A stretch of DNA of 64,000 bases from positions 33,606,001-33,670,000 of the forward strand of contig OZ249436.1 of assembly GCA_965235115.1 (NCBI GenBank). Reading direction: 5' to 3'. This DNA is from Laetmonice hystrix (taxonomy: Eukaryota). Below, in pieces: positions 1 to 64,000 of this stretch (positions within the stretch are counted from its first letter, which is position 1; every line of letters starts with the position of its first letter). The position numbers and the translations under genes were made by a program. The notes under the pieces are model-generated. The model was given only the letters and a program-made list of their open reading frames with translations, ran no database searches and had not been told where the DNA came from.

Positions 1-1694
1 AGCACTTTTTAAAGAAATGCTCTGAAGTAACCTTGTGTATACCAAGGGTTAGGTGTGTACCTCAGAATAGGTGTATACAAAGTGTAAATCGTTATACACC
101 GCTGATGAAAACAACCCGGCGTGATTCTTTACCGTGAAAAACACATCAAATGTCCTTAACTAGAATCTGTAACTGGTTATCCAAATTTCGAAATTTGTAT
201 TTAATCTATTTCAAAATAACTTGCTGACGCAGTTTTAGCCTTTTAAGCAGAAATTTAGTTTGCAAATAATTTGGTAGGCTCTATATACGTGCGGTAACAA
301 TGTATAGCTACACTATATTCACCCCGTGATTGGCAGCAAAATGGCTTGAAATTGGAGAAATCGGCATGACTGTCAAACCTAGTTGGATTAACTTGTGATT
401 GGACATCGTCTCCAAGACGGTATCATGTGATCACACGTCGTCTATGTTCGTAGTTATAAGTTATGCTCCCTGGCACCACCGATATAGATCTACTATATTA
501 TCGACGCCGCAATGAACCGGAATAATCCGGTCGTGAGGCGCGTCACCCGAGCAGACGACACTCACTTAACTTGACGTGGTCATACGTCAAACATGATACG
601 GCCTTGGCGTGATCTGTGACTGCGTAACCCAGCATTGAGTGACGAGCAGGAGGCCAAAATCGAAACTACGAACCGTGATGTTTAATATCGTTAACAGCAA
701 CGACGTCCCGCGGTCTTATAACGGTCTTGTACGTCTGAGGCATACGGAAGATGTCAGGAAGACCAGCGACGCTGTCTTCGGTATCATATCGACTTTTTGT
801 TCCATAGTGATACTTCAAGAATTCCTACCCTCAGTTATGTTCCTGGAGCGTTAAAGAACATGCAGAGCAGCCGAAAAAAGATGTTTGAACGGAGGACGTG
901 TTTCCTGGTATCCTGTGGTTGGCAGAAGTGATAATTGGCTAGGAGGGGATGTTCAGCGATGAAGGCTACGTTTTGAAGTATATCCCAAGTCGACACATAA
1001 TTAATTATACCGTTGATGTCTTGTAACTAGACGTGAAAAAGGTAACACACCTCCCATCATCAGGCATTTGAGATTTTTGAGCTCCATACCTTCTAGACTT
1101 AAACCCTCCGATATATTCATCAGCGGAAATTTACTCTCAGATATCACATAACATGATATGCTTCATTCCCAAATGGTAGCATGAGACAGCAGAGTAGGAA
1201 TCGTTGCAATTTGCTATCTAATAGAAAGATGATCATGATGGTTCGGTTTTCTGGCGTCAGCATCCGTGAAATTTCATGATAGGATTTCTTTTTCATGCAA
1301 TTGTATTTGCGTGTCTATTTCGATCTTACGACAGCTGAGATAGAATGAATCAAAATTATGATATCAACCAATTGCAACGCCACACGTTGTATTGTACGCT
1401 CTCAGGACTGAAGACCAAAATGATCTATTTGTCTATGTATTTTTGTGACGCTCGGCGCCAGGTTGCCGCCATGTCTAGGCGCGGTTGTGATATGGTTACT
1501 CACTTATTTTGATATGACAGCTTTGTTATAATTAAGCTTTCATAATTATGATCGCATCAACCTGATCAAGAATAATTACGGCGGAGACTGCAGCAATAAC
1601 ATTTAAGTTAGAAGATTAAACGCATGTGATACACTTCTTTTGTATATTTCCATCCTGATTCATCATAGAAAGGCTTCCTTAAGTTAAGACTCAC

Positions 1695-2273
1695 CTGTCT
1701 TGATAATGTGGCTTCATTTTCATACATTGTAGCCTCGGCAGGCTCGTCGTTATATGCGTCTAGAGTTACAGTGACCGTGGTACACGGGTACTTAGAGTTG
1801 CACCCCTTGCCACAAGAACAGCGTCTCTCATCGCTTGCCTCCTCCCACCGGATCGGGTTACAAACAGTGTCCTCGAAATGCATGGCCCTGTGGTAAGGTG
1901 CCACGATAAGTACCCCAATCACAATGAGCGACACCACACTGGAGAGAATGAACAAGGCCAGGCACATATAAAGGCAAATCGTACAGGGTCGGGAGCGGAT
2001 GCAACTCCTCAAGGCAGAAGTCCGCTCTTTGTTGGGCTGGTGGTGGCCCACCTCGACCCCTCCACCGGCCGAACTTTCCTCGTCTTCCGTATTGATGGCG
2101 TCATCTTCCTCGTCCTCGTCCTCATCCTCATCGTCTTCGTCTATGTCTTCCTCCTCTATGTCTATGTCCTCGATGTCCTTCTGTTGCAGGGTGATGATGT
2201 CTTTCTCCGAGGAGGCGTCGTCCTCGGGGTAAAGGTCCCCGTCCTTGTCGCCGACCAGCGCCAAGTTGAGCAT
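1695..2273 (-). CDS. Coding exon A of a BK-channel beta-subunit-like (KCNMB family) gene: N-terminus, TM1 and first half of the extracellular loop (193 codons); the remainder lies in an exon not found in this window
   Basis: ATG at 2273 (gccaggATG, A at -3) with an in-frame TGA upstream at 2342-2340. Translation gives an acidic tract (DIEEEDIDEDDEDEDEDEEDD), a hydrophobic TM (LYMCLALFILSSVVSLIVIGVLIVAPY) and the loop FEDTVCNP...CSCGKGCNSKYPCTTVTV...YENEATLSRQ. This matches the KCNMB pattern C..CG.xC...YPC.xV.V. The exon ends at a consensus donor CAG|GTGAGT (1695/1694), phase 0, so the ORF tail VSLNLRK... is intronic. No specific KCNMB orthologue can be assigned. Confidence 0.88.
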
Positions 2274-3157
2274 CCTGGCCGACCCGTGTCCAGACCCCCG
2301 GTTCCCCAGTTTGCTGCCTTTTCCACTTAACAACAAACCTCAAGTCAATCTCCGCGTGGGTGCGGTAGCGGCAGCGGGGACGCTGATGGAAAGGAAGCCA
2401 CTCGGGCGGTCACGCTATCCCCATGTGGTAGCAGACGGACTGGCTGCACCCTTGAGCGCATCATTTCATGAAGGAACGGGGGGGAAAATATCCAGTGGAG
2501 TATTCTGTCTATACACTTATACCAAGCCAGTATGTCAAGAACAGGGCGTCAGGGCAAGGATGATGTGAAGGAATCAATAACATCAACAACTGCAACTTTT
2601 CAGCAGGGTGGCCTCCGATGTGCACTACAGCATCCTATCTACCTTGAGTCTCATGTGGGCTGTACCGGTGATCGCGTTCTCGTTTTCGCTTGATAAAATC
2701 CGTCTCATGAATCACTGCACACGAGTTCATTTGGCGAACAAAGGCAAAATGTTCACTCCATACATCTGTCAGAGTAAAGCATGCAGAGGATGGCCGTGTC
2801 TGTGTATGGCAACGAGTTAGCTCTTTCAGTGCACTCGCTATCGTCGATGCGCACCAATTCGAAGTTGTCCGAATGAATCACTAGTTTTCCCAAAAGCCCA
2901 TGAAGTAATACGCCATTATTATGCTGACCATTACCTGTTCCATTCGGCACGAGCCGTATTGACAACAGGTAACGTCAATATCCTGCCGCTCGCCAGCACG
3001 AGTCAACCTGAACTAAACGTCCTGGTAGCACGTATTCCCCTGTTTTGCCGCAACCTTGTTTGTCGAAACGCGTGGCTGGTATGCGCGCCAACTGCGCGAG
3101 CACGCTGTTGGATTGTGCCAGGCCGTCAGGGACAAGAGCTGCAACAACCGTACGGTG

Positions 3158-3161
<4 letters not shown>

Positions 3162-3212
<51 letters not shown>
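3162..3212. repeat. (CAG)n/(CTG)n microsatellite, about 17 units with one CAA interruption
   Basis: Read directly. It generates the spurious poly-C, poly-A and poly-S ORFs at 2959-3303. Confidence 0.95.
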
Positions 3213-3215
<3 letters not shown>

Positions 3216-5944
3216 GAGAAAGTACCGTTGATGACGTTGCACAGCGTTGCTGGCGGCGTTCGCGCTGTTGTCCTAGCCCTGGCCTCCAATAGAGATAGTG
3301 CACGTCGAATCAGCTGGAAGCCAGCTTCTTGTGTTCAATCAGTCAATGGGCGGAACCGTACAGACGCTGAATTCACGGAATTAATGATCTCTAAGGCTGA
3401 CCTTCCACGCTCTTTCATTTGCCCGGGTTAATCGAGGTGGATTTCTTTTTTTGTAAGTGTTGGGGGGAATTGCTGCTGGAGGAGCTCACTCGCATGTGCT
3501 AACGCAATAAACACGTGCCCTCGTGGTCTGTAGCATGGGTTGATATGTATGAGATAATTTACTAGTTACTTGGCGACAGTGTCCTGCGGGTGGTGGTGGT
3601 CAAATGTTTGGACTTGCGAGGGTATGTGAAAGGTCAAACGGCCTCCCCATCTCGGGGTGAAGGGTAGATTTGTCACGGTCACACCTGGTTGACAGGTGCT
3701 GTAGCCAACTCCAATTCATATCGCCCAACGTGAATGAAGAGCCGGTAAAGTGCGAACAGGGAGCGAAACTACATGTAATTGCCATTGACAACAGCTATCG
3801 TATTTACCGTTGTTCGGCGTGCGACTTTGGCGATCAGCCCTGACCCCCAATTTACTGGCGGCCAGTGGCATGCCATTCTGACCGCACTTAGCAGTGAGTA
3901 CCGTTTGACAACAGCACGTGACATGTCTAGTCGATGTCGAGACACGAGGAGGCCATCAACGCCGCAGTTAGGTTCAATTAAATGCATCATTTATTTCGCG
4001 GTTGGTGTGATTGGATTGAGTGAAAAGGGCAAACAAAAGGGGAAATGGGCTACATATAGTCGACAACCCGACTTAACGTCAGCAATGGTTTTACTTCGTG
4101 AGCACAGTGAACTAAGCGCTGTTCATAATGACCCTCCTACATGGGATATCTTCAAAGGCAACCATCTGTCACTAACAATGTCACTAAGGCAATGAAAGAG
4201 CGTATAAAAATAAAACCAAGAAAGTAACAAATTAATATGAAAAAATGAGGGTATGAATACATGCCATAAACATGAATCTATCATACTGAATGACTCTAAC
4301 ATTATGAAGTTGGCCGCCATGTGGTATGCACTGATCTGACGGATACGAACGCCAATAGGGGAGGATTAGGTCAGTTTGATAAAACCTTAACGTTCTTAAC
4401 TTCGACTTACAACTTTGTTCTGACAACTCCATGCATTTCTTTTACCATATTTAACATCCAAATCGAGTTAGTTTAAAAAAATTATCTCTGCTTTTTGTCC
4501 CTCACACTTATTGACTTCCTGTGAGAAAAATCAGTATCAAATCCATAGGTGCAGCCACTTTTGGACCAAGTTTGAACTATTGACTCCTCACGGGATCGAC
4601 ACCTTGCAATCCATTATTGAATGGGTGACTGTGAAAATAGCTCCCTATTCCAAACCTTGTAATTTTCTAACCTTGTTCTCGCCGTGGGGAGCAGAATTCA
4701 GCAACGGTACATTAGGTTGAGCAATCTTCGAAATCGATGGAAAATATGATAAAATATTCTTACAATAATTGTACTACGAATCCGTTTTTATATAAAGCGA
4801 TTAAGATTTCGAAAATAACCTTAATGTATTTGGAGATAAATAATATTAAAGCCAATAAATTGAGAAGCTCAGATAATTTGACTTTACGTCACGAAACATG
4901 GCCCAAGTCGCACTCATGCCACGCATTAGGATTGCGAAGAAATCCCATTTCTGGGATAATACGGCTTACAGTCACTGTCTGTACTTTGCTTAGCAGCTCA
5001 AAGTCGGTCAGCCATTAGGAATCCTACACTAATGACCATTAGCTGGCCTCGTTAAGTTGGAAGTGACCTGCACCGCCGCTTTGACGCGGCGCATACTGAG
5101 TACGCCGGAGATGGCAGTGTCCACTCTCAAAGCAGAATAAAAACAAATGGATCCCATCTTTGGAATTGATTCCTTACCATTAGATCACGATAAACCAGTT
5201 AACTGACTGTTGTGTACAGCAGACCTCCTTATTTGAGATAATCAGTTCTAATTAGCCGCACTTACATTAACTAGGAAAGGCACAGCGTCGCCTAGATGCA
5301 TCAAAGGATAACAAAATTATGCACTTTGCATCCGGTCTTTGATAAAGTAAAATAAAAACAAAAGAGGTAAAACGGAAGTAATCTCCTTAAGAAAACGGAA
5401 GAAGAGATTGCCCCCCCCCCCCCAAAAAAAAGATAAGAGTGAAATGTCTGGAACTTGTTCATCTCTCCTTCAATCTCCCGTTATCTGGAGCTCGTTTGGT
5501 TGAGAGGAAATTACGTAAGCGCCTTGCGTCGTTGATCGCATCCCGTCAGAGCTGTTCATCCTTCGCTGTCATTAGGTAGGAGGACGTCACTACGGTCGCC
5601 CGAGTGATCGGCCCATCCAAGGCATGCATAACTAAGTATTTGATCCTCAACACATTAATGTAATTATCAAAGCAAAGGAATGCCTCATGCATGCCAGATC
5701 ATCGGCAGATTACTACAGACGGGCAGCAGCATCAGTATCAGACATATATAGGTAAGTGTGTCTATACGTTATAAACTTCTAGTGCTAGTGAATTTAGACT
5801 TATACTATAAACTCGTTCTCCCTCTCCATTTGACCTTTTCTCCGGGAGGGCCATTTTCCTCTTTCAAACCGTTTTCTATACTGTAAGGTGACACACAGCT
5901 GGGCTGAACATGACAAGAAGGCTAGAAATAGAAATCTACTATAT

Positions 5945-6065
5945 CAGGCACGGATCCAGGGGTACGTCTCCCCCTTCAGTTGGCCGAGCATAGTTTAGTT
6001 TTAATTAATGCCTTTTCTGTAAAAAGTCTGTGTCCACCTTTAAAAAAATCCTGGATCCGTGCCAT
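5945..6065. mobile_element. Short MITE with CAGG..GGATCCAGG termini (hAT-like)
   Basis: Left end caggcacggatccagg (5945) is inverted to cctggatccgtgcc (6050-6063). Flanks tactatat/tatatata are only an imperfect 8-bp TSD. Related ends occur at 13519, 13673, 21713 and 23150. Confidence 0.6.
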
Positions 6066-7122
6066 TATATATATAGGCTTGGAAGCCATCTCCCTGGAGA
6101 AGAGAAATACGTTGCCAAGGGAACGATTGTGACCTTCAACCCACTGTGAAGCCAGCCCTGCTCCCCTCTCGCCTCCTGAGACTATTAACCGGGCATAACA
6201 AATTAGAAGATGTCCATTTTTTTGCGACCCAAGTCCATTATTCCATCGTGGTTGAATTATGAGTCGCGCAGAGATGTTTCCAATTTCAGAGTATTTTCCA
6301 TGCTGTAAATAATCCTCAAGTATAATATCAGACAAATTCGATCGGTTTTTAAAATTCGGTACGTAAGGACTTCCATCCAATTGATGAGGTTTCCTGACTC
6401 CGTTCTGTTTAAAAGCTCAACATTCTGTTTTCCCTCGGTGTAAAAGAGGGTCTCACTTTTACCTACTATGCATCTCCACCAAACTGATGCTCGTAGGTGA
6501 CCCCACGGTCACCTTATGTTCTAAACGATTCACCACTTGGGGCCCAACTCCTATCTCTCCGAGATAGATTTTTTTTATTCACGATAAACATTTTTTTCTG
6601 CTGTATTTTATCGGCGGCTCGCCCCATGATGTTGTACAACTCGACCGTATACGTGATGAAGATGGGAAAGGGCGAATGGTCCGGCAAGCAGGTGGAATAC
6701 CGCCTGTGTTATCGTCAGATGGCCCATAAAAATACACTTCCCAATAAGTACCTCACACTTTTACACTATCACTAAGAGTTTGGTCATCGGCATAAAATAT
6801 TGATTGGTGCATAAATAATAATTAAACAAACGTCGGTTGTAATAACATGAATAGAAAAGGGGTGCATGTTTAAAAACTGTTTTCTTGGTTTTAATTGAAA
6901 TGTACGAATAAATCCCCTGCCACTGCTGATACGTCAATTCTTCGCCAATAATTATTATCGAACAGGGGATCGGATAGCTGAACAGGGAATCAAAATGATC
7001 TTTATTAACAATATTTTTATATCACTAATTTTTAATAGCCTAAACAGATTAGAATCAGGTTCCTGATAAGAGTAAGCAACAGCGGATGTAAGGACTACGG
7101 TTTGACCGAGCTTTCTTCAATA

Positions 7123-7569
7123 CCAGAACTGCCGCGCCCACCAATCACTCCCCCATTGCCGCCCAGAACTCCCGCGCCCACCAATCCCTCCCCCATTGCT
7201 GCCCAGAACTCCCACGCCCACCAATCCCTCCCCCGTTGCTGTCCCGACCAGAACTGCCGCGACCCCCAATCTCTCCCCCATTGCCGCCCAAAACTCCCGC
7301 GACCACCAATCCCCCCCATTGCTGTCCAGAACTGCCGCGACCACCAATCCCCCCCCCATTGCTGTCCAGAACTGCCGCGACCACCAATCCCTCCTCCATT
7401 GCCGCCCAAAACTGCCGCGACCACCAATCCCTCCACCATTGCCGCCCAAAACTCCCGCGACCCCCAATTCCTCCCCCATTGCCGCCCAGAACTCCCGCGA
7501 CCACCAATCCCTCCTCCATTGCTGCCTAGAAATCCCGCGACCACCAATCCCTCCTCCATTGCCGCCCAA
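7123..7569. repeat. GC-rich minisatellite, about 40-bp unit (ccagaactcccgcgaccaccaatccctccccattgccg-like), about 11 copies
   Basis: Unit starts at 7123, 7163 and 7203 give a period of 40. The plus strand is C-rich and the minus strand G-rich. Confidence 0.95.
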
Positions 7570-10500
7570 TGTTTCTCTCGGTCGCAGCACACACACTTGC
7601 AGTGATTGCTTCCTTTGTCTATTGGCGTTCACGCCTCTAAAGACGCTGTTCGTTGGAGCACAGGGTGCAGATGTTTCACAGGCGCTCAGAGCAAAATCGT
7701 CCTAGAGGTTAACATTAGTCGAACTCCCGCGCTTGGCGTTTTACTTGGCGAACACATCAAAAGGGAATGTTCTTAGAACAGGGGATCACACGTCTTACAG
7801 GTCTGAGACCGAACCCGTCGAACCTTGCTAGCCCAACCTCGGCCAATAAATGTCACGGTGGCGCGTAAGGACAAAGGGATAGGTGTCCGTCCTGAGAGAC
7901 TTACACCAATCTCTTCTTCAGCTCTACCTTAAAGGACACTTTCGCAAAAGCGTTGACCTTGTCTGGCTATCAGCAACGTTTATATCCTCCTTTCATTTCA
8001 GATAACAGGGCTAAAAATCCATAAAAGGCGTGATATTTAGCAATAATGTGTCTAAAAGGAAGTTTTCAAAAACAATTAAACCGTCAGCCATTTGTAAATG
8101 GCACATCCTACCGCAAATTGTCATCTAATTCGCATCTTTTTGAGGTTTTATTTACCAAACCGGACCATGCCATGCAAGAGCAGTGGATGTGATAATACGT
8201 CCAGCCCCAAGCCATACGTCAGCTCAGGGCTGTAGGCGGAAATTTGACACATCTCCATCGTTTGACGCTGTGACGATGCTCCCTTAAGTCGGATTGCCAT
8301 TTAGATTCCAGGTTTAATTGATTAACTAACCATTGGTGTCTATCTAGCATATACGTACACACAGACACTGGGACGAGAGGGGGTATAGGTGGGGCATCGG
8401 ACTTGTCCTATAGAGGTGGCCCTGCCACTGTGAATATCTTACGTCCTGACCCCTATAGGGAATATATCGGATCAACCTCCCCATGCCCCACCGGAATATC
8501 TAAATATCCTGTGGCTATGGTAAAGTAGTTTAATATAAGGAGGATTGCCCGTACATGTGTGAGATATCAGGCCACCGACAGATTCCCTCCAAATAAACCC
8601 CGGATGTAATACCGACAGAGGTAATACGGGCATGTGTTAGCCAAAGATATCAACTCGGTCAGACCTCGCCCTAATTATAGTTCATATACTTTCATCAGAT
8701 TAAATCAAAAATTTAATGTCCTTTCTGTCATTCCAGTCGCAATTACATCTTATCACGTGAAATCAATTTATAAGTTTCCAATGCCCCCATGGCCAGTTCG
8801 CAGAGTTAGTGTTGTAGTAGACTGCCGGAGGCAAGATCTTCCGTGCCATAATATGCAGGCAGAGTTTGAACGAGGCGACTTACAAATTGACTTATACATA
8901 CTATTAGCTATAACATGTTCGGGGTGCACGGCTTTGGTTGTCATACCGATTTAAACCAATCTACCTCTACTCAAGAGGATGAAGCTCTCATTGCGCATCC
9001 TTTGGTGACACTATTCAGCATCTTAAAGACCGTCCTATCTCAGACAAATGGAAGGAAGTGGAAAGGGAGTAACTTAGTTCATGCAGGTTGGAGACATGTG
9101 GCTATGATTCGAGTCAATAATTAAGACAGTTGTCATCTTGTGGGCCCGTCCGCAGCTGCCGCCTATTAAACACTGCAGCGGTGCATTTCCTGTGGGCAAC
9201 TCTTAATATCCGCACCGATGAATTGCTAACGGAGGCTGCTGTCTCTCCTGCTGGCAGCAGTTCCGGGACGTCTTTCGTTAAAAATGCCTGTGTTGCCATT
9301 GTTGACTTGATATTGGTTCAGATCCAAGACCAAAGCCTTTGTACCTTCATGGAAGCACACAATGTCTCATCTCTGGATGACTGTCATGCATGCTTGGCTA
9401 ATATAAGGGCGTTCCTCAAATCAAAATTTTCTACTCCCCTTAAATGGCAAACGACGAAATGCTCATTTTCTCTGTGTACGAGCGTACGCTTTCATCTTCT
9501 CCGCCTAGATACCAAAGTTGGGAGAGGCGACATTTACAAGTGGCCTAGTTCCCTGTAAGAATAGCGGGTCCGATCTGGTATAACGTCCATTTCTACTCAA
9601 ACACTTTGAATCTTGAGACTGATGAGAGAGAATGCAGGTCGAAAGGCCACACTGTGATCTCGGCGCAACACTGGCCATATTACCTCTAGAACCCACTCTG
9701 TCTTTGCTGTAACCGTGAGGACGGAACTGGTGGCCGGGGAGGCTGGACCGAGGCCGTGCCGGTCCTTACCAGCGATGGTTGAGGGCGATCTGCCAATATT
9801 AGAAGTCTCCTCCATCCTGTTATATGACAATGGGCCCGGGACGAGACGGGGGCCCTTGGAAATATCAGGGCCCAGTGGCGTGCAGGCATCACTTTCTCAG
9901 GACGTACTCGGAGATTGTTTCACAACGGACAAGATTCTTCTAAAGGTCGGATTCACTCGTAGATAGCATCGGACGGCGGAGAATCGGACCGACATGTCAT
10001 CTTTGTATATTATGAGCCGTCAGATTCTACTCAAGTGTTCCGATACTGTATGATGTATAGGACCTCACTGATGTTGTACAAGATATATACAGTAGTTGGA
10101 CAAGAAAACGGGGGAGAATGGAAAAAAGACAGCGGCAATGAAGATGTATGCCTACCCTACCTTTCTAGGTATCAATCAATCCCCAAACCATGGTTTCAGG
10201 GTGACTTTACAAAGCAGCATGTATAGATAAAAAGACCTATGATTTAAAATATTCCTTGATGGGCGCCGGGGAGTCGAATTTCGCTAACCTTTCAAACCCG
10301 CTGAAAGACTACAGTATATTTTCCATTACGTCTACCCACATAATGGAACATGTGTGCTAATGTTTGCCCTGCCATTTGGACCTCCAAACACCAAACGTTG
10401 TAGCGAGCGAGCACGGATGCCAAACGTCACGTGACAAGGCACGCGAGACGTAGGCATACACTTTTTTCCTAAAGGGCTTTCTGTGTGCAAAGGGCTTTCC

Positions 10501-12578
10501 GTGTGCGCATGCTCCAAACAGGTATTCCTGCCCGACTAATTATGCCAGAATTCAAGGCCATAAAAATATTGCGAGGAAAGCCAGAATTCACTACATCGCC
10601 TCCTGGGACGAAGTGGACCTTTATCTCAAGAAAAAAACCCGGTAGTTTATTGTTTTGCAGGCTTCTGACAACCGCCGTAATCAAATTAAACACTGGGAAG
10701 AAAGCTATGATTCTTCCAACACCTATAATCTCAGATATTATGCGCCGAAATTGGTTTCAAGAATGTCCCACAAGAACCACGTCCTAATAACTTGACGATT
10801 TCTGACGACCTACCACACGAGTCGTCAGCATCAATCATCGGCCAATTATAGCCGCAATGATCTTATGTTTCATTCCTTCCTCATATTACATCTAAAACCT
10901 AGGAAACTGTCTGACTCACCAATAACGTATTATATGAAATAAATTAACGAAGCTATCATAACGGTGCCGTCGTAATTACACATTTCCCTTTGCATTTACA
11001 AGTCTCTTGGTTCAAAGAAAAAAAACTTCTAAGATATTTGAATGAGAAAGAACTCGGCGAGATTAAATCGGTAACGTAATGGGATATAGGTAAGAATGGA
11101 CTTATTTAAACGGTCTTTGCAAATTGAAATTGATCAGTCCCTGTGCAATGTTTCCATTCTCATGCCATGGATGATTATCTTTGTAAGCAGTCAGGATTTT
11201 TGCTGAAATTATTCACGACAATATGTCATTAAAAGGAAAAATGAGTCAACTTCAAAGGAGTAACATACAGCCTAGGCACCATTAAGCAATACCATCTGGT
11301 CAATACCTATAAATTCGTGTAAGGGAACAAAATGCAATGTCAGGCACGATTTTTTATTCTAATTTCTAATTAAAAATGCATGACCAAAGATTGAAATATC
11401 GGAAGATTATCATAGCTAACTCGACTTATCAACACTGCATGAGCAGGGGATATTGGTTTGCAGGGCGAATGCCAGTGAGTGTAATACATATAGGCCTAGA
11501 CTTCCACGAATGTATAGTTTCTTTTCAAACTTACTAAGAAAACATCAGTTGCAATATATCCGTTGAAACGTAGAGTGGCTTTTAGAAATTGCATATGAAA
11601 ATAATGAAAATACTTCACAGGACACTAAATTATGGTAGATTTAATTGCTATGCTCTCTCACGCCCTACAATACCTGTTAACTGTCAGATAAAAAATGCTT
11701 TTTAAATAATAGTCCTTCATATCAATTCTATGAGAGTATTCTAGCCAGAATCAGGGGATGCACAGCAACGTCCATAATAACATGACTCATTAGGGGGAAG
11801 TCGTCCTGTCTGAAGGAATTAGGCAGAACCACTGATTAACACCGTAAGTAGGTTCTTAATTAATCAATGTTCTCCTTTCTATATCGGCAGTTACATATAA
11901 AAGTATAATACCACTTCAATGGCGATGTACAGCTTGAGTTTAAAAACCTCTCGACATGAAAAACTCGGGCCTAGGGAAACATAAATCCTTTTATTGGGGT
12001 ATTCCCGTTGGTATATAGCTCCAGGTTATATTATACAGCATGAATGCATTTCCCGGTCTGACACACAGTCCTGTCAAGAGAGGGCGCTTCGATTACATGT
12101 ACGAAGTTTTTTTTAGCGCTCGAACAAATTGAATCCACCTTGCTCGAGGCTCCTGCGCGTTCGTTATTATACGAGTAAAATGCGACATCATTTAGATGCC
12201 GGCTGGCGCAGGGAACCTCTGATATGGAGTGCTATCATCATTATAATGGAACGTTATTCATCACAGAGCACTGCACCGAAAAACCAATGGTGAAAAAAGG
12301 GCGAAGAATTAAACGGAATGTCTCTTTCAAGCAAGTGCTCTTGGGCCCTATATTGATTGACATACAGTTGGTGGTAATGGGCACGAGATACTTTAAACGA
12401 CTCGGCACTAGGTAGGGGGTATGGATTTAAACTTAAATGAGGATATGAAACTCTTCTCACATTCAGTCCATCAGCTGAGTTTCCGGTGCCAAATGTTATA
12501 ATTGAATTGCACGCCAGGACGCGTACTGAGAGTTACGGTTCGGTATAAGTGAAACTTAGGGCCGTATTTTAAAACTGT

Positions 12579-12647
12579 CCTTAAGGCAAAGGATTTCCTT
12601 TAGTCTATTGAAATTCAATGGACAAAAGGAAATCCTTTGCCTTAAGG
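12579..12647. repeat. Near-perfect 69-bp palindrome, probably the core of a MITE remnant
   Basis: 34-bp arms ccttaaggcaaaggatttcctttagtctattgaa and ttcaatggacaaaaggaaatcctttgccttaagg, with 2 mismatches and a 1-nt centre. Confidence 0.9.
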
Positions 12648-13518
12648 GGGGGGGGGGTCGGGTGTAGAAATGGAAGAGGGCTAGATTTTCGTGCAAAATT
12701 GTGCATCACCCCTTTGGGAGGGGGCAGTTTTCGGCGAAGGACAAATCCGTTTCAATGAACCCCCTGAGCGGCTATACATTTTGATTTCCGATAAACAAAT
12801 AAAAGGTCTATTTCTCTAAAATAGTGGTTTGCTTCTACAATACGATCCAACTTGCCCCAAATACGGCGGACCCCTATGTTAGCCTAATCATTGCTATATG
12901 GACCGAATGTATATCTGTTTGTAGGAATTGATGGGATGGATTCATGTAGGCTAACTAATGAAACCCTTAAAATCCTATCGCTTATATTAATCAACATTAT
13001 CAAAGGATTAACCGCTACATTATATTAAGTACTTAATTGTCAAGAACTATCTATAGACTATATCTTCAGATCCTTTGAAGTAGCAAACTGAGGCCATGAA
13101 GTGTTCATTATGTTTGTATCATGGCTGTGTAAGAGGGTATACATGTACAATGTATACCTCTTTCTATAAACAGACATGACACAACCGTTACCGCGGCGTT
13201 CGTTTGGTTCTTACATTAGACACCAGGTGCTGATGCATGTCGAACAGTGCACATGTGGATCACAGTACTAGCACCGCCACCTGGTGTTTCTGAGAAAATC
13301 AACCCATCGCCTCGCTGCTGATAACCGCTTTAACCCAGGCTGGCAGAAACCTTTTTTTACATGAAGAGTGGATATCAACATTTCTGTGTATTTTATTTTA
13401 TCGTATGTATTTCTTGAATGTGCAATTTATTAATTTGAGCAGTATACATAATTAGCATTATTTGGTAATGAAGACATTGGGCTGGAAGATCCTATCTGAC
13501 ACTACCGCCCAATGAGAG

Positions 13519-14147
13519 CAGGGGCGGATCCAGGATTTTCAAAACGGGGGCTGGGTGCTATGGAAAAAGGGCACTTTCTCAAACCGCCCTCCCCTCAGTG
13601 AGTAGCCTAAACAGTCAAATAAATGTGGCATATATAGGCACATATCAACAAATTTCTCAGTGTGGGGGCAGTCAGGGGTTCATCCAGGAATTTGGTAAAG
13701 GGGGTGCACCCCATGCGTACTCTGAAGGCGCGAAGCCATGAATCCCTCCCCCAGAAAATAAAATTACAGTGCCAAATACGCGATATAGACCAGCCTTTGG
13801 GCCTATGATAGGCTATAGGCCTAGACAATTGGACATTTTAAAAATCTTTCATAAAAATAAAAAAGGGCACTTGGGGGAGAGAAAAGGGCACTTGGGGCGA
13901 GAGGGGGGGGGGTGCGCGGTTCTTCCCCCATGATAACTTTCCCACGAAATGTTTGGGCAGGGGTTAGGGTTAAGGTCAGGGATAGGGATAGGGATAGGAT
14001 AGGGATGTGTTTTGGGGAGGTGTAGGGACTGGGGTTAGGGGTTAGGGATAAGGTCGGGGCTATGGATCTTTACTTCCGACCAAATTTCGTGGGGTTTAAG
14101 TTATCATGGGCGATATACCGGGTGCGCACCCCCTGCATCCGCCACTG
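13519..14147. mobile_element. Composite of hAT-like MITE(s) with a nested insertion
   Basis: caggggcggatccagg (13519) and caggggttcatccagg (13673) both face the inverted end cctgcatccgccactg (about 14132-14147). Internal aaaagggcactt motifs are repeated. No clean TSD. Confidence 0.55.
13917..14120. mobile_element. Non-autonomous DNA transposon with internal telomere-like GGGTTA/GGGATA repeats, nested in a MITE
   Basis: TIRs cggttcttcccccatgataactt and aagttatcatgggcgatataccg. Direct repeat ggtgcg at 13911-13916 and 14121-14126, or 8-bp gggtgcgc if the termini are GG..CC. Confidence 0.8.
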
Positions 14148-16105
14148 GAGAGAGACCATGTACAATGCTAATTAGGCGAATTTACAAGGTCCGTGTGCCG
14201 AGAATTCGATGCCCGTTCTTGGTTCTTAATTCTAATAACTGTATTTTTCTCGCTTGCTTCTGGCTGGCTGTTGCAAGGCGTAAAACTCCAAATACCCACC
14301 CGCTTGCTTCTGGGCGTGCGAGTTTCGAGTGCACTAGTTTGACACCAGGTGGCAGCAGCAGAGGGGCAGCTTTGGGACCATTAATTCTCATGGAATGATT
14401 TTATTCAGATCAAAACCCAAAACGCCATGCAATCGTCCAAACAAACAAGGTTCTATAATACCCAAAAGTAGGTCTATAAATTCCAAAAGAGCCGTTTTTA
14501 GAAGGTAAAGAGAGAATATGGCTATATATTATCACATCAGTCTCAATGCTAATGTGTGATCTCTCTGTAGCTGCACGAATACTGCTGGGAAGCAGGGGCA
14601 GTGAGCCATAGTGATTGCTCGAAGGAACGTATCTGTTGTGCTAATTACACGATGGATGCTTGCTGTATGCGCAGGAAAGGGACCCCTAGAGTGCACGCTT
14701 TCATCTCACTCGCTCCTGTAACTGGCGGCGTCTCCTCTATCTATCCTAATTCAGTATGGCATGCTCATATAGAATTGTTCAAAGGGGAGTAGGAAGTGGC
14801 TTGTTTCCGGTAATCCAACGTACTGACCTACGCGCTCCCCCCTCTCAAAAAATAAATCAAGAATTCCTCAGTCGCACGTATACGTAGCGCTAGCTGTGCG
14901 GCGCCTTTCTGTTGTTTTAGTAGTGTAGGACTCGTACATAAATGTGCAGATGTTATTGTAAACGGCTGCATATAAACAAGCCGTGAGTCAAAATATCAGA
15001 GGGACAAAAAGAGGGACAAAATGCACAACTGAACCCATCACTTTTCTGTGTGACATAAATATTATGGGGGAACAGTACAATGCTTTTCTGAGATCTCAGG
15101 TGGCATACCCTGCGAAAATCTGGTCAAAAAACTTGAAACGATGCAGATACATGATCTGATTGTGGTAAAGGTTAAAAAAAATAACCATGAAGAATAAAAT
15201 GGTGACCAGAATGGAACAGGTCGGATCGGATCGGATCAGCCAGAAAACGGTAGAGAAAACAAAATGGAAACAGACACGCTGCATCACGCTGCATCACGCA
15301 GCGTGACGGTACGAATGCGCGCCGGTCGCAGTGTCTAGGCTTACTCCCGGCGGCCCACCCGTGGCCCTCCCATGGCTCACCCGTGGCCCGCCCGTGGCCC
15401 GCCACTCCGGAACGAGAGGTCGCGGGTCGTATTGATCTCTCGACCAAGAATCACGCTGCAGATAAAGTGCCCGCGTCCCTGGGCCCCGCCACCACAAACC
15501 GCTCACCCATTTCTCCTCACCGGCACAATTTCCCAGGGAGACCCGGATCGAACATAGGATCATTAATTTCTATAGGCAGACTCCGACGAGCCTGACCATG
15601 GGAATTTCCTATTTGCTTATACGCGATATGGCAGCTTTGTTTGACATAAAACAGCCAAACATTGGCGGGGCCGTATTGCAGGCTATAGACAACCCGTTAT
15701 GCTCCCAATAAAATCTTCTTTGTATATTTAATCCAGTCAACACAAATATCCAGTATAGTTATTGCGATAAGTAACAAAAACACAAAAAAACACAGAATTC
15801 GATTATCTTACCAAGTGACAAATTCATTTTCAACCTATCAAACCGACAATTGCCTCTAAAAAATAATGAATAAGCGATGCTAGCGGGGAAAAGATAAATG
15901 TTGGAATGTTTTTTTGACCTTTTCCTTCCTGACACTCTATATAATTTCGAACTACATATATCAACCTATATGGCCAGCTGAAATATTTCACAGAAGAATG
16001 TCAATAATAATTCAAAGGCAGTGGAGGTGTTAAATCTGCGAATCTACCGGTGCGTCCATTATATAAATTGAGTAGTGGAGTCATGCCATGCACACACCGG
16101 ACACG

Positions 16106-16922
16106 GGTCCGCAACCTGTGGCAAGCCGTGCCCCATTTTACCGGAACAGGCCGACAACCTGTGACAAGCCTTGCACCTCCACAACCTGTGGCAAGCCTTG
16201 CACCTTTTTTACCGGAACGACCGGAACAGGTCCACAACCTGTGGCAAGCCGTGCTTACAGTCAGCGCACACAGGTCCACAACCTGTGGGAAGCCGTGCAC
16301 ATTTTTTACCGGAACAGGTCCACAACTTGTGGCAAGCCGTGCTCACGGTCACCGGACATATAGGACCACAATCTGTGGCAAGCCGTGCTCACGGTCACCG
16401 GACATATAGGACCACAATCTGTGGCAAGCCGTGCTCACGGTCACCGGACATAGGACCACAACTTGTGGCAAGCCGTGCTCACGGTCACCGGACATATAGG
16501 ACCACAATCTGTGGCACGCCGTGCTCACGGTCACTGGACATATAGGACCACAATCTGTGGCAAGCCGTGCTCACGGTCACCGGACATAGGACCACAACTT
16601 GTGGCAAACCGTGCTCACGGTCACTGGACATATAGGACCACAATCTGTGGCAAGCCGTGCTCACGGTCACCGGACATAGGTCCACAACTTGTGGCAAACC
16701 GTGCTCACGGTCACCGGACATAATATTATAGGACCACAATCTGTGGCAAGCCGTGCTCACGGTCACCGGACATAGGACCACAACTTGTGGCAAGCTGTGC
16801 TCACGGTCACCGGACATATAGGACCACAATCTGTGGCAAGCCGTGCTCACGGGCACCGGACATAGGTCCACAATCTGTGGCAAGCCGTGCTTACAGTCTC
16901 CGAACATATAGGACCACAATCT
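16106..16922. repeat. Minisatellite of mixed 46/44-bp units (ggaccacaatctgtggcaagccgtgctcacggtcaccggacatata), degenerate at the left end, with a residual unit at about 17453-17500
   Basis: Unit starts at 16363, 16409, 16453, 16499, 16545, 16589, 16635 and 16679. Each unit carries the dyad CCACA-N3-TGTGG. Confidence 0.95.
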
Positions 16923-17452
16923 TAGTCCGGCACTTGAGGGGCCAAAAAGGGGTCAAAAATTGAGTTTTGTGACCAACTTTTGTAAACCGCTCTGAAGCAA
17001 ACTTTCCTGGAGCATTTTTTTTCTGAATTTTCCATTTCTGAAGTTAGTTTTTTGCTAAAAGCTAAAACTATTGTCATAAAATTGTGTTTCCATGGCAACC
17101 ATTAAGATTTTTATCAAAATATCAAGACGAAATATTCTACACTTTATTTTCAAAAATAATGAGGATAATGTAAATTTCTTTGGTAGAAATACAGAACTAT
17201 TTGAAATTTTTTTAGATTTGCCTAGGGTAATGATTTGGAACATTCACATATGTAACCATGGCAACCGAACAGAAAAAATAGCAAAAAAGTTGCCATGGAA
17301 ACACAAATTTATGACAATAAACCCACTTTTAGCAAAAAACTAACTTCAGAAATGGAAAATTCAGAAAAAGATGCTCCAGGAAAGTTTGCTCCAGAGCGGT
17401 TTACAAAAGTTGGTCGCAAAACTCAATTTTGGGCCCCTGAAGTGCCGGTCTA
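16923..17452. mobile_element. 530-bp MITE with about 175-bp TIRs, TAG...CTA termini and 3-bp TSD (Academ-like, tentative)
   Basis: Left tagtccggcacttgaggggcc...gtttccatggcaac is inverted to gttgccatggaaac...ggcccctgaagtgccggtcta. TSD tct at 16920-16922 and 17453-17455. Removing the element restores the minisatellite unit ccacaatctgtggcaagccg. Confidence 0.9.
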
Positions 17453-18093
17453 TCTGTGGCAAGCCGTTCTCATGCACAATCTCCGGACATAGGCCCACTA
17501 ACGCATGCAAGCGGTCCTATGCTTGACATCTCCAATACCGGCGAGAATTCAGAACCACCATGCCACGGCTTAATAGTTTATGCAAACGGCGTCGGCGTAT
17601 AAAATCTATAGTCGATAAAGAAAGCACATTTTTCTTCTCGCCCATTTCCCGACCCAACGTAGGTGGCGCCCCCATGCATCTATAGGGATCTACCCGTATA
17701 TCCCGCCGACCACGGACATCTTCATACGTCCCCGCCCGTTTCGAATTTCTACTTTATAACTGTACTTCTAGATGTTTCAGCCTTCCAGCCTTCACGTAAT
17801 GTATCGTTCCACCGTTTTGTCCACCAGTTCTCTCACAGCATAAATTAAGAACCACCAGCCCAGAGTCGATCAATCATTCAGGCTCCATACCGCCACACTA
17901 TCTACAGGTCTAGGCACTTATCTTCACTCCAGTGTCAGCCATTCTCAAATACATTTAAAAAAAATAAAGAAACTGGCGTAACAGTGAAGGCTGTCTCGAG
18001 GCAGTGTCGTTGATTTGTTGTGGGATTACTCACAATCCAATAAAACGGCAGAATTAGTATTTGAGATTGAAGGATAAATGAACTGTGGGGGTC

Positions 18094-18324
18094 AAGTTCG
18101 TGCCACACGCTACATGTATCAATGGGAAGTTCGTGCCACACGCTACATGTATCAATGGGAAGTTCGTGCCACACGCTACATGTATCAATGGGAAGTTCGT
18201 GCCACGCGCTACATGTATCAATGGGAAGTTCGTGCCACGCGCTACATGTATCAATGGGAAGTTCGTGCCACACGCTACATGTATCAATGGGAAGTTCGTG
18301 CCACACGCTACATGTATCAATGGG
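18094..18324. repeat. Minisatellite, 33 bp x 7 (aagttcgtgccacacgctacatgtatcaatggg)
   Basis: Read directly. Two adjacent central copies share an A>G variant (ccacgcgc). Confidence 0.97.
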
Positions 18325-19477
18325 GGAGACCAAAGTGGCAGCATCCGTTTATGCACATATAATGTGTTGATCGGTCTATGGACTAGATTCTTGATAAATG
18401 ATAATAAGCACCTTTTTTTGCTGCATGCATGCTAGCTGTAGTTAGTTAGTTAAGGCATAATCGGGTCTGAAGTGGCTTAACTTTCAAAATCGATAATTAT
18501 TCTAATCAATGAATACTGCAGAACATTTGAAAAAAAACTTCAATTCGACGTGATGCTCTCAAAATCACAAGTGGACACTGCGACTTTATATCAGATCGAC
18601 TCCAGTGATATTACAAATTAATAAAACCATTTTGAAGGTCAGCATTTATTTTTCGTTGCTTTGCTCTCAGTGCGGGATGGTGTGAGGAGCCCGATCGTCT
18701 TCAGTTTCCACCGAGCTGTCGCTGACAACCTGTCTGTCGGCCCGTAATCCTCTTATACCGACATATTCAAGAGGCGCCGAGTCGCCATTTACCGACGGTA
18801 AACCTGGATGGCGTCCAAAGTAAGCAGAACCAAACGCGCCATGGGTCATCCGCCTCCTCAGCCAATGACTATATATAGAGGAAGGCAGTCGGCCCATTGG
18901 AGTTTGGCGATCTGGCTCGAGTAATTTGGCCGGATGATGTTGGACGTGACACCAGAATGTTTGCACCTCTATAATAAAAGCCATGCCGTATAGGCCATCA
19001 CTGATGTAGATGTTCTCCAGATGAGGTCATCGGATCTGTCGTACGTCAATAAAAAATACACGTTTGAAAACTTCATGAAATCTACAACCTATACTCAACC
19101 TTACGATGACTATTCTATATCCACGTCTTTCACCAGAAGCGGGGATATGGTGAAATACCAGTTCTAGGACAACCACTCCGTGGACATTCACCTCCCCCCG
19201 AAGTACCTATACTGTAATACAGTAGGCCTAATGGTATTTTCGGGGGACAACCTAGGTATGCCACACTAGCATTGCACAGTCCATGCAATTCAACACCTCT
19301 GAGATTGATGGAAAGTCGCTGCATGTGTCAGATGCAATTCGGAGAACTTTTTTTTCAAATCCAGCTCTGTGTCTGCCTGTCTGTATCTGGCAGTCACCGA
19401 CTATTATGTCGAACTGTTTACGAATTACGATTCATTTCAGGCAGAGGGACATAAAGGTTGGTTCTATCTGTCTATTG

Positions 19478-19557
<80 letters not shown>

Positions 19558-19558
19558 G
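19478..19558. repeat. (TCTG)n microsatellite, about 20 units
   Basis: Read directly. Confidence 0.97.
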
Positions 19559-22500
19559 ACTCTCTCTTTCTCTCTCGCCCTGAAAAAAGATTTTGGAGAC
19601 GATAACATGCACGAGACAGCTATTCACTCTCCGTCTGCTTGTTCTCGTGCCCTCGCGAGAATTGCGCATAGTGTCCAGAGAACATCTTTTTAACGTCCTT
19701 AATTCGTTCGGTGGTCAATGCCATAGAAGTGTACACCGATACAGAAACTCGGCGACGACGAGAAATGAGCCAGACGGCACATAAAGAACTGAGTTGCCCT
19801 TGTAAAGCCGTCGAGATCAGCCGATGGTCAGCCGATTCTCTTTGTTAAGCCCTACCCATTCAATTTCAGGTCAACAGATATAATATTCATGGATTTTTTT
19901 TTGTGCACGAACCATCAAATGCAAGAGGTTGCATTTGATGGTTGAAACAGAGCCTAAGGCTGAAACAGAATAATATTTTAAATGTTACCCCAAGTTCTTA
20001 AATTATTTAGTCGCTGCACCAACACAATGTCTCCACCCCTGCTCTAAGAAGAACATCTTCATCACCATTTTGATTGGAAGTGTTCGACCTTTTTCCTCCA
20101 TCAGTTCCACGGCGGATATTGAGGGGCTGTTTTTGCGTGAACATTCCTCCCATTTGCATGCAGCGAACGACCAGACACCACTTCCCATGGAAACCCTGAA
20201 TCTCTCTGCCAACTTTTATGGATGTTAGAATCATTGCTGTACATTAACAATGACTAACCGATTTTTAAACGTCGCAAAACATCCGTGTTACTAATTATTC
20301 CGGAATGACCGAAATCAGTTAATCCCATCTTAATTAATTATTACACTAACATAAAATGTTGGCACACACTTTAAATTTCACGCTGTTGTTCCAATTCTCC
20401 CTCCTGGGACCGTGTGATTAAGAGATTTTTATTGTTGTAAAACTACATGTCGTTTAGGATTATTAAAACATCTGGGTGATAAAATGTGTATTTATACTCC
20501 CCCATCCAACTTAATGAATTTCTTGGGGCTACACGCTTATCGCATGCATTGCGGTATAAATATTGAGCTCTGGCAGCAGTGATTGGCCCGTGTCTTGAAT
20601 TAAATTAGATGAAAAAAGAGCAAAAACTGCCGTTTTGTAATACAGCGGACCATTAACGAGGGCTTAGATTTGTCACTTGGTTTCGGTCCAATATTACATG
20701 GAGTCACGCATACTTGTGGATATTTTGCTTCCATGGTGAAAGTCCTGTGCGAAGAGTCACGTCTAATATGGCCATTTTTCTATAGTCCCTTTATATTTAG
20801 AAACCAATAAAAATCGTGATCCTCGTTGCATTCTGTTACAAAATGTGCTCGAGATTGTACGTATGCTCTGAGTCCTGGCTCGGCATACAATCAACGAAGA
20901 TACCATGTAAGAAGTGGCGAAGGTGCTCTTCCTATTATGATCACTCCTTTATCAACAGAAAGAAGCAATTCTGTTTTTAATGGTTTCCCCCTAGATCAAT
21001 ATCTGTACTGTAACAGTGCAGCTTGTAGTGAAAGATAGCGTATAACTAAGTCGCAGTTCGGGACAAATGTAGGCCTAAGCTTTAGAACGTCTACGTATCC
21101 GAATTATCAATAGAATACCTGCGTCTCTAGGCGTTGTAAATTGCCTGTGCCAGCTGTTGTGCCAAGAAAATCATTAATTGATAGGGGCGCTTTGCTTGCT
21201 CACGTCTGGTCTTATCCATCGGACAATTCCCCGCTCTCGTGAAAGAACGGAGTCTATCAGGATAAATACAATGTCCATCGATCTGTTAAGGGGAGCCTGT
21301 ACACCTACAACAAGACTTGGGACAAGTTTCATCTGGTTACCCTGCAGTGTAGTTCCACGATGAACGAACTTTAATAGAACTCGTACAAAAAAGAGAGAAA
21401 GAGGAGAGAAAGCAAAGAAAAAGAAAGAAAGGCAGACATTTTTTACTCATAATAAAACAAATCGATTCCATACTTTATAATAAAATCCCATCAGGAGAGA
21501 GCAGCTACTGGATTCTATCCTATAGGAGAGATTATTGATTAGGACGTAAGAGTTGTTCAGTCATTCGTCGTTGTTTATTCTCAGTCCCATTTCCTTTGAT
21601 TGCTCTGTTATATCTTAAGGCGTGATTTCCAAGCTGGGCAGTGTCAGACCTGCAGATATCACCGAATATAAAATGGAATGGAGGGAGTGCCTCAAGGCGC
21701 CAGTTAGTATTCCAGGGGTGGATCCACTGTGAGGATCTTTGATAACGTGGCGTCTAGTGGACCACATTCAGGGTGAGCTCAGGCAGTCTGAAGGTCTGCA
21801 TGGAACCATCTAGATCGGAGCGGATGTTACATACCATAGCAAGGAGCCAACCATCAGAATGTTGTTCAGTGGGATAGACAGATACAACTTGTAACTTATC
21901 ACGTTCGTACAACGATATTAGTTAAAGGGAATATCCATCCACAAATTCTTGAATTGTAAATTACACTTCGAGAAGATGTGATCAATTCTCGACAAATGAT
22001 TGATTTCTAAAGGAAACATTATCTGCAGACACGGAAGAAGACATACCATTCGAAGTTTGAAAACAAAACAAATCAAATAAGAAAATAAGTCAAATAATTT
22101 CAAGTTTTTATGACATGTTATATGTACAGGGCTTTAGCATACCCTCGCTTCACTGTATAATAAAGACACATTTTCCACATCTTGGTGGTAAAATATTTTT
22201 TTTGTTAAAACGCAGGCTATAATCTGAAGTGACCAGGCCTCGACGGCGCCAGGAAATTCTCACACATAGTAGGAGTCCTCTCAGTGGGTCGATTTAGTTG
22301 ATAAAATAGCTCCCTGGGTGGCTATAACATTGTTATCTATCCGCTACCGGCCTGTTTCGTCTTACCGCCAGACGGTTTTTCAGAAGGAAACGACCTGACA
22401 ACCGAAGTTGAAATTTTCAGCCTCCGCCCTATCGACAATACATATGGGCCCTATATCATATCAGGTAGCAGACGTGCAGGTTACGCCTATCCTTGAGTAT

Positions 22501-23865
22501 TTTACCTTAACCCCCTGGTCATCCCAACCCTTTTGATCCCAACAGAGCTTTAAATTTAATGTTCGTATTCGCTCGCATTTACCGTTCTTTTCCACGTCTT
22601 CACTGTTTCCTATCCACGTGCACCCAAGCAACACACCCTTCGCCATGTTTTGAGGTGCACATTATCAAATAAATTCCTGAACGCAACTTCCCTGTACATA
22701 TAATTCTCAAGTTATCAGAATGTTCACCGAGCACGAGCCCTGCTTGTAAACTACAACTCAAATACCAACTCAAATACTTCCCCGAGTTCATACGTTCCTG
22801 TTGACTGATGGAAACAATCGAAAGATGAATCTTAAACCATTTGCATTTCCTTGCCGAGCCCGCCATAGGTTCATAATATGGACTAATCGGTTTATTGCCA
22901 TAATATTTGATCGTCTTTGCTGTGTACGCGGAATATCAGCTATGTTCGCCTGATAGGCGCAGATTAAGCAGTAGAAAGTCTACGCCATGCACCTCTTTCT
23001 TCGCGAGGTCTCTTACTAAAAGATCGTTAAAATGAGTTTTTAACTGCTCGTTATAAACACAGACGGAGACTATCAGATGTCTGGATATCGTTTCTGCGTG
23101 AGGGTGAAAAACTGTAAGTTTGGTCTGGAGCAGGGGTGTAGCCAGGATTTTCGGAGGGTGGGGGGCGAAATCCGGCAGCCAAGTTAAAACAGCGCACCAG
23201 TATCACCAGATAATCACTAATTTAACGGCTTTGTTACATCGAAGGAACTGCCATTTTTTGTTTCCAAAGTATTATGGTGAGTTCATTTTCTGGCGTGGGT
23301 AACGTCGAGTAGAGAACTCACCACAAGTACCTGCTGGCATGTGTTCAACGTCTGGTGGTATGTATAACCGAGACTCCTCTCCCGAGCTGAAGCCCCGATT
23401 TTGCCAGCAGGCGGTATCTCGACTTTGGTGGAGCGATCAGTCGCCTTATGGGATCTCACTGATAAATGTGCATCTGTGATCATCAATGATAAGATAATGA
23501 TAAGAATTTTCCTGATACGTATGGATGCCCGTGAATACATTTTTTTAAACCTGTACGAGATGAAGAAGCTGAGGTCTATAGTATACGTGCTGGCTTTGGC
23601 CTTCATAACAATAACTCTTACAAGTTCATCTCACTGACATCGAAAAACAAGCATCCCCACACAGTTATTGTCGTTTGGTCAAGACAGAATTGCAATTGCA
23701 AGAACATGTAGTACACGTACTAGTCTAATCATTTTTGGGTGCTCAGTGACTTGTGCCACACCACACCATCTGCAATATTCAAACTTAAACCGGCAGTTTA
23801 AGATAACATTCTGTAATTCCTTTTTTCCCAACCATTGCCCGAAATATCACAGCCGAATTTTAAGC

Positions 23866-24643
23866 TCAGTCACGTCCACACTTACACTTGGCTTACCGTC
23901 AGTCACGTCCACACTTACACTTGGCTTACCGTCAGTCACGTCCACACTTACACTTGGCTTACCGTCAGTCACGTCCACACTTACACTTGGCTTACCGTCA
24001 GTCACGTCCACACTTACACTTGGCTTACCGTCAGTCACGTCCACACTTACACTGGCTTACCGTCAGTCACGTCCACAGTTACACTTGGCTTACCGTCAGT
24101 CACGTCCACACTTACACTTGGCTTACCGTCAGTCACGTCCACACTTACACTTGGCTTACCGTCAGTCACGTCCACACTTACACTTGGCTTACCGTCAGTC
24201 ACGTCTACACTTACACTTGGCTTACCGTCAGTCACGTCCACACTTACAATTGGCTTACCGTCAGTCACGTCCACACTTACACTTGGCTTACCGTCAGTCA
24301 CGTCTACACTTACACTTGGCTTACCGTCAGTCACGTCCACACTTACACTTGGCTTACCGTCAGTCACGTCTACACTTACACTTGGCTTACCGTCAGTCAC
24401 GTCCACACTTACACTTGGCTTACCGTCAGTCACGTCCACACTTACACTTGGCTTACCGTCAGTCACGTCCACACTTACACTGGCTTACCGTCAGTCACGT
24501 CCACAGTTACACTTGGCTTACCGTCAGTCACGTCCACACTTACACTTGGCTTACCGTCAGTCACGTCCACACTTACACTTGGCTTACCGTCAGTCACGTC
24601 CACACTTACACTTGGCTTACCGTCAGTCACGTCCACAGTTACA
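23866..24643. repeat. Minisatellite, 33 bp x about 23.5 (tcagtcacgtccacacttacacttggcttaccg)
   Basis: Read directly. The 11-aa periodicity in the ORFs reflects the unit, and two copies carry a 1-bp deletion. Confidence 0.97.
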
Positions 24644-26046
24644 TGCCGTGCTGTTTTTCCATCAAATGACTTTACCTCCACCCTAGACATAGATTCCCCA
24701 CGGCTATTGCTCGTAATTATGAATGTCAGAACAACCGCTATCCCCCATAAACCCCCATAGGAGGCGTTACATTACCAATATTTACGAGCTGTGTCTCACA
24801 GCGACATGTCAGGTCATGTTCAAACTAAAATGCAAATGTGTTCAGATTATTGCACAGCAGGCAATGAAAAATAACTATGAGGGCTATCTGACGTGTCCTG
24901 GATAAGAGGGGGTCTTATGGCAACCTACAGTATCTATATTGACTCTTACTTTGTGGCACATGACGGAGGGCCTATAAACATGTAGATGTACTTTTATTTT
25001 CATGTGGCAATGCCTATAGATTAAAATCGTGGAGAGGATGGATACGTCGGCTGAAGTGGCTCAGATATCCCGCTGGTAGAACCTTTCTCGGCCTATAGTT
25101 TGGACATCACTTTGACGTCCCTGCAACATGAGACAGAAAAGGCGATAATGGACGTCGAAAATATTCCACACAAATCGAAGCGCCTTTGATGCGCCGACTG
25201 TGGACCCACTGTCCTGATCCCAGCATTGTGGTTGGTACCACAAGCGTTGTGTACATTCGCCGCGCCTTTTGACGCAACCCAACCCTGGTTTTATACGGAA
25301 CACAGGAACTGGGTCATGGCGCCGTCCTACGCTGGCTTCCTCCCACCCCACCCTGTGTTATAGGAAACTGACAAAATGTGGCGCGTTTAGTAAAGGATTC
25401 GGTGATATGGACACAGGACCCGTGATGAATGACCGATCTGTTCGGGGTCAGGTGTCTGTATCAACGAGTGGACACGCGATAAGGGCTCAGCGTGTCCCTA
25501 ACCACATCCCCACTGGCTTCTCTCATACCGGAATCGCTTTTAGCGGGGACATTCAATTATCTTAAACCAGTGATTTCCTTTTGGAGGTGGCAAATATCGC
25601 AATCGGACGCGCTGCTGCAGTGAGAGGCGTCCTCAGGGCTGCAATACTTGGGCTGCTGTGCTGCAGCAGAGCAGCTCGCCACCATGCAGCCTCTCCGGCT
25701 CGTCTGGTGGTAGGCTTGGATGTGTTCTATCAGGGTGAAAGGCGTTTAGATCCGAACGAGGGTTCCAAAAATAATGCATCCCTCTGCTGTTAACCTGTCC
25801 ATCGCCTCTTCAACACGTGGAGGTCTAGCTGTCTTTCCATTTAGCTTTATGTGAGCTAGCCCCACAGTATGCCCATGTTTGATGTACATTGTATTTCTAT
25901 ATGCACTTCAGATATTGATTATAGTAATATAAAGTATCACACATGTATGCAATGCATTATGAATACACTGTACCTACATGTATATCACAGATATGAATCC
26001 ATTGATAATCGGTATGGAACTGAACTACGCATACATGCGCGGAGCA

Positions 26047-26117
26047 AGAGAGAGAGAGAGCTAGAGAGAGAGAGAGAAATAGCGAGACAGAGACAGAGAG
26101 AAGAGAGAGACAGACAG

Positions 26118-26148
<31 letters not shown>

Positions 26149-26156
26149 CAGAGAGG
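26047..26156. repeat. Compound (GA)n/(GACA)n microsatellite
   Basis: Read directly. Confidence 0.92.
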
Positions 26157-29100
26157 GAAGGGGAGGGTGTATTTCATTACTTGAGGAATGGCCACAAACC
26201 CCACGATGGCTTACTGTACAATGTGTGGCGTAATGAAGGAAGCATGCCACTAGATGTTTATCGAACTGCTGACGACAAAATTCTCCTGTTATAAACATGA
26301 CGTGTGCTGCCCTCTGTGAATCAGGGTGAAATAATATGCAAAAGAATTCCTTTTCACAAAACGGATGGCGAAATTAGAAGGCGCAGTGCACGGTACTCAT
26401 GTAGAGCTCTTCAATAGGACTGATTTAGAGGAAGGAACCGTTCATCAGTTGGGAAGCTATATCTACGACAGCGCTGTCCCACAAATCCGATTAGGCCCCA
26501 ATTCTTTGTCATTACAGACTGTAAAGACAGAGCACTATTTACTTAAACCCAGAACTGGTGGTTTGGAACGGTAAAACAAAGAAATTAAAGTGATACGGAT
26601 TTCAGCTGAGTAACATCTGTAAAAAGAACTGAATAAGTGTATGTGGCGTTGGTATACTTCTAGTGAAGGTAAACATAAAAAGATTCAAAAATCCATTCTT
26701 AAAACACATTTTTGTAAACTTGGAGTCCTTAACTCTACAGAATGCAGTCATTAATTATTTCATTTTGTGTATATTACCTTCCGAAATTTTTCAATACTTT
26801 CCGCAAAAGCAAAGGCTCCTTATTAAGGAAGAATGTCAGACACATACTGCAGTGTGGAAAATGCCACGTTCAGTGTAATTTAAAGATCGGTAATGCAATT
26901 TTCAAGCGATTGATTGAGTTGGGGCAGGTAAAACGAACCCCCAATCCACAGCTTTCCTATGCGGCCGGGCGTTTCATGGAGCACAGACGAATACTGTCTC
27001 GATAACGACAGCTGCGCATACTGGTGGGTGGAGAGCGACTCGTATACTAACAGCCTTCTCTCAGCTTTCTCTCAAATCCTGATGCCGCATCATCAATTTC
27101 AGAAATGGATTCACGCCCTGAATGCGACTGTAATGTACAATACCAACAACCCAAAACCAGCGTACTCAATTATTAAAAAGAGGTAGACTCTATCAATAGT
27201 ATTACACATATCATTGGTGTTGCCATCATTATGCCCTAGAGATATTACTATTACTCAGGTCACCAGTGCTGCAGTATCTGATACTACACTTCATAGTGTT
27301 CTTATTACGGTCCCACTTCAATGATACCCGGGCTACAAGTAGCAGTGCTGAAACGACCACTCCATATGACAATATTCTGAGCACCTGTTGCCAATGCTCA
27401 CCTCCTGAGCGGCCATCGCACGGTTAATAACCAGCGAGGAGAGTGTTGCGGGCATGTGCCAGTCTGATCCTCTCTCCCGGAAGTGGACCTACGACTGACT
27501 CATTGGCACCGAGACTGCTGATATCATATAGTTCAATATTACGGTGGGGGAGTGATGTTGATAGTATAAATGGCTCTTATAGTGGTGGCTTCCAGTTTGC
27601 CTCCCGCTATGTAAGGTTCGCTGAAATGAGGTCCACGTATCCGCACCCACCCCCCTCCTCCTCTCGGCGGATATGAACATTCTCTGCAGAAACGGTTCAT
27701 AGTGTGGTCTAAAAGTGTACGTACAGAACCGTTGCAGCCTTCCCTGGTAATACAGAAATACACACTGGAAGGAATGTATTGGGTAGCACATTGCCAAAGT
27801 AGGATCTTGTATAGAATGGTCATTAGAATGGCGGACGAGGCATACCATGGTGAATCCCTCGCCCACCACTGGCTGGTGACGGACGTGAGGCCCGGAAGGA
27901 TTCTCTTAATTACGGTCTCATCCACGGCCCGGGGGAGGGATAGCTTTCCCTTCGCGGTGTTGTGAAACAGGAGCATGCCCTCAACATTTCACATCAAAGA
28001 CAAAAAATGATGAAGATGAAAGCTTCCATCGACCCTGATACCTGATGGGCCTTCAAATATAGGTCAGCGAAGGTCACAATGCCAAGCGAATCCCAATACG
28101 AATCCGTTATTTCATCAATGTTATCCAGCATGCGTGCTAAGATCTAAGAGTGGAAAGCACGCGTATGATATGGCATCAGTGATCAATAGTAATTATACGT
28201 GACTGCTGCTTATATAGGTCGAATAACCTCGATCTCGGGGTAATCACCTTGGCCGGACCATCGGCCCATGCCGTCATATTGGATCTGATGACAGAGTAAC
28301 CTGATCATGCTCATCTATATGGAACACGGCTGACCGATAGCAGTTCTGACTTGACCAAGATGTATAACAGTGGAGACCTCGGACTGGGTTGCAGAATCAG
28401 TCTTGTTACATCAGGACCAATGGTGCCACGCTAGCCCAACTATGTGGGCCTGTGAATACACCAGTTTTGGCAGAAATCGTTCAAATAATAAAATTATCCT
28501 TATTTTCTTGTATATATTATACTATTCGTCATTCCCTCATTTGTTTCCATGATTATATACGTTCTATAATGTAGGAGTTGTTTAAAGTTCAATTCGAAGC
28601 CATTACAACAGTAAGGTGAATGTATTTCAATTTTAAAAATTAAAATTGCTACCGTTTCCACCATCAGAACCGAAGCCCACTGTAAGTACTGGCTCGTCGT
28701 GTGAAGGCCGTGCGTGGTTGTCCATCGTTATCCACACCGGTTGACCTCACAACCCCGCCAATAATATATGAAGGCAACCTTATCCAAAAAAGTGCTTGTG
28801 CGGCTCCATCCATCCCTTCCAAGTGTATTGGCCTCTTTCCGTATACGTCTGCTGCCTCCCACTGATGTTTGGCGGCACTCTTTGCGGGGATTTCAAGGAA
28901 GCCGGGCCGTTTATGCGGGAGCCATATCCTTTATTACAGCCGACCCTTCACCGGATGTACCACGGATAGGTTCCGGGAGCGGGGAAGGTCAAGCCGGGGT
29001 GCTGCACTCGCCGATAGTTGGAAGGCCCTCACGCGAGACTGCTCATACAACCATCAATCCCATGACACGCACTCAGCACGGAGACTTCACCAAGAGCCTA

Positions 29101-30169
29101 CCCGCCATTTGGTGAGGAGCTCCCGGCTTTAGGTCCGAGAGACATCGGAACTTTTAATACACCTATCAGGATTCTACTTTATGGAATTGACCTTCTGCAT
29201 GGATCGCAAACTGCTCCCGTTTAATGGGATCAGAAAGTGCGCTATTAACAAAATTACTCCGAGTATGATATGTCTCGAATGGCGATAAATTGTCTGCACC
29301 AATCTTGCCCTGTAGGAGGGCATGGGAAGCTCATCCATGATACACCTCTTCCGACAATCAGGGGACAAATTATCATACCGACCTCTATTACATATACATA
29401 CACGCACACCACTCATACTGATCCACATCTTTGTACATACGATTATTTTAAGTCACTAAAGCCTTCGCTGTGGTCTGCGCCTTCTCAAGAAACAATCAGC
29501 GGTGCTTTATTGTCTGAATAACCTGCCTCATTCAAATCCGCATTGTAGCGGCGGGAAGTCCCAGACAGATCTATTCGGACCGGTGACAATGTAGGCAGCG
29601 CCACCAGCGGACGACTTGACGTAACCTCTGAACATGGCATCCATCATGGAGCCAGACGCAGTCCTTGAAGTAGGTATCCATGACAGAGACCGCAGATATT
29701 TATTGTTCTCCTCCCACGTCGATATTCTTGTGCTGAAAAAAAACCTTTCTTGTTTTTTTTCTTTTGTGCAATCTCGAAAACATGCCTCTTATGAAAAGAG
29801 AAAGTCGTGACACATGGTAAAGGTTATTAGCTGGTGAACTTCGGACATGAAGGCAGTTCTAAGTTTTGGCTAAAGTAAATGTCCTGACATCCGTCGTAGG
29901 GAAAGCTAGGCCAATTCCTGATGACACTCCCTGCATGTTCAAAAATACGTCTAAGAACATTTGCAATGTCAGATAGGTGCAGTATTTGCGTGATACCTAC
30001 ATTTTGCAGGTTTTCTGGGAATGTGGTAAATTGTTGTAATAGTACTATTTTTCTGTGCATAGTTGCACCTAGACTCGATATCATCATGTAACGCAGAGTA
30101 TTTATTTGAACGCATCAACATAATTTCTTGCAATTTTTACAAATTACTTTCCCTTTGTGTCTTCCTAAC

Positions 30170-30731
30170 ATTATACAAATATTGGATGGCGGCGAGTCCA
30201 CTATACAGTTTACGGGACGAAGAAAAGCGATAATGGACGAGGCGAAGCCGAGTCCATTATCGCTTTTCAGAGTCCCGTAAACTGTATAGTAGACGAGCTG
30301 CCATCCAACACTTGCTATATTATACACCTATAGAGGTCTATATAGGGCCTAAGTAAAATATTGATAATCCCATAAATAAAGTCGAGAACACCCGCTTATG
30401 AAAATTATGTAGGTTAAACTTTAATGAACACATTTTCTGTAACCATGGTCAATGTGACAATTGGACACATTAACTTTAGAACCCCATTAACTAGTTACTA
30501 TAGTTAACTTCATCTTATCTTATCCATCTTATCATCTTATCATCTAGAATTAGCCTGGGCAGCCGGGCAGGACTGCTCTTATCATTTAGATCTACTTTGA
30601 CGTCGTCTCTATGGTTTCCAGAGCGAGCCGTCCAATATCATATTTTACCATCCAATATCAAAATTTTCGGGACGGTCACGTGGTACAAATGGACCAATCA
30701 GATTGCTTAGCTGGGCCAGGTGTATAATATA
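30170..30731. mobile_element. Non-autonomous element with a long internal hairpin (Crypton-like, tentative)
   Basis: 57-bp inverted arms at 30182-30238 and 30252-30308 around gaggcgaagccga. Short inverted ends attataca (30170) and tgtataat (30721). ccaatcagattg lies near the right end. The family label is from recollection of similar elements, not from a search. Confidence 0.55.
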
Positions 30732-33700
30732 GGGATATATAGTTTATCAGGTTTAAACAGAGGAGCTGCTCTCAAAGATGAGACTTGATACATTCAATGT
30801 CTTTCCCACTAGACGGCCCATAACGATGTATCACATTTTGTGGGCATGGGTCGTTCATTCTTCCATACAGGTCGGTACCACTGACGCTAATAGAAACTCA
30901 AGTCAGGCATTCGAGGGGCCCCATCTGAAATGATAGAGATGACAACAAGTTGTCCATCCTTCGTCCCTCAGTTCCTCGCCAATCTTCACTTCCGGTGTAC
31001 CTCTCCTACTATCCCCGGTATTTCCGGCTCATTGCTGCAAATATACCGGCAGAGTGAATAATCTCTAAATCAGCCAACCGGCCTTTCCTTACCAACCCCC
31101 ACCCCACCTCACCAACAACCCCCACCTCACCCCTACCCCGCCCACCCCCACCCCCACTGATATTACCGGAATATACTCCTTGATGATAGTAGAATTCCAC
31201 CAGAATAATTGCTTTTTGAGAGCTGCAGGTTGATGTGAGAACCGGTCAGTTTTTTTTCCTGAAGAGGACGTTTTTTATCGACTCGATCACACCAGGCAGT
31301 CACGTAGACAGCAGTGGTTTCTAGCAGTGGATATCCTGTGTACATTCATAAGTAAAATCAATATGACTGGCAATACAGTCACGTCCTTTCGTGTTCACTC
31401 AACAATAGATAGACGGCGCTGAGGGCTGATGAGTTTTCTTTTGATCCCACATACTTGTCTTCTTTTATTTTATTATTTTTATTCTCGATACGACAAATCA
31501 CTTCAGACCTCCGTTCACGGGACAATATAGTTTGCCTTCCACCATACATATGGTATTATGATACCTGGTGCATATCAATTTGGTTAACATATAGTTTATA
31601 ACAAATTTAAGTGCGCATTTATGTGTAAATGAAACCAACGTCATGTGTCAGACGGGCTAAATTAAATTAAGTGGGCTTAATTAAAACAACTACAATAGAT
31701 TGTCACGTCTATCTGATGACCATCCATGAATTCCATTATGAAGGCAGGGAAACGGTTGGACGGCGAAAGTTGATTCCATTAAAAACTCATATTAGACGCG
31801 TTAATTCCAATTCCATAGAAGAAATGCCATACTTATGATAGGTTGATGGCACTGCAAAATTTGAGACTTTGAGAATATAGAGGCTGTTGTCTAGGAGTGG
31901 AGTCCAAACCGTCCAGTCAATGTGACTCCACCGGGAGCAGTCTCCCGCTCAATTCATCATCGTCTGCTATAGCCGAGACTTCTTCTAACGGTGGTCGGGG
32001 ATTTCGACCGGTAACTTTATTACAGCCATGCCAGATACAAGGGGCGTGAAAACGAGTGTGTCCTTAAGCTAAGCGTAACACTCCGCTTGCGCTGTCTCCG
32101 TAGATAGCACGGAGCTCCTTATAAAAAACATCGACAGCCGTATCTCAAGCGGTTCGACTCAGCCGGGAGTTATTCCTAGTCAAAGATGACTCCGAGCGCA
32201 CGGGGGCAGAAACAAGTCGAAGGCACGGTTGGCAAAAATGTGAGAAAGAGAGACTCAAAGACATTCTTCCGCTGTTGTCTTAAAGCCAGTTCACGTACAC
32301 TCGGATCGCAAGTCACACGACAAGAAACAAGCGATAATTAACTTCGGAGACACATTTGTCGCAAGTTCAATTTGCGTCATGGACGATTATAGCTTTTTGG
32401 AAATCTGCTAATTTTATTCCAATTAAAGTGGTTGCATCGCATAACAGGAAACGAATGCGATTCTGAATGTATAAAGGATTGAGCTTTTAGTGGAAAGGAA
32501 GAAAATATAGCAGAGTAGGTTCCCGCCATTAAATGCCGCATCCCTATAGGAAAACCAATAGCTCTCGTATTCTGGTAGTCCTGCAATAATCTACTGCAAA
32601 TGAAATTCTCCACAATACAGATTTACTTTATGACAAAATATGCCTTTAAGAGACCGCAAGCTCTGTGATCCACAAGATTAACCCTTTGGATTTGATTGCC
32701 AATCTCTACCGGAAGGCTGGACCTCATGCAGCGTCTATGCGGAGCACCCACCTCCAAGCTTGAAAATGAATGCCACGGTAGATCCTTTCAATTCAGGAGA
32801 AAACACACAGGCTCATATATGGACTTCGCCTAGCCCCTGTCGTTTTGTATATGTCACAAACTCTATCATTATAGCGATCTGCTTCTCATCCCTACACTAA
32901 GGAAGGCGGGATTGCATTGCATACACCATATGTTGCCCGACTACAATCAGTTGATCTAATAGCTACCGTCCTCCTTCGCTGTCCGTAAGATGGCTATTAT
33001 AAACTCGTTTTGACAAAATTATTGGTAAAGGGCATGATGTCCCATGATATATGGTTTATTATGAAAAGAACAAATAATATCGAGATTCCCAGGCCCAAGA
33101 ACTACCCGAGAGGCTAAATCTATTTTACACAACTATATTTACGTCATAGACAACGCTTTGGAATACTTCTCCCTGCTAGCTCAACTTACTTTGTATGTTG
33201 ACATTTTCACCAGAAACCATCCATACCAGAAGAAGAGGCTGTTACACAATATCCATTTCCGAGTTGTCTAAAGCCATACATTATAGATTGTATTAATACA
33301 ACGTCTTGCATTTACATACTCTACTGAAACACCTCGTAGCGGAAGTTAGGGGGCATAAGTTACTGTGGGCGTCAGTGAATGGTTTCACATAGGACACTTA
33401 TTTATATTTCAATGGACCTCCTGTTTGCTAGAGATGCTACTTTCGTGCAATATGCCCCCAGTGCACACCACAACATATTCGAGCCTCTTACAAAACTACT
33501 ATCATTATAATTCACAACCTTAAAATAGCGACTTTACAATCAGTATTTTCACAAATCTTACACCGTGCACAAATTTCACAAATCGGTCAATTAATAATTA
33601 GAGGGTTTCAGACTATTTCCAGAACTATAATTTTCTGAGAATCCTGAAGGTCAACTAAAATACCTTTGTAAAGGAATACTACGATCAGCATGCAGTAAAC

Positions 33701-34263
33701 TGTTGATTCCATATCTCCAGCCCAAGCATGGCGATAGAGGCCCTCAACAGAAAGGATTGTTCGGAAACGCTACGTTTCTCCCGAACAAGGAGACGTGGAG
33801 ATTGCTGTCTCCTACTCCGCGTCTGTCTTGTTGAAAGAAACCCCGTCTCGCGAGAAATCACGCTTTTCTTCAAACTGGAAATTGTCTTGTCTCATCACAC
33901 AACTTGACCGATTTTTGCCCTCGACCGATTAGCATGTCTTCGACACGAAACATGCACACCAAAGACATTAAAACCCCGTCATAACTTAAACGAAGACATT
34001 ACAAGTTATAGAAATGGGCCACTCACTCACTAACACGCTCAAAATAATCATTCCATTAACATGTTTACATCAAAGACGTTCTCCGTTTTTTTATACGGAT
34101 GGCAAGGATGACATCCTCGTTGAAAGTCGATTTCTGCCTAATCTACAATGGAATTACGTTGTATCATTACTTCTAGTCCATTCACTTTATGAAGTTTTTC
34201 GTACTAATTTAAAGTTTAATGCTTCAGTGTCAAATATAACGAAATGAAATCCACTCGCCTCAA

Positions 34264-34602
34264 AGGTGCTATTCGTCTCGCACAGAATGACATTTCTCCT
34301 ATCATACATTGTGCACATAGTGCTAGAAAAAATTCCTACCGATACCATTGGCCTGATAAACCTTCTATTAGTTTGTGTGCAGCACTTGAAACCTATCTCG
34401 GTGCGCACCGAGATAGAGCCATTTCCTATGGTGGGGCGTGTCAGGGTCTCCACATGCCTTCTGAGAGAGCCCAATTTGTGCCGTTATTCATGAAAAATTT
34501 TGATTTCCTTTGTTGTGAATCTATTTCCATGATAGGTGGGATCACATAAACGTCAACAAAATTAAAAATAAAAAATTGAATTTTTGTTCACGAATAGCAC
34601 CT
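34264..34602. mobile_element. Kolobok-like MITE (AGG termini, TTAA-type TSD)
   Basis: 13-bp perfect TIR aggtgctattcgt / acgaatagcacct, flanked by tcaa (34260-34263) and ttaa (34603-34606). Confidence 0.75.
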
Positions 34603-35930
34603 TTAATACTTGACTTTATAAAGATAGGCCAGTGTTTCATGTAGGCCCGTTTTGAAGCGGAGACTCCCCTCAAAAAGATCAGTTATACTCTCCTCCAAAA
34701 ATCTGTATTTCTTTTGCAAAACGTTACCCCTAAGCTATCCCAAAGTCCGTCGACTCTCCCGAAAAGGTGACATCCTCCAGAGAGGACCTTACAGGCCTAG
34801 GAGACGGGGCTTTCCGTCGCTGAGCGCACATTGCGTATTTACGAATCGAATATTCGGTATTGCACCGCGATCTGTTGGTAATACAAACTGCGTCTGTGTG
34901 TTTGCAGTGATCAGCAGAAATCACCCATGATCAGGTAGCTGCTCTGTTGTGTCATGGTCACGCACACAATCCATGCCTGCGGATTAGGTGAGCATTCCTA
35001 CAGTGTTCGTGGCCTGCATAGGTTAGCGTTTTGTACACTATGACTCTGCATATACTGCACTTAATGAATAATGACCATCTATGCACAATAAGGACTGCGA
35101 TGTGGACTTTTCAGTTGCATTGCTGCAGCAACAAATGGCACCCCATATTCATTTCAAAGGGATTTAGGGTGCATGTGCAACTAATCAATTTCCCAACGTT
35201 ATTTCCGGCAGCATTGTGACGATTGTAGAGGTTGAACCCATTTGTATCTGGCAGTAATAAAAGGGCACGTTTCAACGATTATACCTTACACTACTTAATG
35301 TGTATTGGTTCCATGGCAACACAGCTTTTCCGAGAATACTGAACCACTACAATGCGATTAATTACCTAGACAAGGCCGATATTATTCCATCTCATTAATC
35401 ACAAAGCAAACACCTTAATGAAAGGAGGATAGATGTACATGTTTCTACCTATTCAGCTGGTTGTATAATCTGTAAATGGACAAGATAAGTTGTCAAAGAC
35501 GCCGCTACTTCACATTAGTACTAATCCATTGCAAAACCCCAAAAAAGACGAAGCTGCAAGCTTTCGGAGACAGATGCAAATTCCTGTCACACGTGCTTAA
35601 ATTTCACAGCTCAACAAGCGCTGGCTGCCGCTGGGAGGGCTGCAGTGTTTCCGACATACCGGCAGGGGGATACGATCCTGACATTCTTGGCAACCTGACT
35701 CGGCATCAGCGAATACTTGCGTTCTATTAGTGCAAAAATTGGTTCTCTTCCGAGACGAAGGATCGAGCGACATTTACGACCTCATTCAATCCCTTTATGG
35801 GGACAGTAAATATTTCTCTTGCTGGCATCAGTTGGTTGGTGGGGGGAGTAGTGTCCCTAAAGCGTGTTATCATAGAAAAGACAGCTTCTGGATTGAAATA
35901 AAGTCAAGTATTGATCGTATGCACACATGA

Positions 35931-36268
35931 TTCCACCGGACGCGAGCGAGCGATTTTATCTTTCACACTCTCGCGCCTGGTCAGCACAACGCGAGCGCAT
36001 CATCTTTGACCATTTCCACCAGGGGCGAGCGCAACATGACATGACAGTGTCCAGTCTTCCGTCGCGAAGATTTCCTAGTTCACAATTCCGTTACGTCGAG
36101 CGAGCGCAAAAAGTTGAAAATTGACCAACTTTAAAAAATCGCGCGCGCGACAGACGGCATGATGTCTGTGCGCGCGTCTGTGGGAAATTACTGCAATCAC
36201 TTCAACTATTTCTACTTTTGACGCGAGCGCGCGCACCAAAACAAATCGCTCGCTCGCGTCCGGTGGAA
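35931..36268. mobile_element. MITE remnant with 26-bp perfect inverted repeats (Harbinger-like, left tip apparently lost)
   Basis: ttccaccggacgcgagcgagcgattt and aaatcgctcgctcgcgtccggtggaa, with a CG-rich gcgagcg-repeat interior. Confidence 0.75.
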
Positions 36269-38552
36269 ATCCCGCATCAACGCGACATCTGAAAGGCGTC
36301 GCAGAGGGCTCGGACGATCGGGGTGTGGACAGCTCAATAATGCAGTTAACAAGGGTAATTGACTTTTGGCTTCAGTTCGTACAGAAACACAGACTACGTA
36401 TCTATCTATAGTTAGAAAAAGGGCTTGATTCAATTGGGCCGTGGTAGATTTCGAGTCCGCGTTCTACTGTAGAGCTTCTGTCGTCAGGGCCAAAACGGAA
36501 GAAGGCCCGCGGCTGGCGATGTTAATCGAGTTCGCCTATCTCTCTCGCTGAATACAGCAACCAGTTCCAATCTATCTAAAGACCGGGCCATTCGGATGGC
36601 ACGGCACGTACTTCGAGTAGATCTACATCAGCCGTAACAGGGAACAGTCGGAAGTTGTATAGCACGACACGGAATCATTCTGCAGAGGTTTCATGAGTGC
36701 CGGTGATTTATGTAAAATATTGCACGCTGAAAGCTACACTTTGCACATTCCCCCTAGAACTATCTTTTTATGTTTTTGTGATGTGATTATTAGTAGGCAT
36801 AGGATTGGGTTAACAAACAAAGCGGAGGGCATATATGGTTAGCCTACGGCAAGAAATCAGGGTAGCCCTGTCATAATGTATCACCCCCCCCCCCCCCATA
36901 CACTTGTCAGAGGGCAGGGATATATAGCCTGTTGTGAACTGTTATCACGACCAACTCTCGACATACCATACGAGAATCTTAAGGCCTCACTAACATTGTA
37001 TCAAATGAACGAGACAGGGTCTTTTGAAGGCAGAACAAACTAACAACCTGCAGCAAGTAACCCACAAACTGACTGATAGGAGTGTGAACTGAACTGAAGC
37101 TCAGACGGATTCAACAGTTTTTAGGTTTTCAAGGATACAATTTGATCGCAATTCCATACAGATCGTTAAACGACCTCTTCGATGTGTCGGGAAAGATATT
37201 CGCAGCCTTGTAATTACTCATTCTCATTCAAAGACATCCTCCGATAATTCCACATGGGAACGTGGGTCGTTAAGGAAATGTATTACCACCAACTTGATTA
37301 GCTGCCGCTGAATATTCATTTCTTCTGGCTGCATCTCTTCCCTCCCATTCGATTTTGATGTCCAATTATAACATCACAAAACCATCTCTCTTACTCCTCA
37401 GCCTGCACTATAACAATGCCCCAGTACATGAAGTACGGTGGCGTACAGCCACAATATTAATGTTGGATGGTTGCACAGACAGACGCTCTCACACCACCTG
37501 CACCACAGATTCTATAAGATTAGTCTCTTGTAAATTCACAATGACACAATGGGGGATGACACAACAATACAGCTCAGGGCCAGAGTTAACATATCTCTCC
37601 CTGTGTCATCCAACACACAATAGGTATGGGGGAATTTATATTCAACCACCCTGCGTTGTCCCCACCCCAGACGGCATAAACTCGCACAGTCTAGGGTGAT
37701 TTGTATACCATAAATTATCCCCGTCTCTAAAGCCTCTCCCTCCCCTGCACCGTCTCAAGTCTTCCCATTCCGACTCGTTCCGGTAAGGTAACTAAATAAA
37801 ATCGCGTCAATTTGGTTTGTTTACCTGCGGCAAGACAACATCTACTGCGGCCTGGGTTGTGACCAACGACGACCGAATGCCGGGGCCGATAAGACACCGT
37901 CTCATTTCACAAGCTCGTCCATCCTCAGTTCTGGTTGACCCAAGCTAATGTGGCCCGACTGAGGCCAGTGTGCTGTGGTGGGATGCTGTGGATGTGGGAT
38001 GGGCGACTGCTCCCGGCAGCAGACTCCCAGTGACTGCCGATAAATAACAGTTGAAAACGACGCTAATGGCTACCCGCCATAATCGACCGAATCGGTGGAG
38101 ATCGTCCCCGCTTCTATACGGACGAGGATCTATTATTTGCCTCGGGATATTTTGTCTTCAGACAGGATCGACAGTCCCGGGGGGAGGGGGGGGGGGGGGT
38201 TAAAGATATACATGTTCGGTGGACAGCCGACTGCATTAGGACACATTACAGGGTCACGAAGTTCAAAATAACTCGGACAGACAATTTTTTTGGGTTGTTG
38301 GTTTGGACATTTTAGGCTTTTGAAATATGTCTAGCCGATATCCACGATGCAGACATTTTATTACACGCTGATGCGGTAGGAGCTTTGGAAGAGATGTCCG
38401 TCTTCTGCTGCAGTGGAAATCTTTGCTTTCGATCAGAGAAATTGGCACATTTGAACGAAAGCGTCAAAGACGAGGAAACAGCCGGTGCTGATGTATGGCG
38501 CGTTCTGTCTTCCAGAAATTAACATAATGGATTTTCCTCATGTTATTCTTAT

Positions 38553-38721
38553 ACGTACTGGTACACGAGTTCTGGTATAGACGTATTGGTACACGAGTTC
38601 TGGTATAGACGTATTGGTACACGAGTTCTGGTATAGACGTATTGGTACACGAGTTCTGGTATAGACGTATTGGTACACGAGTTCTGGTATAGACGTATTG
38701 GTACACGAGTTCTGGTATAGA
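38553..38721. repeat. Minisatellite, 28 bp x 6 (tggtacacgagttctggtatagacgtat)
   Basis: Unit starts at 38559 and 38587 give a period of 28. Copies are near-identical. Confidence 0.96.
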
Positions 38722-38883
38722 TATGTAATTAAAACATTCTTTTCTTATATGCTTCTTCTGATCAAGGACAGGCAGCCAATGAATGTAAACCAATACAAGA
38801 AACGTGACTTTCATTGACTTACTTTGGTAATACGTATAAACGTAGAGATGTATAGTTAAAGGCCTCTATTCATCTGTACGATT

Positions 38884-39089
38884 CCGTTTTCCGTTTCCGT
38901 TTTCCAATTCTCTTATTTGGCATGGCACTGTTTCCAATGTGGGCGGTTTGTCTTCCGGTTCCTGCTTACAATATACATGAGTGATCGAAACGCGGACGGA
39001 TAACGGAAACGGACGCACGGAAACGGACGCGCCACGGAAACGGACCCACGGAAACGGACGCACGGAAACGGACACATGGAAATGGACGC
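38884..39089. repeat. Inverted ccgttt / acggaaacgg low-complexity repeat, probably a transposon remnant
   Basis: An ccgttttccgtttccgtttt tract at 38885-38905 is opposed by (acggaaacggacgc)n at 38990-39089. Confidence 0.6.
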
Positions 39090-39107
39090 CAACCGTTCAG
39101 TGCCTTA

Positions 39108-40007
39108 AGCCCCTGTCACACTTTCCCGGATCAAGCGACGGTTTGGAATCATCCGTAGCGGAAGGCGATCCGGCAGCTTCCGTGACCTGGAAAGGCGATG
39201 ATGCGTGAAACTCCGTATCCAGAACGGGTTGATACGGGTTGACACGGCTCCAGTAGGGGTTACTACGACATTGTTACGGGTTGAGAAGGATTGTTACGGA
39301 TAGCTTCCCGGGGCTACTCCGTATAGGTACGGCTTACTATGGCTCACTACGGCTGTCTTACGGGTTGATGCGGTTCCACTACGGATTACTACGGGCTGTT
39401 ACGTATCTCCGACGGGTTATTACGGATCGAACAGGTTGGGGTGCTCGCCAATATATAGGCGAGCGTCACCACGTGCCACACGCGTTGGCTACCTTGTTTT
39501 GAAGCAACCCGTAGCAAGCCATACCAACCCATCACAATACGTAGGGTACCACCGTAGCACACCGTATCAACCCGTAGTGGATACGCACCAATACTTTGTG
39601 TGATCCGTTCCTATACTTACCAATACTTACCTATGCGTACCAACCCGGGAAGGATACCTAACAACACGTAGTGGATCCATCACCGATCACGTGATCACGG
39701 CTTACTAGGGAAACGCTAAGTGTCCACTAAGGGTTCCTACGTATCGCCTACGGGTTACTACGGGTCATCTACGGGTTGCTACGGATCCGCTACGGCGATT
39801 TTATCCGTGGTCGAAATCGAAAAAGTTTTGAACATGTTCAAAACTTTTCCACGGATCGAAAGACCGCTACGAATCGGTACGGGTTGCCACGGGTAGCTAC
39901 GGAACATCCCGGATCACGCCGGATCGGACCACGGATCATGCCGGATGCGCCCGTAGCCCCGATCCGGCAAGACCCGGCGCGCGATCCGGGAAAGTGTGAC
40001 GGGGGCT
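39108..40007. mobile_element. 900-bp PIF/Harbinger-type non-autonomous transposon
   Basis: TIR agcccctgtcacactttcccggatc / gatccgggaaagtgtgacgggggct (1 mismatch in 25). 3-bp TTA TSD at 39105-39107 and 40008-40010, and TWA is typical of PIF/Harbinger. The interior is tacgg/ccgta-rich and has no transposase ORF. Confidence 0.92.
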
Positions 40008-41875
40008 TTACGAATTCCTCCGCACCGTCTTGGTGCTCGCCGTAAGAGCAGACGGCCCCGTGTTGCCCCTGTGATGTTGGAGTGACCGCTAATGAAGAGA
40101 GCTGGCACTGCCTACATGACAACGTCTGTCATACTTAACAGACTTGTCTTGTCCGGTAACGAGATAGGCCAAATTGTCCCGGCCCGTGCTAAACAGGCAG
40201 CCGCTGACAATCTCCAGCTAATATTAAAACGTCGGCACGTAGCGCGGTGACAAGACCTATTTCAGAACAGGATTTAGGATCTTCTATGCTAGAATAATCC
40301 ATACTGCAAAGAGGTTCCCCATATTCTATGACCTAGATACATCTGAGATTCCCGTAGTATTAATTTAATGATCTTGATCAAACATCCAATTTCTGTTTTT
40401 CGTACAATAGCGACCCATCAAACCTAATACTTAATTAATGGTGAAAATTGGAGAATGTTAGTCCGAGCTTTACGATGTACGCTCAATAAAGCAACATGCA
40501 ACCAATGAATGTTTATGGCCAAAATACCCTCCATTTGTCTGACATAATACTATACTGTCATGAGTTCTAGTTTATTGCTTCAAATGACATGTGTTTTAGC
40601 AAGAACTCCTTTTTATATATTCATTCAGAATAGTACACTCTCTTATATTATTTAGATGAAGTCAGATGCAATAGTCACTCTGCCTAAAGCAATACCAACT
40701 CATTTCATTGCCCAACAAATCGGTGACGTGAGGCATGAAAACCGGGATAGTGTAATAAATCCACATTTATCTGCCCAGTCGGATACTAAGATAGCTGCAT
40801 GGATTGGCAAACCGACCACAGGTATTAATCCATCGGGTACTAGTATTTAGACCGGTGCGGCTGATTCAAGGGGTGCCAATGATTGAAATACACTGATTAA
40901 TCTTCGCAGCCAATGATATATCTTGATATGGAATCCAGCTTGAGTTATGGCACCAGCAAGACGAGGAAGATTGTGCCAAAAATCTCACTTCTCGCTACAC
41001 TGCCTTCAAAAGGGATCGGTAGGAAGTATCCCTGTCAGAATGATAGACGAGTTGGCATATTCTTATAGAATGGTCTGATCCATACCAAACATCTCGCAGT
41101 GCGGAATGGAAAAAGTATAGGTAGTCTGCCTCTGGCAAGTATGAAACAATTGAAACGTATCTTCCAAATACAAATGACAGTAGGCTGACCTAATTGTCGC
41201 TGTAATCTGTAAAGGTGATAGACCATTACCGCCCCCACCCTCCTTGGAAATCATAACTGCAGTTCACAATTATCTGAATTGTGTTTGGCTTTGCAATTGT
41301 TATAAAGTAGAGAGTGTATTTCTAGCAGGCCAACCAAAATTTAACAGTTTTCATCAGCATAGATTTTCGGATACCGCTTTCAAAATAATTACGATAAATC
41401 TCATTTCTTTCTCTCAGTTATCGCCTAGAATTTGAAGTAATGTTTACTCGATCGTTATCATAGTCATGATGTATGAATCATGCTGACTGTATTTGAAATC
41501 ACTCGAATGATGGAGATACCAGTTTATCAAATGTTTGTCGTATTTAAACACAATTCCTAATGTGTTTAAATTTTAAAATGACTATTTCTAATGACGGTCT
41601 TCTATATATGTCGTAATCTAAACGACATAAACTCACATCCAGGGCAAATAGATTCATGACTTGCAATGTAATATTATATCATGCCTTAGCCTAGGGATTG
41701 TAACAGAATACACCCCAGTGCATAGCCTGTCGATGCGTCTTTGGTTCGTTTACCGTGCTCGATGCCTCGGGGTATGGGTCGAGAGTGGATGCATACCGAT
41801 GGGCATAACCTTATTATCGATTTACCCTAGATAACGGAATCATCTGGGTTAGAGGTCTCTGTTATGGTGACTTAC

Positions 41876-43150
41876 CTGTCTCCCGAGCATGGCTTCGTTG
41901 TCCTGCAGGGGAGCACTGTACAATGTACCATTGATGTCCCTGTAGCCCACCGTGACCTCCATGCAGGGGTAGTCAGCAGTGCAGCCCTTCCCACAGGAAC
42001 ATTTAATAGGTTCTCCGATATACTGAGAATGTTGCGGGTTACAGAACGTGGGTTCAAAACGCTCAGCAGTGCGGTAAGCATCCACCACGACTATGCCCAC
42101 GACGGCCATGGCCACGACGGCGCCTAGGAAGAATATGATCAGCCAGAAGTAAAGGGTGATGCAGCAGGCTCGAGACCTTCTGCAGTGTTTACACGTCTTT
42201 CGCCGACGTTCGAGTTCCTCTTCGACGTCGCTTAGCTCGTCGGTGCTTGCATCCGACATCTTGGGGCCGAGGTTCATGTGTACGGTCAGGTGGTCTTTGA
42301 CGATCGGGAGGGGTTCCAGTTGGTGACGGTCGGGTTTGGTTTGGTTTTGGTTGCTATACCCTCCAGTGGTTTCTTCAGGCCCTGGTGCGGTGTCCATGGC
42401 GACGTGGTTTGACGTTACGTCATCAAGCATTCCGTCTTGGTCACTCGATTCAGCCGGCACCTCTTCGTTTGGTTCGTCTGTATTGGCAATGCTAATGAGA
42501 ACGGCGCCTTCGGTGAAGTCCGATTTTTGTTCTTCGGCAAGAAGTTTGGTCTGTTCAGTGGGTGCTCCAGTCTGTTCCTCCTCCATCAGTGCATCCTGAG
42601 TAACTTCTTCTTGTGCACTAATAGCGGCGGCGTCGGTCAGGGAAGAATTGTCGGAGGCTGACACGCCATCGTCAACCTGAATTAAATCCACGCTGGGAAC
42701 AGAATCATTGGCGCTGTCCTCTCTAATGCCGTCACTGGCCCCTACGTCCGCTCCGCTGTTAGATTCTGTCTCTGGTTCCAAGGGGCCAGACTCGTCACCG
42801 ATGTTGACCTCCTGGTCACTTGTTGGGGTCACCTGTGCACGGGAAAGGTTCTGGCCCAGCTGGAACAGGTCTATGGCTGTATCGACCGATGTCTCCTCTT
42901 CGCCTATCTCCTCGGATGTATTTCCAATAGAGGACGTGTTTTCTTCGTTTTCTAACAAGCCATATCCATCTTTCGTCGGCCCCGCTGCCCCTATGGATAT
43001 ATCCTCCCTGCCATGGACAGGCGATCCATTTGCCGGCTCGACTTGCTGTGGATCCAGAGATCCGTTACTCTGAGACAGCTCTAGATCTAAGAGGCGCCCT
43101 CTGTCACCACTACGGTCCTCCGACTCGCTACCGATTCCAGGGTCGGCCAT
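41876..43150 (-). CDS. Coding exon B of a BK-channel beta-subunit-like (KCNMB family) gene: about 320-aa acidic disordered N-terminus, TM1 and first half of the extracellular loop (425 codons)
   Basis: First ATG of the 448-aa ORF is at 43150 (agcATGg). TM: ITLYFWLIIFFLGAVVAMAVVGIVVVDAY. Loop: FEPTFCNP...CSCGKGCTADYPCMEVTV...NGT...QDNEAMLGRQ. Consensus donor CAG|GTAAGT at 41876/41875, phase 0, at the same codon position as exon A. The last 105 aa align gap-free with exon A. Confidence 0.9.
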
Positions 43151-46100
43151 GCTTACAGCTTTCCTGCGTGTACCACGGGTCCCTCTACCAACCACGTCAC
43201 TTTGTTCTCTATGGATTAACTATAGCCAAACTACTTCCCGCTTTAATGGATCACGTGATCTCAGTAAACCAATCAATTAACGGAATTCTCAGGCAAGTAA
43301 CGAATCACCTCGAACACGACATCGTGTCGAACAAAACTACAATGGGATCCTGGGGCCGTTCCACGCCCCTCTAATCACTCTATAAAATGTCGTAAGGAAC
43401 CTTTGAATGGCCGTAGAGAAACTAGTCCAAATCTGTACCCACTTGTGAATAAATAAAGGCAGTATCACACGCTAGTCCGGCTGGTACGCGTTTGTTCCTT
43501 GTACACTGCTGCCGGATATCCTATGCAAGCTCTAAGACGTAGAAAGGCAAACAGAAGCCAGTATGCTGATGTATCTTTTTCTTTCCAGCCTACGGAAAAG
43601 GCGAGGGGCTATTTCATGCTTGGCAAGGTCCAGGCAGTATGGAGCACCAGGGTGGCTGGACACATAGGAATCCCGTTGTAGTAATATGATCGGGTAGACA
43701 GGAGCACGTTCCGTCACAATGCCATCCGTGGAATCTTACACAGGTTTGCCCCGAGCACACCCTGGGATCTGTGTCTCTGTCAGTCTATATCTCCTACCCG
43801 ACAGCTCCTTTAACAACATTCAAAGCGGTTATTTGTCGGCTGACGCAAGTGTCTTCTGCGCTAATGGAAATGCCATGAATGCTTCATTGTAGGCATTCCG
43901 TTCCTTATTCTACTGATCTTTTTTTCTCCTCTCGTCGTCAGTGGCAAGCAGCGTTTAATAATTGCCCACACCTATCCTATCCTAGGAACAGGGTGCGTGC
44001 GCCGGGCATCGCTACAACGGTTCCAATTCAAAGTCCGGACAGCAGGAAATCTTGGCTTAGATTTTCAACACTGATCACATTCCAACATGCGGCTTGGCAA
44101 TCATTAAAACACACATGGCCACCTCGTGAGCTGGAAGCCGCCACTATATTCTCCTATCTCCCGCCAACGGGTCGTAGGTAGAGTTGGTAAATGGTCAACG
44201 TCCTGTTCAATCAGGGGCAATCAATTGACGATACCTGATGTCCACTGCGTTCGGAGAAACCCCGTAACGTATTCAACCTGAAGATTAGTAATGGTCGTGT
44301 AATCCGCAAATACTCCTGCATGCGATTTCAACGCATAAGATCAGTCGAACATCATCAACAGGCTCTGCTACTGCTACGTGCGCTGCAAATACAATTGTGC
44401 AACCGCGTCCCTCCGAACCTCTCTCTGCACAGGGTAGCCGCACATCCAAGAGTGCATACGGCCGCGCGAATTTGTGAGTTTTGCTCGGATAAGTCAATCA
44501 GACAGTAAAGCATCCGTCGAGACGGGCAATCGGACAGCATCTCCAGAATGAAATCCGATTGAATGGTGGGCGGAGGTGGTTTCTTGGCCGGCTCATTAAT
44601 GTGGAGGGTTAGATTGGAGATACGGCCAGATGCAGACGGTGTATTCCGCGCGGGGCTTAGATCTGAGCCTTGGCGTTTCTCGCTGCCCCTCCCTGATGTG
44701 CTCGTTACCAGCAGAACAGGGTACTCTTTAGGCGAGCGGCACGTGCGACAGCAGTAATTCCGAGGTGGGCGTCTCGCTCCCGGCAACGGGCCTTCCGCCT
44801 TGTGAATGACGGGAGAGGGGGAGAAAAAAATCCAGCCTCTCTTGATGCTGGTCTCAACCAGAAGCCGCTACTGTAACACCCCTGCCCACCTTCTGCCCAA
44901 GCGTGGCTCCAAGCGTCAATAATATGACTCTGACTGGGGCGGTGCATATATAAGCCATGTCCGTAACGTAGCGACCATGTGGATGGTAGTATTGCAGCCG
45001 CTGTGCAGAACGCTTCGTACGTACGCAGTGGGGGTGACCTGCATGCGATGGCTCCCGATGGCAGCGGTCTTGGCAGGTCGGCCTGTTGGTGGCACTTAAG
45101 TGTGCCTTTATTTTCTTGTTAACACCGGTGTGTTTTACCCTCAGAATCTCAAGCAACCCTTCATCTCAGCAGTAAATGTCGGTCGAACACGTTTGACATA
45201 GCCTGCCCAGAAATCGAACCTGGCCGGTTAGATATAGGGTTGGCTCTACACATAGATCATCTACACCGATTTTTCGGCGCAAAAACTATTAAGATGATCA
45301 GGATGTTATTTGGCGGAACTCAGTTTTATAGAGGTCATGCCGTGAGGAAGCCCGGGTATTAAATAATATAAGAAACTAATGTGGATAACAATAATATTTG
45401 GGTCGTTTCATGGTATTCGTTAATGAAGTCAACGTTCATGACTTTTATTAGATTTGACAGTTGTTGTGACAATGGGCATTGTCATTCCAATGTGAAGCAA
45501 GCGTCGATAATTAGTGCGGACATCTTTATTCCCACGAATGTTTCCGTTGGACGTTTTCTTTTCTACGTTACGGGAAATTTCCCAATTGTCACATTCATCA
45601 TTTCCTAATCATAAAATGGTTTTGTAACGTCGGTCGTTTCCCTTGATAATGCATAGAATTTAACAATAGATTCCTTGCTGTTTATTTAAGAATGGAATTT
45701 AAGTCAGTATTCTATCTAGATTTTATTAAAATTGACATATTTTACAGAGATACCGTCTTATCTACTGTTAAATTATCCTCACATTATAATAATGAAAAAG
45801 CCGAGATAAGGAGTGAAAGGGGGTTAATTCGACATTAATGAGGGACCTGGTTGGAATAGGTGACAGGCACTCTGCCATACCCACAATGGTTGTCCGAAAG
45901 GCTTCTCAAAAAAATGGTCGCTGCATTAATATTGAATTAGCTCCAGAGACTTTAGTTATAATTCGCATCTGCTTCTTTATTTAGATAGAATAGTGAGTAA
46001 TGATATTATAGTCTTGCCCACAGCTTTAATGCTATCGGTGTCTGAGGAAAGGCGACATGGCTGACATCTGTATTCCCTGGGAAAGGTCCCTTGGCGAACC

Positions 46101-49053
46101 GTTGCAATATTCAGTGATCTCTGTGGACAGGGCTTGGAGTGGGGTGCGGTGGGGTACCTGGGTGGGGGTGGAATTAGCACCCATTGCTCACTGCCATTGG
46201 CAGTGTCTATAGAGACGTGATCGTATAATAGAGGATGCAGGTGTTGAACGAAGTGCTTTCCGAAATAGACACGTGCCAATCCCCCGAGGCCTGGACTGTA
46301 ATAATGTCATTGGCCGAGAGGGGAATGGAATGGGGGACGGAAGGCATAATAAAGTTCGCCTCACAGATCTACAGTAATGCAAATGTTAAAGACCATAATA
46401 CAAATTAGAAAGGGCAAGATGTCACAGGTCGAAATTACGATAATGAGCCAGGCAACATCCCAGTATGCTCTTTCATAGTTCTGTTGTAGCCCACTGGCAC
46501 ATTATACACAATCCCTATAGATGTGTGCCCTATCTCAGGGCAAAAATAGAACCCTCCCTTTTATGAATCAATACAACCCGTTCGGTATCGACAATAAATA
46601 AAATAAACTCATTATATCCTATTTCCCGACCATAATGCAGCGCGTCAAGAAATGCCTTTTAAAACTGGGGACCAGTTCATATCCGCGTCAGAGTCTTTGT
46701 ATAGACAAACTCGGCGTGACCTCAGTATAGGCGAAAGTAGTATATGCAAAGTGAAGTAAGGTGCAGCGTGAGCATATTGTATGAATCAGTTGACTGGCTG
46801 GTTATGACATTTCTGACAGACGAGTAGTTATGCGTTATACATCCTGTTATTGCCCTCTGACAGTGGTGTAGTGTGTCCAATGACGGAGCATAATAAGACA
46901 GAACGTTGTTTTCAGTCAATCTACACGGCTTGCCATAAATCCTTGGTCAGCAAAATGATATGGAGATTGCAAAGGAAATGCCATTAAGCCGTATAACTGC
47001 TGTAACAGTAGTCTCCTGATGAACAAATGGTGGTCTATTAAAGTAATGTGTACCCGTGCAAGTATGATAAAAGTCCGTAGTTTTATAACACAGATAAATT
47101 TCTTTTACTAAGCCTACCTTAGGAGCATAAAAATTGAGTTACTAGTATTAAAAGGAAAGTAATTCCCAAACTGTCAGGTGTTCTGCAGGGAAAACAATCA
47201 ATGAATTGTGGTCACAGATATTTCTTTCCTTGCGACAGGAATTCATTTTCCTTCATTAGGTACGTTAAGCAGGTGATCAATAAAACCAGACAATCACGGC
47301 AAACACCGTGGTGGGTTCGTTGGCGACCACTGGCATGTAGGCGCCACCTAGCGGGTTAACTAGGCACTAGATGAGAAATCGCGAGCCCTCGACCAGGTTG
47401 ACCCCCATCTGCATTCGCAGTCTGTACATTGCAATTATTGTTAATGATAATAAATGATAATGTCCTAAATGATTATCTTAACAGGCTGTGGCACGTAGTG
47501 CATTGTTATCAGAGAGATATAATGGCATAGATAAGTTGCACAGGCCCATGAGCATAATCAAATCGAATTTTAGTCGGGTCAACAAAACTTTGAAAGGGCA
47601 ATAATTATTCGTAACTTCCTTATTCATGATTAAGAGAAAACATACGTATGATTGCATTTATAGCTCATTTAAAGCCCAAAAACAACGAGGGAATACTGTT
47701 GACGTGGGTGAGGTGTGGCCCGCTTGACATTAGTAACATGTCAATACATATCCCCGATGATTGGGGGGGATATAAGGAAAGTTAGTAACATTCAGAAATT
47801 CCTTGACCTCTCCCCCATAGACATCTGCATCGCCTTTCTAGACAAATAAAAATCGCCTCGTATAGTAATAGGACATATGTATAAAAACATATAGACTTTA
47901 CAGATGCAAATAAAATACAGCAAATAAAATGCCGCTACAGCAGGATTTTTTCTCGAAAACTTGGACGCGTGTGCTAATGCAAAGCAAATATGTGCCATGT
48001 GTAACAATAACTCAGTAACAGTGACCGTCTGAAACTATAACTATGACAGCGCCGCCTGTTGATTGTGACATCAACCACTGACCATCAACGCTCTGCAAAC
48101 TTTTAAAATGCCGCTCCCCCTGTCGGGGAAATTGCGAAACACAAACACTCTGACTGGGCCCGTAGTGACTGAATCAGATCAGACTAATCAACTCTGTAGA
48201 ATTCGTACATATCCCTAGAGAACATTTTAAAAATCACTCTATTAGGATTTATATTTTACTCATTTGAATAAGATATGTTACAGCCTTGTTAACTGTGTTA
48301 GGCCACACGTTTCTCCAGCTCTGACGTAGATAAGTATGTATCCATTTATTCTTCCATGGATGAACCAAAGGTAATGCCGAGTTCACATAACTGTATGGTT
48401 AACCTAATTCAGACATATAATAGCATTACTGCTACAATATGTTTCCCCTATTTTAGTAAGTAGCAAATGATGAAGATTAGTACAACCGCAAATACTTTTA
48501 TCCCTTTAACAGTATTTGTGAGATAAGCTGTTCTTATTGTTTCAGTCTTTGCTCTTTTCACTTTATATATATTTCCACTTTACCTTGAAATAAATGGGTT
48601 CCTTCAAAAGAAAATTGAATTAGATCCCAATTTAAAGTAATTCACTTTAGTCAGGAAAACATCATTAAAAAAGGATTATAAGGAAAATGTACATTTCTGA
48701 GTAAATCGATGGAGTAGATGGATGGGATGGAGAGACAGTGGGGGGAAAGAAAAGAAAATGGTGTAAGAAGTAAGAAAAAGAATGCGACATTTTCCATTTC
48801 CGACACGAACATGAAAGGGAGTGACGCAGATTTCCAAATGATGTGAAGTTACTTACTTCCCCTCCAAAAAAAGGTCTGAAAGATGTATCTACAAACTACG
48901 CATGAGAGTGCATCAAATGTTGCAGACCCTGTATTCGAGAACACAGCAGGGATTTCAAAGGAAACAATAGTTTCAGAAACATTTTTCAAATGCACTCCCG
49001 GAATGTATAAGTGATGGCTGTGGAGACGGATTGCAGCGTGCTATCATCAAACA

Positions 49054-49650
49054 TATGTTCCTACCTACAAGAACTGCTACGTTGTTTGAGCCGAACTCTG
49101 CCGAACTGGAGATCGTGGTAGATCTTGACGTTTGGGCGCTATGACATCACAGATTGTTATTACCTACGAAGTAGCTATGAACCGCTACTAATAACCTATG
49201 AAGACCTACGAAAACCTACGAACAACCTACGATCTTTCTCACGAACTATATAGTGTACTAATGCCGAATTGCCAAGATCATCATCTTAAAAAATACCTTA
49301 TCATATCAGTTCGTCACGTAACGTGCCCGCTCGTAGGTGTTCGTAGCTGGGCTCGTGGCACTTCGTAGCACTTCCTATTACTTCGTACACACTCCTACGA
49401 TTCCCTACGAATAGCTTACGAACCTCAACGAAGTCCTACGACGCCACCTATACGAACCCCTACGACACGAAAAAGTTCGTGCGTGAGCTAGGACACTTTT
49501 GGTCATGTTCAAAATTTCATATAGCCTCACACGAACCGTGGCGATCTCTGGCGAACGCAGGCGAACAGTTACGAACCTTCATGAAACACTCGCCGAACTG
49601 CGCCGAACTGCCAGTTCGGGATCAAAATCGGCTAGGTCGGAACGTGGCAA
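49054..49650. mobile_element. Degenerate Harbinger-like non-autonomous element
   Basis: Partial inverted ends atgttcctaccta and taggtcggaacgt. The interior is acgaa/ttcgt-rich. It shares the subterminal motif ttttg(g/a)(t/a)catgttcaaaa with the 39108-40007 element. Confidence 0.6.
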
Positions 49651-50854
49651 CACACAAAACAACACAATATGCACTGCCAATATTTTTGGTTGTTGTAAGA
49701 AGCAATGCAGGCATGTCATGGAGAATCGGTTCATATTAATGATTTATCATTCCAGCACTAGTGATCATTATTTGTCAGTTTAGACCTGGATCTAAACTGA
49801 CAACTGTCGTCAGTTTAAACCAGTTGTCAGTTAAAACCTGCACACTTCAACGATCTGACATCGACGTGACCCGGCGTAAAAATCGTGCATGTGGGAAAGG
49901 GGCCATAGTTGACATAGTCGACCTAGTGCGGAACACGTAAGCCCTGATTGAGTACGCGGTGCTCATTGGCTGGTTCATTACACACAGTAATTGCTTGCAT
50001 GTACATGTATGAATTAATAACATAATATATTTTAGAAGGCAATTCCGTTCACCTCGAGATTTGTATTTTCACGGCAACACTTTGGTCTCTAGTTCCCCCA
50101 AATGATACCTCCCACGAGAGCACTGCACATGTAGGCATGGTTCATGTGTCGAATGAAATATGAAATGGTTTTGCTTCTTTCAACAGGAGAGTATCCGTTG
50201 TCAGGTAAAATACGAAAGGACCAATGGAAGATGTACAATGTAGCGGAATTCATATAGAATTTCTTATGGAATGTTCGAGATGTAAAGTTCTATCATCGTG
50301 AAAATGGTTGTATTTAATTCAATCTCAGCGAGAGAAATATGCAAGTATGGTTTTGTTCTGTCTCTCACACACATACTCTTGTAGAACAGACTGTTCAGCC
50401 TTATTGCTATCTTCGAACTTCCAAAGTGCACTGCAATGTCTTTGATCTTTAATTAGCATTCTGGACATAATTAAAATTTTAAAGCATGCACCGAAATCCC
50501 TCTTCATTAATCAGTATTATGAGCTTGTACAATGAATAATGAGTCGTACTTTGGACGTTTGATTGAGATTAAAGCCCTTCATGTTTTGCATATTGCTGCT
50601 CGCTGGCAAAGGTGGAAAAAAGACCGGTGAAGATGTTATTTTCGATTCTGGATCGATCTTAAATTGAATGGGCGAGGGAGTAAATGAGTCAGTGAGTGAC
50701 TTAGTCAGTCTTTTGGAAGGTTTACACCCTATCGTATTTCAGCCATATGTTGATGAGGATGAAATGAAAATAAACCCGTCAACCACATAGTTTCGTATGT
50801 TTATGGTAATTAATCTTTTGTGGAAGTTAGAAGAACGGTCAGTCTATTGGAGCT

Positions 50855-51030
50855 AGCGGATGGAACAACATCCAGGTATATGACGAGATGATATCTGATA
50901 TTTTGGACTCCCTCCCTGTCGCATACGGTCGGTCTGGCCTAAATCCAGCGGATCGGACAACATCCAGGTATATGACGAGATGATATCTTCAGACTCCATC
51001 CCTGTCGCATACGGTCGGTCTGGCCTAAAT
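50855..51030. repeat. Tandem duplication of an 85-90 bp unit (2 copies)
   Basis: agcggat..acaacatccaggtatatgacgagatgatatct..gactcc.tccctgtcgcatacggtcggtctggcctaaat occurs at 50855 and again at 50947. Confidence 0.9.
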
Positions 51031-54000
51031 ACGCTCGGAAGCCAATACATTGTAAAGGAGCCATGAGGCCCGTCACAAGGCAGCAATTATATGGACCCGA
51101 ATAGACCATGCCGTACATGTCTGAATCAGGGACCATATGACCATACAACGAGAAGCCACACCCATCCCTCAGGTGTCCAATGTGATATGCACATCTTCTA
51201 TCGTTCGATCAGACATGAGAAGAGGTCACTACGTAACGACGCCCCGCCTATCCCTTGGGGTTCTATAGGGCGCCTTCTGACACAGATGGTATTGCCAGAA
51301 AATATAGCTGAGCGGTCAGAGGGGTTCGCAGACTATGGTGTGGTGGATCAAGAGGTTTCGAAGAGCGACAGCTAAAGATAGCAATGCTCACAGAGCGGAG
51401 GTTTGTGTAGCAGTGAGCCTGTGTTATTAAGGAGCTCTGGGAATTTGTTGTGGTCTGATAATCAGTCAAACCCGCCGTACATGTGGTTTAACCACCAGAA
51501 AATGTTCTTGTCATAATATTGACCATCAACGTGCTTCCCGCTGCTAATTGAGTTGGAAATGGTGACATCCAAACCGCAACTCTAGCCCCCGGCACGTTTC
51601 CACGAGATCCTTTGACTAGAATAACGTGAATGAGAAAAAAGAAAGAAAACGTTTCGGTCTTGTATTTCTACCTCGTCCGCACCAATTAGGTGATGCGAGA
51701 AGCAGCCTTATTACCACCATTAACTGACAAGCCGATGGCTTCCAAGGAGTCAAAAACGACACGATAACAGCGGGACGCTATGGTACTGTGAGCAAAAGCG
51801 CCAGAAGCGCCTGTTGAAAACTCTGATATTGCCAGAAGAAATGAGGCGTATACGCAGACCTCGCACGTATATCAAGATGGGGGAGGGGGGAGCGCCATGC
51901 AGTAAAAAGAAATGTGGGAATACTAAACAAGGTGATCAAAGAATGCGGATCAATATACAAAAGAGTACATTAATATATAACATGATAGGGCCTTACATCT
52001 AATTTGGTGTAAATTTGTGTTTATTTTAAAGTTAGCCCAGGACGAATGAATATTTATAATATGATATATTCGAACATACATATTTTATTTTTAAGTGTTG
52101 TGAGAATAAAAACTAATAAATTCGTAACAGGTCGCGTCATTATATCACTGACAAGGAATACTATAACCAAACTCCGTTATAGAGTTTATAGGTCCGATCA
52201 GAAAAAGTATTAATGTATGGAGGCACAATTACGTCCACTTGTAACTTCTCATTACAATCAAGCAGACACATTGAATAAAATACACGCCTTCTGATAGCTA
52301 CTCGGGATATTCTTCTCTTTTTTCACCATTTCTATATAGAAATTCACATAATGATAACGACCACGACCGGTAGTTTTTCTATCCATTAGGGTTTTTAAGG
52401 GACACTTGATGGAACCCGTGAGAAACATGTCACAAGAGGATTCGTTCTTTCATTCAAGAAGCTCAGTGACACGAACCTGTAACACCAATAATGTTCCCAG
52501 ACAGTGTGGATGGCCTGCATCATTCGGGAATCCTCGGCCATATCTTCGAAAGTAGCCTCGGGTGAAATAGGTGCCATTTTGAGCATTGCATCGCGGGTAC
52601 ATTTAGCCGGGACTCTCGACAGCATGGCAGTGCTTGCAGTATTTTGTCTGCATCAGGCATGGAAGCAACTAAAATAGGCCTACAGTGCTTTCTCCGACAT
52701 CAGTGGGCAATATTACAACAGTATCATGTCATGATACAACTTAAATTACTACATGATTACAAGTAGTCCTACCATGTGTCGGGCCAGTGTCGTACATGGG
52801 CGCGGCCATATTGCTTCCCAGAATTTGATAAATTACCGTATTGACGCCCATTTAGGTAAATTGGGTGATTCATTTTTCTTCTTTAAACGTTCCCCTTCAT
52901 ACCAGAAATTTATATTTGCACATACAACGCCGAAGGAGCAGGTGTCAATAATGCACTACTTCCTGGCTCGATGGGATATGACGGTTCACTCAGTGCCTCG
53001 CTACACACCTCGATTTGGCCGTGTATCTGGTTGCCAAACATGGCCGCTATTCCACCCGAGGGTATATTCGAATAGAAGGAAGTGACGTCATATGCCCGAG
53101 GGAGTCCCGAATGGGCCTGCATCTGCCACTGCTGTATTTTGACGCCCTCCTTGACTTCAACAACATTGCGTTGGTACATAACCTTTCGCTTCCGAAGTCA
53201 GGCGTATTTGTCAGTACCGCGTCAAGTATAGTTTTCCATTTCCGTATATATACCGGGTGTTCGTGTTAAATAAACGATGTTTACCGCCAACTTGGTCGGG
53301 GGAAATCCTGATTTCTGGCCACTTTGCAGGAGATGTCCTGGACAACACATTTTAACAGGTCCACTGGGAAATACCAAGAGATTTCCCCTGACAGGAAACA
53401 CTAGCTTTTAGATGAGAAGGTCTTAGTGTAAAGGTGACCAAACCAAATCTAAGGCGTGCGTCTAATATCCCAGTGGCGCCTTCACTCAAAGTTCTGGTTT
53501 GCATTGGTAAACTGGAATCATTATAGAAGCAAACATTTTCTAAACCATGCTCTTCAATAAGAGATCATATAAAGATGGTGTAGATTTGCCAGTGTAATTG
53601 AATTTCAGCGAAATTTGATAATCTCATCACACAGTCCGTGTAAAAAAAACTCTGACAAATTATAGCACTGTGCTGTTTCGTTGAGATATGCCATGCCTCG
53701 GCCTATCACTAGAGCTGTCGCTGTACCAACTAACAACACGCCTGTGCTTTATACCATAATCTATCAAGTACGTCCCAAGAAACTCCCCAACCCTTAACCC
53801 CTCTCTCACCTCACTACCCCGACATAATCTGCATTACCTTGGTAATGATTCGACATGGACGTTGGGGGACCCGACCGGGCGCTGGCCGGTACCGTATTGA
53901 ACGAAAGCGGGCGAACCGATCCGGGTTGATGGACATCGGTTTGCGTGACATCCTTCCAACATCGGCTCGGTTCCTCATCACCAAGCGGTGTCGGCTTCAC

Positions 54001-54472
54001 ACGCCGCCGGCTCCCACCCGCCATTCATCACCGTCCAACAAAATGAGTGATCAGAGATTTGTTCAACCAAACGTGAAGCTAATCAGATCATATTAGGAAA
54101 CTGCCCGTCCGGCACCCTGCATTTCTCGTATACTTCGTGCGTCCTTATATTGCCGCCGGTGTAAATATTCCGTACGCGTTGCGCGCTCTGAATATTCGAT
54201 GTGATAAGTTTGTCACAGAGACGAGCCAAGTTGTGGAGTTAACCTAGTGTGTCAACATGTTTCTATAGAGACCATCCGTTCCCAAAGGGTACAGGAGACA
54301 CTTAACAAACAACAGGCAATGTCCAGCAGCAGTATTAAAACAATTCATTATAAACGGCAATTCCTTTCAGAAAACATTGGTCTTTCTTGTAAGCCTGACC
54401 TGAATCTCGATGATTAGAGACCCTACAAACCTACAAGGTATTTGTGAAGAATTTATTCAGTGACTAAGTTAA

Positions 54473-55644
54473 AGGTGCATATATTATCAGGAAACATGAA
54501 AAATCGGTATTTCAAAGAACTTTTGCTGTTTTCATGAAGACAGACTGACTTATCAGTTCCATTTTGCTGAGCAATCGAAGTTTTTGAAACCCCCTTGCTG
54601 GCCATCTGGAAAAACGGCTCCGCCCACCGTTTGCACGTGGATTTTGTTGACACGCAGAACCCTCGCGCATGCTCAGACGGTTTGTTTTGAAGCGCTTAAC
54701 TATGGAATACCGGCGACGACATGCGAGATGCGAGACAGTGTGTTTGGGTTAGGGTAAAGGTTATGCCTAGGGTTAGTGTTAGTTTTCACTTTAGGAAAAG
54801 TTTAGCCCCCAAATTATGCTATAATTGTTAAATAGGCACGTGGATCGTGATATCGGTGTCAATAAGAAACATTCTATGTGCTAAATTGACACTGTTCGGT
54901 CCCATGTCGCTTCTCGCATCTCGCATGTCGTCGCCGGTATTCCATACTTAACGGCTGACAAACGCGACATGGAGATGGCGAGTATAAACGCCGAATATTT
55001 CGCGTGTCCCAGTCAGGAAATTGTCTGACACTCGACCGTGGTGGAAGGAGTCGGGAAACAATGGCGGCTCGGGAACGAATCGAGCGTGTCCCGCGTGTCA
55101 CACACCCCCTCCCCCCGCATCCACAGGCCGGCACAGCTTTGGCCAGACGCTAGCGCGCTATGCTCTCTTGACACTTGAGGTGCCGACACCTCCCCAACGA
55201 CCCCCTTGCCTTGGTTTCCGAGATTGACTTGCTATCTTTTTCAACTTCTGTATTTTTCTTTCCTTGCCCGGTTCTCTGCCGATTCCGTAAAATATTTTTT
55301 GGGTGGCATTCTGATGCCGAACGATGCCGAGTGCAACTGATGAATTGTTTACAACTAAGCGAAGCACGTGACCAAGCACCTGCAGAGAGTGCACACACAG
55401 GATGTGACGCAGTACGCGATTACACGGGTTGATGGGAGGTTGTCTCCCAAATTATGGCGGGAGATGTGCTATCGGGAGAAATCTATAAGTTTAGTCTTAT
55501 GGCACCTACTTGTGCTGCATACGCAGCGAAAACACGTCGGAGGACGAAATGCTGTGGTAGGATTATTTACTTAGATCTCCATAATACGGTCATGTTGGAT
55601 AATCGCCGGAAATTCTCCAAAACGTGTATTTTAGCATGGCCCTT
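54473..55644. mobile_element. Possible Kolobok-like element hosting the IS3EU-like MITE
   Basis: ttaa|aggtgcatatta ... tagcatggccct|ttaa. TTAA lies on both sides with AGG..CCT termini, but the TIR match is only about 9/12, so these could be two unrelated ends. Confidence 0.4.
54701..54946. mobile_element. IS3EU-like MITE (TAYGG termini, 6-bp TSD) with internal GGGTTA-like repeats
   Basis: 35-bp perfect TIR tatggaataccggcgacgacatgcgagatgcgaga. Perfect TSD cttaac at 54695-54700 and 54947-54952. Confidence 0.92.
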
Positions 55645-56837
55645 TAAGTAACGGATCGTGACTAAGATATTTTTTAACGCAGTGAACATCCATCAAAACT
55701 GACCTGAGAGAGCGGGGGGGGGGGGGGGGTTATGCCGCGTCGGCAACCAAGGTCAATTTGCCTGTTCAAGTGAATGTAAGGTCAACTATTTTGTCAACAA
55801 TCAGCAATATAGGACGATCGCCTCATAGCGACAACAGACAACTGGAATGTTGAATTTCATTAGAGTTCTCCATTTCTATGGGTATACAGTTATTGATTTA
55901 TGTAGTGTAAGGCCTTATCTAACCTAACAGCCCATGTCTGCATTTTAGAGTCATTGAACCAAGAGATAGTCGGTCGATGTTTGCTTTAAGCAAGAAAAAG
56001 GGTAATACAAGGGAGCTATTGTTTCCCGGGTCCCCATGGGAAGTAAACTCATAGTTTCCCCACTTTACTCTGATGTTATATAGATTATACGAATACAGAC
56101 ATTTCCTTCTCATTCGTCCTGTGATCGATTCGGATGTAGCAGGTCTATTGATGCCCCCACACCCTTACATGCCCCACATATAACGGGGCTGGTTTTCGGT
56201 ACACCTCTTCCAATATATCCCAATGCTGTCATTAACCCACGTCCTCATCTCCATCACAGTAGAAACTGAAAACAAAATAATCTAACGCGTTAAAGACACC
56301 TAATGTTTCCTCTTGGGTATTCACTCCTGCTTCTCCTTGCTGTGGTTCCTTCCTCTGGGAACAAAACAGTGATTCAAAAATCCCTGAGCAGCTGTCCCTG
56401 AGCCGTCTATTTTCTTTAGATATACTCCGAAACCTGACTAAAAATGGGGACTAGAAAAATAACTTTTTGAACAGCGGGTGGAGTCCATAGAGCTAACGAT
56501 GGATCGACTGCGAACGTGTTTAGCATGGTTCCGGAAACGTCGACATACCAACTTTCACCGCGGCTTACTGCTGGAGGACGAGCTTTGTTATACTACCCGC
56601 CGTTTTCATGTCATGCCCATATCGAAAGCTGCTGCATTATCGATAGATCTTCATAAAACCTTGCACGAATGCTTTGAATACCAGCCGAGTACTATCATAT
56701 TGTAATTACGTCCGCTTTCGTAAGCAATCCCATGGTTATAGGTTGCCACTTTGTCTTGTCAGGCAAAATAACATCTTGTCATGAGTTGAGATATGCTCCT
56801 CTGTTTTTATATACCTTGGAAATAAGTTGGTCTTTAA

Positions 56838-57744
56838 CATGCATACTTTTGCCACAGTAAGCCATGCATACCTCTTCCACAGTAAGCCATGCATACCTCT
56901 TCCACAGTAAGTCATGCATACCTCTTCCACGGTAAGCCATGCATACCTCTTCCCCAGTAAAACATGCATACCTCTTCCACAGTAAGTCGTGCATAGCTCT
57001 TCCACAGTAAGTCATGCATACCTCTTCCACAGGAAGTCATGCATACCACTTCCACAGTAAGCCATGCATACCTCTTCCACAGTAAGTCATGCATACCACT
57101 TCCACAGTAAGCCATGCATACCTCTTCCACAGGAAGTCATGCATACCACTTCCACAGTAAGCCATGCATACCTCTTCCACAGTAAGTCATGCATACCTCT
57201 TCCACAGTAAGTCATGCATACCTCTACCACGGTAAGCCATGCATACCTCTTCCACAGTAAAACATGCATACCTCTTCCACAGTAAGCCATGCATACCTCT
57301 TCCACAGGAAGTCATGCATACCACTTCCACAGTAAGTCATGCATACCTCTTCCACAGTAAGTCATGCATACCTCTTCCACAGTAAGTCATGCATACCTCT
57401 ACCACGGTAAGCCATGCATACCTCTTCCACAGTAAAACATGCATACCTCTTCCACAGTAAGTCGTGCATAGCTCTTCCACAGTAAGTCATGCATACCTCT
57501 TCCACAGGAAGTCATGCATACCACTTCCACAGTAAGTCATGCATACCTCTACCACGGTAAGCCATGCATACCTCTTCCACAGTAAAACATGCATACCTCT
57601 TCCACAGTAAGCCATGCATACCTCTTCCACAGGAAGTCATGCATACCACTTCCACAGTAAGTCATGCATACCTCTTCCACGGTAAGCCATGCATACCTCT
57701 TCCACAGTAAGCCATGCATACCTCTTCCACAGGAAGTCATGCAT
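56838..57744. repeat. Minisatellite, 25 bp x about 36 (catgcatacctcttccacagtaagc/t)
   Basis: Unit starts at 56838 and 56863 give a period of 25. Variants recur (aggaag, ccacttcc, accacgg, aaaac). Confidence 0.97.
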
Positions 57745-60700
57745 ATTAACGTGGTCTGACATTGAAGGACGTCAAGAAGTGATTTGTCATGTACAACAGT
57801 TTGAGAAGTGTAAATTGACATTATGCCACGGTTTAAAGAATGTCAAAAGAAATATTGTCCTTTCTGTCTGGCGACAGATTTCTATGGTCCTCACGAAGTG
57901 GGAAGAACATTCATTACACAACTGAAGCTATTGCTGACTTACGAAAAAAAGACTTCCGCCAATGGGTACAAGCACTAAAGCATTTAAAGGTAGAATTTTG
58001 AGCCATTATTCTTGATATCACAAACGTGTCATAAATATACAAAGGCGGCCTCGAACCTATTTTCCTTTCTTGTCAAGGGAAAGTGGTTTTATGTGCCAAA
58101 AGGATATGAATGAGGGGAGTTGCCAGTTGGTACAGTCGTCGATAATCCCGATGTGAATTTTGTGACTCCGGCGGGATTGCCTGCAATCGGTCATGTTGCA
58201 CTCCACGCATGGTCAGAGCTGCCTTCCTCGTACATTTTTATACTTTGGCACAATTGGCAGGCTTGGGAATTGATGGCCTTGTACCCGGTTTGATTGGTCG
58301 GGGACTCCCTGAGGGTATGTCCAGTACGTCTATGCCATTGTTGCCCTCTAGATCCGGAGGACACAAGTCTTCACCCTTGCAATCACATTACGCATGCAAA
58401 CACCACCACGCCCTTGGGTAAAGTGTCCATTTAGCCCCACGTCATTTCCTTGTCTGCAGGCTACGTGAAGTGGCAGTCAAAAAGACTTTCTCGCCTTCAC
58501 TGAAGCAGCGCAGTAGGAGCACTGGAAAGTAACCAGGGATTTTGGCCCTTGGGACTTTTATCCTAGTTTTGCGACGAGTTTGTGCCCTGCGGAGAAAGAG
58601 AGAAACATGACACCACGCCAGAATCCTTCCTCCTCTCCAATATACCCTACCGCTCTATCTTGGAGAGGTCAGCCTGGGCCACGTTTATAATGGCCTTGCC
58701 CAGCCATCGAGGGTATACATCGCCCAATCATGATGCCGCAAACGGTATAAGGTTCTTATGGACGTTAAGTGCAGTAGATATATGCCATAGCAGATGAATT
58801 AAGGCTTTTCCAGTATGAAGCAGGTTTTACAGTGTCGATAAGACTTTCTGTGCGAGCTGCAAATCGTGCCCCTCGCAGTCCTACCTGTTTCCATTATCGT
58901 GGAGAAAATTAAATGATGTTTCCATTATGAGTAGTGATGATAAATGTATCCTGAGCCGAATGCCATAATAACGCTGCCTTGCTGTTTCAGTGATAATAGT
59001 TTCTAGCTTCATATCATTGCAGATGCGGGCGCCAGTAACCTAGACATGATCCCTACAGTGGCATTGGCTTGTGTCTAGTGAAGTATCATATACAGAGCGG
59101 GGTGAAGGGTGATTTTAGAGTGCTGAGGACAGAATCGGCCTTTTGGCCTCAGCTGCCCTCCGTACTATATAAGGGCAGTTATCGACTTCACCTACCCCGA
59201 ATTCCGGTGGCCTTCTCAGAATGAAGGGGTGTCGTTTCAACCTGAGCGCCTTTCCTCTGGGCAGCTTACGAGGGATACTCCAAGATTGGCTAGATAACAT
59301 TGTATAAACCCTCTGTAAGGAACATTCATCATCACCAGCCTCATATAGAAAAACAGCCTGAGGATATATAAAATGGCGCTTATTATTCTTTGTACATTCT
59401 AGCAAAGAAATTAGATGAGAAACCATTCCTTTTCACAGAACATTTTGAGGGCGGTCTCTAGACACTACACAAATAATTTTCCGAGCGGCCTTTGAATAGA
59501 GCAGCAGGCAATTCCAATCACGTGAGCGTTACAAAGTTGACCGCCGCCCAAATAACGGATGGGGGGGGGGGGGGGGTCTCGCTCTTTCTCTGTGACAATG
59601 CCGCACGTATTGAGCACAACTTCCGAGGTCAAATCCACCCTCACACATCTTAACGGAAACTCCTTTCGCTTGACAACACCTAATGACTGCATGATCATGT
59701 TTTATCGATATAACACACGGACTGGGGGAATATAAATACAGTATGAAATGTACGCGCCATATCAAACCGACGCTTATTGGCGTCACTGTGACGATATTTT
59801 CCTTTCACTGTTCCGTCAGAGCTGCATACAGTCCGCCGCCATACACACTTTCACTGAGGCGACTCTGTACATGAAGCCATCCGACTACCCGAGCACTAAT
59901 GGGGACCTCCTGACCGTGCTCGAGACTATTTAGCTGGTCGTCACCGTGTAGACAGCACCATCCTTCCACTGTCGTCCCCGACCTACACAACAAACACGTT
60001 TTATCCGATCTCTTCAAGACGACTTTCTGCAGGATGTAGCCGCCGATTTTTTGACTGTGTTTCTTGTAGATATCTAGCGCTGGCATGGCGCTGCATGAAT
60101 ATAGACCTACCCGATTCTGGGTTTATTACTCCATTGTCTGTATTTCGTGGTTCTGTGGTTCCCTCTAAAGGTTTTTATTTGAAAAACAGCAACATAACCG
60201 CGGTGTGGTGTCTGACTAAACTTGCATTACTCCAGAAAACGCAACAAAAGAAAAATGAGATGTAAACGTCACTTTGACCGAAATATGAACGGTCCCTTTG
60301 AACTGCTTCCACTGTGGTGCCGACTTCGCTCGGAAGCCTACCGCGGGATTTGACATGGACGCACTTGACAGCATTTCCTCGGCTCGTCGGGAAACATTGA
60401 TGCATTTTGACAGCGCCAACCTTTCCCGAGGGAAGTGGCCTCGTTTAGAAGGTGATCGACAAGATGCTCCAGTCAGATGGGTAGAACTACACAAATACCT
60501 CATGACCCATTTCATTGGGTGCATTAACGGTCGTTACTCGTTGATCTATACCAACTGGCCGTTACGTTACAGGCCAAAACAGGCCTACACCGCATGTTAC
60601 CTGTAAGAATTTGGTACATGACAATAGACAATTTAAGACAACGCAACACCATAGAACTGAGTCCATGATGGGAGTCAGAAGTTAACCACTGTACGAGTAT

Positions 60701-63465
60701 ACCCAATTTTATTCTGCGAGAACTGCCATATATATATTCTCTCACTGCGGATATAATATCTTCCATGGTTAGAGAAAACGCGACATAACGGACCATATTG
60801 GGCAGCAGTTAGACGTACAACCGGGCAGTCTGCGACAAGACTGGGGTTTCTTAAGGGAGATGGAACATCGGGCCACAAAGCTGGGCTTTCGTCATCCGGA
60901 GATAACACCCTGCCAGGAGGCAAGGTGTAAACTTTGCATACCTGCCAACATTTGGTCAACTCACCAAAAAGAATGACATTTCTTTTAATAACTTTGTTTT
61001 AATAACTTAATTTATTTCTTATTCGCCTGTCAATCTCGATCTTTCCAGCTCTTTTTCGCTCTCTTCTTGCCAGAGCAAACTTACATGTTCTCCCAAAACA
61101 ACATGTCAACGCCCACAAACCAGCTTTTGCTGTTGAATATGTGATTTGAACGGGAAATTTAACGTCCATTGAAGGTGAATATGTTTTGGAAACTGCGCGA
61201 TTCCGTAATATTTTGAGAAAAATGCGGAGTGCGGAATACATCATTCAAAATGGTTGGCCATTATGATTTGGGGGGGGGGGGGGTCGGTGGAGGGGGCTGC
61301 CACAAATGTAGCTCTTCTTCAAGAATAACATGCTGCCTTAGATCCTTGTGATGGACAAGTCGTAACGACCAACCTTTGATAGAGATCTACGTCCAGCCGG
61401 ACAGTAGGAAAGACAACATACATGTACTAATGGAGACCAGAAACAGTGAACCCCAACGACCGGATTGAAGCTGCGCTTGCACGGCCAGCATCAACTGACG
61501 GAGAATTTCAAGTGTTCTCTTGTCAAGTGATGGATTCAGTACCTCCTGCGAACTGAAGACGATAACTCACCGTCCTCCATACCAGGCTGAGAGAAGATCA
61601 TAAAGTATCACCGAATTAAAGGCCCGTCCCCGTTATCAAGGTGTCCCGATCGATGAAATGAACAATGGGGTCTTTTGGTGGTACTTATTTTCATCTTTTG
61701 ATGCATCCTCAAGACGTTCATTGGTGCGGCAGACCACCGGTTGTAACAATCAAGCCAGATCAGAAAGCTAGCTACATTCCACGTTCTGAAAGCTCCCATG
61801 CTTACCCATACCGGCACGAAGCTCCCTCGGGGAGTATTGAGGCGAATTTCAGAGGTGGCATTTTTATGAAGTGCCCCGCCCAGAGAGCTCTTATCTATGA
61901 TCTTGTCATACATGAGATCCGAAATGGATCTCCTCGCAATCCCGCTTTTCTGATTGATGTACCATCGTGGCGCAAATTCATGCGACTACTGGGGAAATGG
62001 CACTCGGGAGCTATCGCATATTGCAGTTCCAAGATACTGTTTCAGATCGTTTAATTTTTGACGTAGTTCCAGTTCAGTTTTTACCTTTTCCGCAACTTCT
62101 GCTTCTGTAGTTAGAGAGTTTGATATTATTTAATTCATAACAGCCGCAAGACGGCGGAAGGGCCCGAAGGGGTCCAATTTTAGCTTCTTCTGTCTTCTGT
62201 AAATGTGAGACCACTGAATTGGGAATGCTCCTCCCAGCATGTTTTGTCTTCTGGTTCCCATGTGTCAAGCATGCAGTGAGCAACTACAAAACTGTCGATA
62301 ACCACTCTCTTTTTTTTGGGGGGGGGGGGGGGGTGGTGTCATAATGGCAATGATGCCTGTGATACTTTAGGGCGATGACTACACTTTATAATACATGCAT
62401 GCTGTTTTGCTGAGCACCTACATACATTAGCCTCTAACATCGGCCGTGTGTATACACGGCCTATCCTCTAGCGATCGGGCTACGAGACCAAACGTTCAAC
62501 CCGCAAAATGAATGCGCGTCCGCACCTCTTCCATCACTTCAAATAAAAGATTGCCTTTACCTTCAGCTACTGAGCCCAATGAACTTACTTGGTGTTCCTC
62601 TAAGCAACAGATTCGGCCAATTTTCCAAACCAAGCGACCACTTTCCATAGTCTTACAACCGGCGCCATTTCTGTAAATTCACATCCGGGGTCAAGCTCAC
62701 GAAGGGAGCGACCATTTCAGACGCTGGCTATTAGTTTGGCGCCATAATGGAGGAATTGCTCTTTGGTCTAGAATAATGAATGCTCCCCTGCTGGTCGCCA
62801 GTGCACATGTTTTGAACATGCGCAGTAGAACAAACAGTATGGCGGCTAACGGCAGTGAACCAGCGCGATTCGGAATTTCGAAAGTCTGATTTATTAAAAC
62901 TTTGGGCAAAAATCCTCGGAAAAGTGTGCAGCAGAGGAACAGAAGATGGGCTGCGTTAGAATTGACACCTCAACTGGCAGTAGTTACGATGGATTTTGCA
63001 CAGCGAGTGATTGACATAGGAGGTAGGGTTTTTCGCGTTAACGCTGTCCGTCCCTACACACTGGGGGGACGATACTCCGTCTAACATACATCAGCTTGTG
63101 ATATCCTAGATAGATTGTTGCGGAAATGGCAGTGACCCCCCCCCCCCCCGCCACACTTCAAGTAGATTCGGAAACGCTGTCGCAACATGAGATTAAAATA
63201 GTCATTCTCGATAATCTAACGGCATCGCCATCCCCGCTGATGAAAGAATAAAGACGAGGGAATTACCATAAGATTAAAATGAGATCGCCTTGTCTTTTCA
63301 GGACGCGACTTCGATCTTCTTATGTATGATGAGAAACCAACAATATGCTCCTGATGAAAAATTGTCAAGGTTTTTTTTTGTCTGGTAAGGTCATCATTGT
63401 AGCTACTTGTAATAATTAGGTATGACGAGTGTTCGCCTATTTTGTGGAAAGTTACTTTCAGGTCG

Positions 63466-63578
63466 AGTTACTAGTGCAGGCAGACGCCTTAACCAATGTC
63501 TCTCCCCAATGCACTCTCAGGTCTAGTTACTATAGGGCAGGCAGACGCCTTAGCCAATGTCTCTCCCCAATGCACTAT
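63466..63578. repeat. Tandem duplication of a 60-bp-scale unit (2 copies)
   Basis: agttacta..gcaggcagacgcctta.ccaatgtctctccccaatgcact occurs twice. Confidence 0.85.
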
Positions 63579-63851
63579 CGTTTTGGGGTTGATAGACGAC
63601 TCGTAGAGAAATATTCAAATCCCTTCAAACACAGGAACGGCACCGATTCTGATCTCTACGAATACATGATTACTTGCCGTAACACCTGTTGGAGTGTTGC
63701 GCTCAGTTAGGGCATAAACCTGAAAAATGCCGCGCCGTCGCTAAATGTCACATTATGCAGGAATAGGCCACCCCTAAAAGATAATATATTATGGTCGGTT
63801 TTGTAAATGAATTGGGCTATTTATCCCAGACTCTGATAGTAAAAGTGTAGA

Positions 63852-64000
63852 AATTCTATGGACATTTAACGGGAATCCGCCGGATGTACATCTTCCGAGG
63901 GAGTCTCCATTGAAGGAATCGACTGCACTACATTTTCAATCGGCCGGATCAGAGACCACACCACACATCCGGCGGATTCCCGTTAAATGTCCGTAAAATG
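63852..64000. mobile_element. Inverted-repeat element (MITE-like) truncated by the window end
   Basis: 28-bp perfect inverted repeat ggacatttaacgggaatccgccggatgt (63861-63888) / acatccggcggattcccgttaaatgtcc (63965-63992), extending imperfectly outward. Confidence 0.7.

Follow-up and report, generated by a model that had tools for sequence, protein, structure and literature searches.

Variable-first-exon clusters with proven promoters and splicing have been described for GCNT2 (IGnT), UGT1A, UGT2A and protocadherin (PMC1885805), and the locus reported here resembles them in carrying tandem, similar, in-frame first coding exons ahead of a shared constant part. The nearest of these is GCNT2, whose three variable exons include a membrane segment and conserved cysteines; our locus differs in belonging to another protein family, in being invertebrate and in having one constant coding exon, with putative promoters and splicing. 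Among BK beta subunits, human KCNMB3 (beta3a-d) uses alternative 5' exons to produce functionally distinct proteins with a shared body (PMC2442174). These exons add N-terminal pieces only, before a shared exon 2 (one is a single Met), whereas each variable exon here is a duplicated half-gene encoding TM1 and half of a disulfide-bonded outer domain. Among invertebrates, chelicerate sDscam likewise places tandem 5' cassettes before a constant region (PMC4835542), but these are numerous, of 2–4 exons each, and belong to adhesion receptors, against three one-exon heads for a channel subunit here. BK beta4 (KCNMB4; PDB 6V22) is built from two helices plus an outer domain with eight Cys (PMC6934384); by comparison, our locus shows ~23% identity, long acidic N-tails of 90–320 aa and putative Slo binding. 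The insect TipE/TEH proteins, distant Slo-beta kin in a conserved cluster, regulate the Para sodium channel (PMC3240667), so a CaKB-type fold need not serve BK; they are whole separate genes, unlike the probable shared-tail layout here.

The window—the whole 64-kb stretch of Laetmonice hystrix DNA that was analyzed—contains two such variable first coding exons on the minus strand. Exon A (1695..2273; ATG at 2273; 579 nt, or 193 codons and 193 aa) encodes an acidic N-tail followed by TM1 and by the five-Cys first half of the outer loop. Exon B (41876..43150; ATG at 43150; 1275 nt, or 425 codons and 425 aa) encodes a long acidic N-tail of ~320 aa, TM1 and the loop first half, again with five Cys. 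As an earlier note on this DNA had proposed, the two are same-strand paralogous first-half exons, each with its own ATG (42% identical over 110 aa, E 4e-29), and both end in residues RQ at the same phase-0 GT donor, CAG/gtgagt after 1695 in A and CAG/gtaagt after 41876 in B. The note's further expectations of a constant loop-plus-TM2 exon left of position 1 and of another CSCGKGC-type exon beyond 64000 were both borne out. The single constant exon (G000:C1:33579001-33579258, minus strand, 85 aa) falls 26.7 kb to the left of the window and encodes the loop second half with three Cys, TM2, a short tail and a stop, behind an acceptor formed by a pyrimidine tract and CAG. The third head, exon C (G000:C1:33697169-33697870, minus strand, 234 aa), lies 27 kb to the right of the window and has the same layout as A and B, with a phase-0 GT donor. 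The order along the minus strand is thus C, B, A and then the constant exon, the heads standing in tandem on one strand and in one phase at 117,910 nt (C), 68,617 nt (B) and 28,436 nt (A, the length of its intron) from the constant exon. Positions 1..1694 form the beginning of the post-A intron, toward the constant exon. Unrelated genes flank the cluster: EamA downstream and a ubiquitin-conjugating enzyme upstream.

We scanned a 264-kb region, which, like the window, is gap-free and without N, by means of separate first-half and second-half profiles. Across its 6,997 open pieces, the first-half profile gave three matches at E <= 3e-32 (next 0.15), and the second-half profile gave one match at E 1e-31 (next 0.03). 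No other tail was found by tblastn with 25 second-half queries or by a model-free acceptor scan. In particular, no second-half exon was detected by profile, tblastn or acceptor scans in the B-to-A stretch (2274..41875, minus strand), which carries tandem and dispersed repeats, and the portion of the C-to-B stretch within the window (43151..64000, minus strand) is likewise without a CaKB second-half exon. The note's claim that B has no second exon of its own before A therefore stands, although its by-eye search for a WP motif could not have detected an exon of this type, since the real TM2 has WS instead; the profile and tblastn scans take its place. The findings that the note named as fatal to its reading do not appear at the DNA level: there is no intervening second exon and no gap, and B is intact and conserved in other animals. 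CaKB gave 43 exon-level matches in this genome. A genome-wide search for tails gave 33 matches, of which one lies on OZ249436.1 and the others are <= 44% identical. In a control, the tail profile recovered eight of eight held-out paralog tails, every one with its own first half. Two weak hits were rejected: a candidate fourth head at C1:33781736 (first-half match, E 0.002) proved to be an independent exon with one helix, ending in a stop, past other genes and without a Cys loop, and a candidate extra tail of 37 aa at C1:33701403 (E 0.03–0.04) sits upstream of C.

Against Pfam CaKB (PF03185; curated cut-off 25.1 bits), exon A matches at positions 16–100 (E 4e-8, 33.6 bits) and the constant exon at positions 106–182 (E 5e-11, 43.1 bits), both exceeding the cut-off. 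Exon B (positions 19–88, E 1e-3, 19.1 bits) and exon C (22.3 bits) fall singly below it, being half-proteins. A and B are genuine first halves of a BK beta-subunit-like gene. The five Cys of each first exon and the three in the tail align with the eight Cys of human beta4, whose disulfides include C54–C148, C68–C119 and C84–C113 (PMC5854672); by alignment, all three map across the head/tail junction. The spliced A-type relative P0003 scores 78.8 bits against CaKB and matches beta4 by sequence at E 3e-13. Its structural model shows a beta4-like fold, a beta domain with two long helices, and has beta4 as the top Foldseek match (E 5e-13).

All three heads have intact orthologs in other animals: P0008, P0012, P0013 and P0019 for A; P0007, P0014 and P0016 for B; and P0006, P0009, P0010, P0011 and P0039 for C. 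These are 58–85% identical over the last 110 aa and diverge immediately past the donor. The five loop Cys are kept in 19/19 rows, and A begins with 16 residues that do not vary across 5/5 aligned orthologs. In two other assemblies, the A, B and C orthologs lie on contigs of one common size each (617,704 and 5,521,134 bases), and B-like and C-like heads extend well beyond the closest orthologs. A-type heads also occur in two-exon genes of the usual kind, as a tandem pair on JAAUXT010023351.1 from another animal and as two genes with differing tails in Capitella; the occurrence of A-type copies in this plain tandem form in some animals was counted against the shared-tail reading. Of 171 candidates in a metagenome scan, five proved to be loci, each of them a tail; an A-type head lay <10 kb from two, and none showed a B or C head. 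Relatives were absent from 69 candidate stretches in bacterial and archaeal genome contigs and from 74 in viral contigs. A search for tails at near length returned six proteins, none on the long contigs bearing the trio, and is uninformative because tails lack a start codon and are often uncalled.

Taken together, the locus most probably comprises three variable first coding exons served by one constant exon, in the manner of GCNT2 or UGT1. Each transcript would carry one first exon, its phase-0 donor joined to the common acceptor, giving predicted proteins of 319 aa (C), 510 aa (B) and 278 aa (A). The latter half of the outer domain, with TM2, would be common to all three, and the N-tail, TM1 and the earlier half of the outer domain would vary. 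The earlier note had envisaged two isoforms sharing TM2; its single tail exon holds, and the number of first exons, and so of predicted isoforms, rises to three. The A-type join is present in spliced relatives (P0003 and four more), and B and C would be joined to the constant exon in the same way. An intron from C to the tail would span 118 kb and skip two exons, a point counted against such a join. The choice among heads is probably made by separate promoters rather than by mutually exclusive splicing behind one promoter, a modest preference. Also on the negative side, upstream of the three ATGs we found no shared promoter motif (best common word 12 nt, E 0.33) and no CpG peak (ratio 0.52–0.95 vs a median of 0.84), and sites resembling acceptors precede A by 109 nt and C by 86 nt, each with a chance expectation of ~19%. 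No RNA run was listed for exon B, and the three listed sequencing runs, from one sample, behave as DNA (30/30 bins covered, with contigs continuing across the B donor into the intron) and hence carry no information on expression.

A very unlikely alternative holds that these are three ordinary tandem genes, the tails of B and C being absent from the assembly, too diverged or recently lost in this lineage. The tandem two-exon A-type copies in another animal favor it, as do the tandem 1:1 head/tail arrays that are the rule for paralogs in the L. hystrix genome, and no single contig from the three runs, as placed on 20 of the 118 kb, bridges the stretch. Yet the 264 kb contain no N, and the tail profile detects paralog tails at only 29–44% identity with E <= 5e-14, so a diverged B or C tail should show. 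Two independent tail losses would also be required, in the face of B and C heads that are stop-free and conserved as well as A.

That same conservation bears on whether B and C are dead orphan exons. Partial duplication of a first exon alone is a frequent origin of such exons, and none of 182 proteins is a spliced B or C product with the tail, the five spliced subfamily members all being A-type. Against this stand the heads themselves, which are open over 425 (B) and 234 (C) codons and retain their start, their donor and every Cys, and orthologs in several other animals at 58–85% identity compared with ~40–45% among A, B and C themselves. In a quick tree (118/190 rows, 122 columns), each head groups with its own orthologs. 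The orphan-exon reading is barely credible and, judged from cross-species conservation, is already largely refuted. We also consider it highly improbable that the tail is used by A only, with B and C yielding truncated one-helix proteins, for example decoys or modifiers, through intron read-through or an unrelated exon. The A-type nature of all spliced products found would suit this, as would the short open read-through tails (8 aa for B, 19 aa for C) and a single weak candidate for a phase-0 acceptor between B and A (one in 300 sites), which comes with a hydrophobic stretch. That candidate, however, is without family similarity, the read-through tails vary in length and sequence across species although the GT donor stays in place, and truncation would leave three of the five kept Cys without partners. 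Intact, conserved heads with five loop Cys, three of which have counterparts that pair across the junction in human beta4, argue that B and C are not dead and need the tail.

In a literature search that had most subscription journals outside its scope, we found no published description of a three-head/one-tail layout in the KCNMB/BK beta family. If the joins are real, the variable-exon cluster described here would bring a cassette of the protocadherin/UGT1 style to an auxiliary subunit of ion channels, with a split that crosses one folded domain: three of four disulfides would bridge from the variable to the constant side. The locus is also a pointer to an extensive family of invertebrate CaKB genes that has apparently gone unstudied, in which gene callers will probably annotate the nearest exon only. 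The variable exon may set the gating of a Slo/BK channel, because TM1 and the preceding segment bear most alpha-subunit contacts in human beta4; as it carries what in human beta4 are the channel-touching and gating parts, the isoforms would constitute a natural swap experiment. A broader and unlikely proposal is that the trio is an old cassette widespread in marine invertebrates, from which a cell selects one of three modules that face the channel, each attached to the same invariant half-domain, with different gating tails, possibly inactivation peptides (as the invariant start of A could suggest), possibly different partners (Slo vs sodium channel) and mixed tetramers held by the shared half. 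A possible role for the products is as Slo/BK channel auxiliary subunits, with the proviso that TipE kin serve sodium channels; the Slo-family domain PF03493 is matched at four loci in the L. hystrix genome.

Three tandem first coding exons of a CaKB/BK beta-subunit-like gene (heads A, B and C) and a single constant second-half exon (the tail, comprising a loop half and TM2) lie on the minus strand of Laetmonice hystrix contig OZ249436.1 (C1), in and around the window at C1:33606001-33670000, in the order C, B, A and tail, with distances to the tail of 117.9, 68.6 and 28.4 kb, respectively. As the earlier note had described, exon A (ATG at window position 2273, donor after 1695; 193 codons) and exon B (ATG at 43150, donor after 41876; 425 codons) each carry their own ATG, end in RQ at a phase-0 GT donor and are paralogous. 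They share 42% identity over 110 aa, and both match the first half of Pfam CaKB. Beyond position 64000 lies a third first exon, C (C1:33697870-33697169, minus strand; 234 codons), with the same donor and phase. The tail (C1:33579258-33579001, minus strand; 85 codons) is preceded by a pyrimidine tract and CAG, and its joining to C, B and A would yield predicted products of 319, 510 and 278 aa. At the DNA level, an arrangement of variable first exons on one constant exon is well supported and probable.

Across 264 kb without N, comprising 6,997 open pieces, the first-half profile gave three matches at E <= 3e-32 (next 0.15) and the second-half profile gave one at E 1e-31, its next match, on the upstream side of C, reaching 0.03. 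Nine seeds went into the second-half profile, among them this tail and a single spurious piece. With tblastn, 23 of 25 second-half queries matched the tail; the remaining strong matches fell on the ends of A, B and C, where overlap with ten of the 25 queries was possible. A model-free scan for acceptor-like sites opening a phase-0 exon that begins with Cys and contains a hydrophobic helix passed none of 404 sites between C and B, one of 300 between B and A, without family similarity, and, in the A-to-tail interval, one of 231, namely the tail. The profile, tblastn and model-free scans therefore uphold the earlier expectation that no loop-plus-TM2 exon of the family lies between B and A, and the predicted constant exon left of position 1 is found in the tail, the sole strong second-half match in the 264 kb; its TM2 carries WS where WP had been sought. 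Genome-wide, one of 33 tail matches falls on C1, and the remaining are at most 44% identical. As a control, the second-half profile recovered 8/8 non-seed paralog tails in four other regions (E <= 5e-14), each with its own first half upstream, so that, of the loci examined, only this one has three heads to one tail. A CaKB search of the 627-Mb genome returned 43 exon-level matches, four of them on C1 (A, B, C and the tail). The matches are spread over many contigs, pointing to a large BK-beta-like gene expansion in this invertebrate; a tandem array of five CaKB genes occupies 13.65-13.71 Mb of another contig (C20), with the first half in two exons in four of the five.

Searches with the three heads retrieved 28 longer proteins and 257 cluster representatives (150 among the matches listed). 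In a quick tree that took in 118 of 190 rows, A, B and C each grouped with their own orthologs (support 96, 97 and 99). Over the last 110 aa, ortholog identity is 58-77% for A, 58-83% for B and 67-85% for C, and the heads are about 40-45% identical to one another. The five loop Cys are kept in all 19 rows checked. The 16 foreign rows among these, gene calls on unspliced DNA, continue through the donor as a Val codon, beyond which they diverge. Counting heads only, A, B and C orthologs each occur on a contig of 617,704 bases, and a second trio each on a contig of 5,521,134 bases; from these equal sizes we infer one contig per trio. An A and a B ortholog also share a contig size of 5,119,030 bases, and the second member of the matching C cluster is on a contig of different size. 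Directly upstream of the ATG of A, window 2274-2345 (minus strand) is conserved in a relative and looks like a 5' untranslated stretch, since P0008, an A ortholog, reads through it with a frame difference.

Among 182 proteins examined, 14 score on both halves (two weakly), and the five subfamily members among them (P0003, P0075, P0092, P0101 and P0179) are all A-type, four by tree and P0179 by eye. A tail attached to B or C occurs in none of the 182; this absence is weak evidence against the proposed splicing, because most of the library appears to be genes called on DNA that is not spliced, and gene prediction prefers whichever exon is closest. Also against it, A-type heads form ordinary genes in other animals. 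Contig JAAUXT010023351.1 (L041, L044) of another animal bears two tandem A-type head-plus-tail genes with introns of about 2.4 kb, and Capitella teleta has two A-type genes with different tails. On JAAUXT010023351.1 the tails are 86% (upstream) and 59% (downstream) identical to the L. hystrix tail, and the heads 54% and 48%. This pattern would be compatible with added constraint on a tail that several heads use, but the 7 kb covered upstream of the upstream head show no B or C head.

The need of B and C for a tail can be judged from P0003, in which an A-type head naturally carries a tail with 74% identity to that of L. hystrix. P0003 aligns with human beta4 at E 3e-13, and its predicted model (mean pLDDT 76) retrieves beta4 structures first (E 5e-13), all ten matches under E 0.001 being beta4 or beta2N-beta4 chains; the atlas places it in CaKB clusters at 0.96, with a recognition value below the tool's threshold. 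The beta4 disulfides are described as C54-C148, C68-C119, C72-C76 and C84-C113 (PMC5854672). By alignment, the head exon supplies the first five Cys and the tail the other three, so that three of the four bonds would span the head-tail junction. The Cys kept in B and C would imply a tail of CaKB type, and the locus has one.

We propose that one head is transcribed per cell and then spliced to the common tail exon, which would give a two-helix protein whose outer domain resembles that of beta4, with the second half of that domain and TM2 invariant. Each head may have its own promoter, but neither a common motif nor a CpG signal was found upstream of A, B and C, and acceptor-like sites precede A and C, with a chance expectation of about 19% each. 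A separate 5' untranslated exon for each head is possible, as is one leader common to them with mutually exclusive head choice. In human beta4, most described alpha-subunit contacts are made by TM1, and gating is affected most by the beginning of TM1 together with the preceding segment (PMC6934384); the variable exon encodes their counterparts. Acidic residues abound in the N-tails (D or E at 36/92 residues in A, 73/322 in B and 29/130 in C), which also contain short blocks of conservation and, ahead of TM1, a basic patch rich in Cys that may, as a guess, be palmitoylated. It is likewise a guess that A and C, whose N-termini are conserved, might use them for inactivation, by analogy with beta3a-c (PMC2442174). 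Slo-family domains occur at four loci in the assembly; the channel partner could also be a sodium channel, as with TipE (PMC3240667, PMC6259924).

The layout would work like the GCNT2, UGT1 and protocadherin clusters (PMC1885805) and chelicerate sDscam (PMC4835542), and it shows two of the four defining features of variable-first-exon clusters, tandem paralogous heads and one constant region. Within the family, KCNMB3 has alternative N-terminal exons, but these are not duplicated half-genes. We found no description of a variable-head/constant-tail arrangement in the literature on the BK beta/KCNMB family; a 2026 review names other invertebrate BK partners (PMC13694676).

Downstream, the cluster is neighboured by an EamA transporter gene, one of two tandem EamA/SLC35-like genes just 3' of the constant exon (L021:7946-9064; L022/L023 boundary). 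The upstream neighbours are a ubiquitin-conjugating enzyme gene and a Roc-COR gene. The former is intronless and possibly a retrocopy (C1:33712546-33713067, minus; L031:2546-3067), 15 kb upstream of exon C; the latter belongs to very long frames at C1:33716373-33723816 (minus; L032, L031), with Roc-COR (715 aa) and then CARD plus proline-rich repeats (1669 aa). At C1:33781401-33783596 (minus; L038:1401-3596), there is a gene whose N-terminal part is long and of low complexity and whose single C-terminal membrane helix is faintly like CaKB TM1 and directly followed by a stop. Introns hold minisatellite arrays with units of 25 to 46 nt (window 7123-7568, 16220-16922, 18094-18324, 56838-57745 and others), none at exon edges. 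A 559-nt repeat element at window 30170-30728, missing from one contig per run in three runs, probably represents an insertion present on a single allele. An apparently intact LINE (C1:33591487-33596033, minus; L025:5487-8798, L025/L026 boundary) lies in the intron that separates exon A from the tail; it has PHD, endonuclease and reverse transcriptase, and its frames measure 1104 aa and, for the ORF1-like one, 276 aa.
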